IMG/VR virus record: IMGVR_UViG_3300014205_000170
Location: 352,001 to 416,000 of that record
Reading direction: 5' to 3' (one strand)
DNA length: 64,000 nt
DNA from: a virus
Lineage: Duplodnaviria; Caudoviricetes
The position numbers were made by a program, and so were the translations under genes. Below, in pieces: positions 1 through 64,000 of the stretch. The notes beneath the pieces were generated by a model. It had not been told where the DNA came from, searched no databases, and saw only the letters and a list, made by a program, of their open reading frames with translations. How positions within the stretch are numbered: the first letter of the stretch is position 1; every line of letters starts with the position of its first letter.

Positions 1-1
1 G

Positions 2-388
2 TTGAGAAAAAATTGGACCGGAGCCATAGTTGAGTTAGATAGTATAAGACGAAGATTGAAAATCCCTAGTTCTGATACTGATGGACAAGGTACTGTAATG
101 CAAGAAGCAAAAGAAGAATTGCGTAAAAGTTTTCGTACTGGAGCTGATGTTGCATGGAATGCTACATCTATAACTGAATTACAAAGAGCTCCTCTTATTG
201 ACCTTGCAATGGATTATGGAATGAAAATTAGAATTGTATATATTGATTGTAGTGTGGAAGAATCTATTCGAAAAAACAAAGAAAGACCTGAAAAAGAAAT
301 GGTGCCTGAAAAAGCTATTATTAATATGTCTCGAAAGTTTGATATGCCTACCTTAAAAGAATGTCATAAATTAGAAGTAGTAAGATGA
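2..388 (+). CDS. AAA_33/polynucleotide kinase-like P-loop protein, C-terminal part (5' truncated)
   Basis: LDSIR, VAWNATS, 'RIVYIDCSVEESIRKNKER...VPEKAI' pattern of Pnk-like kinases; Walker A lies outside the window. Confidence 0.7.
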   Translation: MRKNWTGAIVELDSIRRRLKIPSSDTDGQGTVMQEAKEELRKSFRTGADVAWNATSITELQRAPLIDLAMDYGMKIRIVYIDCSVEESIRKNKERPEKEMVPEKAIINMSRKFDMPTLKECHKLEVVR

Positions 389-801
389 TTTTTAATAATA
401 AAATAAGATTTAAAATTGGAAAGTTACGTTTGAAACTTAAACAAAAATTAAGTGTTAAATATATTCCAAACGAAAGAGAAGAAAAAGTTATTGAAATAGT
501 TAAAGCTTTAATTAAAGACAAATCTTCTGTTATGTTTTTTGCTCCTTTATCACGAAAACGCTATATAAAAAACGACATAAGAGAAGTATTCTTTATTATG
601 GAAGATGTTCATTTGACATTAGCTAGTAGTAAACACAGTTATTATTATGATATAAATGTTAATGCTACCGTTGCAGAAATGCTAAAAAAGAATTTTGATA
701 ATGTTTTAGAAAAGAGAAAAAATGTAATGGAAAAAGAAATGATTACTGGAGTAAAAAGTAATCTGGATTTCATTGCTAAACACATGAATGACCAAAAGTA
801 A
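385..801 (+). CDS. hypothetical protein
   Basis: 138 aa ORF with ATGA overlap to the upstream gene. Confidence 0.75.
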   Translation: MIFNNKIRFKIGKLRLKLKQKLSVKYIPNEREEKVIEIVKALIKDKSSVMFFAPLSRKRYIKNDIREVFFIMEDVHLTLASSKHSYYYDINVNATVAEMLKKNFDNVLEKRKNVMEKEMITGVKSNLDFIAKHMNDQK

Positions 802-823
802 CATTTATTACATTTTATCGTTT
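798..823 (+). promoter_or_regulatory. putative ECF-sigma-type promoter GTAAC-N16-CGTT
   Basis: GTAAC 798-802 and CGTTT 819-823; same motif and spacing at 3291, 20836 and 62661. Confidence 0.65.
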
Positions 824-831
824 AATCAATT

Positions 832-1371
832 ATGGAAAGTCCTGACGAAAAAATAGAGAGGCTTAGAAAAGAACGCGAAGAAACATTGAGACAAAAGTAT
901 TTAAATGAAGACTTTTATCTTAGTGAAACAGGGGGTTTGTCCAGATATGGGTGGGGTGAAAATTTATTATATGTTGGCATGATGGTTCGCGTGAAAAAAC
1001 CATCTAAATCTAAAATACCTGGATGGAGAAATGGAATAATTGAATATATCAAAATCGAAAACAAAACTCCTAAAATTGGAGTTATTTGTGGGGTTAAAAA
1101 AATAAAATTCGAGAAATCATTTTATGAGGTTTCTCCATCTAATCAAATGCAGCAAATTGTGCTTTGGGAAGGAATAGAGGTTCCGGAGAGATTAAAAAAA
1201 ATGAGTACTTTTCAATTATTAAGTGAATTTAGAAAGAGAAGGAAAGATATTCGTAATGACGAAGAAGAACAATGGTATAAAAAAGAGCTGTATTTGAGAG
1301 AACATGTTGGAACTACTAATAAGAAAATAAAGAAACAATTAAGGCAAAAAAAGTCCATTAATAAAACGTAA
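832..1371 (+). CDS. hypothetical protein
   Basis: 179 aa ORF directly after the ECF-like motif. Confidence 0.75.
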   Translation: MESPDEKIERLRKEREETLRQKYLNEDFYLSETGGLSRYGWGENLLYVGMMVRVKKPSKSKIPGWRNGIIEYIKIENKTPKIGVICGVKKIKFEKSFYEVSPSNQMQQIVLWEGIEVPERLKKMSTFQLLSEFRKRRKDIRNDEEEQWYKKELYLREHVGTTNKKIKKQLRQKKSINKT

Positions 1372-1985
1372 TGATAAACATAAGTAAAACTTTTGCTGAA
1401 AAAATGAAAAAATCTATGAAATCCAATGGATTAAATCCAGAAGATTTCGTAATATGTTTTTCTGCGAGTGACTGCTCTTCAAAAGATTCAGAAAAAAAAA
1501 GTTCAGTATCTTTAAGTTGTGTTATAATTCCTTTATATGTTTTTTCAAAATCATCTACTGAAAAAATATCTGTTGATGTTGACCTAAATATGTTATTTAA
1601 GAGATATGGTTGTTGGATTGCTTCTAATACAGCTGCTTTTTTTCATTTAATTAATCGCAAAGTTAGCTTTGATAAAAATAATTCTATTGTTTTTATTCAA
1701 GTTGATATGAAAAGTAAAAATAATTTTGCGCATTTTGTTGGCGGGTGCGTAACAGAGCACATGAAAAATGAAAAATTATCCAAAAAACAATTAAGATTAA
1801 ATTTAAAACTTACAACAACTAGGTTTAAACAATTGCTTGATGGAAAATTGAATTTAAATTTAACTGATTTGTATTCAATTTCTAGAGAAATAAAAGGAGA
1901 AAATAAGATTTCGAAATTTTCAGTATTAATTGAAAAATTTGTTATTCCTAAAGCCCAAGTAATTGAAGAATTTTTTGATGTTTAA
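1371..1985 (+). CDS. protein with C-terminal XRE/Cro-C1-like HTH
   Basis: VTEHMKNEKLSKKQLRLNLKLTTTRFKQLLDGKLNLNLTDLYSI resembles an XRE HTH. Confidence 0.55.
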   Translation: MINISKTFAEKMKKSMKSNGLNPEDFVICFSASDCSSKDSEKKSSVSLSCVIIPLYVFSKSSTEKISVDVDLNMLFKRYGCWIASNTAAFFHLINRKVSFDKNNSIVFIQVDMKSKNNFAHFVGGCVTEHMKNEKLSKKQLRLNLKLTTTRFKQLLDGKLNLNLTDLYSISREIKGENKISKFSVLIEKFVIPKAQVIEEFFDV

Positions 1986-2004
1986 AAAAAAAATTTTATA
2001 TTTG
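1974..2004 (+). promoter_or_regulatory. Bacteroidota housekeeping promoter (TTTG-N19-TATATTTG) upstream of tRNA
   Basis: TTTG 1974-1977 and TATATTTG 1997-2004. Confidence 0.7.
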
Positions 2005-2016
2005 CAATAATAATAT

Positions 2017-2088
2017 GCCCTGATAGTTCAATGGATAGAACAAGAGTTTTCTAAACTCTTAATCCAAGTTCGATTCTTGGTCGGGGTA
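2017..2088 (+). tRNA. tRNA-Arg (anticodon TCT), CCA not encoded
   Basis: Cloverleaf: acceptor GCCCTGA/TCGGGGT, D stem GTTC/GAAC, anticodon stem AGAGT/ACTCT with loop TTTCTAA, T arm CCAAG-TTCGATT-CTTGG. Confidence 0.92.
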
Positions 2089-2096
2089 CACAGAAT

Positions 2097-2258
2097 ATGG
2101 AAACAATATTTCATTTATTAGGATTATGTCCAGACGCTCATTCACATTTTGATATGCTTGATGTAGTAGCTTTATGGGATTCAATAATTTTTTATTGTTC
2201 TCGTCTATCACTTCTTTTTATTAAAATTAAAATTACTATTTTGGATTTAATAAAATAA
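2097..2258 (+). CDS. small 53-aa protein (METIFHLLGLCPDAHSHFD...), below the ORF-track cutoff
   Basis: Fills the gap after the tRNA; its TAA overlaps the next ATG (TAATG). Confidence 0.6.
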   Translation: METIFHLLGLCPDAHSHFDMLDVVALWDSIIFYCSRLSLLFIKIKITILDLIK

Positions 2259-2488
2259 TGTCTAAAGAAGAAATATTAAATAAAATTTTTGATAAATTTC
2301 CAGATATATTCGTTAATCAACACAATTCAAATGAAGGTATTTCTGTAAACCTCCTAGCTCAAAAATTAAAACAATTTCAAATACTGGATATAGATTTTCC
2401 TATAAGATTTGTATTGTTCGAAAAAACAGGTAATTTATCAGGCCGAAACATTGAATTGTTAAAGCTTTTTCATCAATTATCTAAATGA
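2258..2488 (+). CDS. hypothetical protein
   Basis: 76 aa ORF, translationally coupled to the upstream small ORF. Confidence 0.6.
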   Translation: MSKEEILNKIFDKFPDIFVNQHNSNEGISVNLLAQKLKQFQILDIDFPIRFVLFEKTGNLSGRNIELLKLFHQLSK

Positions 2489-2528
2489 AAATCTTGATTT
2501 TTATATTTTAATGCATTAAATTTAATGC

Positions 2529-2933
2529 ATGGAGAAAGAAATTTATAATTTATTTGTAGGTCGATGGCAACCACCACATTTAGGACATATGTATTTATTT
2601 AATGAAATTTTAAAACATAATAAAAAAGTTTTAATAGCCATTAGAGATGTGCTTCCTGATGAAAAAAATCCCCTTACTTCTTTACAAGTAAAAGGATTAT
2701 GGGAAAAGATTTATTCAGATAGTGAGGATGTGAAAGTTATGATAATACCGGATATTGAATCTATTAATTGGGGCAGAGGTGTTGGTTACAAAACAACAGA
2801 ACATGTACCGCCGGCAGATATTTATAATATTAGCGCAACTCAAATAAGAAATGAAATAAAAAATGGTTCTGATTCTTGGAAAAAAATGGTGAATGAAAAA
2901 GTCCATGATGAAATTTTTGAATTATTAAAATGA
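2529..2933 (+). CDS. HxGH cytidylyltransferase-like nucleotidyltransferase
   Basis: GRWQPPHLGH, KNPLT and ISATQIR motifs. Confidence 0.85.
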   Translation: MEKEIYNLFVGRWQPPHLGHMYLFNEILKHNKKVLIAIRDVLPDEKNPLTSLQVKGLWEKIYSDSEDVKVMIIPDIESINWGRGVGYKTTEHVPPADIYNISATQIRNEIKNGSDSWKKMVNEKVHDEIFELLK

Positions 2934-3280
2934 TAAAGACATATAGATTTTATAAAGAACTCGAACGTTGGTATGCAGATATTCCTGAATGGCCCGGAAC
3001 TAAAGAAGAACTTATGATGGTTGAAGGAGCTGATAAAATGTTAGAAATAATTGGAGAAGGTAATTCAGAATTAAAAATGAATTTTGCTTTAACTCCTTTT
3101 GAAAATTCTTCTGAATTAAAACTTTTGTATTTAGGAGAAGAAGAAGGTGGTGGTTATTATCTCTTAGAAAAATTTAATAAGTCTATTTTAAATCATAAAT
3201 TATGGTTATGTGATGTTACGAAGTTTGTATTTAATGACACAAACATGCCCGATAAGATTTTTATTGAAAAAGTGAGCTAA
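2930..3280 (+). CDS. conserved hypothetical protein (DUF6717-like)
   Basis: RWYADIPEW...MVEGADKML...WLCDVTKFVF pattern; ATGA overlap. Confidence 0.6.
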   Translation: MIKTYRFYKELERWYADIPEWPGTKEELMMVEGADKMLEIIGEGNSELKMNFALTPFENSSELKLLYLGEEEGGGYYLLEKFNKSILNHKLWLCDVTKFVFNDTNMPDKIFIEKVS

Positions 3281-3290
3281 ATTCATAAAT

Positions 3291-3316
3291 GTAACCTTCC
3301 CGCTAAGTTTTCGTTT
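3291..3316 (+). promoter_or_regulatory. putative ECF-sigma-type promoter
   Basis: GTAAC 3291-3295, N16, CGTTT 3312-3316. Confidence 0.65.
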
Positions 3317-3334
3317 AAATATTAAAAGGACAAT

Positions 3335-3793
3335 ATGAAACACATTCTTTTAATTTTAACAATTAGTATTTTAACATTATTCACGGCATGTGAAAATGGA
3401 GATAAAAATGCTGTCAAAATAGATTCAGAAGCTTTAATAACTCCTGAACCAGAGGTTTTAAATAAGCCTTTTGCTAATCCTGTATTCATTTATGGGTCTT
3501 CATTTGGTAATTTCTTTCAAATGCTTTATAAACAAGGTAAATTTGAAGATATGCTTAAATTTACTAGTTCTAATACTATTACGAAGTTCGGTAAAGAAAA
3601 TATTGTTGTAATGTATCAAAATATGGCATTTGCTTATGAGATGAAATTAAAATCACAAACTATTAGTGGCGATACTACAATTTTAAATTATGAAGCCGGT
3701 ATTTTTGCTACCAAGCACATGATTAGAATACCGGTTATTATTGAAAATGATACCGCAAAAATTGTCATAAACAAATTAGATTGGTTTAAATAA
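3335..3793 (+). CDS. lipoprotein
   Basis: Signal peptide MKHILLILTISILTLFTA-C ending in a lipobox Cys. Confidence 0.75.
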   Translation: MKHILLILTISILTLFTACENGDKNAVKIDSEALITPEPEVLNKPFANPVFIYGSSFGNFFQMLYKQGKFEDMLKFTSSNTITKFGKENIVVMYQNMAFAYEMKLKSQTISGDTTILNYEAGIFATKHMIRIPVIIENDTAKIVINKLDWFK

Positions 3794-3794
3794 C

Positions 3795-3826
3795 AAAAAA
3801 CCCAGAAACTAAGTTCCTGGGTTTTT
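3795..3826. terminator. bidirectional intrinsic terminator between lipoprotein and major capsid genes
   Basis: AAAAAACCCAG-aaactaagttc-CTGGGTTTTT between convergent genes. Confidence 0.8.
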
Positions 3827-3856
3827 AATTCTATCCTTATTCAGGCATTACTCAGA

Positions 3857-5416
3857 TTAAGAGTAAACTTGTGCGTAAGTGTTCAAGTTATCAAGAAGGA
3901 TTACTCCGTAGAAACGGTTGTTAATCATTTTCTTTGCATAACGAGTCATGATACCTTTACGAGGTGTGAAATCGTTCGGGTCATAGATAGTAGCAGTTAA
4001 TTGAAGTGGAATGTATGGAGCATACACGTAACCAGCTTCCAAGAAAGTGTTACCTTTGTGACCAATCAACACAGTACCAGCAGGCATATAAGGGTCTTTG
4101 TAAACCACATATCTGTTTCCTAAGTTACCGATTTTCTCAACACCAAGGTTGTATTTTTCTGTTTCTGGAGAAGCAGAAGAATCTACGTGGAAATATTCAA
4201 GGTCATCAAATATTGCACCGGCTTCTGCTGAACAGATAATCCAGTTTGCACCACCACGTAAAGTAGCCTTGTGAATTTGAGCTGAAAGCTCGTTAATTCT
4301 TGTGATAAGAGTTTGATTCCAATCTTTTTGAGTTCCGAAGAAGTTAGCATTGTTTTTTAAACCTGCATAATCCCAACGTGCTTCAAACATAGCCTCTTGT
4401 ACAAGGTCACGGATGATTTCACGGTCGATTTCAGCAGCAATTTCTTCAGAAAGAAGAGCAGTTAACTCAGCTTCAGCATCAATTGAGTGATAAGCTTCTA
4501 AATCTTGAGCAAGTTCAGGAGTCCAGTGAGCTCTCATTTTTCTTGTAACAGTGTTAACGGTTACAGAAGAGAAACGGATTGTAAGCTCAGACATTTCTGA
4601 TTTAGCTTCAAGGTCATTGTAGATTTGGTAAGTTGGGATGAAACTAAAGTTTTGCAATAAAGCATAGTTAAAGTCTGAACCATAGATACCAGCAGGACGT
4701 ACATCAAGAACTACACTAGTACTTTGAGCAGAGAACATATCCGCACCCCATTTTTGAAGTGATGAATAATATTTAATGCTTGCACCAGCAGCAAATAAAG
4801 TTGTACCATTATATACAACAGCAGTTACAGCTGACATTGCTAATGAAGCAGATGATTGAGCTTTGCTTACATCGAAAGATGTACCTAAAGCAACTAATCT
4901 TTCGATTAATCCAGTAGTTGTATCAGCAGAACCTACAGTCACTTGTGTTCCATAAGCAGTACTTGCAGTACCAAAAGAAGTATCATAACCACGGTTATCA
5001 TAAAATCTTTCGTAAGCAGAGTTGTTGCTGAAAGTTGGACCAGCTTGATTGTTTGCAGTATTTTGAGGTGCTACTTGGTTAGTAGATACTCTTGCGTCCA
5101 TGTAGAACAATAAACCTGAAGGTAAAGCCAAAGGCTGTACAGACACGATTTCGTTCGCAAGTAAACGAGAGAAGATACGTCTTACCATAGGGAAAGCCAC
5201 TGTATCAAAACGACCTGCAGATGAATCAAGGGTAACCTCGTTCAACATATGAGAAGCTTGGTTCTCAAGTAACTGAGCAATGTTTTGTTTTTTGCCAGTA
5301 TTTAAACCTTCAAGTAAACCTGAGTTCTCCCAGTTCTTGATGATTGTTTTTCTTTGTTCGGACAAGTTTCTAAGGGTTGTTAAACCAACCTGTCCACTGT
5401 TTAATAATTCACTCAT
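3857..5416 (-). CDS. major capsid protein, T4 gp23-like
   Basis: LLENQ, PMVRR...VSVQP, TRKMRAHWTPELAQDLEAYH, EIDREII, YAPYIPLQ, GIMTRYA motifs. Confidence 0.97.
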   Translation of the reverse strand: MSELLNSGQVGLTTLRNLSEQRKTIIKNWENSGLLEGLNTGKKQNIAQLLENQASHMLNEVTLDSSAGRFDTVAFPMVRRIFSRLLANEIVSVQPLALPSGLLFYMDARVSTNQVAPQNTANNQAGPTFSNNSAYERFYDNRGYDTSFGTASTAYGTQVTVGSADTTTGLIERLVALGTSFDVSKAQSSASLAMSAVTAVVYNGTTLFAAGASIKYYSSLQKWGADMFSAQSTSVVLDVRPAGIYGSDFNYALLQNFSFIPTYQIYNDLEAKSEMSELTIRFSSVTVNTVTRKMRAHWTPELAQDLEAYHSIDAEAELTALLSEEIAAEIDREIIRDLVQEAMFEARWDYAGLKNNANFFGTQKDWNQTLITRINELSAQIHKATLRGGANWIICSAEAGAIFDDLEYFHVDSSASPETEKYNLGVEKIGNLGNRYVVYKDPYMPAGTVLIGHKGNTFLEAGYVYAPYIPLQLTATIYDPNDFTPRKGIMTRYAKKMINNRFYGVILLDNLNTYAQVYS

Positions 5417-5449
5417 TTTGTTTGTTTTTTTTTAATTTATGGGTTTTTT

Positions 5450-6925
5450 TTACTCTTCAACTTTTTTAGAAATTCCAGCTAATCTTTTCATTCTTCTAAT
5501 CTCATCACTTTCATAAAGTGTTTGAGTGTTTGAAGAAATCATAACTGCCGGACTTGAAGATTTTAATTTATCAATTGATGTCGTTTTAGTAGATTTTGAA
5601 TCTTTCATTTCGTTAAGGAAATTATTGTAAAGTTTTTTTGCATCTTCGATAGATTCAACTTTATCAAATTCCTCAGCGATTTTAATTTTCTCATCATTTG
5701 TAAGACCACCATTGGTGAAGAGCTTGTTAGCATAAGCTAATTTTGCATTAAAAATCTGCACTTCATTGATTTGTTTTCTAAGGACAATAAAAGATTCTTT
5801 GTACTCTTTTAGAGTTGCAGATAATCCTTGTTTTTCCTTTTTTAAACTTTCGTTTTCCTTTGAGAGCTCGTCGAATTTCGACCCATATTGAGCTTTAATT
5901 TTATCAATACCTTCTTTAAGAGCATTTTGTGACATTGGAGCTTGAGGATTGTGGTGCCCTTTTTGAGCTTTTATATGTCCTCTTCTTCCAGCTTTGTTTT
6001 CAGTAGAGAATGATACACCAAGAACTTCGTCCATGTTAGCATCGTCTTCTTCTGCATCTTCGTCAACAATTTCAAGCTCATTAAATAATTCCATTATAGA
6101 ATCAGAATTAAGTTCATTCATATCGTCTTCCAATTCATAAACAACATCAGTTTCTTCCATGTGACCTTCGTCTTCCATTTCATAAACTACTTCTTCATCA
6201 GTATCATCATCTAATTCAAATTCATCTTCTTGTAAAGCAGGTGCTGGAGCAGGTACCGGAGTTTCATCAGGAATTGCTGTTCCACCAGGAACTTGTGTGT
6301 TAGCATCAGGAGCAATTTCTCCTTCTGGTTCATCTTCAATAATTGAAACTTCGCCTTCACCTTCTTGGTTTCCACCTTCTGCAGAAATAGCATCTATTTT
6401 ACTTAAAATATCATCCAATTTACTGTTCACAGTTTGAATTGTTGCTTCTTCTGTTGCAGGAGCCTCAGCACCCTGAACTGCATCCGGTGTTTCTACTGGA
6501 GCAACTTCTGCATTTGGTTGTGCAGGTTGTACAGCATCATTAGGTTCATTTAAACCTTCAATTTCAAAGATTTCTTCCATATCTTCTTCGTTGTTGTTGT
6601 TTGTAATTTCTTCTGGTGTTTCTTCTGTTTCATCAGAAATTTCACCTTCAATATCATTTGTAATTTCTGGAATTTCTACATCTCCATTAGAAGGTGTATT
6701 TTCACTAGAAATTTTAATTGTTAATTCAGCATTTTGTGGAAGTTCAACATTCAATCCTTCTTTAAGAGATTCTTGTTCATAGTCTTTTAAAGCTTGATTA
6801 GCAACTTCCTTAATTTTTGGAGCTAATTCTTCCTCAAGAATTTTTTTAGCCTTTTCGATAGCAGATTTTTCAATTTCTCTAGCTTCGATTAATGCTTCTT
6901 GTATTGAACTTTTTTTGATACTCAT
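5450..6925 (-). CDS. prohead core/scaffolding protein
   Basis: Very acidic, C-terminal coiled coil (NAKLAYANKLF), many L/M-x-E sites, located between protease and capsid genes. Confidence 0.85.
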   Translation of the reverse strand: MSIKKSSIQEALIEAREIEKSAIEKAKKILEEELAPKIKEVANQALKDYEQESLKEGLNVELPQNAELTIKISSENTPSNGDVEIPEITNDIEGEISDETEETPEEITNNNNEEDMEEIFEIEGLNEPNDAVQPAQPNAEVAPVETPDAVQGAEAPATEEATIQTVNSKLDDILSKIDAISAEGGNQEGEGEVSIIEDEPEGEIAPDANTQVPGGTAIPDETPVPAPAPALQEDEFELDDDTDEEVVYEMEDEGHMEETDVVYELEDDMNELNSDSIMELFNELEIVDEDAEEDDANMDEVLGVSFSTENKAGRRGHIKAQKGHHNPQAPMSQNALKEGIDKIKAQYGSKFDELSKENESLKKEKQGLSATLKEYKESFIVLRKQINEVQIFNAKLAYANKLFTNGGLTNDEKIKIAEEFDKVESIEDAKKLYNNFLNEMKDSKSTKTTSIDKLKSSSPAVMISSNTQTLYESDEIRRMKRLAGISKKVEE

Positions 6926-6996
6926 CTCTGTTTTTATTTAAGGATGCTTTATTTCAACATAAATAGTAGATAAAAAAGCAAATTCCATTTTATTTG

Positions 6997-7665
6997 TTAC
7001 TTTGTCCAAAATTTTTGGTTAGCAACATCTAATAATTGTTTTAATTTGATTGTCTTTGCGCTATTTTCAACCTCATCTGCTCTTAAAGTTTTAAAACTTT
7101 CGTCTGTAATTTTCTTTAAACCAACTTTTCCAGCTTCGAAACCTTCTTTAAACATATATGCGCCTGGAGTGGATGGAGATGAAACAAAATCAAAAGCGAT
7201 TAATTCAAAATCTTCCTGAACAACATCTGCACCGGTTTGGCTTTTTACAGAACCAACACCTCTTGATGAAATACCAAGCATAACTCCGCTTCTTAATAAA
7301 CCTTTTAAAATATTTCCTGATGGAGTGTCAATAATTTCTACTTCTCCGTATAAAGTTTCGCCATCCCACCACATTTTAGTAACTAAGTGAGAAACATTCG
7401 ATAATGAAACAACAGCCGAATCAGGATGGTCACATTCTCCTAATGCTCTTCTTTCTCTAACTAATTCTTGATATTTTTCAACTTCTCTTTTTAAAATATC
7501 ATATGGATATTTTCTTCCATTTCTATTTAAAGTATTAGCTTTTTGTAAAATCCCTTTTAATATTACAGGTAAATTTTTTTCTTCTGCTTCTTTAATTATA
7601 GTCCTTAAATTTTCAGGATTAAAAGCATAGAATTCACTAATGATATATTTACTTTCTTGTGACAT
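6997..7665 (-). CDS. prohead protease, T4 gp21-like
   Basis: NRNGRKYP, ALGECDHP, GISSRGVGS, DFVSSPSTPGA. Confidence 0.95.
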   Translation of the reverse strand: MSQESKYIISEFYAFNPENLRTIIKEAEEKNLPVILKGILQKANTLNRNGRKYPYDILKREVEKYQELVRERRALGECDHPDSAVVSLSNVSHLVTKMWWDGETLYGEVEIIDTPSGNILKGLLRSGVMLGISSRGVGSVKSQTGADVVQEDFELIAFDFVSSPSTPGAYMFKEGFEAGKVGLKKITDESFKTLRADEVENSAKTIKLKQLLDVANQKFWTK

Positions 7666-7680
7666 TATTTCTTTTTTTAG

Positions 7681-7717
7681 TAAATAGCTTTGAAAAAAAT
7701 AAGTTCACACATATTTA
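7681..7717. promoter_or_regulatory. divergent pair of TATTTA (putative late promoter) motifs
   Basis: TAAATA 7681-7686 faces the protease gene; TATTTA 7712-7717 faces the kinase-like gene. Confidence 0.5.
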
Positions 7718-7721
7718 AACT

Positions 7722-8675
7722 ATGATGAAGCATGATTGTAATAATAATTTCAGAAGCATTATTAGAGAAATGTTTGTTGAACAATTACAGTTATTTTCTT
7801 TAAAAAAAACCTTATCTAAATATTACGAGACCAATTCTTATGGTCAAAAAGGTGATAGAACAACTATAACAATACCGAAAATTGAAAATTCAAAACTTAA
7901 TTGGTTATTCTTTCAATTATTAGATATAATTGATGAATTATTAATTAATCATATAGAGAGTGATGATTTTACAAATCCTGAACACTGGGGATTTAAACCA
8001 GATGGTGTTTTGGGGTTATATGATATTGGATTTGGTAATTATTATGCACAATTTAAAAATGACTTAGAAGATATACCAATTGAACTAGGAGAAGATTATA
8101 TATCGCAAATATTAAGAAAATTGAATATAAAATCCGCTGATTTAATTGGCGGAGGAATGAATGGAAGCGCATATGAGATTGGAGATAATAAAATTTTAAA
8201 AATAACTCGCGACCGTTCAGAAGCAGTTAATTGTCAAAAAATAATTGGTAAAAAACTTAAACATTTGGCTGACATTTATACTGTTAAACAATTTAAAATA
8301 GATGGTAGAATAAATTATGTAATTCTATTAGAAAAATTAAGAAATGAAAATAAAATTACTCAATTAGCTAAAGAATTATCAGATGTATTTGATAAACAGA
8401 GAAACAAGCATTTAGATATATCTATCCTTAATGCTATAAAGAAAAAACACCCTATTGTAGCAGATTTTATTCTTGATATGAATCAAAATGGTTATGAAAA
8501 AACTTGGGATAAATGGCGCAATAAACTTGTTGATGAAAAATTAATCACACAATATGATTGGAATGATATAAGTGAAATTTCACAATGGGTAAAAGGTTCA
8601 ATCGAAAATAAAAATGACATTATGGATGAGCCTCCACATTATGTGATTGATTTAATAAAATTTCTAATTTTATAA
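7722..8675 (+). CDS. protein kinase-like protein with reversed lobe order
   Basis: Catalytic loop/DFG-like segment (SDDFTNPEHWG...LYDIGFG) precedes the N-lobe (IGGGMNGSAY, KILKIT, SEA, YVILLEKL). Confidence 0.7.
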   Translation: MMKHDCNNNFRSIIREMFVEQLQLFSLKKTLSKYYETNSYGQKGDRTTITIPKIENSKLNWLFFQLLDIIDELLINHIESDDFTNPEHWGFKPDGVLGLYDIGFGNYYAQFKNDLEDIPIELGEDYISQILRKLNIKSADLIGGGMNGSAYEIGDNKILKITRDRSEAVNCQKIIGKKLKHLADIYTVKQFKIDGRINYVILLEKLRNENKITQLAKELSDVFDKQRNKHLDISILNAIKKKHPIVADFILDMNQNGYEKTWDKWRNKLVDEKLITQYDWNDISEISQWVKGSIENKNDIMDEPPHYVIDLIKFLIL

Positions 8676-8676
8676 A

Positions 8677-9492
8677 TTATTCTGATTTTGTTATATCGTT
8701 TATAGACGTTTCTCCGTTTAATACTTTCTCAGTATCTTTATCTATAATATCTGCAAACTCTATTTCACAAAACGTGCCACAATCCGGTAAAATAGGAGCT
8801 TCATGTCTTCCTTCTTCCGGACCCAGTTCGTCAAGGAATTTATTTTTGATACAACTGCGACCTATTTTTCTTTCCAATTTTGCCATTTTATCAAAATGTT
8901 CAGGAAAATGTTTTCTTACTTGATTTGCATATCCTTTGCCGCCCTTAACACACATAATACAATTATTATTATGAAATCCTAATTTGTACATTGTGGGCAA
9001 TTCAATACCATTATTTAATAAAATACCGGCACATTGCTCTTTGGTTAATTTAGAATCAATTAAAGGAAAAACAGGGTTTGTATGAGGGTATTGTTGAGAG
9101 AATCGAATAGCTCTATTTATCTCCTTTTTTTCAAATTCAAAACCGAATACTTGATTCTCAAAATTTGCTATTTCTTTTTCAACGGCAACTCGCACATCTT
9201 TTTTTAATTCTTTTGTACATCTTGCTCCGCCGGGCCCATTCACATATCTCGTTTTTTCAATAACATCAAATTGGTCTTTGTATTTTGAAGACCTACGACG
9301 TTCTACCGGTAATCCAATCCATTTTTCACAATCAGCTATAAAACGCGCATTATCTTCGTGGGCTGAATCTATTTCAAAATATACTAAAACTACATTGTCT
9401 TTACCATATTTATCTACTGCTAATTTACAAGCTACTGCGCTGGTGATACCACAGCTGAACCAACCTATTATTTTTTTATTTTTAATTTCCAT
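8677..9492 (-). CDS. PAPS-reductase-like PP-loop (adenine nucleotide alpha hydrolase) Cys-rich protein
   Basis: WFSCGITSA PP-loop, ARCTKELK, HNNNCIMCVKGG, DCGTFC. Confidence 0.8.
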   Translation of the reverse strand: MEIKNKKIIGWFSCGITSAVACKLAVDKYGKDNVVLVYFEIDSAHEDNARFIADCEKWIGLPVERRRSSKYKDQFDVIEKTRYVNGPGGARCTKELKKDVRVAVEKEIANFENQVFGFEFEKKEINRAIRFSQQYPHTNPVFPLIDSKLTKEQCAGILLNNGIELPTMYKLGFHNNNCIMCVKGGKGYANQVRKHFPEHFDKMAKLERKIGRSCIKNKFLDELGPEEGRHEAPILPDCGTFCEIEFADIIDKDTEKVLNGETSINDITKSE

Positions 9493-10076
9493 TACTTATT
9501 TTTATGTATGCTAAAATCTAACTTCCCTTTTAATAAATCTGTATTTGCTATTTTTTCAGAGATTTTCATCATTTCATTAAACAATTCATTGTCCTCTTTA
9601 TCTTTTAGAGAATAGTTACAATCTCTATCTAAACAATTGGCGGTATGAAGATTTAACTCTATTGAGGTAAAACTCTTTTTATTATTATAATTTAAATTTT
9701 CAGGAAATTCATGTATATAAATATTATCATAATATAAAGGAAACAGTTTATTATTCTCAAGAATAGATTTTAGATGTATTTTATAAATATCTTTTAGTTC
9801 TTTTGAATAGTGCCTAGAGATGGTTTTATCGAAATTATCGCATATATCACCTCTATCTTTAATGTCAACCCAGAAAGTCACATTGATATATACGGTTTGA
9901 GGTCTGTTCTTATCCTCCGCTGTCCCTAGCCTAAAACAAATGTTAGGGTTTTTAAATTTAGACCCGTCGATTTTTATCTCTCTTCCTGGCCTTTCGTTTT
10001 TCTTTGTATGAGTTGATACTTCATATTCATTCATAATTTTTTTTGGTTCAACAATAAGTGAATTACCTAATTTCAA
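9492..10076 (-). CDS. hypothetical protein
   Basis: 194 aa ORF; its stop overlaps the next start. Confidence 0.7.
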   Translation of the reverse strand: MKLGNSLIVEPKKIMNEYEVSTHTKKNERPGREIKIDGSKFKNPNICFRLGTAEDKNRPQTVYINVTFWVDIKDRGDICDNFDKTISRHYSKELKDIYKIHLKSILENNKLFPLYYDNIYIHEFPENLNYNNKKSFTSIELNLHTANCLDRDCNYSLKDKEDNELFNEMMKISEKIANTDLLKGKLDFSIHKNK

Positions 10077-10183
10077 ATCTAAAGGGTTTTTATCTGAAAG
10101 TCAATATCTTCCTAGGTCAAAATAAATCTGGGGGTTTTACTAAAAATCTATTAAAATAAATTATGATATCACTTTATTTGTGT

Positions 10184-10191
10184 TATATTTG
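10184..10191 (+). promoter_or_regulatory. Bacteroidota -7 element upstream of dnaE
   Basis: TATATTTG 23 nt before the ATG. Confidence 0.6.
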
Positions 10192-10214
10192 TAACACAAA
10201 AAACACAAACACTT

Positions 10215-13200
10215 ATGGCTAGATGTACCTGTAAAAACGAAGGATGTATGCATAAAAAACCTATGGTTCATTTACACTTACACACCGGCTATTCTCTTTT
10301 GGATGGAGCAGCACATATTGATGATTATATCGAATTAGCAAAAGAATATAATCATCCAGCAATTACTATTTTGGACCACGGACATGCTTCTGGAACTTTT
10401 GAATTTTTTACAAAATGTAAAAATGCAGGAATAAAACCAGTTCTTGGAATGGAAGCTTATGTAAATGATAAAATCTCAGAAATAAATGATGATAAAAGTT
10501 TACAAGGAATTGAAAGAAAAGATACACATCAATCGATTATTATTAAAAATCAAGAAGGTTTTGTTAATTTAAATAAACTGATTTACAAATCTTTCACAGA
10601 AGGATATTATTATCGTGGTCGAATTACAACAGAATGGCTTATAGATAATAAAAGTGGTTTATTACTTACTACTAGTTGTATGGCAAGTAAATTGGCCAGA
10701 CTTGTAAATGAGGGTAAAGAAAAAGAAGCAGAGGAAAGACTACAACTTTTAATGCGAGAATTTGGTGATGACCTTGTGGCTGAATTACAATTTAATGAAA
10801 TTCCAGAACAAAAAAAATATAATCATTTTATTTTAAAAATGATTAAAAAATATTCTTTAATGCCGATTCTTACCGGTGATGTTCATTACGCTTACCCAGA
10901 AGACAATCGATTACAAGATGTTTTAATCTCTATTAATCAACATACAACTGTTGATGACCCAACAGCATTTAAATTAAATGCTAGGCATCTTTATTATGCG
11001 AATAGAGATGATTTTTATAAAATGAATAAAGACTTTGGTTTTAATTATCCAGAACATTTTTTACAAGAATGTTTAGATAATACATTAAAAGTGGCAGAAA
11101 AATGTAATTTTGAATTTGAGACTGGTGTTGAAAAATTTCCTCAATACGAACCAACAAAAGATGTCGTAGATTATTTTAAAGTAGACACAACAAAAGGAAT
11201 TATCACAAAATTGGCACATGCAAAATTAAGTCAAAAATTAAAAATATATCAAAAAAATGGTCTTGTAAAAATTGATGATGAAGTAATACAAAAATATAAA
11301 GATAGACTTGATTATGAATTGAAAGTAATTGATGACAAAAAGATGTTAGATTACTTTATGGTTATTTGGGAATTAATCAGATTTTGTAAAGAAAATGATA
11401 TTGCGGTTGGACCAGGTAGAGGCTCTGCAGCAGGTTCTTTATTATCGTGGTGTTTAGATATTACTAAAATAGATTCATTAAGATTTAATCTATTTTTTGA
11501 AAGATTTTTAAATCCAGAAAGAAAAGGTTTTCCTGATATTGATATTGATTTTGAAGCTGGAACTGATGAAAAAACCTTACAGTTTTTATATGATAAATAC
11601 GGAAAAGAGCGCGTTGTACCAGTAATAACTTTTGGAACATTCAATGAAAAAGGTTGTTTAAAAGATGTAGTTCGTGCATTAGGTGGGGATTCTGGTTTTG
11701 AATCAGATGTTTTTGCAGTTACAAAAGAAATGCCTACAAAACCAACTTGGGATATTTCTCTTGAGGAGTGGTTTGAAACTTGGCCAAATAGTCCAGAATG
11801 TTCTGAGCGAGTGAAACAATGGTTAACAAATCCTGACAATGAAGAAATTTTAAGATTAACTTTAAAATTACAAGGTCAGATTCGAAACGTAGGAAAACAT
11901 GCCGCTGGAATAGTTATTACCCCTGGACCTATTTGGGAAAGTATGCCAGTGAATATTTCTAAAGGACAAATCGTATCAGGATTTCAAGAATCAGGAAGTG
12001 GAAAGAATCTTTCAGACCTTGGAATTTTAAAGTTAGATAGATTGAAATTAGAAACATTAAATGTAATCAAGGACGCTATTAAACTTATTAAAGAAACAAG
12101 AGGAATAGATATTCAAGAACAAGTTGATTACGTTAATTTAGAAGACCCTAATTTGTTTTTAGAATTAATGTTAGGAAATAACCAAGGAGTATTTCAATTT
12201 GAGTCAGAAGGAATGAATGCTTTAATTCGAGGCATTAAAGTAGAAACTTTTAATGAATTGGTTGCTGCAAATGCTTTATATCGTCCAGGTCCAATGGGAA
12301 TTGGTGCACATGAAGAATTTATTAGAAATAAATTTAATCCTAACTTAAGAACATATGCTCACGATTCTTTAGCACCTCTTTTGGCTGACACAAATGGCGT
12401 TTTGATTTTTCAAGAACAACTAATGTTTATTGCAAACAATTTAGCAGGAATGACATTGGGAGAAGGTGATAACTTAAGAAAATACATGGATTCTGCTGGA
12501 AAAATAATAGCAAAAAAGCTGCGTGGAGAACAATTATCAGAGGATGAATTAAAAAACAAAAATTACAAAGGTTACGTTGAATTGTGGACCAAATTTATCG
12601 AAGGAGCTAAGAAACAAGGACTATCAGAAAAAGAAGTAGCTGCTATTGAAGATTGGTTAATTAAATATTTAGGATATTCATTTAATTTAAGTCATGCTTT
12701 AAGCTATAGTTACGTTGCAATGCAAACTTTATTTTTAAAGCATTATTATCCAACTGAGTTTTATACAGCGTTATTAAATCATCCTAAAAACAACAGTGAT
12801 AAAGACAAGGAAAAACAATGGTTACAAGCAGCACTTTTATCCGCTATGTCAAAAGGAATCGAAATTGTTCCTCCGGCAAGACAATCAAAATGGGCATGGA
12901 CCTTTATTGAAGATAAAAGAATTGCTATGGGATTTTCTGGTATTAATGGAATGGGAGAGATTGCATATCATGAATTAAAATCTAAGAAAATTTCAAACTT
13001 AAACAAAGACGAATTTTTTGCAATACCATTTAAGAAATTTAATAAAGGTAGTTTTGAAGCATGTTTAAAGGCGGGATTATTTGATGATTGGTCAGATTCT
13101 AGAGAAGAAATTTTAGAATGGAGAAAAGCTAAATTGAAAAACGTCATGCAGTTAGACATTTTTGGTAACCATGGTGTAAATACAGTAACTGTTTATAGAA

Positions 13201-13595
13201 AGTTTCAAAAAACTTTAGATGATGTAAAACAACAACAATTTTTAGATGTATGTAATCTAGATTTAAAATTATTAAGAAAAATACATAATTTAAGAAAAGA
13301 ATTCGTTAAGGAATATGGATTAGAAGTAGAACCGGTTACGAATTTTAGTGATGAAAAAAATTATTATTATTTTTGTTTAAATAGAATTGAAGAGAAATTA
13401 ACTAAAAAGAATACAAAAATGTATATTTTACATTTATCAGATGGAGCTACTGTAAAAAAGGTAGTTATGTGGGATAGAATGTATAAAAGTTTAGCTAATA
13501 AATTACAAAAGGATAGTATATATTTAACTAAATTTATAAAAGATAAAGGATGGCTTTCTTTTAATGCAAGTGCAGAATTTAGAAAAGTGTTTTAA
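10215..13595 (+). CDS. dnaE: DNA polymerase III alpha subunit (family C)
   Basis: PHP domain HLHLHTGYSLLDG, GPGRGSAAGSL, FERFLNPER, PDIDIDF, HAAG, FQFES, RPGP, C-terminal OB fold. Confidence 0.97.
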   Translation: MARCTCKNEGCMHKKPMVHLHLHTGYSLLDGAAHIDDYIELAKEYNHPAITILDHGHASGTFEFFTKCKNAGIKPVLGMEAYVNDKISEINDDKSLQGIERKDTHQSIIIKNQEGFVNLNKLIYKSFTEGYYYRGRITTEWLIDNKSGLLLTTSCMASKLARLVNEGKEKEAEERLQLLMREFGDDLVAELQFNEIPEQKKYNHFILKMIKKYSLMPILTGDVHYAYPEDNRLQDVLISINQHTTVDDPTAFKLNARHLYYANRDDFYKMNKDFGFNYPEHFLQECLDNTLKVAEKCNFEFETGVEKFPQYEPTKDVVDYFKVDTTKGIITKLAHAKLSQKLKIYQKNGLVKIDDEVIQKYKDRLDYELKVIDDKKMLDYFMVIWELIRFCKENDIAVGPGRGSAAGSLLSWCLDITKIDSLRFNLFFERFLNPERKGFPDIDIDFEAGTDEKTLQFLYDKYGKERVVPVITFGTFNEKGCLKDVVRALGGDSGFESDVFAVTKEMPTKPTWDISLEEWFETWPNSPECSERVKQWLTNPDNEEILRLTLKLQGQIRNVGKHAAGIVITPGPIWESMPVNISKGQIVSGFQESGSGKNLSDLGILKLDRLKLETLNVIKDAIKLIKETRGIDIQEQVDYVNLEDPNLFLELMLGNNQGVFQFESEGMNALIRGIKVETFNELVAANALYRPGPMGIGAHEEFIRNKFNPNLRTYAHDSLAPLLADTNGVLIFQEQLMFIANNLAGMTLGEGDNLRKYMDSAGKIIAKKLRGEQLSEDELKNKNYKGYVELWTKFIEGAKKQGLSEKEVAAIEDWLIKYLGYSFNLSHALSYSYVAMQTLFLKHYYPTEFYTALLNHPKNNSDKDKEKQWLQAALLSAMSKGIEIVPPARQSKWAWTFIEDKRIAMGFSGINGMGEIAYHELKSKKISNLNKDEFFAIPFKKFNKGSFEACLKAGLFDDWSDSREEILEWRKAKLKNVMQLDIFGNHGVNTVTVYRKFQKTLDDVKQQQFLDVCNLDLKLLRKIHNLRKEFVKEYGLEVEPVTNFSDEKNYYYFCLNRIEEKLTKKNTKMYILHLSDGATVKKVVMWDRMYKSLANKLQKDSIYLTKFIKDKGWLSFNASAEFRKVF

Positions 13596-14168
13596 TTATT
13601 TTTTATTTTTCTTTTTCTTGTCTCCTAAAATTAAACTTTGTAAAGCGTCTAATTTTTTGCTTACTGCAGTATGTATATTGTCTGGAACTATTTTCAACAC
13701 ATGTAAATTTTCAAAAATACTTACAATTAAAGTTGCGATAAAGCCTCCGTATAATATTCCAGGTAACCAACTATAAAAAGAACTAAATTTTGCTACATTG
13801 GAAGCTACTGCTAAAAGAGTAGTGTAGGTTATCATAATAACTAATATTCTTGGTAATCTAGCACTAGAAAATGTACGATTTTTAATAGCTTTTAAAATAC
13901 CCGTAGCTGCATCGAATAAAATTAAAAACAACATAAAATACACTGCATTGGCATCGCTCCAGATATAATTACTGATAAATGTTGTCATTACTGCTACAAA
14001 AGAAGCACAACCATTAAATGCTGCTTGTTTTAATCCTAATGTTGTTTGCATATATTCATGCCAGTTTGCATACCCAAATATAAGGTGGTTATCTTTTTGC
14101 ATATCAAGATTTTTATCGTTAAATTTGCTTAACTCAACGGATGTTTTTGTCGTTTCTAACATTTTCAT
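13596..14168 (-). CDS. phage holin family protein (holin_4-like)
   Basis: Several TM segments; 'LILFDAATGILKAIK...FSS' and 'SIFENL' motifs; basic C-terminus; ATG at 14168 preferred. Confidence 0.8.
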   Translation of the reverse strand: MKMLETTKTSVELSKFNDKNLDMQKDNHLIFGYANWHEYMQTTLGLKQAAFNGCASFVAVMTTFISNYIWSDANAVYFMLFLILFDAATGILKAIKNRTFSSARLPRILVIMITYTTLLAVASNVAKFSSFYSWLPGILYGGFIATLIVSIFENLHVLKIVPDNIHTAVSKKLDALQSLILGDKKKKNKK

Positions 14169-14205
14169 CGGTTTAAAATAATTAGACAAAAAAAATATAA
14201 ATTCT

Positions 14206-14529
14206 ATGGAAAAAGCTAAATTTACGTACATTAAAGATGATGGTACAACCTCAGAAAGACAAATTCTACGCCCTTCCTTCTTAAAGGAGTCAACAAACTC
14301 ATTAAAACAGTTTGATAAAGAGGATGTAAAATATGTACGCGGTTATGAATTAAATCAAGCCGGTTTATCTGAATCAGAAATCGAAAAATATGAAGAAGTT
14401 TTAGAAGATTATTATGATTTAGCAATACCAACCATTCAAGAATATTTTAAAGAACAAGGATTGGATGCTTCAAAATTGATGGAAAAATCTTTTAAAAAAA
14501 ATAACATAAGGGATTTTAAAACATTGTAG
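14206..14529 (+). CDS. hypothetical protein, possible WYL/Sm-like beta barrel
   Basis: KFTYIKDDGTTSERQI...KSFKKNNI pattern. Confidence 0.5.
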   Translation: MEKAKFTYIKDDGTTSERQILRPSFLKESTNSLKQFDKEDVKYVRGYELNQAGLSESEIEKYEEVLEDYYDLAIPTIQEYFKEQGLDASKLMEKSFKKNNIRDFKTL

Positions 14530-14891
14530 TGCAATCAAGGTTTGTAATAACAGAATTTTTCAGAAAACCTGATTGTGATAATGGTATTGTTGCTTTGTGG
14601 TATTATAAAAACACGAATATTGTAAAGCGAGAAATTATTTTCGAGGGAAGTAAATTTTTTTGTGATACATTTTACGATTCATTAGGTAAGCGTCATAGAA
14701 ATAACGATGAACCAGCCATGGTTTATTCAGATGGACATATGCAATGGTATAATCATGGAGATAGACATAGAGGTCATTTTAAACCAGCAATTATAAGAGA
14801 AAACGGAGAGTGTGAATATTGGGTATATGGAGAGTTGAGATTTAAAACAGGGTCAAAAAATGTTTATGAAAATTATCTAAATGTTGGATAA
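14529..14891 (+). CDS. HR-xx-PA beta-hairpin repeat protein
   Basis: GKRHRNNDEPAMV...WYNHGDRHRGHFKPAII...YW repeats. Confidence 0.7.
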   Translation: MQSRFVITEFFRKPDCDNGIVALWYYKNTNIVKREIIFEGSKFFCDTFYDSLGKRHRNNDEPAMVYSDGHMQWYNHGDRHRGHFKPAIIRENGECEYWVYGELRFKTGSKNVYENYLNVG

Positions 14892-14934
14892 CATCCACAA
14901 TTACGAGATTTTTGTGGATATTATACAACATTTA
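14878..14934. repeat. 23-bp inverted repeat (2 mismatches, 11-nt spacer)
   Basis: TAAATGTTGGATAACATCCACAA (14878-14900) and TTGTGGATATTATACAACATTTA (14912-14934). Confidence 0.8.
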
Positions 14935-14966
14935 TAAAAAAAAAATGAATTCCCTATTTATTAGGG

Positions 14967-15419
14967 ATGGCAAAGAAAAAGACAGCAGCTTCTATTTTAA
15001 AAAGAATTAAAAGGGCCGCAAAAATAAAATCCAGAACAAAAGCTCAAAAAGACGCTTACATCCAAGGAATGGCAAAAAGTATGGATAAGAATCCAACAGC
15101 GCCAGAAAAATCTTTTAAAGAACTTTTAGAAGAACTCAATATTAAGTATGAAACACAAAAAATTGTTGGAGGTAAAATCTATGATTTTTATATTCCTTCA
15201 AAAAACATGTTAATAGAGGTTGATGGTAACTACTGGCATGCAAAAGATAAGGAAATTAAAGATATGTCTTTGGTTCAAAAAAAAATCTTTTACAATGATT
15301 TAAAAAAGAATGTTATAGCAAAAAATTCTGGTTATGATATTGAAAGAGTTTGGGAAAATGAGATTTTAGAGGAGTATGAAAAAACTAAATTTAAATTCAA
15401 ATATTTGTTGTCGGATTAA
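14967..15419 (+). CDS. DUF559/Vsr-like endonuclease
   Basis: PTAPEK, YDFYI, IEVDGNYWH, RVWENEI. Confidence 0.88.
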   Translation: MAKKKTAASILKRIKRAAKIKSRTKAQKDAYIQGMAKSMDKNPTAPEKSFKELLEELNIKYETQKIVGGKIYDFYIPSKNMLIEVDGNYWHAKDKEIKDMSLVQKKIFYNDLKKNVIAKNSGYDIERVWENEILEEYEKTKFKFKYLLSD

Positions 15420-15883
15420 TTGTAAATTATAAAATTGTCTATATTAAGAGTTATAGTTAAAGTCACACGCTCTAATTCTTTCTTCTTTTTCTCTACACAA
15501 ACAATTCTTTTTATACTGTCATTTTGTAGTTGGTATTCTAAATCATTATCAATAAATGAATCTGTTTTAATAGCAGTAGGATATACACCCTCTAGTGCAT
15601 ATGCTATTTGGTTTCCTCTTACTATAATATTTTTTTTAGTACCATATGGTATTTGACCATAACTATACGCCCATTCAAAAAAATTATCACAATACTTATC
15701 ATAATAATGTATAAAAGTGAATTCAATAGGTTCAAAAACATGTCTACTAACATGTCTATTTCTGTTATTTGGAAAATAAACCTCATGAACTTCTGTTTTA
15801 ATTGAAGGAGTATCAATTAATGCTCTAAATGAATATAGAGTTTCTTCAAATGGTATTGTTATTTCTGCAACAATTTTTCTCAT
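15416..15883 (-). CDS. degenerate tail-tube (gp19-like) paralog
   Basis: PSIKTEVHEVYF...FEPIEFTF...FFEW...KKNIIV...YALEGVYPT. Confidence 0.55.
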   Translation of the reverse strand: MRKIVAEITIPFEETLYSFRALIDTPSIKTEVHEVYFPNNRNRHVSRHVFEPIEFTFIHYYDKYCDNFFEWAYSYGQIPYGTKKNIIVRGNQIAYALEGVYPTAIKTDSFIDNDLEYQLQNDSIKRIVCVEKKKKELERVTLTITLNIDNFIIYN

Positions 15884-16392
15884 GTTAATGTGGCCCTGTC
15901 AAATGATAATTTTAAATTATAATTTATATCTTTTAGTTTATGACCTTTTTTTTCAAATAATATTTTTCTCCTAAGTGTATTTTTATTTAAAATAATTTTA
16001 TCATATACATCTTGTGCATTTGTATTGTCAAGGTATAATTCTTCTATAATTGTTCCGTGTAAAGTCCATTTTTTAGTAACTTCACCAATTGGGTTAATGA
16101 CTTTTATCGAAATTATTTTTTTACAATTATTTTCACTCATTCTTTCAGCAGATGTTTCAACATAATTATTTAACCATTCCCCAAGAAATTTTTGTTTTTT
16201 ATATTCAACATCAATAAATTTAATTTCTATATTATCCCAATTATATTTTGTAGGTGTCCAGCAATTTATAAAATAAGGCATTTCTTCTTCATCACATGTT
16301 ATTTTAGGTTGCTCATTTAAACGACATTCAAAATCAACAATACCAAATTCGTTTGGAATTTCTAGAATGGTCCTCATCGATAGTTTCTTCAT
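15880..16392 (-). CDS. degenerate tail-tube (gp19-like) paralog
   Basis: QPKIT...KYNWDNIEIKFID...EWL...KKIISIKVINPIGEVTKKWTLHGT...LSFDRA; ATG at 16392 preferred. Confidence 0.65.
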   Translation of the reverse strand: MKKLSMRTILEIPNEFGIVDFECRLNEQPKITCDEEEMPYFINCWTPTKYNWDNIEIKFIDVEYKKQKFLGEWLNNYVETSAERMSENNCKKIISIKVINPIGEVTKKWTLHGTIIEELYLDNTNAQDVYDKIILNKNTLRRKILFEKKGHKLKDINYNLKLSFDRATLT

Positions 16393-16496
16393 TACTTTAA
16401 ATTTATACAATACTTTACTTTTATGCAATAGTATGTTAATTTTCAAGAACCCAAAAAATTTCTTAATACTATCTATTAATATAAAAACATACAAAA

Positions 16497-17393
16497 ATGA
16501 GCGAAAATAATAACCAAGCTATTAATTTAGGGAGTAAAAAAGTGGACGACACCAATACGACACACACCCCAAATGTTTCATCTAAAATGGAATATGCTAA
16601 ACAAATGTCAGAAAACTCAGGTATTCCAGCTGAATTTGTGGATACGGAGTTTATGGTTCCAACAGATGAAATTGAATTACCATCTCAAGGGAAATATTAC
16701 CCTAACAATCAAAAATCTGTTAAAGTACAATATCTAACAGCGGAAGATGAAAATATTTTAACAAGTCCTGAACTTATAAAAAATGGTAGAGTATTAGACG
16801 TTTTGTTGGAACATGCTATTATTGACAAAGGATTACGACCAGAAGATATGCTTATAGGGGACAAGAACGCCATTCTATTGGCTTTACGTTCTACAGGTTA
16901 TGGAGATGATTATGAAGTTAAAATGAGCTGTCCTGAGTGTACAGAACAATATCCGACAAAAGTTAAATTGTCATCCTTAAAACATAAAGGAATGAGTATA
17001 GAACCAGACCAAAATGGAGAATTTTTAGTGGAGCTTCCAAAAATGAAAGCTCAAGTTAAATTTAGACTTTTAACCGGTAAAGATGAAAACTATTTGAATA
17101 AAAAAGTAGAGTCTGTAAAAAAACTAAAGAAAAATACAGGAACTTCTAATTTACTTACAGAAAGGTTCATTTTGCAATTAATGGAATTTAATGGAAACCG
17201 AGATAAAATTTACATTAGTAATGCTATTTCAAAAATGCCAATTGCTGATAGTTATTATTTAAGAGAATATATCGGAATTGTAGAACCAGGAGTTGATATG
17301 GAAACAGAATTTGAATGTAAACATTGTGGTCATGTTTATGAAGATGTTGTGCCTATAACAGCAAAATTATTCTGGCCAAATGCAAAAATTTAA
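16497..17393 (+). CDS. baseplate hub/tail assembly chaperone, T4 gp26-like
   Basis: IELPSQGKYYP, LTAEDENILTS, YGDDY, CPEC, FRLLTGKDE, CKHCG, terminal LFWP. Confidence 0.85.
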   Translation: MSENNNQAINLGSKKVDDTNTTHTPNVSSKMEYAKQMSENSGIPAEFVDTEFMVPTDEIELPSQGKYYPNNQKSVKVQYLTAEDENILTSPELIKNGRVLDVLLEHAIIDKGLRPEDMLIGDKNAILLALRSTGYGDDYEVKMSCPECTEQYPTKVKLSSLKHKGMSIEPDQNGEFLVELPKMKAQVKFRLLTGKDENYLNKKVESVKKLKKNTGTSNLLTERFILQLMEFNGNRDKIYISNAISKMPIADSYYLREYIGIVEPGVDMETEFECKHCGHVYEDVVPITAKLFWPNAKI

Positions 17394-17399
17394 AAACTT

Positions 17400-18317
17400 G
17401 TGAAACCAACACCAAAATTATTAAAAGTCCCATTTGATGAAATTTTTCTACCATCTATGGGGCTTTTTTATGAAAAAAATTATAGTCATTTAAAAGTAAG
17501 AGAATTAAATGGTCATGATGAAATATTATTAGCATCCCCATTTTTCTCTCATAATGGACATGCAATTAAACTATTATTTAATAATATCATATTAGATTGT
17601 CAATTGAATTATGAAGACCTTCTTATTTGTGATAGAGATGCTATATTGTTGTATTTACGTTCTTCCACTTATGGTGATGAGGTTGAAATGGATTTTAAAT
17701 GCCCAGAGTGTAGCACGGAAGCTAAAGGTACTTTTCGTATTTCATCAGTAGAAGCAAAAGAATTAAAAGTTCCACCTAATGAAATGGGAGAGTTCGAATT
17801 TTTACTACCTTCTAGTTTGTCTTCTGAAAATATAATACAAATAAATTTTACTCCTTTAAAAGTTTCTCAAAGTCATATGATTAAAGATAGACAGTTAATG
17901 AGTCGCTATATGACACAGATAACTTCTATTAATGAAAATAATGATAAACAATATATTTTCAATTTTCTTAAAAAAATGAGGATTAATGATTCTAAGTGTT
18001 TAAGGGAATTTATGGATAAGGTTGAGCCTGGGTTTGAGGAAATGACCATGCACACATGTAATGCATGTGGTCACGTTATAAAAGACTTAATTAGAATCGA
18101 TGAATCTTTTATGAACTTACCACCAAATCATAGAAATTCAGTAAATGAAGAATGTTTTTTGGCATATTATTATGGAAAAGGTGTTACAAGAGCACAAGCT
18201 TATCAAATGTCAGTGATAGATAGAAAATGGACAATTAATAGAATTTCTCAAGAAATTGAAAAACAAAATAAAGCAGAACAAGAAGCTGTATCGAAAGCTA
18301 AGAAATCAAGAAAGTAA
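17400..18317 (+). CDS. second gp26-like chaperone paralog with fused C-terminal gp51/T-like extension
   Basis: LPSMGLFY, DRDAILLYLRSSTYG, CPEC, CNACG, then YYGKGVTRAQAYQMSVIDRKW. Confidence 0.8.
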   Translation: MKPTPKLLKVPFDEIFLPSMGLFYEKNYSHLKVRELNGHDEILLASPFFSHNGHAIKLLFNNIILDCQLNYEDLLICDRDAILLYLRSSTYGDEVEMDFKCPECSTEAKGTFRISSVEAKELKVPPNEMGEFEFLLPSSLSSENIIQINFTPLKVSQSHMIKDRQLMSRYMTQITSINENNDKQYIFNFLKKMRINDSKCLREFMDKVEPGFEEMTMHTCNACGHVIKDLIRIDESFMNLPPNHRNSVNEECFLAYYYGKGVTRAQAYQMSVIDRKWTINRISQEIEKQNKAEQEAVSKAKKSRK

Positions 18318-18903
18318 ATGTGATTATTGATGAAATCACAAAAATAATTCCTGAAACTAAAAAATCATTGTTTAATACATAATTGAAGAACTTATTGTTA
18401 TAATCTATTTTGGTTTTCATCAAAACTCCTTCCTTATAAAAGAATAAAAAATCACCATTTATTAGGGCTGGTTTTTTATTCTCTCTAGTAATCATTCCAT
18501 GTTTATACCAAACTGCGTGATTACGTGATTTTTTATAGACAACAGCAGGTAAATCATATTCTCTGTGCTTGTTGCCATTAACCCAATATTCTTCTGCTAT
18601 TTCTTCATTAGGTGTATTGCTTATGATAGCCGGTCTATTGTTTTGTCTATGTATGTTGCCATGTTTATACCAAATGAATAGACCCATTTCTAGAACAGCC
18701 GGATTATTATTATTTCTGTGTAGTCTACCATTATTATCGAAAAATTTAATTCCGACAGGAGTAGTTGAAAAATCAAAAAGTAATCTTGCAGAATCAATTT
18801 CAAATTTTTCAATAATCACCACACGTTCAACTTGTTCTGGTAAATGATGTTGAATCCTTTTTTGAAAGTCTTCTAAGTGTTTGGAAAATGGTGGAATATT
18901 CAT
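18298..18903 (-). CDS. HR-xx-PA repeat protein with C-terminal membrane anchor
   Basis: Four G-x-x-(H/T)R...PA repeats; hydrophobic C-terminus. Confidence 0.7.
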   Translation of the reverse strand: MNIPPFSKHLEDFQKRIQHHLPEQVERVVIIEKFEIDSARLLFDFSTTPVGIKFFDNNGRLHRNNNNPAVLEMGLFIWYKHGNIHRQNNRPAIISNTPNEEIAEEYWVNGNKHREYDLPAVVYKKSRNHAVWYKHGMITRENKKPALINGDFLFFYKEGVLMKTKIDYNNKFFNYVLNNDFLVSGIIFVISSIITFTFLIS

Positions 18904-18960
18904 CTCTACAAAAATAATAAAAATTTATGTCTTTTTTTAAAATATTTACAAGTGTAAATT

Positions 18961-19590
18961 ATGATGCCAAATATTGATAATCAAACTATTAAAATTGCCA
19001 ATCTTTTAAAGAAAACAGCCCCTTTTTTGAAAGATTTTTTATTTAATAGGTTTGTAGAGAAAAATGGCATGAATTTATGGGTTTTTACTCATAAATTTCC
19101 AGATTACACATTTCGTATAATATTCGGTGAAAAAAATAACCAATGGAGAGTTAAAATATTTGTATATTGGAAAAACAAAACTCATGAGCCAACCTTGGGT
19201 GCTGGAAAAGATTTTGAATTTCAAATAGGACCATTTAGTAATGTATTAGATGCTATTAAAGAGGTGGATAAAAAATTACAAAACAATCCAATTATGGGTC
19301 ACCATTTATATCATGATGATTTTGAATTAAATATGGATAAAGAAGCATTACCACTCTTACAAATGTTAAAATCTTCTAGCGAAAAATTATCTTCTATTGG
19401 AGATGTTTATTTTGATGATTTAAAGAAAATATATAATGCAATTAAGAATGTTCCAGAAGACAAATTGCTAAACTACTGTACTATCAACAACCCAAAAGAG
19501 GCTGATAAGCAAGATTTTCTTTTAGATTTACAAAAAATTCATAAGCTTGATTTTTACCATACAATGAAAGGTATGGGACATTTTGGGTAA
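18961..19590 (+). CDS. hypothetical protein
   Basis: 209 aa ORF; TATTTA at 18943. Confidence 0.75.
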   Translation: MMPNIDNQTIKIANLLKKTAPFLKDFLFNRFVEKNGMNLWVFTHKFPDYTFRIIFGEKNNQWRVKIFVYWKNKTHEPTLGAGKDFEFQIGPFSNVLDAIKEVDKKLQNNPIMGHHLYHDDFELNMDKEALPLLQMLKSSSEKLSSIGDVYFDDLKKIYNAIKNVPEDKLLNYCTINNPKEADKQDFLLDLQKIHKLDFYHTMKGMGHFG

Positions 19591-19639
19591 TATTGACTTT
19601 TTGATTTTATTCTATTAATTTTATTGAAAAATATAAATT

Positions 19640-20029
19640 ATGGATAATATTACAAAAGAACAATTTTTAGAGATGTTTAAAAAAGAATGCGAAAATTGTG
19701 CATTCGAAGGAAAGGTTGAAGCTTTTAAAATATTGGAAACTCAACTAGGAGAATCCTCGGTGGAAATTTCAGTTTCAAATTTAATATCACTTCACGCGTT
19801 TAAAACTAAAGAGTTTAAAGAAAAACCATATTCATATACTGGACAAATTTTATTTCGTGGTTTTGTAGATTACAAAACGATTCCTATTCTTGAGGAAGAT
19901 TTCAATTCTCTAGTTGAAACTTGTAGTAAGAGCGAAAGTTTAGCTACAATGAAACTGAGAAATAAAATAATTTTAGAAGGTGAAGAATCTCTAAAACAAC
20001 TACTTCATTACAATACCTTAAAACATTAA
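19640..20029 (+). CDS. hypothetical protein
   Basis: 129 aa ORF. Confidence 0.7.
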   Translation: MDNITKEQFLEMFKKECENCAFEGKVEAFKILETQLGESSVEISVSNLISLHAFKTKEFKEKPYSYTGQILFRGFVDYKTIPILEEDFNSLVETCSKSESLATMKLRNKIILEGEESLKQLLHYNTLKH

Positions 20030-20069
20030 TTTGGTTTAAAATTATTCTTTTCTGAACTATTTACATAGG

Positions 20070-20834
20070 ATGAAAGATTCAGTAAAAGAATTTGAAAATT
20101 TAAATCAAAAAGTAGAAGTACTTTTTGAATCTCTTTCTTTTTTAAATCCAAACAAATGGTTTAGTGATAAATCAAGCGATGCGGAAGCTAACAGGAACTA
20201 TTCTCAAAATTCCACTATCAATCAATATCTACAATCAATAGAGTCTGGAGAAGAATGCTCTCCTAATGCGCCAAATCAAAGATTTCACAGTGAGCCAGGA
20301 AGTAACTCTGCAACTTTTTATTCCATTAAAAATAAAAAGTTAGTTCCAACCGGTTTCGTAAAAGATATTAAGCCATTCTTGGCAAATTCTGGATTTTCCA
20401 AGAAAATGTTAAGATGTTATGATTTATCTAAAGATAGATTAAAAATAGGTTGGCTGTTTAATGGAGAATTTAATGCTGATATCTTAGATTGGGATAAAAA
20501 AAAGAGAAAAGTAATCTTTCAAGGACAATGGAAAAATGGTTTATTTGGCGGTATTAGCTATTCTAAACATAGCGATAAAGCTATTGAGTCTCCTTTGTCA
20601 AAAGAGTATTACATTCTTAAAAAACACCAAGAAATAGGTCCATATACTGCAGGGCAAATAATAGGTTTGGTTGAAAAAGGCAAATTATCCTTTGGGTCTA
20701 TTATAAGACCAATTGAATCAACTGATTATCAATATGTTAGTAATGATAAAAATTTAGCATTTTTATTGCAAAAACCAACGCCTAAAACTACACCAAAAAA
20801 GCCTAATTCTAATCCTGCCGGCCAACTAGGTTAA
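20070..20834 (+). CDS. protein with C-terminal GYF_2 (DUF4339)-like domain
   Basis: YYILKKHQEIGPYTAGQIIGLVEKGKLSFGSII. Confidence 0.65.
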   Translation: MKDSVKEFENLNQKVEVLFESLSFLNPNKWFSDKSSDAEANRNYSQNSTINQYLQSIESGEECSPNAPNQRFHSEPGSNSATFYSIKNKKLVPTGFVKDIKPFLANSGFSKKMLRCYDLSKDRLKIGWLFNGEFNADILDWDKKKRKVIFQGQWKNGLFGGISYSKHSDKAIESPLSKEYYILKKHQEIGPYTAGQIIGLVEKGKLSFGSIIRPIESTDYQYVSNDKNLAFLLQKPTPKTTPKKPNSNPAGQLG

Positions 20835-20835
20835 T

Positions 20836-20861
20836 GTAACCTTTTGTTCTATTTTTCGTTT
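20836..20861 (+). promoter_or_regulatory. putative ECF-sigma-type promoter
   Basis: GTAAC 20836-20840, N16, CGTTT 20857-20861. Confidence 0.65.
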
Positions 20862-20878
20862 AAAATTAAAAGAGCATT

Positions 20879-21526
20879 ATGAAAAATAAGACAAAACAAA
20901 CAATTAAACCCCTTAAAACACAAGAAAGTGTTGTTGTAAAAAAAACAGGGATTTTAGCTATTTTTTCTTTTTTACTTAAAGTAATAACTTTCCCATTTTA
21001 TTGTCTTTACTTGTGGTTGTTTAAAGTACCTCCGGTTCCAATGCCAGTGTTGGGTTTTGTAAGATTTTTGGTTTTTATTACTTTGTCTTTACAAAATAAA
21101 GCTTTTGAATTGTTCTTAAATGATTTTTGTGATAAACATAAATTACCATCATCGATTTCAATTGCTATTTTAGGAATCCTAGCCATAGTTATGTTAATAG
21201 GTTTGTTTTTCTCTTTTATGGAAACTTTCGGTTATCATGATGCAACATATAGTGGTGTTGGTTTTCATGACAATAAAAAGAAATATAACTCAAAATTCGA
21301 AGCTTTTAATGAAACACTTGAATATAGAGATAGTGTTTTAAAAACAAAATATGGAACAACACAAGTTGATGAATTGAAAAAGACAGGATTCATGACTGAT
21401 GTGCAACTAAATTCATTATCTAATTCTCCAGAAGTGAATGAGGCTCTAGAATTTGCCAATACGCGAATGAAGTCTTATGATACTGGAGCTAAATATAATT
21501 ACTTAAAAAGTCTCTTTGGGCACTAA
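20879..21526 (+). CDS. membrane protein
   Basis: About three hydrophobic segments in the N-terminal half. Confidence 0.7.
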   Translation: MKNKTKQTIKPLKTQESVVVKKTGILAIFSFLLKVITFPFYCLYLWLFKVPPVPMPVLGFVRFLVFITLSLQNKAFELFLNDFCDKHKLPSSISIAILGILAIVMLIGLFFSFMETFGYHDATYSGVGFHDNKKKYNSKFEAFNETLEYRDSVLKTKYGTTQVDELKKTGFMTDVQLNSLSNSPEVNEALEFANTRMKSYDTGAKYNYLKSLFGH

Positions 21527-21544
21527 AATTGCCTTTCTTACCTT

Positions 21545-21580
21545 AAAAACCGGTTAAACTAAAAATTAACCGGTTTTTTT
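21545..21580 (+). terminator. intrinsic terminator
   Basis: AAAAACCGGTTAA...TTAACCGGTTTTTTT. Confidence 0.8.
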
Positions 21581-21663
21581 ATTGCTAAATGTTCCGCTTT
21601 TCCCTGTATCAATTAGTTTTAAATATATTGAGTGAGTTTTTTATTCAATTATATTTATCCTAA

Positions 21664-24600
21664 ATGGCAAAAGAACTAAATCCTAAAGACTTAAAGAAGC
21701 TTCTTGAACTTCAAGAAAGGATGACTAAATCTGGCGTAGATTGGTCAAACTCAATGAAGTCGTCTAAAGGTTTTGTCGATTCAATATCAAATCAATTATT
21801 TGGAATGGGTTCTAGTAAATTTTTTGAGGAGGTTAAATTCTCTGCGGAAGATTTATCAAAAATGAGTGAGGATGTAAAAGTCTTGGATGATGCTTTACAA
21901 GATGCTTCTGCGACAGTTAATAAAGATTTTAAAACTGCTTTAGCAAACGCTAGAAGAGAAAGTACAAAAATGGGTGTAGATTTTAATGCAAATTTAAATA
22001 CTATGCTTGATAATTTATCTTCTACAATGCCTGAAATAGCAAAAGAAATTGCTGATGCTATAAGTTCTAAAACTTTTTCAGGTATGTCAGAAGAGGCAAT
22101 GAAAGAATTTAGAAAAATAACAAAAGATAAAGAAGGTTTTAATAGATTAGAAAAATTTTTTGATTCAAAGGCGGTAAAAAACATAAAAGAGATTGAAAAA
22201 GAATTAGGAAAAACAAATGAAATGCTTCAAAGTAATGGTCAAACAACTTTGAAGTGGGATAAAACTCTTAATACAATTGCAGAAAGATTAACACGAGGAT
22301 TCAATTTAAATTCCCTTAGAGACTCTGTATTAAGTTATGACCAAACTTTAACAGATGCACAAAAAGATACCGGAATAGCCTTTAAAAATAATTCTATGGG
22401 TATGGCTGACCTTACTAGTTATACTCAACAGTTTGGTCTTGGAGTTAAAGAAGCTGGAGAATTAATGGGAAATCTTGGTGGTGTTTTAAGAACAACAGAT
22501 TTCAACATATTATCAGAAGCTGCAAAAGATATGGCAGCCATTGGAAAATCAACAGGATTGTCTGCAAATGAAGTCGGAGACCTTGGTGGTCAAATGATGT
22601 TGTTAGGAAAATCTTCTAAGGATGTAAGTCAATTTGCAGAGAACACAATGAAATCTGCAATGAACTTTGGAGTGAATGGAAGAAAAGTAATGCAAGATAT
22701 TGTCAAAAACTTACCAAAGTTTAGACAAATGGGTTTTCAAGGTGGAGAAGAAAGTTTAAAGAGAATGGCAATACAAGCCGAAAGACTTGGTCAAAATATT
22801 GATGAAATTTTTGACATGTCTAAACGCGCTAGAAATATAGAAGGTGCTCTTGATATGGCATCACAATTACAATTAGCCGGTGGTTCTTTCGCAAATATTA
22901 ATCCAATGGATTTATTATCTGCTGCAAGAAAAGGTCCAGAAGAATTACAAAAAATTCTTGGACAAATGGGTAAAGATATTGGTAAGTTTGATAAAGCAAC
23001 AGGTCAAATGGCTTTTGATGCTGTTGATTTTGATAGATTACAAATGGTTGCAGATGCAACTGGTATGAGTGTTGATAGTTTGCAAAAGCAAATTACAAAA
23101 ATGAATCAAGATGCATCAAAAACAGAATTAATTCCTCCGGGATTGTTTGATAGTCTTTCAGAAGAACAAAAAGCATTCTTGCTTAATAGTGTTGGTAAGG
23201 ATGGTAAACTTTCAATGTCTATTGATGGTGTTGATGATGTTGGGAAGCTTACAACAGGAAACATTCAAATGGAATTAGAAAGACAAGCTAAAGAAAAGGG
23301 TAATTTAGAAGAACAAGCAAAACAAAATACAAGTTTTCAGGAAAGTATTAAAAATTTGAAAGATTCAATCATGAACATTTTTGTTGTGTTTGAACCCGTA
23401 ATAAAAGCTTTAACAAGATTTATACAATGGTTAAATGCAGCATTTTCAAGTTTTGGAGTAATAGGAAAAACAGTATTTGCAGTTGCATTAGGTGGTTTAG
23501 CATTATTATTTAGTGCTGGAAAACAATTTGCCAATGGTGTTTCTTTTGGTAAAGGATTTCAATCTGCTGCCGGAATGGGAGGGCAAGGCGGCGGAATTAC
23601 AAGTATGTTTAAAAAAGGTGGTGGCGGTGGAGGAATCCCTAGTCCTTCCGGAGCTGATGCAATTCCAGATAAAGGTAAACCAGGAGGATTTCTTGAAAGT
23701 TTAGCATCAGGACTAAAAGCTTTTGGAAAAGATATGGCACAAATTATTAAGGGTGCAGTTGCTTTAAGTCTTTCTGCTTTGTTAATAGGAGGTGCATTAG
23801 TTGCAATTACTGCTGGTATAGCTGCTTTTGGTGGTGATGCTACAGGAGGTCAATTGGTTACTTTTGGATTGGCTTTAGTTGGATTAGCAGGCACAATGTT
23901 TTTAATGAGTAAAATCATGGGACAAGTAAGTCCAGCAGATATTTTAAAAGGTAGTTTTGCTATGGTGGTTATGGGTGCTGCTTTGGTGCCATTTGCGTTT
24001 GCTATGCAAATGATGTCAGGTATTCCATGGACACAAATGCTTGCTTCGTTGGGAATAGCAGCATTAGCTGTTTTGGCTCTTGCAGGTATTGGTGCAATAA
24101 TGATGACACCTGCCGGAATTGCATTTTTATTTGGTGCTGGAGCACTTGCAATAGCAGGTTTATCTTTAATGGTTTTTGGAGCTTCTTTATTAGTTGCAGC
24201 ATCAGGTTTTAAAGCAATGACCGAAATTAATTGGGATAGTTTCTCATCAATGGGAAGTGCCTTATTATCAATTTTGCCTGGATTATTAGGATTGGCCGGT
24301 ATTGGTTTATTTGCGATTCCATCATTGTTATTAATGAGTTTTGCTTTAGGTTCATTAGCTGCTGTTATGTCTATATTAGCCCCAGCAATGTCTGTTGCTT
24401 CTATGGCGACACATTCTATGGCTTCTGGTATAACTGAATTAAAAGAAGCTATAAAAGGACTTGATACTAGTAAATTAGAATCAATGGCAGATGCTGCTGA
24501 AAGATTATCAGTAGGAACTGCAATAGGCGGTTTAGCAAATGCTATTTCTGGTTTTGCAGGTGGAAAATCAGAAAAAGAAACTACTGTAAGAATAGCACCA

Positions 24601-24675
24601 ATAGAAATAGAATTAAAACTAGATGGTCGTACCTTACAAAAACTTATTATTGATGATACTAAAATTATTAGTTAA
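21664..24675 (+). CDS. tail tape measure protein
   Basis: 1003 aa, helical N-terminus, Ala/Gly-rich hydrophobic repeats, C-terminal IELKLDGR; follows the chaperones and precedes the baseplate genes. Confidence 0.88.
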   Translation: MAKELNPKDLKKLLELQERMTKSGVDWSNSMKSSKGFVDSISNQLFGMGSSKFFEEVKFSAEDLSKMSEDVKVLDDALQDASATVNKDFKTALANARRESTKMGVDFNANLNTMLDNLSSTMPEIAKEIADAISSKTFSGMSEEAMKEFRKITKDKEGFNRLEKFFDSKAVKNIKEIEKELGKTNEMLQSNGQTTLKWDKTLNTIAERLTRGFNLNSLRDSVLSYDQTLTDAQKDTGIAFKNNSMGMADLTSYTQQFGLGVKEAGELMGNLGGVLRTTDFNILSEAAKDMAAIGKSTGLSANEVGDLGGQMMLLGKSSKDVSQFAENTMKSAMNFGVNGRKVMQDIVKNLPKFRQMGFQGGEESLKRMAIQAERLGQNIDEIFDMSKRARNIEGALDMASQLQLAGGSFANINPMDLLSAARKGPEELQKILGQMGKDIGKFDKATGQMAFDAVDFDRLQMVADATGMSVDSLQKQITKMNQDASKTELIPPGLFDSLSEEQKAFLLNSVGKDGKLSMSIDGVDDVGKLTTGNIQMELERQAKEKGNLEEQAKQNTSFQESIKNLKDSIMNIFVVFEPVIKALTRFIQWLNAAFSSFGVIGKTVFAVALGGLALLFSAGKQFANGVSFGKGFQSAAGMGGQGGGITSMFKKGGGGGGIPSPSGADAIPDKGKPGGFLESLASGLKAFGKDMAQIIKGAVALSLSALLIGGALVAITAGIAAFGGDATGGQLVTFGLALVGLAGTMFLMSKIMGQVSPADILKGSFAMVVMGAALVPFAFAMQMMSGIPWTQMLASLGIAALAVLALAGIGAIMMTPAGIAFLFGAGALAIAGLSLMVFGASLLVAASGFKAMTEINWDSFSSMGSALLSILPGLLGLAGIGLFAIPSLLLMSFALGSLAAVMSILAPAMSVASMATHSMASGITELKEAIKGLDTSKLESMADAAERLSVGTAIGGLANAISGFAGGKSEKETTVRIAPIEIELKLDGRTLQKLIIDDTKIIS

Positions 24676-24722
24676 TAATAATATGTATTTTTTATTCAAA
24701 TGTATTTAAAATAAACAAAACA

Positions 24723-27700
24723 ATGTCTGATTTTTTTGACGAAACATTAGAGGAACAAGAATCAAGGGAAAAATTTGAATATTTCTTTGGTCAATATTCC
24801 TCTGAAGTAAGGAAAAAATTATTGTCAAAAAACATCCCAAAACCAGACAATTTATATGACATTTTATATACAAAAGTAAGACAAGATTTATTAGCAAAAA
24901 ATGAAACTCAATTTTCTGTTGATATTGATGAAACTGCTAAAGTAGTAAGAAACAATCTTCTTTCTAAACATGTAGAGAATCAAATAAATTTAGATTTATC
25001 AGGAGATAACTACAGACAAACTCAACTTTCTAGAAATGTATTATTAAAATCTACTTTAGATTTAAATGATGTTTCTGATTCTGTTAGACAAAATTTAATA
25101 TCAAAAAATATTCCAATTTCTATTGACCTAGACAAACGTGCTAGTGATGTACGAGAAAAAAATTTAGCAAACAATTCTGAAAAAGATATAAATCTTGACC
25201 AAAATTCTTTGCAAGTTCGTGAAAATTTACTTTCTAAAAATACTGATTCTACAATTGATTTAGATGCGTCTGCTTCTGGTGTGAGAGAGCGTTTGTTAAG
25301 TTCTAATGTAGACAACACAATTAATCTTGATAGTTCTGCTGATAATACAAGAAATATTTTATTATCAAAAAATACAAACAATGAAGTTAATCTTGATAAA
25401 CAAGCAGCTCAAAACAGAGATGCACAAATTTCCAAAAATACAGAATCTGAAATTAATTTAGATTCTATTGCAGACAATATTAGAAATAATATTTTATCAA
25501 AAAACAAAGAATTAAATACAAACATAGATGATATTGCTAATATTGCAAGAGAAAAAAATAAATCTCAAAATGTTGAAAATTTAAAAAATCTTGATGAAAC
25601 GGCTAATGTATCTCGTTTACAACAAATTGCTTCTAATAAAGAAAGTGATATAAATATAGATGCAATTGCAGACAATGCAAGAAAAACACAAAGTTCAAAA
25701 AATCCCGAAGATGTTGTAAATTTAGATAAATTATCCACACCTACAAGGCGTGATATGCTTTCCACAAACGTGAGCTCAGAAATTAATCTTGATGATTCAG
25801 CAGAAAAAACAAGAAATAATTTATTGTCTACAAATAAAGAAGTTGATTCTAAAATAGAATCAATAGCAGAATCTGCAAGAAATACAGAATTATCTTTTAA
25901 TGTAGATACAAGTGTGGATTTGGATAATGCTGCACAAACGCCAAGAAACACTTTACTTGCATCTAACGTCCAAAATAATATTGATTTAGATAACGCTGCG
26001 CAAATACCAAGAAACACTTTATTAGCTGCAAATACGCCTATAGATATTAATTTGGATAACGCTGCGCAAACGCCAAGAAACACTTTATTGGCTGCAAATA
26101 CACCTATAAATATTGATTTAGACAATGCTGCACAAAATCCAAGAAATAATTTATTAGCTGCAAATACACCTATAAATATTGATTTGGATAATGCTGCACA
26201 AACGCCAAGAAACACTTTACTTGCATCTAACGTCCCAAATAATATTGATTTGGATAACGCTGCGCAAACGCCAAGAAACACTTTATTGGCTGCAAATAGC
26301 TCTGCTAATATTGATTTGGATGTAAATTCTGCTCCAACAAGAGCATCGTTATTAGCTACAAATAATCCAAAAAATATTGACTTAGATTCAGATTCTGTAA
26401 TTATAAGAAACAATTTATTAGCAGCAAACACTTCTACTAATGTAAATTTAGATTTAACCGCATCTATTACTCGTAATAATTTGCTTGCGCATAATTCCGT
26501 TACCAGTGTTGATTTAGATATTACAGCTAATCCAATAAGAAATACATTGCTTGCAGCAAATGTAAAAACCGCCAACCCAATAGAAAGCGTTGCAAATGTA
26601 TTCAGACATAATTTATTAAGTAAAAATGATAAAGCCAATGGTTTAGGCACTAATGTATTTTTAGCTGGAACAAGTACATTTATAGGAGTTTCTAATTTAG
26701 AAATAATAAGCGCTCCCATAAGAGGGTTAATGAAATTGAGAGGTAAGTTTTTTGATAACAATACAAATTTGCCGGCACAATATGGTTTAGCTTTATCTTC
26801 TTCTGATGGGATTACACCAACAGCTAAAATAACAAATGCAATTCAATTATATAACTTACAAAAGAATGCATTCATGTCTGTTAGATATGCAGATAAATCA
26901 TCAGGATATAATACGTTAATAAGTCATAATACAGACGGATTTCAACAAATGTTATCTTTATTAGGGAGAATTTCTAGCAAAAGAGAAATTGAAACTAATA
27001 CAACTCCAGCAAATGTTGTTGTTCAAAACCAAGGAGTATATGTAGGTTTGCCTACTACAGAAAGTAATTCATCGCCGGTAACAAAACTTTTAAAACCTCT
27101 TGATGGGAATTTAGGAACAGCGGCATCTATGATGTCAAACACAGTGCCAAGCGATAGAGTAGCGGCAAATTTTAACAAGAATGAAAGAGGTGTTAGTAGA
27201 ATTATTAATACCATTAGAAAAGATTCATCTATTGCTATGGCAAAAAATTATGATTCTCAAAACTCTACTTCTTTTATCATTGGAACAAATTCAGATGGGT
27301 CTAATAAACTTGCTTATAATAGATATACAATTGCAAATCCATATCAACCAAATAAGGATGCCGGAACTTTAGAATTAAGAATTAAAAATTATGCAATATA
27401 CAATGGAAATAAGAGACTTGTTCATACAATGAGTTTTCCTCCATACGTAAAAAGTTTTGCAAATAGCGATAGTGCTAATTGGAATAAGATAGATTATTTA
27501 GGTAGACCAGAACCGATATATACTTATTCAAATTCTAGTAGAGAAGGTTCTTTATCATTTTATGTTTTAACTGATTATTCTCAAGAAGTTGATATTGGGT
27601 ACGATTATGCAAATCAAACTGCTAAGAAAGAAACTTTTAATAAACACTTTACAGACCAAATTAATAAAACTGAAAAATCTTCTGATATTGAAGTTGAAAT

Positions 27701-28415
27701 AAGTGATAAACAAAATCAGTTAGCATCTTATTATGATATGCTTTCAGGAGTTGAAGGTCAGGATGTTGGTGATTTAGCAGGTATACAAAGTAGAATTAAT
27801 GAATTGACACAAGAAATTTCAAATTTAGAAGCAAAACAAAAAGAGATTACAACAGGAAAGGGTTTAGGACCAACTAGAGCGTATAAAGAATTTGATACAT
27901 TAAATGGAAATGTATATAAAACTTTAATTAACAATGGTACAATACAAGACACATCAGGAAATATTGAATTAAGAACAGAAGAAACTGCGCAAAGATTGTC
28001 TAGAATGAAAAAAGATTTATTGTTTCAACCTGGATTTTTCTCAGGAGACAAAGTTGATTTTCTTAATAGAATGGAATTTATAGCTAAATTAACAAGGCCA
28101 GCTAGAAGCTCTTCTAGTGCTGGGTTTTCATTTACATTCCCACCAGTATGTCATATTCAATTAGGTGATTGGTTTAATCATGATGTTATTATAAACAGCG
28201 TTTCTTATGATTATAGTGATGCCCCTTGGACCATTGATGGTGCAAAAGGCAGAACTCAACCTATGTGGACTTTAGTTTCCTTAAGCTTTAATGTTGTGGG
28301 CACTTATGATTCCCAACCAGGACAAAATGTTCCTTTAGCTACAGATATTGGTGGTTTTTATCAAAAAACAATCAAATCAACCGGTGCACCAATAGCTCCA
28401 TCGAAGCAAAAATAA
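24723..28415 (+). CDS. baseplate/tube-initiator-like protein with ~28 N-terminal 22-aa repeats
   Basis: C-terminal FPPY...ANWNKIDYLGRPEPIYTY and PPVCHIQLGD...INSVSYDY...PW motifs; repeat consensus IDLDxxAxxxRNxLLxxN. Confidence 0.75.
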   Translation: MSDFFDETLEEQESREKFEYFFGQYSSEVRKKLLSKNIPKPDNLYDILYTKVRQDLLAKNETQFSVDIDETAKVVRNNLLSKHVENQINLDLSGDNYRQTQLSRNVLLKSTLDLNDVSDSVRQNLISKNIPISIDLDKRASDVREKNLANNSEKDINLDQNSLQVRENLLSKNTDSTIDLDASASGVRERLLSSNVDNTINLDSSADNTRNILLSKNTNNEVNLDKQAAQNRDAQISKNTESEINLDSIADNIRNNILSKNKELNTNIDDIANIAREKNKSQNVENLKNLDETANVSRLQQIASNKESDINIDAIADNARKTQSSKNPEDVVNLDKLSTPTRRDMLSTNVSSEINLDDSAEKTRNNLLSTNKEVDSKIESIAESARNTELSFNVDTSVDLDNAAQTPRNTLLASNVQNNIDLDNAAQIPRNTLLAANTPIDINLDNAAQTPRNTLLAANTPINIDLDNAAQNPRNNLLAANTPINIDLDNAAQTPRNTLLASNVPNNIDLDNAAQTPRNTLLAANSSANIDLDVNSAPTRASLLATNNPKNIDLDSDSVIIRNNLLAANTSTNVNLDLTASITRNNLLAHNSVTSVDLDITANPIRNTLLAANVKTANPIESVANVFRHNLLSKNDKANGLGTNVFLAGTSTFIGVSNLEIISAPIRGLMKLRGKFFDNNTNLPAQYGLALSSSDGITPTAKITNAIQLYNLQKNAFMSVRYADKSSGYNTLISHNTDGFQQMLSLLGRISSKREIETNTTPANVVVQNQGVYVGLPTTESNSSPVTKLLKPLDGNLGTAASMMSNTVPSDRVAANFNKNERGVSRIINTIRKDSSIAMAKNYDSQNSTSFIIGTNSDGSNKLAYNRYTIANPYQPNKDAGTLELRIKNYAIYNGNKRLVHTMSFPPYVKSFANSDSANWNKIDYLGRPEPIYTYSNSSREGSLSFYVLTDYSQEVDIGYDYANQTAKKETFNKHFTDQINKTEKSSDIEVEISDKQNQLASYYDMLSGVEGQDVGDLAGIQSRINELTQEISNLEAKQKEITTGKGLGPTRAYKEFDTLNGNVYKTLINNGTIQDTSGNIELRTEETAQRLSRMKKDLLFQPGFFSGDKVDFLNRMEFIAKLTRPARSSSSAGFSFTFPPVCHIQLGDWFNHDVIINSVSYDYSDAPWTIDGAKGRTQPMWTLVSLSFNVVGTYDSQPGQNVPLATDIGGFYQKTIKSTGAPIAPSKQK
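25917..26312 (+). repeat. six near-identical 66-bp coding tandem repeats
   Basis: GATTTGGATAATGCTGCACAAACGCCAAGAAACACTTTACTTGCATCTAACGTCC occurs at 25917 and 26181 (264 bp = 4 x 66). Confidence 0.9.
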
Positions 28416-28488
28416 TCTATTTTAGGTTCAAGATTATTTTGTTCTGTATTATTTATTTTAAACCTCTTTAATTTAACTTTACTTAAAT

Positions 28489-28794
28489 ATGGCAATTAGT
28501 AGATATAGACAATTAATAACACCACAAAGAACAATTCAAACAGTTCCCGGAATTACTATTTCCAATAGAGAAACAGATAAGTTTATTAATTACAATTACG
28601 ATAAAATGAGATTTGATACAATATCAGCTGAAATATACGGTGAAGATATGTATAATTGGCTTATTTCAATTGCGAATCCTGAGTATCCTTTAGAATTTGA
28701 TATACCCAATAATAGTATTATTAGAGTTCCTTATCCTTTAAATGACGCTCTTTTAGAATATGAACAAAAAGTTGTAAATCTTAAAAATAAGTAA
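28489..28794 (+). CDS. baseplate wedge protein, LysM/tail-X (gp53-like)
   Basis: RFDTISAEIYG...WLISIANP...IIRVP. Confidence 0.85.
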   Translation: MAISRYRQLITPQRTIQTVPGITISNRETDKFINYNYDKMRFDTISAEIYGEDMYNWLISIANPEYPLEFDIPNNSIIRVPYPLNDALLEYEQKVVNLKNK

Positions 28795-28797
28795 GAA

Positions 28798-31700
28798 ATG
28801 GGTTTTCAAAAATTACCAACTTCGTTACCAATGGATAAATTGTTTTTAGATGTAAAGCTAGAAGCAATACCTCTATTAGGAACAAATTTGGTTGATTTGA
28901 CTGGAAAGCGAACTTTCACAGTTAGTATGATGAAACAAAATAAAGGTTTTGGCATTATAGATATTAACATTGAAACAAAAGCATCATTACAACCTATTGT
29001 AGATATTACATTTAAAGATTTATATGGTAATACAACATTTGATTCTTTAAACGACTCAAAAGCGACTGGAACTAAAGTGGACTATTCACTATTGTTTGAT
29101 TGGCCACCACCAAAATTCAGATTCACATTTAAAGGTTATCTTGGAAAGCCGGTAACATGGATTATGAATCTTAAAAAAACTCATACAAGATACAATTCTA
29201 GTGATGGTAGTTTTGAAATAAAAGCATCCTTTGTACCAAATCAATGGGGGTTCTTATCTGATATACCATTTTTATATTTGTTAGCTAAAAAAAGATTAAA
29301 AAAAGATTTAGAACAAAAAACAAGCGCAAGTCCTACTGTTGTAACACAAAATAAAATTGAATCTATATTTGATATTATTAAAATTGGTAAAACGATTGAA
29401 ACAAAAACAAAACAAATAACAAAGGAATTCGATAAATTACAAAAACAGCTTTCTGTTTTAAAAGCTAATGCTATTGATGGTTTAATAAATAAAGATTTTG
29501 AGGCCGGAGATGTAATAGATGGGAAAGTATCAGGCAGACAACCGATAAAAGGAATTAAAGGGGTATCCGGACAAAATGATTTAGAAGATTTTAAAACTAT
29601 TACTATTAAATTACCACCAAGTTTAAGTAGAACTGCTGGAGACAACATTAAATTTCAAGAGACTTTAAAATCTCTTAAGTCAAATCCTCAATTAGCACTT
29701 AATGAACACAGAAAAATACTTGCATTAATTGGAAATCCAAATGGAGTTGCTGCGACTATGTTTACATTAGGAAGTGAAGCAGGAGCTAGAGCAGATGAAT
29801 TTCAAAATGATGTTAAAGCTGGTATACAAATTATTGATAACAATTTAAAACTTATAGATGTAGAAACTAAAAGAAGATTATTTGAAACGTCTTCTACTCA
29901 ATTGGGAGCAGTTACTATTTCAGAAGTATTTTCTAGAGTGTCTGCTGATGGTGCTTTTATTTTAGGTTCTATTTTAGATGCTGGTTATACAGGATATTTT
30001 AACCATCCCATAAGGATGCAAAATAAATTACCTAATGGTGATAAATTAATTGGTCGCTTTTTCCCTTTAACTATTGACCAAAATACCGGCGAACAAATTC
30101 CAGCAGTTGATGCAGGAATAAATGACTTAGGTTCTGAAATGGATTTTGTAAGAAAATTCATTGTAGCTATAAGTGAAGGAATTGCCGCAAATCAAACATC
30201 TCAAAATGAAGATGGTTTAGGTTCTCAGGAAAATTTATTAAATGCTCGAATTAGTAATTTAGAGATTATAAATCCTAATCCATACAAAGACAGTAATTCT
30301 CAACAAATTATTGAAAATTTACTTTTAAGGTCAGGTATTGCAGCGTATTTAACTCGTTCTTTTGACCCTAACAAACCTGGAGATTATGATACATCTGTTG
30401 CATCACTACATGCTGACAACGACAGTTCGGAAGAAATAAAACAACTTGCAGATAAAGAATTAAAAAATATTTCTGATTCAATTATATCTTCATTATCAAC
30501 GGAAGATTATAGTGACTTAAAAAACTTCTGTAGATTTATTAATAATTTCTTAGATGTAGACGGCGTTGATTTTCTAAAAGATGGTGAAGAAGAAGATATT
30601 CCATTAACTGCTGCCGAAGTAAAACAATTTGAGGTTCGTGTAAAAAAATCAGACCCTATAAACGGCGATACGTTTGAATCTTTAGGAACAGTAGATAATG
30701 TTTTTAGAAGATTTGTAGGACCAACTTCAATATTTTTTGAAGGACAACCTAAAGGAATTACTGATAGTATAAATTATGATAACTTTTTAGGTGGTTACAT
30801 ATATAATAATAACACATTGTGGATGTTGCCTCAAAATGTATCTAATAAATATAGTTTTGTTGTGTTTAACAATTCTACTAACAGGTCAGCAATAGATTCT
30901 GTTTTTAATAATGATTCTGATTCTGAATTTAACGATAAAGACAGTAAAGAATCTGATGAGCCATTGGGAATAGTAAAATTAACTAATGCTAGTACAGATG
31001 AAAATAAGAATCCAGATGAAATAGTTCGTTTAGAAACTATTAATAAATATATAGACGATAGAACAGTTTTTGATTATTCAAGATTACAAAATCTAAATGA
31101 AATTTCATTAATAAATGACAATTCTATTTTTTATCCTAATACCGATTTGTTAAATGGAGGAAAGGGTGTTTTAATAAAAGACAAATATACTGAAGATACT
31201 ATTGGAAACGGTATTACCTATTTGGTATATTCACATGTAACAAAATCAACAGATTTTAATCCACAATTAGCTTGGGGTCTATTTAAAAAAGATGTGGTAA
31301 CAGATAGAAGAGGCACAAATCAAAGAATATTCTTAAGACGAATTTGTATTGATTTAGAAAATAGAATGAACAAGATAGAGGATGAAAAAAATAATGTTTT
31401 AAGTCAAGTATTAGGAAAAGCACAATCATCTGAGAATTCTTTATACATTCAAATGCATCATATTTTTCACCAATGGGGTGTGTTGGGAAATGTAAGTGTA
31501 CAATCAAGTAACAATTCAGACGGTTCAGGGAAAATATCCGAACAACAAATTGCTACGCCAGGAAAAATGGCATTAAAATTAGAAAATGATTATGGTAGTA
31601 TTGTAGAGATAAATGCATCTGGACAAATTATTGAACAAAGCAATGTAAATGATATTGATACAATTTCAAATCCTGGTGGTACAGTTGTTTCTATGGGGTT

Positions 31701-33300
31701 TCGTTATGATTTTCCAACAGAAAGAATAATGAGTCCTCCATTACCTCCATCACAAAGAACAAATGTAGCACATTCAATTATAAATATCGAACCTCTATAT
31801 AAACCAAATGCAAATACAACATTGCTGAATATTATTCAACAATTATGTACTAAAAATAATTTTATGTTTGTTCCTATTCCTGGGAACCGAGATTATACAA
31901 ATATAAATAACATTTTTACCCCATCTGATACTAATTTACTTCCACCAAATGTTGGAAACGTTTTTCATGTTTTATTTACTCCAACACCTGAGAGTAGAAC
32001 CAAACAAAATGATGGTACACCATTAAATTTAGAAGCTAAACAAAAAATTGATTTTGACGCATTTGAAATTGATTTTGGTTCACCAACTAATCCGGTTGTT
32101 AAAAATTTAGATGTTTCTACTGATGAATCACGTCCCACTGCAGAAAGTATTTTAAATTTACAAAGATTGGTTGATAAAGATAATTCTAATAAAGCAGTAA
32201 CTACTGATTGTAGTATTTTATCAGTTATGGAAGGAAGAAGCTACAAAATGAAAGTGGAGCTTTTAGGAAATGCACAAATTTCCCCTATGCAATATTTCTA
32301 CGTAGCTAGAATGCCTATATTTTCTGGTTTATATCAAGTTATGAATGTTACACATTCTATTAAACCAAATGATATGTCTACAACAGTAGAAGGCATTAAA
32401 ATGAGATTTGACGGCTCATCAATGAAAGGAATTGGTCCAATTACTCTAGAGTCTTTAAAAGCTTTAGGAACAACTTCAAATACTGTACAACCAGGAGTTG
32501 GAGTTACGTCTCCAAATATTGTTTTACCTACAAATATATTTGGTGCACAACCTGCAAATAATTTACCAGCATCATCAAATGATGAATTGGATTTAATACC
32601 TGGAACTTATAGAAATAACAATAAAGTTCCTATTTCATTAGCCAGAATTAACAACAGTGCTGTTGAAATCAATACAGCAGTTGCTTATTTAGAAATGAAA
32701 AAAGCTTTTGATGCTGACAATAAAGGAACAAACTTAGTATTAACATTAGCTAGTGGATACCGCCCTCCTTATGATACTATTGATACAGTATCTTCTAAAG
32801 GATTTAGAGTACGCGCAAGCAGTCAATATAGCTTACGAGCACAATTTTTAAGAGAGGGGTTAAATGTTGGTACAGCAGAAGCTCCAGAAGTAATAATTCA
32901 AACAGGTGCAAATAAAGGCACACAAGTAGGAGTGGATAGTCCTTTGTTGGTTCCTCAACTTACATATTTTACTACATTAGTAGCACCACCAGCCACTTCA
33001 AGTCATGGTAATGGAATTGCTTTAGATATACAAACCGGTACACGTATAAAAGATGCACATCATATTCATGATTTAAATGAAGAAGTATATTCTTGGTTAG
33101 TAAAAAATAGCTGGAAATACGGCTTTGTACGAACTGTGGCTAAAGAAGTATGGCATTATGAATACAATATAGCATGGGCAAAACTAGGACCATATGGAGG
33201 CTTTATTGGGAACAATTTAGCGAATGTAAGTACTCCTGCTGCTAGAGATAAAGCATTGTTTTATGAAGATTTAGGCTTAAACAATTTAGTGATTTCATAA
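28798..33300 (+). CDS. baseplate hub protein with C-terminal M15 (VanY-like) cell-wall peptidase
   Basis: Hub motifs (FTFKGYLG, ELLGNAQISPMQYF...FSGLYQVMNVTHSI); peptidase SGYR, SSHGNGIALD, KYGF, EVWHYEY. Confidence 0.85.
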   Translation: MGFQKLPTSLPMDKLFLDVKLEAIPLLGTNLVDLTGKRTFTVSMMKQNKGFGIIDINIETKASLQPIVDITFKDLYGNTTFDSLNDSKATGTKVDYSLLFDWPPPKFRFTFKGYLGKPVTWIMNLKKTHTRYNSSDGSFEIKASFVPNQWGFLSDIPFLYLLAKKRLKKDLEQKTSASPTVVTQNKIESIFDIIKIGKTIETKTKQITKEFDKLQKQLSVLKANAIDGLINKDFEAGDVIDGKVSGRQPIKGIKGVSGQNDLEDFKTITIKLPPSLSRTAGDNIKFQETLKSLKSNPQLALNEHRKILALIGNPNGVAATMFTLGSEAGARADEFQNDVKAGIQIIDNNLKLIDVETKRRLFETSSTQLGAVTISEVFSRVSADGAFILGSILDAGYTGYFNHPIRMQNKLPNGDKLIGRFFPLTIDQNTGEQIPAVDAGINDLGSEMDFVRKFIVAISEGIAANQTSQNEDGLGSQENLLNARISNLEIINPNPYKDSNSQQIIENLLLRSGIAAYLTRSFDPNKPGDYDTSVASLHADNDSSEEIKQLADKELKNISDSIISSLSTEDYSDLKNFCRFINNFLDVDGVDFLKDGEEEDIPLTAAEVKQFEVRVKKSDPINGDTFESLGTVDNVFRRFVGPTSIFFEGQPKGITDSINYDNFLGGYIYNNNTLWMLPQNVSNKYSFVVFNNSTNRSAIDSVFNNDSDSEFNDKDSKESDEPLGIVKLTNASTDENKNPDEIVRLETINKYIDDRTVFDYSRLQNLNEISLINDNSIFYPNTDLLNGGKGVLIKDKYTEDTIGNGITYLVYSHVTKSTDFNPQLAWGLFKKDVVTDRRGTNQRIFLRRICIDLENRMNKIEDEKNNVLSQVLGKAQSSENSLYIQMHHIFHQWGVLGNVSVQSSNNSDGSGKISEQQIATPGKMALKLENDYGSIVEINASGQIIEQSNVNDIDTISNPGGTVVSMGFRYDFPTERIMSPPLPPSQRTNVAHSIINIEPLYKPNANTTLLNIIQQLCTKNNFMFVPIPGNRDYTNINNIFTPSDTNLLPPNVGNVFHVLFTPTPESRTKQNDGTPLNLEAKQKIDFDAFEIDFGSPTNPVVKNLDVSTDESRPTAESILNLQRLVDKDNSNKAVTTDCSILSVMEGRSYKMKVELLGNAQISPMQYFYVARMPIFSGLYQVMNVTHSIKPNDMSTTVEGIKMRFDGSSMKGIGPITLESLKALGTTSNTVQPGVGVTSPNIVLPTNIFGAQPANNLPASSNDELDLIPGTYRNNNKVPISLARINNSAVEINTAVAYLEMKKAFDADNKGTNLVLTLASGYRPPYDTIDTVSSKGFRVRASSQYSLRAQFLREGLNVGTAEAPEVIIQTGANKGTQVGVDSPLLVPQLTYFTTLVAPPATSSHGNGIALDIQTGTRIKDAHHIHDLNEEVYSWLVKNSWKYGFVRTVAKEVWHYEYNIAWAKLGPYGGFIGNNLANVSTPAARDKALFYEDLGLNNLVIS

Positions 33301-33322
33301 TTTTTTTATTTATATTTGCTTT

Positions 33323-34972
33323 GTGTTAAACAAAGAAATTAAAATTTGCAAAATTCTTACATTCTCAGAAGAGGATTTTTTAACATTCAATTTAGAATTT
33401 AACTCATCTGGAGTTGAAGTTATTTTATCTGATACAAAAGATAAAATAGAATTTAATTATCCCACGATTATAGTTGGATGGGAAAATGTAAAAAAAATAC
33501 TCCCAAAACAAAGAATATCACAAAAGAAAATTGATACTAACGTATATTGGGTTTACAATAGTAAAGAAGATAAAAAAACTTCTCTAAAAGAAACCGCATC
33601 TCTCGTTAAATCTTTCTTGTTACGTTGGTTACCAGATATGTATGTTTCATATGATTACGTTTTAGATGGAAGTCTATCAGATTTCTTTAAAAAACATTTG
33701 ACAAAACCTTATGATTTATATATATATTTTTCAGGTAAAGCTTTATTTGTTTATAATCCAGTTGATGCAAAAAAACTTATTGGAATAAATCTTGAAAGTC
33801 TAAAATATGCTGGATTAGACATAAAAAAATCCATAAAAACTATTATAGAAAAATACAATCCAATATGTTTGAGTTATTCAAATATAAACTTATATATATC
33901 TGAAAATCATAATTTAATTTTCAATACTATTGAAAATATTTTCTGGTCAAAACATAATGAAGAAATATCAGAAAAAAACTTTTATGATTTTATTATGGAT
34001 GTTGATGGGGATAGATTTATTCCGTTTTTAATGTTTGAATTAAAGAAAAATCAAATCATATCAGAGAATGAAAAAAAATATATTGATAGATTAATAAGAA
34101 AAGATGTTATTACTCAATGGTTATCTAAATGTGAATTGTTTTTGGATAAAAAATATTTTACAGATAAGACCAACCTAAAAGAACATATCAAATTAAGTTA
34201 TTCAAACAAAAGGACTATTACTGGCAGAATAAATTGTGTAAACAATGAATTTAATCCACAAAAATTACAAAAAGAAGGTGATGAAAGAAAAATCATTATT
34301 TCTAAATTTAAACAAGGGAAAATTGTAACTTTTGACTACAATTCTTTTGAAAGTAAAATAGCTCTTTTTTTATCTCAAGATAAAGATTTTATCGCAAAAT
34401 ACAGAGATAAAGATTTGCATTTTGAAACTGCTAGAATAGTTTTTGAAAAAAATGAAATCAATTCTAAACAGAGGTCAATTGGTAAGTCATTAAATCATGC
34501 CTTAATATATGGTGGTGGTAATGAAGTTTTAAAAAGAATAGTTTCAGACCTAACAGATTCAGAAAAGATTATTGTTAAGGTAAAAGAATTTTTAAAACCA
34601 ATTTTAGATAAGTCAGATGAATTTAAATTGCCTTTTGAAGAATTGGGTTATATGATAAACAGTTTTGGAACTATTGTGAGACCAAGAAAAAAATGGGCAC
34701 ATTTTAGTAATTTCGTTTCCACATTGGCAGCAGATATTTTAGTAGAAAAACTTTATCAAATAAAAGATTTGCTTGAAAATAAAGAATCTAATTTTTTATT
34801 TCAAGTACATGATTCTTTTGTGTTTGATATTCATCCAGACGAAATGAATTTATTAAATGATATAACAACTCTTTTATCACATATGGGAGATTTAAATTTC
34901 CAAGTTGACTATTCTATTGGAAATAATTTTTATGAGTGTACTTGGGCAGAAGAGGAAAATGTAATTTCTTAA
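33323..34972 (+). CDS. atypical family A DNA polymerase (thumb apparently deleted)
   Basis: TITGR, motif A FDYNSFE, motif B RSIGKSLNHALIYG, motif C QVHDSF; TATATTTG at 33311. Confidence 0.8.
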   Translation: MLNKEIKICKILTFSEEDFLTFNLEFNSSGVEVILSDTKDKIEFNYPTIIVGWENVKKILPKQRISQKKIDTNVYWVYNSKEDKKTSLKETASLVKSFLLRWLPDMYVSYDYVLDGSLSDFFKKHLTKPYDLYIYFSGKALFVYNPVDAKKLIGINLESLKYAGLDIKKSIKTIIEKYNPICLSYSNINLYISENHNLIFNTIENIFWSKHNEEISEKNFYDFIMDVDGDRFIPFLMFELKKNQIISENEKKYIDRLIRKDVITQWLSKCELFLDKKYFTDKTNLKEHIKLSYSNKRTITGRINCVNNEFNPQKLQKEGDERKIIISKFKQGKIVTFDYNSFESKIALFLSQDKDFIAKYRDKDLHFETARIVFEKNEINSKQRSIGKSLNHALIYGGGNEVLKRIVSDLTDSEKIIVKVKEFLKPILDKSDEFKLPFEELGYMINSFGTIVRPRKKWAHFSNFVSTLAADILVEKLYQIKDLLENKESNFLFQVHDSFVFDIHPDEMNLLNDITTLLSHMGDLNFQVDYSIGNNFYECTWAEEENVIS

Positions 34973-34973
34973 A

Positions 34974-35450
34974 TTATTGTAATATAATATTGGGTTTTAT
35001 TGTAATGGTTTCATTAACCATTTTTTTATTACCATTTCTCCAGATAGTTGAGTCAATCAAGGCACATTCTTTTAATAACCAAGATTTTATCACTTTTCCA
35101 TCATCGTCTAATTTCATTAAATGAAAATTCTTTAAATTGCTAAAATGGCTACTTGAAAACAGTTGTTGGTACACCCAATCAATAATTGGTTCATTGGAAA
35201 CTTGAGAAATTTTATAATCTATCTTTTCAACCATCACATTTCTGTTTAACACAATACTTTCATTGTTATTATCTGAATTAAACATGAGTTGAATCATGTT
35301 GGTTTCATAATCAATATGTACGTTAGTTGTTAAAAATTTATATTGAGGCTTCTTTCTTACGTATTCTGGCTCTGAAGATAATAAGGTAATTTCCCAAAAA
35401 AATTGACGATAAATATCATTTAATTGAAGAAGGTAAGTCATGCCGGTCAA
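34974..35450 (-). CDS. degenerate tail-tube-like paralog
   Basis: IIDWV...KNFHLMKLDDDGKVIKSWLLKECA. Confidence 0.5.
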   Translation of the reverse strand: MTGMTYLLQLNDIYRQFFWEITLLSSEPEYVRKKPQYKFLTTNVHIDYETNMIQLMFNSDNNNESIVLNRNVMVEKIDYKISQVSNEPIIDWVYQQLFSSSHFSNLKNFHLMKLDDDGKVIKSWLLKECALIDSTIWRNGNKKMVNETITIKPNIILQ

Positions 35451-35603
35451 ATCCTGTTACTTATAAATAAAGCCATATTTTATATTTACTGTCATTTAGG
35501 ATAATATTATTCAAAAAACTTGCTTTTTAGGTCTTTACTCTTTTTATTTGTTGAAAATGGCCAATATCATATTGGTTTTATAATTAAATGAAGAAAAAAT
35601 ACA

Positions 35604-35945
35604 ATGGGAAAAATTGAAATGATTATTAAGAAGAAATTCGGTAAAAACAGCTACACATTTGTAGTATCTGGACCTTCTTTTCATGAAACAGTGTTAGAAT
35701 CATCAAAATTATCTTTTGGTGACCTTGATAGCTGTGGTGTTTGTCAGAACGATGACTTGCACTTACAGGCGCACACAACGAAGGAAGACGGTTATGAATA
35801 TGCATACGTAAGATGCAGAAAATGTCGTGCAACACTTAATTTCGGTAAACAAAAGAAAGATACTGATGTTGTTTATTTTACCACTAAAGAAGAGAATAGT
35901 AAAAAAGTTCTTGATTGGAAAAAATTTGATAAAGTAGACGAATAA
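35604..35945 (+). CDS. small zinc-binding protein
   Basis: CGVC and CRKC motifs; directly upstream of recA. Confidence 0.7.
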   Translation: MGKIEMIIKKKFGKNSYTFVVSGPSFHETVLESSKLSFGDLDSCGVCQNDDLHLQAHTTKEDGYEYAYVRCRKCRATLNFGKQKKDTDVVYFTTKEENSKKVLDWKKFDKVDE

Positions 35946-35970
35946 TTATTAATATAAAAAGGAGCAAAAA

Positions 35971-37086
35971 ATGGCAAAGAAAAAAAATGATGAAGAAACT
36001 ACGCAGTTAAGTCAAACTGAGCTTGAGGCAAAATTTTCAGGAGAAAATATTGAATCAAGTGAAAAAGAAAATCCAAAAAAGATTAAGATAAAATCCAAAA
36101 GTAATTTTTCTTTAAACGACTATAAAAAAAGAGTTCAAAGCAACACTGTATCTTTTAAACCACAATCTTGGATTAAAATGAGTGAAGCATTTCAGGAATT
36201 AACCGGATTGCCAGGTATTCCAGAAGGACACGTTGTTATGACTACTGGCAAATCAGATACTGGTAAAACCACCTTACTTATAGAAGCAGCTCTATATGCA
36301 CAAAAGCAAGGAATATTGCCAGTGTTTATAATAACAGAAAAAAAATGGAGTTGGGATAGAATTGTTGAAGCTGGATTTGATAAGGAAAATTGTTTGTATA
36401 GAGATGATATTGATACGATTGAAGAAGGGTGTGATTTCATGCAAACAGTTATCAGAGACCAAGAAGAAGGTAGGTTACCACAAGACCTTATATTTTTATG
36501 GGATTCTATTGGTGCCACACCTAGTAAGGCAGAGTTTAGAGCATCAGAAGCTGACTTGGAAGCTATGATGAAAGCAGTAGAAGATGGTAAAGAAATAAAA
36601 GAAGCTAAAGGTGGCGGGATGATGGTTACGGCCAGAGTTTTACGCGAAAGAATTACTCGTAATTTAAGTCATAAAATTTCTGCAACCAGAAAAGAATCTT
36701 CTCCTTATAATTCTACTTTTGTAATTGTAAATCATGCGTATCAATCGCCTCCAGCATTTCCAGGTGGTGTAACAACACTAGTTCCTTATGGAGGTGATGC
36801 AATCTATTTGGCAGCAACCTTAGTGTTTAGAATGGGTGGAGTAACATCTAATTCTTCTAAAGTGAAAGCAGTGAAAGCTGGACAAGAGATTTCATTTGCA
36901 ATAAAATCATCATTTACTATTTTAAAGAACCATATTTCAGATGCTTCTTCCGATGGAAAAGTTATTTGTACACCTCATGGTTTCATTAAAGATGATAAAA
37001 AAGCCATTGATCAATATAAAGAAAAATATAAATCTGGTTGGATGTTAGAATATGACAAACACTGGAATAATGTTTCATTAGATTAA
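35971..37086 (+). CDS. recA: RecA/UvsX-like recombinase
   Basis: GIPEG, Walker A GKSDTGKTT, Walker B FLWDSIG, PYGG, ILKNH. Confidence 0.9.
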   Translation: MAKKKNDEETTQLSQTELEAKFSGENIESSEKENPKKIKIKSKSNFSLNDYKKRVQSNTVSFKPQSWIKMSEAFQELTGLPGIPEGHVVMTTGKSDTGKTTLLIEAALYAQKQGILPVFIITEKKWSWDRIVEAGFDKENCLYRDDIDTIEEGCDFMQTVIRDQEEGRLPQDLIFLWDSIGATPSKAEFRASEADLEAMMKAVEDGKEIKEAKGGGMMVTARVLRERITRNLSHKISATRKESSPYNSTFVIVNHAYQSPPAFPGGVTTLVPYGGDAIYLAATLVFRMGGVTSNSSKVKAVKAGQEISFAIKSSFTILKNHISDASSDGKVICTPHGFIKDDKKAIDQYKEKYKSGWMLEYDKHWNNVSLD

Positions 37087-37145
37087 TTAATTTTATAAAA
37101 TTCTGGATATTGATAAAATATCCAGAATTTCTTTATTTAAAATAC

Positions 37146-37559
37146 ATGGATAACAATAAGTTTAATTTGGAAACAAATGTTTATTTCGCATTAGGCCAAG
37201 CTTCTATGTGTTGGTCAGAAATTCCAAATGGAATTTTTCAATCAGAACGATGCAATAAAGTAGCAGAGGAACTTGTTGAAAGTATTGAAAATGATGTTGC
37301 ATCTGCAACGAAAATTTTAATGAAAAATTTACACCGTGACCCAAGTTTATATTGTGGTTATCAAGCTAATATCGCTGTTCAATTTCAAGATGAATGTCGC
37401 AGACAAAACATGGGTATTGAAAATAATTTATTACATCAAATTTCTAATAATGCAGCTAGAAATTTTTTAGATTTACTTATAAATTTATGCGAAACCAAAA
37501 ATGAAAATGCTCAAAGTAGAGAAATTTTATTTGAAAAAATGATTATAACAAGACTATGA
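37146..37559 (+). CDS. hypothetical phage protein
   Basis: ALGQASMCW...GIFQS motif; ATG at 37146 preferred. Confidence 0.7.
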   Translation: MDNNKFNLETNVYFALGQASMCWSEIPNGIFQSERCNKVAEELVESIENDVASATKILMKNLHRDPSLYCGYQANIAVQFQDECRRQNMGIENNLLHQISNNAARNFLDLLINLCETKNENAQSREILFEKMIITRL

Positions 37560-38584
37560 AAACTTTAATAGTTGATGGTGACTGGAATCTAAAAAGAAAT
37601 TTTATGAAACGTGAACAAATGTTTGCTAAAGGCGAACATTGTGGTGGTTCATTTGGTTTTCTAGAAAGTTTGCGTTCTGTTATAAATAAGGTAATGCCGG
37701 ATAGAACTATTGTCATGTGGGATGGACCAATGGGTGGAAAAATGAGATATGAAATTTACTCTCATTACAAAGAGAATAGAGATAAAAGCTGGGATGAAGA
37801 TTCTTATTTTTTATCAGAGTCTGAATTAGACCATGAATCAAAAAAGAAATATAGTAGATTATTACAAAAAATAAAAGTAAAAAATTATCTTGAAGAATTA
37901 CATATTCGACAAGTCGAGGTTGATACAATTGAAGCTGATGACTTAATAGCTCAATATGTTTTGAAAAAAAAAGCAGATGAAACCATAATAATTTTTAGTT
38001 CTGATAAAGACTATTATCAATTAATTTCAGAATCTGTTTCTGTTTTAAGACCTTCGGATGATTTATTAATAAATTATTCAAATTTTAAAACAACATTTGG
38101 ATATATTCCTGAAAATGCTTTAATTTTAAGATGTTTTGAAGGGGATGATTCAGATAATATTCCTGGCGTTGATGGTGTCGCTATGAAGTCAATCATAAAA
38201 TATTTTCCAAGATTTTGCGATGAAGTTTATGATGTAGATAGATTTATTAAGGAAGGCGTAGAATTGTATCAAAATAAAAAAATAAAAATTTTCGAAAAAA
38301 TCATTGGTTGTCGAAGAATTGTGGAAAGAAATTATATTTTAATGGATTTGCACAATCCTTTTCTTAATGATAAAGCAATAGAAGAGATACAAGAAATAGG
38401 CGAATGTATCATTGTAGAAGATAATAATTTTACACAAAGAAGTATAACCACTGCAATGAAAATGATGATTAAAGATGGATACGATAAGCTTGTTTGGCAA
38501 GAAAATATGGAATTCTTTTTCAGACCATTTTATAGACTAGTTGCAAAAGAAACAGAATATTCTAAAAAAATGTTAGGAAGTTAA
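37556..38584 (+). CDS. 5'-3' exonuclease/flap endonuclease (T4 RNase H, Pol I N-terminal type)
   Basis: LIVDG, WDG, YKENR, EADDLIA, SSDKDYYQL, GDDSDNIPGVDG. Confidence 0.93.
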   Translation: MKTLIVDGDWNLKRNFMKREQMFAKGEHCGGSFGFLESLRSVINKVMPDRTIVMWDGPMGGKMRYEIYSHYKENRDKSWDEDSYFLSESELDHESKKKYSRLLQKIKVKNYLEELHIRQVEVDTIEADDLIAQYVLKKKADETIIIFSSDKDYYQLISESVSVLRPSDDLLINYSNFKTTFGYIPENALILRCFEGDDSDNIPGVDGVAMKSIIKYFPRFCDEVYDVDRFIKEGVELYQNKKIKIFEKIIGCRRIVERNYILMDLHNPFLNDKAIEEIQEIGECIIVEDNNFTQRSITTAMKMMIKDGYDKLVWQENMEFFFRPFYRLVAKETEYSKKMLGS

Positions 38585-38596
38585 AAAAAAGATGTC

Positions 38597-38884
38597 ATGG
38601 ATAAAAAAGACAAAGAATTAATTGAAAAACTAAAAGATGCTGGTAAAATTGCTAATTTCTTTTCCTTAAAATTAGAATATAACGGAAAAGTTTTAGTGGC
38701 AAAAAAAGATTTCCCAGCTGATAAATATTCCCCAGAATCTATTGAAAAAAGTAGTTTACATTTTTTAATGGTTGATTGTGTAAGAAAAATTCAAGAAGAA
38801 TTAAGAAAGAATGAAAAAGAAGTGGTAGACAAACTTAAGCAAGAGCAGATTGATAAAATGTGGAATGAAAATAAAAAAGAATAA
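38597..38884 (+). CDS. hypothetical protein
   Basis: 95 aa ORF in the replication cluster. Confidence 0.7.
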   Translation: MDKKDKELIEKLKDAGKIANFFSLKLEYNGKVLVAKKDFPADKYSPESIEKSSLHFLMVDCVRKIQEELRKNEKEVVDKLKQEQIDKMWNENKKE

Positions 38885-39113
38885 TCTTTAAACTTCTAAG
38901 TGATTTTTGATAATCACACCTATCCACATGTGAGCAAATTTAGTTATCGAAAATATATTAAAATATATTTTTATTTCATATAAAACTAGATATATTTGTA
39001 CACTAAGATAAACTATCTTGTATAAAATTTATGATTGAGCAAACACATAAATTTTATTGATTGAAACGCCGGGAAAATATGATATTCTATTTATATCATA
39101 AGAAATATTAAAT

Positions 39114-40493
39114 ATGGAAAACGCAGATATTAAAAGTGCAATAAAAAATATAAATCAACCGTTAACTCTGTTGGATTTAAATTTTCAGAAGAAACTTATT
39201 AAAGTTATTATTGAGGATAAACAAGGAGAATTTTCTTCTCAAATCATAGATGTTTTAAAACCAGAGTATTTTGATGGCGTTCACACCAAAACACTTATTC
39301 GACATATTATGGATTATGTAAACAAGTATAACATAATACCAGAATATCAAACACTAAGAGATATAATTAACGAAAAAGAAGCAGAAGGTATTTTAAAAGA
39401 TAATTTACTTGATTTAGTTGGTCTTATAGAAGAACAAAGAATTACTGATAAATTAAACGTAAAAGATATTTCTCTTAATTTTTGTCGTAAACAATCTTTA
39501 AAAAAAGGCTTAATTGATGCTGTTGATAATTGGGAAAAAGGAGATTATGAAAATATATCTCAAATTATTTCAGAAGCGTTAAAAGTAGGAGAACCAAAAA
39601 GCAGTGGACATAATTATATTGATGATGTTGATAAAAGAATGTTGAAAAAACACAGAATTCCGGTACCAGCCATGAAAGGAGTGGATTCAAAAATTGGAGG
39701 TGGTCTTGCCGGTGGTGAACTTGGTATTATTTTATCTCCAACAGGAGGAGGTAAATCAATGATGTTAGTAAAGTTTGCTTGTACAGCGTTAGAAGCTGGT
39801 AAGAATGTTGTTTACTACACATTGGAGTTACAAGAAAGTGTTATTGGCAATAGAATAGATTCTTGTTTAAATGGTATACCTATTAAAGATGTTTTTGAAT
39901 ATACTGATATTATAAAAGAAAAAGTAGCAGAGATAAAAACTAGAGGCGGTAATTTAATTATCAAAGAATTTCCAACAGGTGGAGCTTCTGTAAATACAAT
40001 CAAATCACATTTAAAAGTTTTAGAAAGAAGCGGAATAATTCCAGATATTATCTTTATTGATTATGCTGATATTATGAAAGCAATTTCAAGTTTTTCTGAA
40101 AAGAGATTTGCTTTAACTTCTATTTATGAAGGATTACGTGGAATGGCTATGGAAATGAATATTCCTATTTGGACAGCTAGTCAAGCTGGAAGAGCTGCTA
40201 TTAATAAAGATAGATTTAGTTTAGACACCATTTCAGAAAGTTTAGGAAAAGCACAAACAGCAGATATTATTCTTGGTATTGCAAGACCAGATGAAGAGAA
40301 AGAAAAGAAAAAAGCAACAATGATTGTTTTAAAAAACAGAAATGGCGAAGATGGTTATTCTCTACCATTACATTTTGATACATCGAAAATCGATATAACT
40401 TTAGATGAATCAAATGATATGAAAATAGGTGTAAAAGGTATGAATATTGAAGCGCAACATAGAGCCAATCTTAATGCTGCACAAAATCTATAA
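39114..40493 (+). CDS. replicative helicase, DnaB/T4 gp41-like
   Basis: SPTGGGKS, YTLEL, IKEFPTG, IDYADIM, WTASQ, KNRNG. Confidence 0.95.
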   Translation: MENADIKSAIKNINQPLTLLDLNFQKKLIKVIIEDKQGEFSSQIIDVLKPEYFDGVHTKTLIRHIMDYVNKYNIIPEYQTLRDIINEKEAEGILKDNLLDLVGLIEEQRITDKLNVKDISLNFCRKQSLKKGLIDAVDNWEKGDYENISQIISEALKVGEPKSSGHNYIDDVDKRMLKKHRIPVPAMKGVDSKIGGGLAGGELGIILSPTGGGKSMMLVKFACTALEAGKNVVYYTLELQESVIGNRIDSCLNGIPIKDVFEYTDIIKEKVAEIKTRGGNLIIKEFPTGGASVNTIKSHLKVLERSGIIPDIIFIDYADIMKAISSFSEKRFALTSIYEGLRGMAMEMNIPIWTASQAGRAAINKDRFSLDTISESLGKAQTADIILGIARPDEEKEKKKATMIVLKNRNGEDGYSLPLHFDTSKIDITLDESNDMKIGVKGMNIEAQHRANLNAAQNL

Positions 40494-40617
40494 CTTAAGT
40501 TAAGGTTTTAAAAAAAATGTCTTATTAAATTATAGTTTTTTCTTGAAACCGTCCCCTTTTCTCCTCCCTCTAAAAAAAATATGTATTATTTAAAATGACA
40601 ATTAAGATAAAATTACT

Positions 40618-42960
40618 ATGAGCAAATCAATTAAAATCATCAAAAGAAACGGAACAAAAGAAGAACTAAATTATGATAAAATCAACAATGTATTGTTGTG
40701 GGCAACAGAGAACGTAAAAGGAGTAAGCGCATCAGATGTTGCAATGAATGCTAGATTGCAATTTACAGATGGGATTTCCACAGAAGATATACACAAAGTA
40801 TTAATTCAATCTGCTTGTAATTTAATTACAGAAGAAAATTCAAACTATCAATATGTTGCATCTAATCTTGCAAATTATTTATTAAGAAAACAAGTGTTTG
40901 GAGTACAAGATAATCTTCCTTCTGTATTTGATGTAATAAAGAAAAATATCAAATTAGGAATATATGATAAAATTATTTTAGAAAAATATTCAGAAGAAGA
41001 ATTAAATAAAATAAATAAATACATTAAACATCAACGTGATTTTAATTTTGCTTACGCAGGTATTCAACAAGTAATTGATAAGTATTTATTAAAAGATAGG
41101 TCAACAGGTAAATCATTTGAGACACCTCAATTTATGTATATGATGATTGCATTAACTATTTACATGAATTATGACCCAGAGCAAAGAATAAAATTCGTTA
41201 AAAGCTTTTATGATGATATTTCTTTGTTTAAAATAAATTTACCTACTCCTATTATGTCTGGAGTAAGAACTCCAAACAGACAATATTCTTCTTGTTGTTT
41301 AATTGATGTTGCAGATACATTACATTCTATATTTCATTCTAATTCTGCTGTAGGATATTATACAGCAAAACGTGCAGGCATTGGGTTGAACTTTGGTCGT
41401 ATTCGTTCTATTGGAGATAGAATCAGAAGTGGAGAAGTAATTCATACTGGTGTTATACCTTTCTTGAAAATGTTTGAAGCTACAACAAAAAGTTGTACTC
41501 AAAACGGAGTAAGAGGCGGTTCATCAACAACTCATTTTCCTTTTTGGCATAAAGAAATATCTGATATACTTGTTCTAAAAAACAATAAAGGTACTGATGA
41601 TAATCGTGTTCGTAAGATGGATTATTCAATTCAATTCAATAGATTGTTTTATAAAAGATTTGTTGAAGACAAAGAATTAACATTGTTCTCTCCTGGTGAT
41701 GTTCCGGATTTATATCAAGCTTTTTTTAAAACAAATGAAGAGTTTGAAGTTTTATATGAAAAATATGAAAATGATAAAAAAATAAAGACTAAGAAAATAA
41801 AAGCTAGAGATTTAATGAACTCTTTTGTTCAAGAAAGAATAGGTACTGGACGTATGTATGTTATGAATGTTGACCATGTTAACTCTCATAGTTCTTTTTT
41901 AGAATCAATTTACATGTCGAATTTGTGTCAAGAAATTACATTGCCAACTTATCCTATTAATCATATTGATGATACAGATGATAGTGAATCAGAAATTGCA
42001 TTATGTGTTTTATCTGCAATTAATTTAGGTGAATTTAAAGAATTTTCAGAATTAGAAAGTATTTGTGAGAACATTGTACGCTCTCTTGATTTTATTATTG
42101 AAAATCAGGATTATCCAGTAAGAGCTGCTTTAAAAATGTTGAAGCGTCGTTCTATTGGAGTTGGAATAACAAATCTTGCATATTTCTTTGCTAAGAATGA
42201 TGTGAAGTTTGATGATGAGAAAGCTTTATACTTATTGGATGAAGTAATGGAACATATTCAATATTATTTAATTAAAGCATCTGTAAAATTAGCCAAAGAA
42301 TTTGGACCATGTGAGTATTTTAATCGTACAAAATATAGTCAAGGCATTTTACCAATAGATACATACGCAAAAGCAGTTGATACAATTGTTAAAAGAAAAT
42401 ATACGCTTGACTGGGATGCGCTCCGTAAAGACGTAGTAGAATTTGGAATGAGAAACTCCACACTTACAGCTGTAATGCCGGCAGAAAGCTCTGCTGTTGT
42501 AACTAATGCTACAAATGGAATAGAACCACCTCGCGCTTTAGTATCTATTAAAAAATCGAAACAAGGTTTGTTAAAACAAGTGGTTCCGGAAATTGCTCGT
42601 TTAAAAAACAAATATACTTTAGCATATGATTTGCAGTCAAATAAAGGAATTACAAATGTTCAGGCTGTTATGCAAAAATGGGTTGACCAATCTTTAAGTT
42701 CAAATCATTATTACGATATCACAAAATATAAGGACCAAGAAATCCCAACTTCAATTTTAGCTCAAGATTTATTGTATGCTTACAAGATGGGTATCAAGAC
42801 GTTATACTATGCGAATACTAATGATAACAAAACTGACGATTATTCCCAACAAATCAAACATTCAATGGATGAAGGGGTAAAAAACTCTAAAGCGGAAGAA
42901 AAAGAAAGAATAGCCATACTTGAAGATAGCGGATGTGAATCTGGTGCTTGTTCAATCTAA
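40618..42960 (+). CDS. nrdA: ribonucleotide reductase class Ia alpha subunit with ATP cone
   Basis: IIKRNG cone, PTPIM, SSCC, SNLCQEI, MPAESS, TLYY, C-terminal CESGAC. Confidence 0.97.
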   Translation: MSKSIKIIKRNGTKEELNYDKINNVLLWATENVKGVSASDVAMNARLQFTDGISTEDIHKVLIQSACNLITEENSNYQYVASNLANYLLRKQVFGVQDNLPSVFDVIKKNIKLGIYDKIILEKYSEEELNKINKYIKHQRDFNFAYAGIQQVIDKYLLKDRSTGKSFETPQFMYMMIALTIYMNYDPEQRIKFVKSFYDDISLFKINLPTPIMSGVRTPNRQYSSCCLIDVADTLHSIFHSNSAVGYYTAKRAGIGLNFGRIRSIGDRIRSGEVIHTGVIPFLKMFEATTKSCTQNGVRGGSSTTHFPFWHKEISDILVLKNNKGTDDNRVRKMDYSIQFNRLFYKRFVEDKELTLFSPGDVPDLYQAFFKTNEEFEVLYEKYENDKKIKTKKIKARDLMNSFVQERIGTGRMYVMNVDHVNSHSSFLESIYMSNLCQEITLPTYPINHIDDTDDSESEIALCVLSAINLGEFKEFSELESICENIVRSLDFIIENQDYPVRAALKMLKRRSIGVGITNLAYFFAKNDVKFDDEKALYLLDEVMEHIQYYLIKASVKLAKEFGPCEYFNRTKYSQGILPIDTYAKAVDTIVKRKYTLDWDALRKDVVEFGMRNSTLTAVMPAESSAVVTNATNGIEPPRALVSIKKSKQGLLKQVVPEIARLKNKYTLAYDLQSNKGITNVQAVMQKWVDQSLSSNHYYDITKYKDQEIPTSILAQDLLYAYKMGIKTLYYANTNDNKTDDYSQQIKHSMDEGVKNSKAEEKERIAILEDSGCESGACSI

Positions 42961-42995
42961 AAATTATTCTTATATTTGTCTAGAATATTTTTATT

Positions 42996-44078
42996 ATGGG
43001 AGCAAACAAAAGTTTAATAAATCTACAACAGGTAGATTTTACAAAAGAACCTTTATTCTTCGGAAAAGGTCTTAATTTACAACGATATGATAAGTTCAGA
43101 TATGAACAGTTATTTGGTTTATTTAAACAACAATTAGGATTTTTTTGGAGACCAGAGGAAGTATCTTTGGCTGGTAAAGAAAAAACTGATTATGATAATC
43201 TCACTGAACATGAGAAATTTATTTTTACCAAAAATTTAAGTTATCAAATTTTGTTAGATTCTATACAGTCTCGCGGCATTTCTCACTTATTGGAAGATTG
43301 TTCTAATCCAGAATTAGAAGCTTTTGCGAAAACTTGGGAGTTTTTCGAAACATTACATTCATATTCTTACACTTATATTATTAAAAATGTTTATCCAGCT
43401 CCCAGCGATGTGTTTGATAATATTTTAAATGATGAAGAAATCATAAAAAGAACAGGCTCTGTTACTAAGTATTATGATAGTCTTATTGAAAACATTCCGG
43501 ATGATTCATTAGATAATAAAAAGAAAAAATTATACTTGACACTTGTGTCTATTAATATTTTAGAAGGTATTAGATTTTACGTTTCATTTGCTTGCTCTTA
43601 TTGTTTTGCTGAAAACAAAAAAATGGAAGGAAATGCTAAAATAATTTCTTTAATTAACAGAGATGAAAATTGTCATTTAGGCTTTACTCAAATTATTATA
43701 AATTTATTGCGTAAAAATACTGACGAAGGTTTTACACATATTGCAGAAGAATGTGAGCCTATTGTTATAAAGATGTTTGAGGATGCTGCTAAAGAAGAAA
43801 TAGAGTGGGCAAATTATTTGTTTAAAAATGGTGGCCTTTTAGGATTAAATGCTGAGATTTTAACTCAATACATGAAATGGTTAACCAATTTAAGAATGAA
43901 AGGTATTGGTTTAAATCCTATTTTTGAACGTGTAACCAACCCAATCAGTTGGATTAATAATTGGACTAATTCTAAAGGTGTCCAAAATGCACCTCAAGAA
44001 ACAGAAATAGAATCATATATAATTGGCTCATTTAAAAACGATATGGGAGATACTGATTTTAGCGAATTCAACTTTTAA
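42996..44078 (+). CDS. nrdB: ribonucleotide reductase class Ia beta subunit
   Basis: FFWRPEEV, LDSIQ, ETLHSYSY, LEGIRFY, RDENCH, APQETE; TATATTTG at 42971. Confidence 0.97.
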   Translation: MGANKSLINLQQVDFTKEPLFFGKGLNLQRYDKFRYEQLFGLFKQQLGFFWRPEEVSLAGKEKTDYDNLTEHEKFIFTKNLSYQILLDSIQSRGISHLLEDCSNPELEAFAKTWEFFETLHSYSYTYIIKNVYPAPSDVFDNILNDEEIIKRTGSVTKYYDSLIENIPDDSLDNKKKKLYLTLVSINILEGIRFYVSFACSYCFAENKKMEGNAKIISLINRDENCHLGFTQIIINLLRKNTDEGFTHIAEECEPIVIKMFEDAAKEEIEWANYLFKNGGLLGLNAEILTQYMKWLTNLRMKGIGLNPIFERVTNPISWINNWTNSKGVQNAPQETEIESYIIGSFKNDMGDTDFSEFNF

Positions 44079-44138
44079 CATACAAAATCTCCATTTTTTT
44101 CCCTTTTTAGGCACTATTTAATTTTAAATAGTATTATT

Positions 44139-45785
44139 GTGAAAAAGAGGAAAATTACTAAAAAAGAGTTAGAAAATCTTATCTCAGAAGGTGTAAAAAA
44201 ATTGTTTTTTGAAAAGAAAGCAGAACCGGTTACTAAACCAGCACCAACAAAAACCCCTGAGCGTACTAAAAAACCTAACCCTATTAAAATACCTAAACCA
44301 GGTACTTTCCCAAAGCCAAATCCAAAAGCTAAAGCTAAAAATGAAGCTACTGAAATAAAAGCTGAAAATCTTTTAAAGGAGTGGAATAAAATTTTACGAT
44401 TAGAAGATGAAAAGAAAAGGATGAAACGTCTTTTTCAAGAAGCTCCTCTAGATATAGATGGTGGAGAACATCAACCCCACAATTCAATCAAACAAGGAAT
44501 TGAAGGTGAAAAACAAACGCCTTTTAGTGCTGTTGATTTCTTCTCAAGAAGAAGATTAGACCAAAGTACAATAGAAAAAATTGGTAGCGAAGAATTCAAT
44601 GCAATCGTAAGACACATTGGTGAAGAAGGTGTTGGGAATATGAATACTATGGAAATTATGAATGCTTTACAAATGATTGTATCGTATGAAATGAGACATA
44701 GAGGTAATCTTGAAAATTTAGCAAAAACAATCGTTCAAAGAAAATTTGGGCTTTCCGATGAAATCATGGATATGATTGATGCTAAATTAAAAAATCCTGG
44801 TGAAATTGATGCTCCGGATGATGACACTCCTCAAGAAGAGGTTGAACAACAATTTACAGAAGAAGAATTAGAAGTAATCAAGAAAAACGTTGACAAACGA
44901 GTTATTAATAACACATTGATGATGGGTGCTGGTTATAGAGCACATCAAATTTTTGATGATTTAAAAAATTCTTTAGACGGAATTGATGCAAGACTTTATC
45001 CGCTTTACACTAGAATGATGCCTAATGTTGAGTTGTTCCTATGGAAGCTTCCAGTTGAAGAAATGTATGGTCAAAGACAAATGTGGGGTAAATCAGAATT
45101 GAAATGTGATGGAGATTCCTGTAAAGCAGAGGCATCAGCTATTATTTTCCCTATTCTTTTACATGAAGTTGCTAAAGCAGCAGTAGAAATTTTATTACTT
45201 CAGCATCTTGCAGATATACAAGAAAAACATGGAGAAGCTGTTGCAAAACAAGTTGTTAAACAAGCAGATTCTTATATGGATGAGCATTGGTTAAAATTAA
45301 TAGGACCAAGATTGTGGAAATATTTACATGATGCTTTATTGTTTGTTGTTCAAGAAGAGGGTGAAGATTATACCATTATTTCATATGTATTAAACAGAAT
45401 GGCTTCAATGGAACCAGAAGAATTCATGGAACTAATGGATAATACAATTCATGATGGTCCACTAGCTATTGAAAAAATTAAAGTTCTACTTTCGACAATA
45501 AGAAACGATATTGACGCATTTGAAACACAAGAAGGAGAAACACCATCTCCAGAAAATTTGGATGCGAATAGAGAAGATATGTCAGATGAGATTGCAAATC
45601 TATTACGTGCTAATCAAGATGAATTATTAACTCGCACTCCGGAAGAAGAAAGACCAGTTGCAAATCCCAAAAAGAACTTAGCCGATATGGATATAGATGA
45701 ATTGAATAATATTCTTCAACATGCATTAGAGGGTGAAAAATATGAATTGGCTTCTAAGGTTAGAGATGAAATAAGAAAGAGATAA
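44139..45785 (+). CDS. putative virion protein with Pro-rich linker, HExxK motif and C-terminal UVR domain
   Basis: FPILLHEVAKAAVE; ALEGEKYELASKVRDEI; TATTTA at 44115. Confidence 0.7.
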   Translation: MKKRKITKKELENLISEGVKKLFFEKKAEPVTKPAPTKTPERTKKPNPIKIPKPGTFPKPNPKAKAKNEATEIKAENLLKEWNKILRLEDEKKRMKRLFQEAPLDIDGGEHQPHNSIKQGIEGEKQTPFSAVDFFSRRRLDQSTIEKIGSEEFNAIVRHIGEEGVGNMNTMEIMNALQMIVSYEMRHRGNLENLAKTIVQRKFGLSDEIMDMIDAKLKNPGEIDAPDDDTPQEEVEQQFTEEELEVIKKNVDKRVINNTLMMGAGYRAHQIFDDLKNSLDGIDARLYPLYTRMMPNVELFLWKLPVEEMYGQRQMWGKSELKCDGDSCKAEASAIIFPILLHEVAKAAVEILLLQHLADIQEKHGEAVAKQVVKQADSYMDEHWLKLIGPRLWKYLHDALLFVVQEEGEDYTIISYVLNRMASMEPEEFMELMDNTIHDGPLAIEKIKVLLSTIRNDIDAFETQEGETPSPENLDANREDMSDEIANLLRANQDELLTRTPEEERPVANPKKNLADMDIDELNNILQHALEGEKYELASKVRDEIRKR

Positions 45786-45835
45786 TTATTTACTTTGTTT
45801 AAATTTTAATTTAATTTTAAGAAAAATAATTTTTT

Positions 45836-46018
45836 ATGAAAAAAGACAAAAAAAATCATCAAAAACGAATTTCTGCCTTAAAAAGAAATACAAAAAGGAG
45901 TACTAGATTGAAATCTACGCAACAAAATAAGGCAAATAGAAAAAAAGAGGTAATAGAATACAAAAAGAAAGCTCAGAAAAAATTCGAACAACACATGAAG
46001 AGTTTATTGGGTAAATAA
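45836..46018 (+). CDS. small very basic protein
   Basis: 60 aa, Lys/Arg-rich, followed by a terminator. Confidence 0.6.
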   Translation: MKKDKKNHQKRISALKRNTKRSTRLKSTQQNKANRKKEVIEYKKKAQKKFEQHMKSLLGK

Positions 46019-46033
46019 CCATTAAATACAGAC

Positions 46034-46061
46034 AAGGCCACTTAAAAAAAGTGGCCTTTTT
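46034..46061 (+). terminator. intrinsic terminator
   Basis: AAGGCCACTT-aaaaa-AAGTGGCCTT followed by TTT. Confidence 0.8.
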
Positions 46062-46086
46062 CATTTTTAACCTATATTTATGAATA

Positions 46087-46773
46087 ATGAAATTGTCGGA
46101 ATATATAAATAAAACTGTTGAACTTGAGATTAAAAAAATACTCAAAGAGCAAGAAGAGGAAGAACAAAAAACTGATGATGAAGTTTTGGTTACCTTCGAC
46201 AAAATGAATTCTTTCATTAAAGATGAAAAACAAGAATCTGATACAGCTATTAAAAATTCATTAAAATTAATGAGTGCTTTAAGTGAGCCAGTAAAAAGAA
46301 GCGCAGAAAATATGAATATTAATGTGCAAAAACAAAGAATTAAGAAGCTTGATACTATGCAAAAAGGTATTGATACCCAAAAAAAGAGCTTTGAAGATAG
46401 CCTAAGAAAGAAACAAACTCAAAGTCAAACAACACAGCAAATTGCTGTACAAACAGAAAATTCTTCTATGCCGGTAATGAAAAGAGAATTTGCCGAAGGT
46501 GACAATGTTAGTCCTACAAGTGTACAACCACAAGCACTTGAAACACCTATGAAAAAAGCTTATATAGTCAAATTTGATACAAAAACAGAACATCCGTTTG
46601 AAGTTAAATTTTCTGAAAGAGGTTTTTCTATAAATGGCACTAGATTAAGTTTTGAGGCACTTGAAAATGCTTTATCCAAAAATTACACCATTGTATTAGA
46701 TAATGGTAGTGGTTTGCCTCTAAATGCCATTAGAATGCAAAAAATACTTAAGTATAAAGATAAGTGGTATTAA
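46087..46773 (+). CDS. hypothetical protein, putative head-associated
   Basis: N-terminal MKLSE...IKKILKE; TATTTA at 46075. Confidence 0.7.
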   Translation: MKLSEYINKTVELEIKKILKEQEEEEQKTDDEVLVTFDKMNSFIKDEKQESDTAIKNSLKLMSALSEPVKRSAENMNINVQKQRIKKLDTMQKGIDTQKKSFEDSLRKKQTQSQTTQQIAVQTENSSMPVMKREFAEGDNVSPTSVQPQALETPMKKAYIVKFDTKTEHPFEVKFSERGFSINGTRLSFEALENALSKNYTIVLDNGSGLPLNAIRMQKILKYKDKWY

Positions 46774-46782
46774 ATACTTTCC

Positions 46783-47226
46783 ATGAGTAAACAGTCTTAT
46801 GTTTTAAGAAGAAAAAGTGTATTAATTGAAAAGTTTATTAATCACACAATATCTCTAAACAATACTGTAAGTCATCTCAATAATATTCCATTATTTTTCA
46901 ATATGGAATATCTTCGAAAAAATAAATTTATTGTCGAAATGAAAATAGATGATAAAATTGTGAATGCCGAGAGCATTCAGGGATTTAAAATTTCAAATTT
47001 TGAAAATGGAGAAAAGTCAATTAAGGTTCACACTGCTATCCATTTAGATACATGGTTAAACGATTATAATAAAGTCAATATTATTAAAATTTACTTATTA
47101 GATTCAATAGGAAGTGAACTTAGAGAGTTTGATTTAGATGTAATATACTTAGGATATTCATTTGATTGTGATTATAAAGAGGATGCTTTGGCCATTCCAA
47201 CTTTTACCTACAAAATAATAGAATAA
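46783..47226 (+). CDS. degenerate tail-tube-like paralog
   Basis: EYLRKNKFIVE...IKIYLLDSIG...DCDYKED. Confidence 0.45.
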   Translation: MSKQSYVLRRKSVLIEKFINHTISLNNTVSHLNNIPLFFNMEYLRKNKFIVEMKIDDKIVNAESIQGFKISNFENGEKSIKVHTAIHLDTWLNDYNKVNIIKIYLLDSIGSELREFDLDVIYLGYSFDCDYKEDALAIPTFTYKIIE

Positions 47227-47243
47227 TTTTTTTTCACACTCAA

Positions 47244-47275
47244 TTTGTTTTTTTAAAACCTACCCGTTATATTTG
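47244..47275 (+). promoter_or_regulatory. Bacteroidota promoter TTTG-N20-TATATTTG
   Basis: TTTG 47244-47247 and TATATTTG 47268-47275. Confidence 0.7.
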
Positions 47276-47298
47276 TTTTATAAACATAAAAAAACAAT

Positions 47299-47571
47299 AT
47301 GGAATATTTAGGTTATATTTTTGATTCTCCAGAGAGAGATGAAACAACTGGTAATTGGAATCCAGTAGAAATAACATTCGATGAACAAGAAAGTTTTAAT
47401 GGTGCAACTTCCAAGTTAATTAAAGTTTTCAAACACCCTGATGGCGATGGAAAATGTATTGTCACAGATTCGGAAAGCCAAAAATACATGTTGGACATTA
47501 CTCATGTAACTTTCGATACACAATTTAACTCAATTAGAGTTTTTCCTACTGAATGTAGAAAAATGAAATAA
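47299..47571 (+). CDS. hypothetical protein
   Basis: 90 aa ORF after the promoter. Confidence 0.7.
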   Translation: MEYLGYIFDSPERDETTGNWNPVEITFDEQESFNGATSKLIKVFKHPDGDGKCIVTDSESQKYMLDITHVTFDTQFNSIRVFPTECRKMK

Positions 47572-47574
47572 TAT

Positions 47575-47868
47575 ATGGAACAAGACAGAATAACAAAAAT
47601 TGAATCTGAACTTTTAGAATTAAAAGCCAGAGCTAGGAATATTGGTTATAAAAACGAAATACCTAGATTGCCAAAAAATATAAGAGTGAAAACGGCTGGA
47701 CTTCAAGAAAGTCTTTTGAGTGGTTTTACGAAAAGACTCTCCAATTGGGAAAGAGGATTGTTGTTAATGGAAAATCCTGGTGGACTTACACTTAAGGCTG
47801 ATAATGCCAGAAATCTAGCAGAGGCTACAACAAATTTGGTTCATCATTTTAACGGAAACACTCAATAA
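47575..47868 (+). CDS. hypothetical protein
   Basis: 97 aa ORF. Confidence 0.65.
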   Translation: MEQDRITKIESELLELKARARNIGYKNEIPRLPKNIRVKTAGLQESLLSGFTKRLSNWERGLLLMENPGGLTLKADNARNLAEATTNLVHHFNGNTQ

Positions 47869-47944
47869 AGTAACTTTATTGACATTTTGGCAGTTTTTAA
47901 AGAAAAAGCACTATATTTGCAATGTGTGAGATAAACACAATAAT

Positions 47945-48394
47945 ATGGAAAAAAATCATAATTGGATAACACCTTCAGACATTTTTGAAGCGACAAATGA
48001 CTTAATGAAAGAAGCTAGTATTGTATTTAAAGAAGCAGATACTATGTTTAAAGACGTTTTTAATAAAAAACGTAACTTTCCAGCCACAAATATCGTTCAA
48101 AACGAAAAAGGAGTAACGCTAGAAATAGCTATTCCCGGATTCAAAAAAGAAGATGTGAATATTTCTTTGGAAGGTAATGTTTTAACTGTATCCTGCAAAA
48201 CAGAGGAAACAAATAGAAATTTTACTACAAAAGAATTCTCATCTAGTTCTTTTACGCGTTCTTTTAATATTTCTCAGGTTTTAGATAAAAATAAAATCAC
48301 TTCATCTTTAAAGGATGGAATGTTGTTTATTGAAATTCCTAAAATTGAAAAAACTACTGTGAACCCAGAAAAGAAAAATATTCCTGTTAATTAA
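47945..48394 (+). CDS. small heat shock protein Hsp20/alpha-crystallin
   Basis: PATNI, IAIPGFKKEDVNI, SSFTRSF, DGMLFIEIPK; TATATTTG at 47912. Confidence 0.95.
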   Translation: MEKNHNWITPSDIFEATNDLMKEASIVFKEADTMFKDVFNKKRNFPATNIVQNEKGVTLEIAIPGFKKEDVNISLEGNVLTVSCKTEETNRNFTTKEFSSSSFTRSFNISQVLDKNKITSSLKDGMLFIEIPKIEKTTVNPEKKNIPVN

Positions 48395-48417
48395 TAAGAC
48401 TTTATACGTTTGTTTTT

Positions 48418-48451
48418 AAGAAGGCAGGAATTATTTCTGCCTTCTTTTTTT
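48418..48451 (+). terminator. intrinsic terminator
   Basis: AAGAAGGCAG-gaattattt-CTGCCTTCTT followed by a T run. Confidence 0.85.
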
Positions 48452-48464
48452 ATATTTATAATTG

Positions 48465-49160
48465 ATGAATAAAGTACTTAAAATATTTGACATGGACCGG
48501 ACGTTAATTAATACTCCGGATTTTACGCATTTTATTGATGTAGAGAACAATTCTACAATTGATACAGATAAGTATTTCCCCGAACAATTTAAAGCTATAA
48601 AAGCAATATTTTGGAATATTCTAATGACAGAAGTGCATTTTAAAAAAGAAGGAGATTATGCAGTTATCATTAATTCGAAAAACAACTCTAGATTTGATGA
48701 AAGACAACTTTCGCATATTTTTAGTAAAGACCCCAAAGCTGAACAATATTTAGAATTGCATAATGATGAAATTGTAGTTAAACATCCACGAGATTTTTAT
48801 ACGAATCCACAGACTTTAGGATATGCAGTTAATGATGAAATCACCAAAGAGTATGAATCAGCAAATCACAAAATGATTCTGACAGGACGAGGAGAAAAAT
48901 TAAGAGCCGATATTTTAAAAATGTTTAAATTTCTTAATGTACCAGAACCTAATGAGGGGTTAGTTTTGTGGCCAGGAAGTCCAAAAATTAAAGAGTATAA
49001 AACTAATAAAATTTTAGACGCAGCTGCAACAGGAAAGTGGAATGAAATTCACTTTTTTGAAGATAGAGAAGATTGGTTGAGTCATGCACACGTAGCAATG
49101 AATTCTACTTATCCAAATATCAAATTTGTGCCTCATTTAATCACAACTTATAATACATAA
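48465..49160 (+). CDS. HAD-family phosphatase (Swiss Army Knife RNA-repair-like)
   Basis: IFDMDRTLINTP, ILTGR, EYK, FFEDR. Confidence 0.8.
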   Translation: MNKVLKIFDMDRTLINTPDFTHFIDVENNSTIDTDKYFPEQFKAIKAIFWNILMTEVHFKKEGDYAVIINSKNNSRFDERQLSHIFSKDPKAEQYLELHNDEIVVKHPRDFYTNPQTLGYAVNDEITKEYESANHKMILTGRGEKLRADILKMFKFLNVPEPNEGLVLWPGSPKIKEYKTNKILDAAATGKWNEIHFFEDREDWLSHAHVAMNSTYPNIKFVPHLITTYNT

Positions 49161-49182
49161 AAATTAACGTTTACCATTAAGT

Positions 49183-49214
49183 AACCCGTTAATTTTGAAA
49201 TTAACGGGTTTTTT
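49183..49214 (+). terminator. intrinsic terminator
   Basis: AACCCGTTAATT-ttga-AATTAACGGGTT followed by TTTT. Confidence 0.8.
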
Positions 49215-49240
49215 GTTTAACTTTGTAATAATAGAATAAT

Positions 49241-49876
49241 ATGTCAAAAAAATATAATAAAAATTTCTTTAAAGAATTAAAAGAAAAAAGTGCTTTACAC
49301 TACGATTCCATTCCGGCCCTTAATTGGGGAACAACCGAAGATGGTAAATTTATCATGAATGATAGATACCATTTTAATTGGAAAATTCAAGGAGAGAAAG
49401 GACATTTAGTTCCACTTCAATCGGATGTGCGTGAGCATATAAAAACTTTTCAAAAAACAATTGCTGAAGAGAATGAAAAATCTGGCATTCAAAGAAGTGT
49501 TAAAGCTTTTATTGGTGCAGACTCACAAAATCATCTTTCATACACGAGATTTGTTTCTGTTATTGTATTATACGTTGAAAGAAACGGTGCACATGTACTT
49601 GTATCTCGTACTGATTTGCCGAAAATCTACGATTACAGATATAAACTTTTAAAAGAAATAGATATGTTAGGTGAATTAGCAAGAAATTTCCAAGAATTTT
49701 TCAAAGAAATTAATATGGAATTTGAATTACATGGAGATTTAAATAAAAGTGCAAACTTCAAATCTAATGGTGTTGTTGAAGAAGCGACTAATTATATTTC
49801 TTATCTTGGTTATAAATTAAAGATTAAATCTGAGGCATGGGCTGCATCGTATGGAGCAGATTATTTTTGTAAATAA
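49241..49876 (+). CDS. RNase H-like YkuK/DUF458 family protein
   Basis: FIGADSQ, LLKE, ELHGDLN, KSN, AASYGAD. Confidence 0.85.
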   Translation: MSKKYNKNFFKELKEKSALHYDSIPALNWGTTEDGKFIMNDRYHFNWKIQGEKGHLVPLQSDVREHIKTFQKTIAEENEKSGIQRSVKAFIGADSQNHLSYTRFVSVIVLYVERNGAHVLVSRTDLPKIYDYRYKLLKEIDMLGELARNFQEFFKEINMEFELHGDLNKSANFKSNGVVEEATNYISYLGYKLKIKSEAWAASYGADYFCK

Positions 49877-49913
49877 CTAATTACAAGAAAAAAAAACGGT
49901 CATATTTATTGGT

Positions 49914-50927
49914 ATGACCGTTACCAACAATAAACGTAATGTTAGATATTTATTTTACTCCGTTGGAGGGAAAGTAAAATCTCTTAAATTTGGTCCTTCT
50001 GAAACAAAGGAAGTATCGGATTTAACTTCTTCAACACAAATAAAATATAACGCCCTTGATTTTAAGCTTAAAGGGATAAATGAAAGATTTAATAGAAATT
50101 TTGTATTAAATTTTACAGCTGCTTCAAATGAAGCAAGTGTTACTCCAAGTCCTTTAATAGAAGATTGGTATGATTCTTTATCAGTTAAACCAAGCAATGC
50201 TTTAATGACGGATTTAAATACATTGGTTGATGGAATTGATTCAGATGGAAATTGGAGTCTTTTAGATTTGTTTGGATTGATTGCTGGTATGGAAACTCAA
50301 GAACAACAATTAAAGCCATTAATAACAACAAGTGGTGAAGATTTTGTGATTGTTGGGACACCAATACTAAATAGTAACGGTGCAAGAAATAATACAGGTG
50401 CTGGTTATTTAAATCTTAAATGGAATCCTGTAGATGACGGAGTTCAATATGCAGCTGATAGTGCATTTATCTCTACTCAAATAGGAGAGGCCATTGCAAC
50501 TTTTGGCTCTGAGGCTGGATTTATGGGTGCTTTTGATGAGAGTCAACCAGCAGCGGAAGGAACATCATATCTAACTTACGCAGATTCTCCTACCAATAGA
50601 GTATCAGGAGCTATCAATTTTGATGGTGTAACTTCAACAACACCTGGAATTGTTAATGGAACGACTACATATTATTTAGCAAACGTAATTGTTGGCGGAA
50701 ATTATACCATATATAAAAATGCAGTTACAAATTCTTTGTCAGCAGATGCAGCAACGATTTTAACTAATTTAGATTTTTATGGTTGTGATTTTTCTTACTC
50801 TGATGGGTCGCCTGCATCTAGTTTTGACAATGCTCTTTTACGTCATTTTATGGCTGGAAATGGAACTGCAAATCAAACAGAGATACAAACACGATTAAAT
50901 ACGTTTTACTCTTCTAGAGGTCTTTAA
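49914..50927 (+). CDS. putative virion structural/appendage protein
   Basis: Gly/Thr/Ser/Ala-rich beta-type sequence, LNTLVDG...GNWSLLD motif, TATTTA at 49903. Confidence 0.55.
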   Translation: MTVTNNKRNVRYLFYSVGGKVKSLKFGPSETKEVSDLTSSTQIKYNALDFKLKGINERFNRNFVLNFTAASNEASVTPSPLIEDWYDSLSVKPSNALMTDLNTLVDGIDSDGNWSLLDLFGLIAGMETQEQQLKPLITTSGEDFVIVGTPILNSNGARNNTGAGYLNLKWNPVDDGVQYAADSAFISTQIGEAIATFGSEAGFMGAFDESQPAAEGTSYLTYADSPTNRVSGAINFDGVTSTTPGIVNGTTTYYLANVIVGGNYTIYKNAVTNSLSADAATILTNLDFYGCDFSYSDGSPASSFDNALLRHFMAGNGTANQTEIQTRLNTFYSSRGL

Positions 50928-50934
50928 TGTAAGA

Positions 50935-51615
50935 TTATTTATTTCCTTTATTTGAAATGTTTTTAATAGGCTTTATTGTTCCTTTTGGTTTAAGCGTAGG
51001 TTTTGTTACGGCATCAGTTTGCTCAGGTTCTTGAACTTGTTGTTCCGGTTCTTTAAATAAAGCTTTAATGTTCGGTTTTGGTTTTTGTTGCTCTTTTGCT
51101 TTGTTAGCCAAATCTATTTGAAATTTCTTTATCTCTGGAAAATTCGCTGCTACCTCTACGTTAACCATTCCTTTATCTGCTGCATTATAATTTTTTGGAG
51201 GCACACTAAAGAAATTACCAGTAAACCACATTGATTTTATATTAGAGATTTTAAACATTCTCCATTCATCTTCAATTTCTTGACTTCTAAGACCAGTTTT
51301 CATAGCAGCAGACTCTGACTGTCCCATTCTGTGTACTGCTCTTAAAACTTGATTTCCAGCCTTTGACGTGCCAATTGCTACTGGATATATAATTCTATAC
51401 TTTGAAACTGGCATTTTATACTTTTCATTATTACTTTGAAATAAAATACCAATTTCTCTACCTTCTTTAATGGCTTGAATCATTAAATCTTTATTGAAGG
51501 GTATTCTTTGATTACTATTTCTGAAAGCAGCCTCTTTTTCGGCATTACTTACCTCTAACAGAACAATTCCTGCTAATTTTTGTAATCTTTCTTTATATCC
51601 TTCGCTAAGCAACAT
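50935..51615 (-). CDS. WYL-domain protein with N-terminal LAGI tag
   Basis: QAIKEGREIGILF...RIIYPVAIG...VLRA...WRMFKISNI. Confidence 0.75.
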   Translation of the reverse strand: MLLSEGYKERLQKLAGIVLLEVSNAEKEAAFRNSNQRIPFNKDLMIQAIKEGREIGILFQSNNEKYKMPVSKYRIIYPVAIGTSKAGNQVLRAVHRMGQSESAAMKTGLRSQEIEDEWRMFKISNIKSMWFTGNFFSVPPKNYNAADKGMVNVEVAANFPEIKKFQIDLANKAKEQQKPKPNIKALFKEPEQQVQEPEQTDAVTKPTLKPKGTIKPIKNISNKGNK

Positions 51616-51619
51616 TTAA

Positions 51620-51943
51620 TTATGAACCTACGTTATCTTGGGGAGGTGTTGGAGGAGTATCTATGGGTTTTTTACTCATAATTTTTTTAAAGCTATCAAT
51701 GATTTTACCACCAAACGCGTATCCGGCAAACAAAAGAATTGCCCACTGCAAAGCGTCAATAATGGTTCTTAAAGAGCCATCGCTAATATCAGTAGCCGGA
51801 TGCATAGCTTTCCAGGTAACAATACCAAGTGTTACGTAATAGGCTACCACAGATAATAACAAATATACTCTTGCTTGTGAATAACTTTTTTGCCCAGTTG
51901 GGTCAGTTTCTTTTAAGATGTCTTTCCAAAGTTTTGTGTTCAT
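51620..51943 (-). CDS. two-TM membrane protein (holin-like)
   Basis: SQARVYLLLSVVAYY and WAILLFAGYAFGGK segments; ATG at 51943 preferred. Confidence 0.6.
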   Translation of the reverse strand: MNTKLWKDILKETDPTGQKSYSQARVYLLLSVVAYYVTLGIVTWKAMHPATDISDGSLRTIIDALQWAILLFAGYAFGGKIIDSFKKIMSKKPIDTPPTPPQDNVGS

Positions 51944-51994
51944 AAAATAATTTTCATATAAATATGTTGTTTTTATCATTTATACCCTTTATTT

Positions 51995-52948
51995 TTGAAT
52001 ATATCATGGATAAGAATAAGTTACGAACAGTTAAAAACTGTAGACTCAAACGCGATTCACATAAGTTTCAGTGAAATTAATCAATATAAAGATTGTGGTC
52101 ACAAACATCTTATTGAGAAGTATTTGAAATTGGCTATATCACCAACATCAATACATTTAATTTTTGGTAATTCTATACATTCAGCTATAGAAGTTGGAAT
52201 TAGAGATTCTCTAAATTTAGAACAAAGACTTTCTCATTTTACAAACACATTCACTAAAGAAATGATGGATAAAATGATGGGAACTAAAGAATATAATACA
52301 GAATTAGATAATTTTACAAAACAAGGTCAAAATATTTTAACGCTTTTATCTACTGAAAAGATTTTAGAAAAATATGACCTAATAGGTGTTGAAATGGCTT
52401 TATATGAAAAATTATTTTCAAATTTTCATTTTAAAGGATTTATAGATTTAATATTAAAAGATAAAAAAACCGGTAGAATATTAATCATTGATTGGAAAAC
52501 ATCCGGAGAATTGTGGGATGTAGAAAAAAAGAAAAAAGATAAAGTATTCATGGCACAAATGCGATTGTATAAATATTTTTATGCAAGAAAGTTTAATGTA
52601 CCTATTAATGATATAGATTGTAAATATGTTGTTCTAAACAGATTACAATTAAAAAAATGCCCGGAATTAGGTTATGGAAAAATACAAACAGTAGAAATTT
52701 TCTCTACTGATGAAGATATATTAGAAGCAGTTACTCTTGTTGCTGAAACATTACGAAACATACATTTAAACAAAAAATTTGAAAAAGCCAAATTGATTGG
52801 AAAGAAAAATTCATGTTTCTTTTGTCCTTATAAAGCAAATCCTACTTTATGTAATGATAATCCAAATCAATATAAATATATGTTGGATGAACATAGAGAA
52901 AAACGATTACTAATTGAAAGAGGAGAAGAAAAACAAACTGTTTTATAA
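51995..52948 (+). CDS. PD-(D/E)XK RecB/Cas4-like exonuclease
   Basis: ISFS...C, FGNSIH, GFIDL, IIDWKTS, QMRLY, CFFCPY...C. Confidence 0.9.
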   Translation: MNISWIRISYEQLKTVDSNAIHISFSEINQYKDCGHKHLIEKYLKLAISPTSIHLIFGNSIHSAIEVGIRDSLNLEQRLSHFTNTFTKEMMDKMMGTKEYNTELDNFTKQGQNILTLLSTEKILEKYDLIGVEMALYEKLFSNFHFKGFIDLILKDKKTGRILIIDWKTSGELWDVEKKKKDKVFMAQMRLYKYFYARKFNVPINDIDCKYVVLNRLQLKKCPELGYGKIQTVEIFSTDEDILEAVTLVAETLRNIHLNKKFEKAKLIGKKNSCFFCPYKANPTLCNDNPNQYKYMLDEHREKRLLIERGEEKQTVL

Positions 52949-52952
52949 AATT

Positions 52953-53996
52953 ATGGAAAAAGAAAATACAAAAATTGCATTAATAGCTGGTATCACTGGG
53001 CAAGATGGCTCATATCTTGCAGAACTTTTATTGGAAAAAAATTATAAAGTTCATGGTATCATTAGAAGGTCAAGTAGTTTCAATACAGGACGTATTGACC
53101 ATATTTTCGAACATCCAAATTTGAAATTACATTTTGGTGATGTAACTGACCCGTTAAGTGTTGCTGGTTTAGTGTCATCAATAAAACCTGATGAAGTTTA
53201 TAATCTTGCAGCACAATCACACGTAAAAGTTTCTTTTGAGCAACCATATTACACCGGTCATGTTGATGCTTTAGGAACATTAACTTTTATTGATGCTATA
53301 CGCACTCATTGTCCTACTGCAAAATTTTATCAAGCATCAACTTCAGAATTGTATGGAGGAATGGGATATAATATGCCTAAAAAAGGTTATAATGAAGAAT
53401 CTTTGTTTCACCCACGAAGTCCATATGGTGTAGCAAAAATTTATGGTTATTGGATAGTTAAAAATTACAGAGAAGCCTATAATTTATTTGCATGCAATGG
53501 TATTTTGTTCAATCATGAAGGTCCAAGAAGGGGTTTGACTTTTGTTACAAAAAAAGTGACTCATACATTTGCTAAAATGTATTCTACCAACGAAGGAGTT
53601 TTAACTATAGGAAATTTAGACGCTCAAAGAGATTGGGGTTCTGCAAAAGATTATGTAGAAGGTATGTGGCGCATGTTACAACAAGAGAAACCACAAGATT
53701 ATGTTTTGGCAACCGGCGAATGTCATTCAGTACGTGATTTTATTGAAGAAAGTGCAAAATATTTAAATTGGGACATTGAATGGAAAGGCGAAGGTATCAA
53801 TGAAAAAGGATACGATAAAAATACTGGAAGACTTTTAGTTGAAATTGATGAAAAATATTTTAGACCATCTGAGGTTGAATTATTATTGGGAGACTCAACT
53901 AAAGCACGAAAAGAATTAGGATGGGAACCAAAAACCTCATTTAAGGATTTGGTAAAATTAATGATGGATACAGATTTAGAAGATTTAAAGAAATAA
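52953..53996 (+). CDS. gmd: GDP-mannose 4,6-dehydratase
   Basis: GITGQDGSYLAE, NLAAQSHVKVSF, QASTSELYG, SPYGVAK, GILFNHE, RDWG. Confidence 0.97.
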   Translation: MEKENTKIALIAGITGQDGSYLAELLLEKNYKVHGIIRRSSSFNTGRIDHIFEHPNLKLHFGDVTDPLSVAGLVSSIKPDEVYNLAAQSHVKVSFEQPYYTGHVDALGTLTFIDAIRTHCPTAKFYQASTSELYGGMGYNMPKKGYNEESLFHPRSPYGVAKIYGYWIVKNYREAYNLFACNGILFNHEGPRRGLTFVTKKVTHTFAKMYSTNEGVLTIGNLDAQRDWGSAKDYVEGMWRMLQQEKPQDYVLATGECHSVRDFIEESAKYLNWDIEWKGEGINEKGYDKNTGRLLVEIDEKYFRPSEVELLLGDSTKARKELGWEPKTSFKDLVKLMMDTDLEDLKK

Positions 53997-54866
53997 ATTT
54001 TCTTTAAATAATTTTTGAACGACTTTTCTTACTTCTGCAATATTTCTATGTTTTTTGTATTCCGGACTTTTCCAATCTCTTGATTGATAATGAGAATCCA
54101 AGTCATGATGTATAACATCCTGCACAACTTCTTTGTGCATTTTTGATAAACTTTTTGGAAATATTCCAATTGATGTGTGTCCAAAATTTCCTTGGTCATT
54201 ACTTTGAGCAAAATCATTAATTTTTACACCATCAAATCCACGTTCTTTAGCCATGGCAAAAACCTTATGTGAATGATACTGAACATCTGTAAGGTCGCCC
54301 TCTATTGTTTCCCCATCAGTCATATCGTAAATTTTCAAATCAACATTTGGTACAAGAATAAAAAGACGACCTTTAAATCTAAAATCAGCCGGCATAACCT
54401 CTCCATTGCTTACTTTTAATTTCCAACCATGGTCTCCATATTTATCAGGAGTAGATGGTTTATAACCTAGTGTGTTTGAAAGAAAATTATTTACATAATC
54501 AAATTTTTTTCTTTGTATATCAAGATAATTACTATCAGGTTTGTCTTCTTCTTTCTCTAAAGCAGTAAAAGGATTTTGTATTACTGTATACGATTGAGCT
54601 CTTCCTCCTTTCCAAGTGATGTCATCAAATTCAATACCCATATTTTTCTGAAGAGCTATTAATTCTTTGTTTTCATTTGGTCGGAGAAAAGATTCAGTAC
54701 TTACAAACCATTCACTTGGAGCAACCGGAATATAAGTTTGTGCAATAGAAGAATCAGTAGTTGTCCATATAAGGCCATCATACCCACCACCTTTTAAATC
54801 TTTCTCTTCGAAAGGTTCTCCGGTAGCATGAAATAATTCTGTCCCTTTTTTAATAATTAAATCCAC
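53985..54866 (-). CDS. ADP-ribosyltransferase-like protein
   Basis: KGTELFHAT...F, IWTTTDSSIAQTY, GFDG motifs typical of phage ART folds. Confidence 0.55.
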   Translation of the reverse strand: MDLIIKKGTELFHATGEPFEEKDLKGGGYDGLIWTTTDSSIAQTYIPVAPSEWFVSTESFLRPNENKELIALQKNMGIEFDDITWKGGRAQSYTVIQNPFTALEKEEDKPDSNYLDIQRKKFDYVNNFLSNTLGYKPSTPDKYGDHGWKLKVSNGEVMPADFRFKGRLFILVPNVDLKIYDMTDGETIEGDLTDVQYHSHKVFAMAKERGFDGVKINDFAQSNDQGNFGHTSIGIFPKSLSKMHKEVVQDVIHHDLDSHYQSRDWKSPEYKKHRNIAEVRKVVQKLFKENLFL

Positions 54867-54967
54867 TTATATTTTATTTATGATAAATACTCTAAAATTT
54901 TGAGGTTTATACCTATTTTAAAGTTGCTATTTACATTGAATGTAGTCTGTATATATTTGAATAGTAA

Positions 54968-55258
54968 ATGTATATAAGAAAGCAAATATTGGAGAACCAA
55001 AAAAAGTTCAGAAAAGAAATAGTTGCTGCTCTTAAACTCGAATTTCGAGAAATGAAAAAGGAGCTTGACCAAATACAAACGGCAGATGATATCATCAAAG
55101 AAGAAAAAATAAAACTCTTAAAAAGAGTCAATAAAATTAAAATTGTTCAAGAATTAGAAAAATTCTTTATATCTGAGAAAAACCTATATCCCAAATATTA
55201 TGCTTGGTGGGATGAAATAAATAATCAAGTTATTAAACATAAATACATAGACAAATAA
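54968..55258 (+). CDS. hypothetical protein
   Basis: 96 aa ORF; TATATTTG at 54952. Confidence 0.65.
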   Translation: MYIRKQILENQKKFRKEIVAALKLEFREMKKELDQIQTADDIIKEEKIKLLKRVNKIKIVQELEKFFISEKNLYPKYYAWWDEINNQVIKHKYIDK

Positions 55259-55662
55259 TGAAGCCTGAAAGACCTAGTACCATATGTGTTCTTATTGATT
55301 TACAATACCACTCTTCAATAAATGCTTTTGAAGAATGGTATGGTGACCAAATATCTTATCAAGAACTTGAACAAAGTAGTTATATCGAATTTAAAGAAAT
55401 AATTTTCAAAGATATTAGTAGAAGCATAAAATTCAGAAAATATGGTAGGATGGGAAATATACTCACTATCAAAGCTGATATGTTAAAATTTGAAATTGAG
55501 CGATTTAAAAAAATGCTAGAAAAGAATAATATTAAGCTAGTGCATGGCTGGATTGTTTCAAATGTAACTATCATAACTGATAAAATGCCGGAAAAAGGTA
55601 CTGTATCAGATGATGATGAAGATAGTGAAAGTAATGATTTTGCTGATTTTGAAGATATTTAA
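55258..55662 (+). CDS. hypothetical protein with acidic tail
   Basis: 134 aa; TAATG coupling. Confidence 0.7.
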   Translation: MKPERPSTICVLIDLQYHSSINAFEEWYGDQISYQELEQSSYIEFKEIIFKDISRSIKFRKYGRMGNILTIKADMLKFEIERFKKMLEKNNIKLVHGWIVSNVTIITDKMPEKGTVSDDDEDSESNDFADFEDI

Positions 55663-55685
55663 TATATATGAAAGGATAATTAACC

Positions 55686-56435
55686 ATGAGTAAGAATATT
55701 AACGAAGAAAGATTAAAAAAATTTAGAGATATGGGTATTCCAGCGCCTATGAGCCCTGTTGACCCATCTATGCTTAAAGGCCCAGTAAGAAATCTGGAAT
55801 TTGCCGCTAAACTTGAAGCTATTAAAAGAGGTGTGGTAAAAGAAGAATTAAGTACTTTTATTGAAAAAGAAACAGGAAATAAAGGTTTTATACCCATAGA
55901 AACTCCTACAAAAAAGAAACCTCAAAATCAGATAACTGAAACTGCTGAAATAAAAAAACCTTCTGTATCTGGACCAAGTTTCGATTTATATGAAAAAGCT
56001 TTATATGGTGAGAGTCCAAGTGTTTCTTTTGATAAAAATACAAATGCTAGGACATATTCTCACAATATTACTCCATCAGCTGATGATACCGGAACTGATT
56101 TTTTGGCAAATATTAAAGCTCAATTAGCTGCAAAGGCTATGAAAGCGAATCAATCAACTCCAAATAATTCAAAAATAATACAAGAAAACAAAACTAATAT
56201 CCCGGCAGGACATACTCTTGTTAATGAAAATGATTTTAAAGAGGCCGTTACCATGATTGCTTCTGATGTTTGTAAAGTTTTAATTAAAAAATTCATGAAT
56301 GAGTTTTTGACTTCTAAACCAGATTTGATTAAAGAAAATGAAAAGGTTAAGAAAGCAGAAATTATACAAGAGAATATTATAAAAATGGATGGTAATTATT
56401 TTAAAATTACACCAGTTACAGTTAAAAAGAAATGA
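55686..56435 (+). CDS. hypothetical protein, putative head-associated
   Basis: 249 aa, multiple I/V-x-E sites, TATTTA at 55656. Confidence 0.7.
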   Translation: MSKNINEERLKKFRDMGIPAPMSPVDPSMLKGPVRNLEFAAKLEAIKRGVVKEELSTFIEKETGNKGFIPIETPTKKKPQNQITETAEIKKPSVSGPSFDLYEKALYGESPSVSFDKNTNARTYSHNITPSADDTGTDFLANIKAQLAAKAMKANQSTPNNSKIIQENKTNIPAGHTLVNENDFKEAVTMIASDVCKVLIKKFMNEFLTSKPDLIKENEKVKKAEIIQENIIKMDGNYFKITPVTVKKK

Positions 56436-56842
56436 AAAAGTTAATAGACCATAATGTTAAAGCACAAATAACAAGAGAAACTCCTGAGATATGTTTGGAG
56501 GTAAAATACCAGGATGATTTTACTGATGACCATTATGTTTTAATAAGCGAAAGTAATACTTCCAATTCAAATCTAATTAAATTCAACATTTCTAAAAATG
56601 GTCAAAACATTACTTCTGTTGAAATGAAGGAAAGAAATGTAAATGAATTTTTAAATGAGTTTCTAAACAACACTAAAGATGATGATTTTAATAAAGAATT
56701 TAAATCTAAAATATTTGAAGTCTCATCTAAACAAATAAAAGACTTTTTTGAATTTTACGACAATTCTCTAGTTCGTAAAGGTCTTACTTTAGAAGGCGAA
56801 ATCTTTCGTATGAAAAAGATGGCCGGCATAATAAAAAATTGA
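56432..56842 (+). CDS. hypothetical protein with C-terminal RMKKMAGI tag
   Basis: Ends LEGEIFRMKKMAGIIKN. Confidence 0.7.
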   Translation: MKKLIDHNVKAQITRETPEICLEVKYQDDFTDDHYVLISESNTSNSNLIKFNISKNGQNITSVEMKERNVNEFLNEFLNNTKDDDFNKEFKSKIFEVSSKQIKDFFEFYDNSLVRKGLTLEGEIFRMKKMAGIIKN

Positions 56843-56886
56843 TTGTTTTCATTTCCTAAGCCTATTTATCATTAAAATTACTTTTA

Positions 56887-57801
56887 ATGATAAAATTACC
56901 TGTAAAAAAAGGCGATAAAGGAGAATCTGCTGCGGAAGTTCAAAAATTGCTTTCCTTAAATGGTTATGATTTGATTATTGATGGAGATTTTGGCTCAAGA
57001 AGTGAATTGGCTGTAATTGACTTTCAATCACATCATAATTTAAAAGCTGATGGTGTTGTTGGAGAAGTTACTTATAATGCTTTAAAAGCAAAGGACGCTT
57101 CTGTGGTAACTCCAAGTATAGCTCCGGCTACAACTGTGGACTATGGAACTTTAGTAGTTAATAAAACTGTTAGACAACCAGATTCACAGTATATCAAAAC
57201 AGAAACAAACAAAACTCAAATATTCTTGCATTTTACTGCCGGTGGTCCAAATGCAAAAAATGTAATTGGTGGATGGAATGCAGATGAGACTCGTGTTTCT
57301 ACTGCTTATGTTATAGATAGGAATACTGGTGAAGTTTTTGAATGTTTTGACCCTAAATTTTGGAGTTTCCATCTTGGTATAAACAATACTAATGGTAGAT
57401 TAGACAAAACTTCTGTAGGACTTGAAATTTGTTCTTATGGCCCACTGAAAAAAGTAGAAAATAAATATTATGCTTGGCCAAAAGAATGGAAAACGGAAAT
57501 TAAAGAAGCAAGTGTTTATAAGTTAGATAAAGCATTTAGAGGGTATAATTATTTTGAATCATTTACTGATGCGCAACTTTCAAATGTTGAAAAATTATTG
57601 CATATTTTAATTAAAAAATACAACATTAAAGTACAACCTTCATTTGATGATAATTGGTTTGAATATAACCAAAACGTAATTGACAAAACTTTACCTGGAA
57701 TTTGGACACATACAACTGTAAGACGCGATAAGTCTGATGTTTATCCGGATAAACGAATTTTGGAAATGCTTAATAGAATTTCTAAAGAAGTGAATAAATG
57801 A
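56887..57801 (+). CDS. endolysin: peptidoglycan-binding domain plus N-acetylmuramoyl-L-alanine amidase
   Basis: DGDFG...FQ...ADGVVG PG-binding domain; LHFTAG, SVGLEIC, WTH...KSD amidase_2 motifs. Confidence 0.9.
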   Translation: MIKLPVKKGDKGESAAEVQKLLSLNGYDLIIDGDFGSRSELAVIDFQSHHNLKADGVVGEVTYNALKAKDASVVTPSIAPATTVDYGTLVVNKTVRQPDSQYIKTETNKTQIFLHFTAGGPNAKNVIGGWNADETRVSTAYVIDRNTGEVFECFDPKFWSFHLGINNTNGRLDKTSVGLEICSYGPLKKVENKYYAWPKEWKTEIKEASVYKLDKAFRGYNYFESFTDAQLSNVEKLLHILIKKYNIKVQPSFDDNWFEYNQNVIDKTLPGIWTHTTVRRDKSDVYPDKRILEMLNRISKEVNK

Positions 57802-58010
57802 GCAAATCAAAAAAAATATTAAATGAGGAAATGGCAAAATCAGAATTAAAGGATTTTGTTAAAGATATCATTAATACAGAATTGAACAAAAAGATAAAAG
57901 ACGGTAAACTTACCGATGAAGAAAAAGTAAAAGATATTATTAAAGATTTATTAAAAAGACACTACAAAACGTTGTGGACTAAAGCTAATTATTTTACAGA
58001 AGATTTATAA
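57798..58010 (+). CDS. small hypothetical protein
   Basis: 70 aa, ILNEE/KSELKDFVKDII, overlaps with both neighbours. Confidence 0.7.
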   Translation: MSKSKKILNEEMAKSELKDFVKDIINTELNKKIKDGKLTDEEKVKDIIKDLLKRHYKTLWTKANYFTEDL

Positions 58011-58207
58011 TGACAAGAAAAGATTTAATGAAATTGATAGAAGACGAAGTAACTAAAGTCGCACAGGAACCTATACGAGAACCTATCAGAGAGTTACCTC
58101 AAATTCCTATGTCCAAACTTAATCCAGTTTTTAATCCTGCATTAAAAAACGAGGATGAAATCGATGAATATTTATTTAAAGCAGGAATGAAAGAAAAAAC
58201 AAATTAA
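58010..58207 (+). CDS. small hypothetical protein
   Basis: 65 aa, MTRKDLMKLIEDEV. Confidence 0.7.
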   Translation: MTRKDLMKLIEDEVTKVAQEPIREPIRELPQIPMSKLNPVFNPALKNEDEIDEYLFKAGMKEKTN

Positions 58208-58208
58208 A

Positions 58209-58781
58209 ATGGAAAATCAAAACGAAGCACCTAAAGTTACAGCAGCAGAAGTAGCAGATTGGGAAGAGAATTTTAAAAAAACAGTAAGTCCACTTGTGAA
58301 ATTTGACAAACAAGATAATGGATATTCTATGAAGTTTTATAATGGTGAAAGTGGCATTGATGCCTACTGGTCAGGAACCATTATGTTAAAAGCTGATAAT
58401 TATATAAAATGGAGTTTTTCTGTTTTAAATGGTGTGTTTATGGATGCAAAATTTAATATTGAAGAAAGTAACAAAGGCATTCCTGCAAATCTATATGAAT
58501 TTTATAAAAGTTGGGAAGCAGAAGTTGCTTCTACAATTACAGAACCAGAAGATAAAGGCGACCAAGCACCGCCTCCAATAGCACAACCTGGCGGAACATT
58601 AGCGGGTCCAGAATCAAACAATATACCAGATTCTACAATTGCTACACCTGGCACAGGACAGCTTTCTGAGGGAAGTTTAATTACTAGAACAGGAGTTCCT
58701 TCTGTAAGTAGAAAGAATTTAAAAAGAGAATCAGTGATAATGGATAGCATGGAACGCATGCGAAGATTAGCAGGACTTTAA
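58209..58781 (+). CDS. hypothetical protein with C-terminal RMRRLAGL tag
   Basis: 190 aa ORF. Confidence 0.75.
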   Translation: MENQNEAPKVTAAEVADWEENFKKTVSPLVKFDKQDNGYSMKFYNGESGIDAYWSGTIMLKADNYIKWSFSVLNGVFMDAKFNIEESNKGIPANLYEFYKSWEAEVASTITEPEDKGDQAPPPIAQPGGTLAGPESNNIPDSTIATPGTGQLSEGSLITRTGVPSVSRKNLKRESVIMDSMERMRRLAGL

Positions 58782-58791
58782 AAAAAATATC

Positions 58792-59103
58792 ATGAATTTA
58801 TCTGAATCATTTAAAAAAAGACTTAAAGAACTTAGTGGAATAAAAAATGTAATGAATGAAATTATTCTTTTTCCAGATGATGTTTTATTTCCGGCTACTT
58901 TTACAATATTGACTCAACAAGCTGCTGATAAAGCCAAAGCTAAAAATATTGTTCCTTCATATAAACATAATGGTTATCATTTTACCGTTAAAAACAGAGA
59001 AGAGTTAAATCAATTAATGGATTTATATAAAGAAGGTAATAAATATAATAATGAAGATATTATAGGTACAGATGTTAATGATATAAAATTCGGACAATTA
59101 TAA
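58792..59103 (+). CDS. hypothetical protein with N-terminal RLKELSGI tag
   Basis: Starts MNLSESFKKRLKELSGI. Confidence 0.75.
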   Translation: MNLSESFKKRLKELSGIKNVMNEIILFPDDVLFPATFTILTQQAADKAKAKNIVPSYKHNGYHFTVKNREELNQLMDLYKEGNKYNNEDIIGTDVNDIKFGQL

Positions 59104-59165
59104 TTTTTTATACTTTGAGGTTTGGATGTGTGGATAGTCATTAAATAATTAGAAGAACTATAAAT

Positions 59166-59194
59166 AAAAAAAGGCCAGAAATTGGCCTCTTTTT
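59166..59194. terminator. bidirectional terminator
   Basis: A-tract, AGGCCA-gaaat-TGGCCT, T-tract between convergent units. Confidence 0.65.
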
Positions 59195-59287
59195 ATTTTA
59201 TTGATATCCTAATTTAGTGATTTTCTATTTTAAATGGAGTTTTTTATTTCGAGCCAAAATGCTCTGATTTCAATGTCTTCAATCATA

Positions 59288-59479
59288 TTAACTTTCACTT
59301 ATTTTAGAGTTTTTCAATTTTATTTCTTTGGAATCGTTATTTATTCTTTCTAAAAGGTTAATAAACTTACCAGCTTGAACTTCTGTGAAATTTGTATTGT
59401 TTATACAAAACAGTTCCAAATCTTTATAAGTATTTTCATTTAATTGTGCTTGTAATCTTTTTATTTCTTTCATGTCCAA
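59288..59479 (-). CDS. small hypothetical protein
   Basis: 63 aa ORF following 59486..59977. Confidence 0.55.
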   Translation of the reverse strand: MDMKEIKRLQAQLNENTYKDLELFCINNTNFTEVQAGKFINLLERINNDSKEIKLKNSKISES

Positions 59480-59485
59480 ACTTAA

Positions 59486-59977
59486 TTAATTTTTTATTAC
59501 TTTCCAAGAAATAAGTGGATTTGATTCATAATTTAATGCTTGTCTAAGAATAACAAATTTGAATTTCTTCCCATTAGCCAAAGTATCATTACCTTGAATT
59601 TTGATATAATCGCCATCCTTAAGTTTCTTACTTTCGCTTGCATCAGTTACTTTAAATAAATCATCTAATTGCCTTTGTACTTTAATGGTTACATCTTGAA
59701 AATTGAAAATAACCGTTTCTCCTGGTTTAGCATCGAAAATACTTTCTTGTTTTTCGTTTGTTGTAGGAGTTGGTTGTGAACCACTATTTGGCATTGTGCT
59801 AGATGTGTTTGTTTGTGCACCGGTTGAGGTAGCAGTGTTCATTTCGTCTAATCGTTGCATTTCTTCCATTAACTTGGATTTCTTGCTTTCAAGCTCAGTT
59901 TTTTTGTCTTGTTTTAAAACTTCATTTTGAATTAGTGAATTCAATTCACTCCTTTTAATTTTTATTTCACCTGACAT
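59486..59977 (-). CDS. hypothetical protein, putative head-associated
   Basis: IKIKRSELNSLIQNEV N-terminus; TATTTA on the minus strand at 59994-59999. Confidence 0.7.
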   Translation of the reverse strand: MSGEIKIKRSELNSLIQNEVLKQDKKTELESKKSKLMEEMQRLDEMNTATSTGAQTNTSSTMPNSGSQPTPTTNEKQESIFDAKPGETVIFNFQDVTIKVQRQLDDLFKVTDASESKKLKDGDYIKIQGNDTLANGKKFKFVILRQALNYESNPLISWKVIKN

Positions 59978-60057
59978 ATTAATTGTTTTACCATAAATAT
60001 CTACAATTTACTGAAATTTGGATTGATTTTTTTAATAAAATCTATTTTATTTACATT

Positions 60058-61932
60058 ATGTCAGTAGAGATAAAAAAGCTTAGGACCAATTTTGAGGTCA
60101 GATTTCCTTTTAATAAGGCTTTAAACGAGTTTATTAAATCTCTTCCAAAGGACCAACAACAAACTAAAATGGATACCATTCAGCGAGAAAATGGTACCTT
60201 ATTTCAAGATTGGTACAAAGTAGTTAATGAGGCTGGACTATCTAAGATAATAGATTTTATCAAATGCAATAATTTAAAATTCAAGTTCACCAATATGGAA
60301 CCTGAAGATATTGAAAAATTAAAGCAAGAATTCAAACAAAGACAAAATAGAGGAGAAGAAGCATTAAAAGCCAGAGCTAAAGACTTAGATGTTTCTAAGT
60401 TTGAAATTCCAAACATGGCTCTACAACCATACGCCTATCAAAAACAAGCTGTAATGTTTTTCGAAAAAGCTGATGGTAAATGTATTTTAGGAGATTCACC
60501 GGGAGTTGGAAAAACATTAAGTGCTATTTCATATGCTGTAAAAAACAAACTTAAAACATTGATTGTATGTCCGGCTTCTTTAAAACTCAATTGGAGAAAT
60601 GAGATAGAAAAATTTACACACGAAAAAGCTTTCATATACAAATACAAACCAAAAAAGCGCTCTACCGAAAAAATATATACAAAAGAAGAAGCTTTGTTTC
60701 ATATAATTAACTATGAAGCATTAGAAACATTTGTAAAATTGAGCATATCTCATAAGTGTTCTTATGTACAATGTGGTTGGAAAGAAATCAATACGAAGAA
60801 AAAATATGACGAATGTCCTTCTTGTAAAAAGAAAAAAGCTATAAAATCCAGAGTTGTGGGTACAACTTTTCAAGATAAAGATGGTGTAAACCTAGACCCA
60901 AATGCATATGAATTGATTGTGTGCGATGAAGCTCATTATCTAAAGAACTCTAAGACAAACAGAACAAAGGTCATTAAAAAGGCTTTTATAGACGTTCAGA
61001 AGAAGATTTTACTAACCGGTACAGCAATTAAAAGTGTTCCGTTTGAATTCTTTTCTTTGTTGAATTTTATTGACCCTGCTGAATGGAAAAGTGCACATCA
61101 CTTTGGGGTTCGATATTGTGCTGGTTTTCAAGATGATTTTGGTTGGGATTATTCTGGTAGTTCAAACCTAGATGAATTATACCAAAGAATATCACCATAT
61201 TTCTTAAGACGCTTAAAATCAGATGTATTATCATTTCTTCCTCCAAAAACCTATACTCACATACCTATTGAATTAACAGCAGAAGAATTCAGAGAATATG
61301 CTAAAGTAGAAAAAGGGATTGTTGATGACACTGATGAAACTTCAAATGATGCAGACCACCTATCTAGAATTCAAAGACTTAAAATGTTTACATCTAAAGC
61401 TAAGGCTGAACGAGGTATTACTTTAATAGAAGATATTATTGCTGGAGATGAAAAAGTAGTGGTTTTTACAGAATACCTTTCCACTGCTGATAGAATAAAA
61501 GATTATTTTGGTGATAATGCTGTTTTATTTACAGGACAAAAAAACGTTTCCGAGAAACAAGAAGCTGTTGACCGATTTATGAAAGATGATTCGGTTAAGA
61601 TATTTGTTGGAACCATAGGAGCTGCCGGAGTAGGTATAACACTTACAATAGCCAGCATTGCAGTGTTTATAGACCAGCCATGGACACCGGCTGATAGAGA
61701 ACAAGCGGAGGATAGAATTCATAGAGCTTCCACAACTTCTGATAAAGTTCAAATAATAAGATTAATTTGTCAAGGAACAATTGACGAAGATATCGTATCT
61801 TTGTTACACAAAAAAGAAAAAACAACTTCTTTAGTATTAGATGCGGTCGTTGCTGATAAAAAAGTTCGCAGATTACAAGGAAGTATTTTTAGGGATTTAG
61901 TTACATTAATATTAGATAAAAAGAAGACATAA
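60058..61932 (+). CDS. SNF2-family (SMARCAL1/HARP-like) helicase with Zn-ribbon insertion
   Basis: DSPGVGKT, CPASL, DEAH, LTGT, LRRLK, GVGITL, QAEDRIHR; ATG at 60058 preferred. Confidence 0.93.
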   Translation: MSVEIKKLRTNFEVRFPFNKALNEFIKSLPKDQQQTKMDTIQRENGTLFQDWYKVVNEAGLSKIIDFIKCNNLKFKFTNMEPEDIEKLKQEFKQRQNRGEEALKARAKDLDVSKFEIPNMALQPYAYQKQAVMFFEKADGKCILGDSPGVGKTLSAISYAVKNKLKTLIVCPASLKLNWRNEIEKFTHEKAFIYKYKPKKRSTEKIYTKEEALFHIINYEALETFVKLSISHKCSYVQCGWKEINTKKKYDECPSCKKKKAIKSRVVGTTFQDKDGVNLDPNAYELIVCDEAHYLKNSKTNRTKVIKKAFIDVQKKILLTGTAIKSVPFEFFSLLNFIDPAEWKSAHHFGVRYCAGFQDDFGWDYSGSSNLDELYQRISPYFLRRLKSDVLSFLPPKTYTHIPIELTAEEFREYAKVEKGIVDDTDETSNDADHLSRIQRLKMFTSKAKAERGITLIEDIIAGDEKVVVFTEYLSTADRIKDYFGDNAVLFTGQKNVSEKQEAVDRFMKDDSVKIFVGTIGAAGVGITLTIASIAVFIDQPWTPADREQAEDRIHRASTTSDKVQIIRLICQGTIDEDIVSLLHKKEKTTSLVLDAVVADKKVRRLQGSIFRDLVTLILDKKKT

Positions 61933-61935
61933 ATT

Positions 61936-62661
61936 ATGGAAGACAAAAAACAAAATGAAATTAACTACCCTGAGTATGTGGCAGAGCTAAAAGAATTTGC
62001 AAGTGACGAAGAGCTTGAAAAGTTTTTTACGCGTTTAAACTTTAACTATGGGGGAGGTACAGTTTTGTCTAAAGAACAAGTAGAATCTTTTTTTCATAAT
62101 AATCTTCACAAATCTGATACTCAAGATATACTTACGTTGTATATTGATACAATTAGAATGCTTCGTTTGTTTGATAAAAATGAAAATGATATTATTGGTT
62201 TGAACGAAACTGGAATAAAACATTTACACGACACATTAAGTAGTGAATACAAAGGAAGTGTTGATGACATTAAAAGTGCAGAGTTTAAAAAAGCAACTTC
62301 ACCATTTTTAAAGTTGAATGGTGAATATGGAAATATAAAAGTAGAACTAATAGCTTCTTTGAGAGATTTAAATCACGAAGGTACTCGCATGAATCATTGT
62401 ATTGCAACTTATAGTGATATTATTATCCGTAAACATTATTTAGGTTTCAGAGTTTATAATAAGAAAACTGGCGAAAGATTAACTTTGGGTTGTTTTAGAA
62501 ACCCAGATGATGATAATCTCTATTTTAATCAATTAAAAGGTTGGGGTAATTGTCCAGCAAAAAAAGAGAGTTGCGTGGCTATTATAGAATTTTGTAAAGC
62601 CAAAGGCATAACTATCACAGAATCAGAATCATATGATTTAATGTTAGCATTTATTAATTAG
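61936..62661 (+). CDS. PcfJ-like domain protein
   Basis: LNHEGTRMNHCIATY...RLTL...QLKGWGN. Confidence 0.85.
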   Translation: MEDKKQNEINYPEYVAELKEFASDEELEKFFTRLNFNYGGGTVLSKEQVESFFHNNLHKSDTQDILTLYIDTIRMLRLFDKNENDIIGLNETGIKHLHDTLSSEYKGSVDDIKSAEFKKATSPFLKLNGEYGNIKVELIASLRDLNHEGTRMNHCIATYSDIIIRKHYLGFRVYNKKTGERLTLGCFRNPDDDNLYFNQLKGWGNCPAKKESCVAIIEFCKAKGITITESESYDLMLAFIN

Positions 62662-62686
62662 TAACTTTTTCCACTATTTTTCGTTC
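62661..62686 (+). promoter_or_regulatory. putative ECF-sigma-type promoter
   Basis: GTAAC 62661-62665, N16, CGTTC 62682-62686. Confidence 0.6.
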
Positions 62687-62700
62687 AAGAAATAGATAGT

Positions 62701-64000
62701 ATGAGTGCACAAAAAAGAATAGATTTTTTAAAAAATCAATTTTCAAAGGTCGATAGAGAATCTTTTGAAAAGCTTATTCAGGCTGACCCAACGCCAGAAA
62801 AGAAATATTCTACTTGGCTATTAAAACTATTTTCAAAATCCTCTTTAAATCTTAATGATTTACCAACTGTAACAGAAGCAATTTCTATTCATGCAGATTT
62901 AAAACAAGACATACCAGAACATTTAAGAGATATAAATAGATTTGACTCTGTTGTATCATTTTTATTTACATTAAATAAATGGCTTGTAAACAGATTTAAT
63001 GAAAATGAAAAAAATATTGAGTTTTTAAAAGCTGGTGGCGATTTAATTTTTGATAATGAGGATTGTACTATTACAAAAGTATTAAGTTATCATGGTTCTG
63101 TTCATTTTGGAAGTGGCACTTCTTGGTGTACGCTCAAGATGGATTCTTATAACAGCTATGCGCAACAAGGGTACTTATATATTTTTACTCCAAAAAATGG
63201 AAAATATACAAAATATTTTGGCAAAAAAACGCAACTCCATTTTGGTAAACATGAATTTAGAAATCATGATAACACAGAGATTAATTTAACAAATATCATT
63301 TTAAATAATCCTGAATTATATGAACCATTTAAAATGATAGATGGTTTACAAAGTGATAATAAAATTTATGATTTTTTCTTTTTTGAAAAACTAACTCCTA
63401 GCGACAAAATAAATGCCGTTTCTACATATGGTTTTTCGATTTTGTCTTTTTTAAAAGAATTCTCATCAGATTTTATCAACAGATTATTCATGGAATATGG
63501 AGAAAAAGCTTACAAACACGTTCCTGAATCTTTAGAAAAAACTAAATCTTATGTTTCTCACGTACAAGATGGTTTGAAAAAATTATTAATCAAAGGAGAA
63601 GAAATTACACATGAGATATTTAAAGAATCAGTTAAGACATTTCCTGAAAATATTTTATTACTAGATTACGATGATGAAGATTTGTGGTTAGAAGTTCTTA
63701 AAAAAGAAGCTTGGTTAATTAAAAAAAGTCCTTTTATAAAGGATGCTCCAAAATTATTAACAGCAGTTAAAAATAATTATGGAATCATTAAATATATTTC
63801 TCCTATAAAAACTTTTTCAATTGAACAAAGGATAGAATTGGCGGAATGTTTGGTAGACGATTCTTGTGAAAATTATTTAGAATATTTACGCGCATTAGGA
63901 GAATTTGATGAAAAAGCTCAAGAAAAACTTGTAAAATTAAATCCTCATTCTGTAGATTATTTAGTTTCAGCTTCTGAAAAAGTAAAAGAACTTTCAGAAA
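62701..64000 (+). CDS. large hypothetical protein (3' truncated; absent from ORF track): ADPT/WCT domain plus helical repeats
   Basis: Own translation: MSAQKRIDFLKNQF...ADPTPEKKYSTWLL...FGSGTSWCT...; frame open to the window end. Confidence 0.85.
   Translation, partial: MSAQKRIDFLKNQFSKVDRESFEKLIQADPTPEKKYSTWLLKLFSKSSLNLNDLPTVTEAISIHADLKQDIPEHLRDINRFDSVVSFLFTLNKWLVNRFNENEKNIEFLKAGGDLIFDNEDCTITKVLSYHGSVHFGSGTSWCTLKMDSYNSYAQQGYLYIFTPKNGKYTKYFGKKTQLHFGKHEFRNHDNTEINLTNIILNNPELYEPFKMIDGLQSDNKIYDFFFFEKLTPSDKINAVSTYGFSILSFLKEFSSDFINRLFMEYGEKAYKHVPESLEKTKSYVSHVQDGLKKLLIKGEEITHEIFKESVKTFPENILLLDYDDEDLWLEVLKKEAWLIKKSPFIKDAPKLLTAVKNNYGIIKYISPIKTFSIEQRIELAECLVDDSCENYLEYLRALGEFDEKAQEKLVKLNPHSVDYLVSASEKVKELSE

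Follow-up and report, generated by a model that had tools for sequence, protein, structure and literature searches.

Why should the last residues of a phage head scaffold recur at the ends of proteins that otherwise have nothing in common? The question is raised by a 64,000-nucleotide stretch of DNA (the window) from the 518,809-bp (519 kb) genome of a T4-related phage, where a first-pass annotation had noted the peptide on the scaffold and on four further proteins and had read it as a capsid cargo-loading tag. The whole genome, of which the window is a part, was scanned for the present analysis. The scaffold gene is flanked by those for the head protease and the major capsid protein:

3857..5416, minus strand: major capsid protein (MCP), gp23 family (Pfam Gp23, 4e-76)
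5450..6925, minus strand: gp22-like head scaffold protein, 491 aa, pI 4.2, between the S77 protease and the gp23 MCP, with a T4 gp22-like N-terminus
5471..5518, minus strand: scaffold C-terminal module, L-Y-E (aa 470-472), then the core R-M-K-R-L-A-G-I (aa 478-485), with six residues after it
6997..7665, minus strand: prohead protease, T4 gp21 family (Pfam Peptidase_S77, 1.2e-31)

As the scaffold has no match in Pfam or PHROG profiles, its homology to gp22 rests on position and the N-terminal motif. It nevertheless has the features of the T4 gp22 family, namely the gp21-gp22-gp23 gene order, an acidic coiled-coil, a gp22-like N-terminus and an abundance of protease sites (18 [LI]xE sites, or 3.67 per 100 aa versus a proteome median of 1.32). 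The annotation had the scaffold ending at the motif; the motif is indeed near the C-terminus, but S-K-K-V-E-E and then the stop codon follow it.

A terminal peptide on the scaffold and on otherwise unrelated proteins

The strict pattern R-[ML]-x-x-[LM]-[AS]-G-[ILV] occurs 10 times in the called genes of the whole genome, against 0.08 copies expected from 100 shuffles, and all 10 copies lie no more than 30 residues from a protein end, a zone that holds 31% of all residues. With a profile search of the genome, 12 members were recovered at about 19 to 30 bits, the next match scoring 8 bits or less. They comprise the gp22-like scaffold, eight N-terminal copies and three more C-terminal copies. A comparison with shuffled controls, which the annotation had called for, bears it out, with 12 members rather than its five. 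Those five, which are the window's share, are all where it had placed them, and pattern matches in six frames are exactly these five, all terminal. Besides the scaffold, the window holds the following tagged proteins, here called candidate cargoes, and two genes that bear on membership:

50935..51615, minus strand: candidate cargo 1, WYL-like domain protein with a basic tail, 226 aa, pI 9.8, N-terminal tag
51553..51615, minus strand: N-terminal tag of cargo 1 (aa 1-17) with L-L-E (aa 19-21), from motif and AF2 model
56432..56842, plus strand: candidate cargo 2, 136 aa, C-terminal tag core at 56807-56830 (27.5 bits), with a non-canonical T-L-E upstream
58209..58781, plus strand: candidate cargo 3, 190 aa, C-terminal tag core at 58755-58778, up to the stop codon
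58792..59103, plus strand: candidate cargo 4, 103 aa, N-terminal tag at 58792-58842 (30.5 bits)
44139..45785, plus strand: ORF with an internal RMKRL look-alike (8.0 bits), non-member
62701..64000, plus strand: untagged paralogue (BLASTP) of two N-tagged proteins encoded elsewhere in the genome, 537 aa, running off the window

The copy in cargo 2, annotated as C-terminal, is present near the end with three residues following it. RMKRL in ORF 44139, which had been taken for a partial copy, is internal (residues 88-98) and scores 8 bits compared with 19 to 30 for members. At that position its orthologues read R-R-M-L-N-E-A-P and Y-R-R-M-I-S-E-A-P, the conserved element being [ML]-x-x-E-A-P, so it is not a tag copy and was rejected as a degenerate member. 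An SbcC/gp46-like protein (genome position 217408) matches a loose pattern only, internally and 56 aa from its end, and was treated as a chance occurrence.

The tagged proteins share little beyond the tag. When it was masked, nine of the 12 had no match to any other gene of the genome, and the sole match among tagged proteins was the paralogue pair at genome positions 451862 and 473891. The untagged 62701 protein is related to both (BLASTP, 28% identity, E values of 1e-17 to 5e-19), and its alignment begins past the end of their tags. Cargo 4, with no homologue among 5.8 billion proteins, is an ORFan, yet tagged. Every conserved residue of the core shows synonymous codon differences, among them AGT versus TCT for Ser, and nucleotide identity among the core copies of this genome averages 57% in pairwise comparison. 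The tag is also retained in its place, being kept at the N-terminus in 117 of 120 cargo 1 homologues and at the C-terminus in 43 of 45 cargo 3 homologues, down to about 40% identity and always terminal, and the cargo 2 orthologue in the relative G005 has the same terminal module. These observations support a portable terminal module under protein-level selection, common to the scaffold and to unrelated proteins.

The annotation had held that tagged replication or metabolic enzymes would speak against its reading; in the window, no tag was found on DNA polymerase, UvsX, exonuclease, DnaB, RNR, SNF2 helicase or endolysin. The tagged genes are dispersed among non-structural genes, outside the head gene cluster. 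The sequence CTATTTA occurs 6 to 64 nt upstream of 39 genes, including those for the scaffold, the protease and four tagged proteins. Its presence ahead of the DnaB helicase gene as well shows that it is not late-specific, and it says nothing about timing; a late-promoter link was rejected, and no late-specific promoter common to the tagged genes could be defined.

Putative head-protease sites and the predicted geometry of tagged proteins

At the extreme start or end of the eleven proteins other than the scaffold, the tag usually stands beside a head-protease site. Among 36 non-redundant N-tags, 21 have [LI]xE within 10 residues downstream versus a 13.4% background (p = 3e-10, a value that overstates independence because many pooled tags are orthologues); 15 of these 21 sites fall at the exact offset G-h-[LI]-x-E, a peak at +3, and the remaining 15 of the 36 tags have no [LI]xE within 10 residues. 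In both orientations (L/I)-x-E is on the cargo side of the tag. The annotation had put L-x-E next to most copies, and a canonical site does accompany three of the window's five: L-Y-E in the scaffold, L-S-E before and L-L-E after the tag in the WYL-like protein, and L-S-E before it in 58792. The other two, 56432 with T-L-E and 58209 with I-M-D, account for the non-canonical half of the four C-tags in this genome. Homologues of cargo 1 keep [IL]-x-E after the tag with a spacer of 0 to 4 residues, and the cargo 3 family has I-[IM]-x-[DE] upstream, with I-x-E in distant members. The data thus support a tag flanked on its cargo side by the type of site expected for the phage's gp21-family protease.

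Models from AF2 place this site on a tether. For cargo 1, a folded domain (residues 33-176, pLDDT above 90) is preceded by a tag helix at residues 5-14 and a linker at 18-22 with pLDDT below 50, which holds the L-x-E. For cargo 3, a domain at residues 10-111 is followed by a disordered linker (112-170) and a tag helix (180-187). In both families the tag is modeled as a separate helix on a low-confidence linker that contains the cut site. The predicted helix is short, basic and amphipathic and closes with Gly and a hydrophobic residue; there is no second helix.

The domains themselves offer few clues to function, as Pfam and PHROGs gave nothing or only families of unknown function. Cargo 1 has no Pfam match at E below 0.01, and its best Foldseek matches are WYL proteins (PafBC at 4.5e-3, CapW, BrxR and DriD), all weak and none at 1e-3 or better. 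Foldseek gave no fold match for the cargo 3 domain (58209). PDB sequence searches with the three largest cargoes found nothing, and for the 983-aa cargo the ESM Atlas returned only weak leads to viral repeat proteins (DUF4116, PcfJ and LRV).

The motif in related phages

Among IMG/VR relatives, 43 distinct scaffold tails encoded upstream of the MCP were compared; 38 of them end with the motif, and in 35 of the 38 [LIV]xE[SNG] stands in front of it. The scaffold motif is present as well in the cultured Flavobacterium phage immuto, Microcystis phage Mel-JY01 and Rhodothermus phage RM378, and absent from T4 gp22 and from one Kyanoviridae (cyanophage) scaffold. Across MCP identities from 30% to 90%, L-A-G-[IL] is near-invariant and its Gly invariant. 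Conservation of the motif with the scaffold across a deep phage clade is therefore supported.

Profile scans of relatives, another check that the annotation had proposed, gave 30 matches in five related jumbo phages of 222 to 389 kb, all 30 at the start or end of a protein; in four more distant or control genomes (130 to 595 kb) there were 0 to 1 matches. Whereas immuto has two N-tagged proteins, immuto35A_42 and immuto35A_187, Mel-JY01 and RM378 carry the motif only on the scaffold, indicating that its reuse is not universal. With three cultured phages bearing the scaffold motif, one of them with two tagged proteins, the idea can be taken to the bench now.

Two other head proteins have conserved elements of their own. 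In the N-terminal propeptide of the MCP, L-x-E sites are conserved, and the final one lines up with the position at which T4 gp23 is cut. Across the clade, the protease C-terminus bears a conserved helix related to the tag, K-L-x-x-L-[SA]-[NG]-x-x-F-W-K; in two relatives the sequence is K-L-N-K-L-A-G-N.

In one clade, G006, scaffold and cargo vary together: the scaffold tail is R-M-K-D-L-M-N-Y, one protein starts R-M-K-E-L-I-N-Y, and the loci examined, about 2 Mb in all, contain no other instance of the variant. Co-variation beyond this clade was rejected: in G002 and G003 the scaffold and the cargo do not agree at core position 2, which leaves G006 as the single case. N-termini of the L-S-G-I type are present on that G006 contig as well.

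A probable prohead-targeting label and its alternatives

A scaffold-end helix found on the termini of eleven unrelated proteins, usually beside a cut site, is most likely a removable address label. We consider it probable that the tag is a prohead-targeting label, copied from the C-terminal docking helix of the scaffold and clipped by the S77 protease. The gp22-like scaffold would end in a short basic amphipathic helix with a Gly cap (hydrophobic-x-x-R-[ML]-x-x-L-A-G-[IL]), which may anchor it to a partner inside the assembling head. The MCP is the most likely candidate receptor, through the gp23-type coat's inner face or propeptide, with the scaffold core, protease or portal as alternative partners. 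The eleven proteins, each with this helix flexibly tethered at one extreme terminus (N or C), would for that reason be built into the prohead as cargo while it assembles. The gp21-family (S77) protease would then cut (L/I)-x-E on the cargo side of the tag, and the same kind of site ahead of the scaffold's own tail, freeing the cargo inside the head for any later role and detaching the scaffold. What stands of the annotated cargo-loading reading is the portable terminal module, its conservation with the scaffold and the cargo-side site type of the gp21-family protease; what falls is the 44139 copy and a canonical L-x-E in two of the five window copies.

Of the other explanations, the best placed, although unlikely, is that the helix docks its carriers to a hub other than the shell, in one version inside the prohead (protease, portal or scaffold core), as a signal for protease recruitment or core co-polymerisation. 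The protease's related C-terminal helix fits this, but lacks the Gly-hydrophobic end in most relatives. The T4 literature likewise locates CTS proteins (those with the capsid targeting sequence) within the scaffolding core and not on the shell (PMC3012670), and the T4 gp22 N-terminus resembles the published CTS, suggesting that mimicry between tag and scaffold is a general theme. This explanation predicts the same packaging outcome as coat binding.

Short terminal motifs on many phage proteins often bind hubs, as with clamp and SSB tails. It is conceivable, but improbable, that the tag's partner has no part in head assembly, being for example a chaperonin, a host hub protein or a proteolytic adaptor, and that the scaffold happens to use it too. 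The location of tagged genes outside the head gene cluster would agree with this, immuto encodes GroES and GroEL, and the T4 gp23 N-terminus directs proteins to GroEL according to a report cited in PMC10052503. Against it, the one universally conserved carrier is the scaffold, the flanking sites fit the specificity expected of the head protease and lie on the cargo side in both orientations, and no replication or metabolic enzyme is tagged.

T4 proheads assemble on the membrane, and a basic, amphipathic helix at either terminus on a flexible tether could in principle be a generic membrane-targeting helix (MinD/FtsA-like) directed to the inner membrane, where T4-type proheads form. This we judge very improbable, as such helices are loosely conserved, whereas the near-invariant L-A-G-[IL] and invariant Gly over so wide a range of MCP identities are more in keeping with a specific protein contact; nor would such a helix account for the adjacent protease sites. 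Least credible is a recombination relic, whether a shuffled exon-like module or a DNA/RNA signal with no common function: jumbo phages do shuffle modules, but the 57% core identity and synonymous codon variation largely refute a DNA-level repeat, and the tags in orthologues, rather than decaying neutrally, are kept.

If the prohead label does load the head, it provides a sequence rule for reading from genomes alone which proteins a large group of uncultured Bacteroidota-type jumbo phages package and probably inject, and identifies the functional end of their scaffold. It would also be a label of 8 to 17 residues, usable at either protein end, for loading large T4-type capsids, and a single natural system would then unite three known ideas: the T4 CTS, the coat-binding tails of scaffolds and the targeting peptides of encapsulins. 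More tentatively, as a possibility somewhat short of probable, we propose a natural two-way (N- or C-terminal) viral cargo-loading peptide, made of a copied coat-docking helix and a release site. It would be conserved over phages of very different size, on the scaffold alone in a thermophilic one of 130 kb and on a dozen cargoes in megaphages of 519 kb, and a third variant would be borne by the head protease. Scaffold, protease and cargo would then be three users of one docking site, forming a viral counterpart of encapsulin cargo-loading peptides and a natural precedent for engineered P22 scaffold fusions.

The closest known system is the T4 CTS, which is carried by IPI-III and Alt and removed by gp21 (Mullaney and Black 1996; reviewed in PMC3012670). 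Both systems have one short terminal peptide on unrelated phage proteins (12 members here), (L/I)-x-E at the junction of tag and cargo, resemblance of the tag to a scaffold terminus, and a gp21-family (S77) protease alongside a scaffold of the gp22 kind and an MCP of the gp23 kind. Unlike the CTS, the present tag is not of the M-K-T-Y-Q-E-F-I-A-E type, copies the C-terminal helix of the scaffold rather than its N-terminus, and occurs at either end (eight N-terminal and four C-terminal copies, versus N-terminal only), on proteins that include some of 800 to 980 aa. Packaging has been demonstrated for the T4 CTS, whereas here we infer it from sequence. A full-text literature search retrieved no description of the motif or of scaffold-derived phage targeting, the string "LAGI" being swamped by "pelagiphage".

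The P22 scaffolding protein has a C-terminal coat-binding helix-turn-helix that has been engineered to load cargo into P22 VLPs (PMC8939255). Here too a putative docking element, modeled on two cargoes as a small basic helix, is conserved at the scaffold C-terminus, as the 38 of 43 tails indicate, and this phage appears to do naturally what fusion to a foreign protein does in P22. However, P22 lacks a protease and releases its scaffold uncut, no other P22 protein naturally carries the element, the sequences are not similar, and the two cargo models predict one helix with a Gly cap instead of a helix-turn-helix. Duda et al. reportedly described, in 2013, a C-terminal capsid-targeting tail on the HK97 maturation protease, a terminal peptide that, like the putative label here, delivers a non-shell protein into an HK97-fold prohead. 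The protease of the present clade has its own conserved, tag-related C-terminal helix, but HK97 lacks a separate scaffold protein and confines the signal to a single protein.

Encapsulin cargo-loading peptides are likewise short terminal peptides on diverse cargo that bind the interior of an HK97-fold shell (PMC8939255, PMC8229669). They remain permanently bound, are of the G-S-L type, are not shared with a scaffold and serve a cellular compartment, not a virus; although the shell fold is the same here, the present motif differs and has a removal site attached. In phiKZ-like jumbo phages such as SPN3US, head and ejection proteins have N-terminal propeptides for which a targeting role has been proposed (PMC10052503, PMC5694885), and loss of terminal propeptides to a T4-type prohead protease is predicted here as well. 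The SPN3US propeptides, documented by mass spectrometry, are mostly long (111 to 254 aa) and N-terminal, with a different cut motif and no shared short motif.

Scaffold gene and its C-terminal tail

The genome record, a single virus record of 518,809 bp with a G+C content of 30%, carries a T4-type head gene trio in the window, which spans its bases 352,001-416,000.

3857-5416, minus strand: major capsid protein (MCP), gp23 family (Pfam E = 4e-76)
5450-6925, minus strand: gp22-like scaffold, acidic, 491 aa (position, pI, N-terminus, and [LI]-x-E density)
6997-7665, minus strand: prohead protease, Peptidase_S77, gp21 family (Pfam E = 1.2e-31)

The middle ORF has no match in Pfam or PHROG. Its assignment as scaffold follows from its gp22 position in the middle of the trio, its acidity (pI 4.2), an N-terminus that resembles that of T4 gp22 (NC_000866), as does that of the orthologue in Flavobacterium phage vB_FspM_immuto (immuto; host Flavobacterium sp. 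LMO8), and its density of [LI]-x-E sites. There are 18 such sites, or 3.67 per 100 aa, against a proteome median of 1.32 and a 95th percentile of 2.85, as expected for a protein that is chopped by a gp21-type protease.

The scaffold ends in a short peptide, the LAGI tag, with the core R-[ML]-x-x-[LM]-[AS]-G-[ILV]. Searching IMG/VR with the MCP returned 63 loci at 36-90% identity, and the ORF directly upstream of the MCP has the motif at its end in 38 of 43 distinct tails, with [LIV]-x-E-[SNG] ahead of it in 35 of those. The scaffold motif is also present in the cultured phages immuto, Microcystis phage Mel-JY01, and Rhodothermus phage RM378 (Rm378p142). The uncultured phage LR756508 (484 kb) has it with a G-to-D change; T4 gp22 and one Kyanoviridae scaffold lack it. 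This distribution indicates that the tail is an ancient element with a function in the scaffold of a deep T4-related branch with mostly Bacteroidota-type hosts.

The immuto gene product immuto35A_203 (MW353176.1, 125582-126823; locus L072, 2083-3324), annotated as a 'DNA polymerase phi-like protein', is a head scaffold protein, judging by gene position, the gp22-like N-terminus, and the tag-bearing C-terminus. In Mel-JY01, a ribosomal protein S21 gene (PP395634.1; locus L073, 603-830) lies between the prohead protease and scaffold genes, the same arrangement as described for bS21-encoding phages (PMC9723584).

Tag copies at protein termini

A first-pass annotation had read five proteins of the window, the scaffold among them, as sharing this terminal peptide. 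Translation of the five ORFs gives exactly the peptides it listed, and a six-frame scan of the window with its pattern returns the same five matches, all at protein ends. Among the 871 non-overlapping ORFs called genome-wide (164,865 residues), the strict pattern, which is the same core, occurs 10 times; 100 residue shuffles give an expectation of 0.08. Each of the 10 copies is no more than 30 residues from a terminus, a zone that holds 31% of residues. A small tag profile built from the copies and searched without filters over the genome ORFs finds 12 proteins at 19-30 bits, with the next best match at 8.0 bits. Besides the scaffold, three of these proteins carry the tag at the C-terminus and eight at the N-terminus. 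The window holds five of the 12, and the others are at genome positions 160945, 179342, 294795, 298380, 442709, 451862, and 473891.

The sole other loose match, in an SbcC/gp46-like protein, is 56 aa from the end and probably due to chance. The "RMKRL" of ORF 44139, once proposed as a partial copy, is rejected as a copy: it is the internal 8-bit match, at a place where the orthologues conserve a different element. This ORF (44139-45785, plus strand, 548 aa) has a Lys/Pro-rich N-terminal 100 aa and then a conserved [ML]-x-x-E-A-P element, which in orthologues reads L-N-E/A-P and I-S-E/A-P; the N-terminal region is a possible long propeptide containing a protease site.

At the N-terminus the tag has the form M-x-L-[ST]-E-x-[FY]-K-x-R-L-x-x-L-[AS]-G-[ILV], and at the C-terminus the form (L/I)-x-E-S-x(3-4)-R-M-x-x-L-A-G-[IL] with 0-6 residues after it. 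Its hydrophobic positions fall at i, i+4, i+7, and i+10 with Lys or Arg in between, which gives a basic amphipathic helix closed by Gly and a hydrophobic residue. The codons of the conserved residues vary (Leu TTA, CTT, or TTG; Ala GCT, GCA, or GCC; Gly GGA, GGT, or GGC; Ser AGT or TCT), the copies share on average 57% of core nucleotides in pairwise comparison, and the conservation resides in the peptide, not in the DNA.

Reuse of the tag on unrelated proteins

The tag is modular. When it is masked, the 12 proteins have no mutual similarity, except for the paralogue pair at genome positions 451862 and 473891. A third paralogue of this pair, at window position 62701 onward, starts just past the would-be tag end, and the 983-aa tagged protein has a paralogue carrying a different leader. 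ORF 58792-59103 (plus strand, 103 aa), which has the top-scoring tag, has no homologue except itself among 5.8 billion proteins. Of 120 homologues of the WYL-like protein (ORF 50935-51615), 117 retain the tag, with identities as low as 46%; ORF 58209 has 45 homologues, 43 of which retain it, with identities as low as 37%. Tagged genes are not clustered with the head genes, as two other genes sit among them.

52914-53996, plus strand: GDP-mannose 4,6-dehydratase (Pfam 1e-135)
56887-57801, plus strand: endolysin, PG_binding_1 + Amidase_2

The first-pass annotation would have been contradicted by a motif equally frequent in replication or metabolic proteins, and none of those examined in the window is tagged. 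The tag is absent there from DNA polymerase, UvsX, exonuclease, DnaB, both RNR subunits, the SNF2 helicase, an RNase H-like protein, a PD-(D/E)XK nuclease, GDP-mannose dehydratase, and the endolysin.

In five related phages of 222-389 kb, the profile gives 30 matches (E < 0.1), all 30 at a protein start or end; in immuto, two proteins (immuto35A_42 and _187) carry the tag at the N-terminus. Distant and control genomes (RM378, LR756508, LR756511, and a cyanophage; 130-595 kb) give 0-1 matches each, so the profile is specific and reuse is confined to the clade. In the clade of contig G006 (MCP 49% identical), the scaffold tail is R-M-K-D-L-M-N-Y and one 232-aa protein begins R-M-K-E-L-I-N-Y; this variant pattern occurs at four places in ~2 Mb of loci, namely, three scaffolds and the 232-aa protein. 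Such scaffold-cargo co-variation is a single case, and N-termini of the L-S-G-I type occur on this contig as well.

Outside the window, paralogues of LAGI-tagged proteins at genome positions 123682-124662 and 510411-511220 (both minus strand) begin instead with another leader, which closes in h-h-T-E (R-Q-I-L-I-T-E and R-R-L-F-L-T-E), and paralogues thus seem to swap address labels. Many small proteins of G006 (loci L113-L117) and of a second relative's contig, G007 (L118-L122), start with an I-[IR]-L-T-E-S-[QE]-F-K-x-L-I-E type of leader. As its first half resembles the N-terminal LAGI form (L-S-E-S-F-K-K-R-L), the two may share an origin.

Candidate release sites and proposed docking

From its S77 membership, the conserved L-x-E sites of the MCP propeptide, the last of which aligns with the T4 gp23 L-T-E/A site, and the site-rich scaffold, we infer that the protease of this phage cuts after (L/I)-x-E. 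When non-redundant tags from this genome and its relatives are pooled, an [LI]-x-E site follows within 10 residues of 21 of the 36 N-terminal tags, versus a background of 13.4% (binomial p = 3e-10), and 15 of these sites have the exact G-h-[LI]-x-E offset. The WYL-like family keeps the site while a 0-4-residue spacer comes and goes, the pattern expected from selection on the site itself. At C-terminal tags the site is upstream, again on the cargo side; the pooled count here is not independent, as most are scaffold orthologues. The site is uncertain for ORF 56432, which reads T-L-E, and for ORF 58209, whose family reads I-[IM]-x-[DE], with I-x-E in distant members and I-M-D here. Most N-terminal tags also begin with M-x-L-S-E (30 of 36), so that the copying seems to have taken in the entire scaffold module, both the site and the helix.

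An AlphaFold2 model of the WYL-like family (51-sequence alignment) places the tag helix at residues 5-14 and a confident domain at 33-176, and shows a disordered tail rich in Lys and Pro; the linker spanning residues 18-22 (pLDDT < 50) coincides exactly with the L-L-E site. The best Foldseek matches are the WYL-domain proteins PafBC, CapW, BrxR, and DriD, with weak E-values, making the first-pass label 'WYL' plausible. The protein has a pI of 9.8 and a basic tail, and a WYL-like nucleic-acid-binding domain with such a tail would suit an internal, DNA-associated head protein. In the model of the 58209 family, a domain at residues 10-111 is joined to the tag helix (180-187) by a disordered linker of 60 residues; Foldseek gave no fold match.

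The protease C-terminus (window 6997-7095, minus strand; loci L009-L065 in relatives) has a clade-wide motif, [YF]-x-K-L-x-x-L-[SA]-[NG]-x-[DN]-F-W-K, the first half of which resembles the tag core and reads K-L-N-K-L-A-G-N in two relatives. This C-terminal helix looks like a related docking helix, and the docking site proposed for scaffold and cargo may also serve the protease as a third user. The HK97 protease has a C-terminal targeting tail, which the clade's motif recalls.

Most simply, scaffold, cargo, and perhaps the protease would dock at one site inside the prohead, after which the protease would cut the tether. Less likely, the tag docks to a core hub that is not the coat; a non-capsid hub, a membrane helix, and a recombination relic are unlikely readings. 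Such a system would work like the T4 CTS (PMC3012670), engineered P22 scaffold fusions, and encapsulin targeting peptides (both PMC8939255). Unlike these, the tag copies the scaffold C-terminal tail, is used at either protein end, carries its own putative release site, and occurs on a dozen proteins, the largest of 983 aa. The published CTS resembles the T4 gp22 N-terminus, and the tag falls outside the CTS family in both sequence and position. No description of the motif or of a scaffold-derived phage cargo tag was found by full-text searches of incomplete coverage, which is no proof of novelty.

The heptamer CTATTTA, found 25 nt upstream of ORF 44139, is under-represented in the genome (113 copies on both strands versus ~256 expected). 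It lies 6-64 nt upstream of gene starts in 39 cases, including those of the scaffold, protease, and DnaB helicase, and is probably a phage promoter element that is not late specific.
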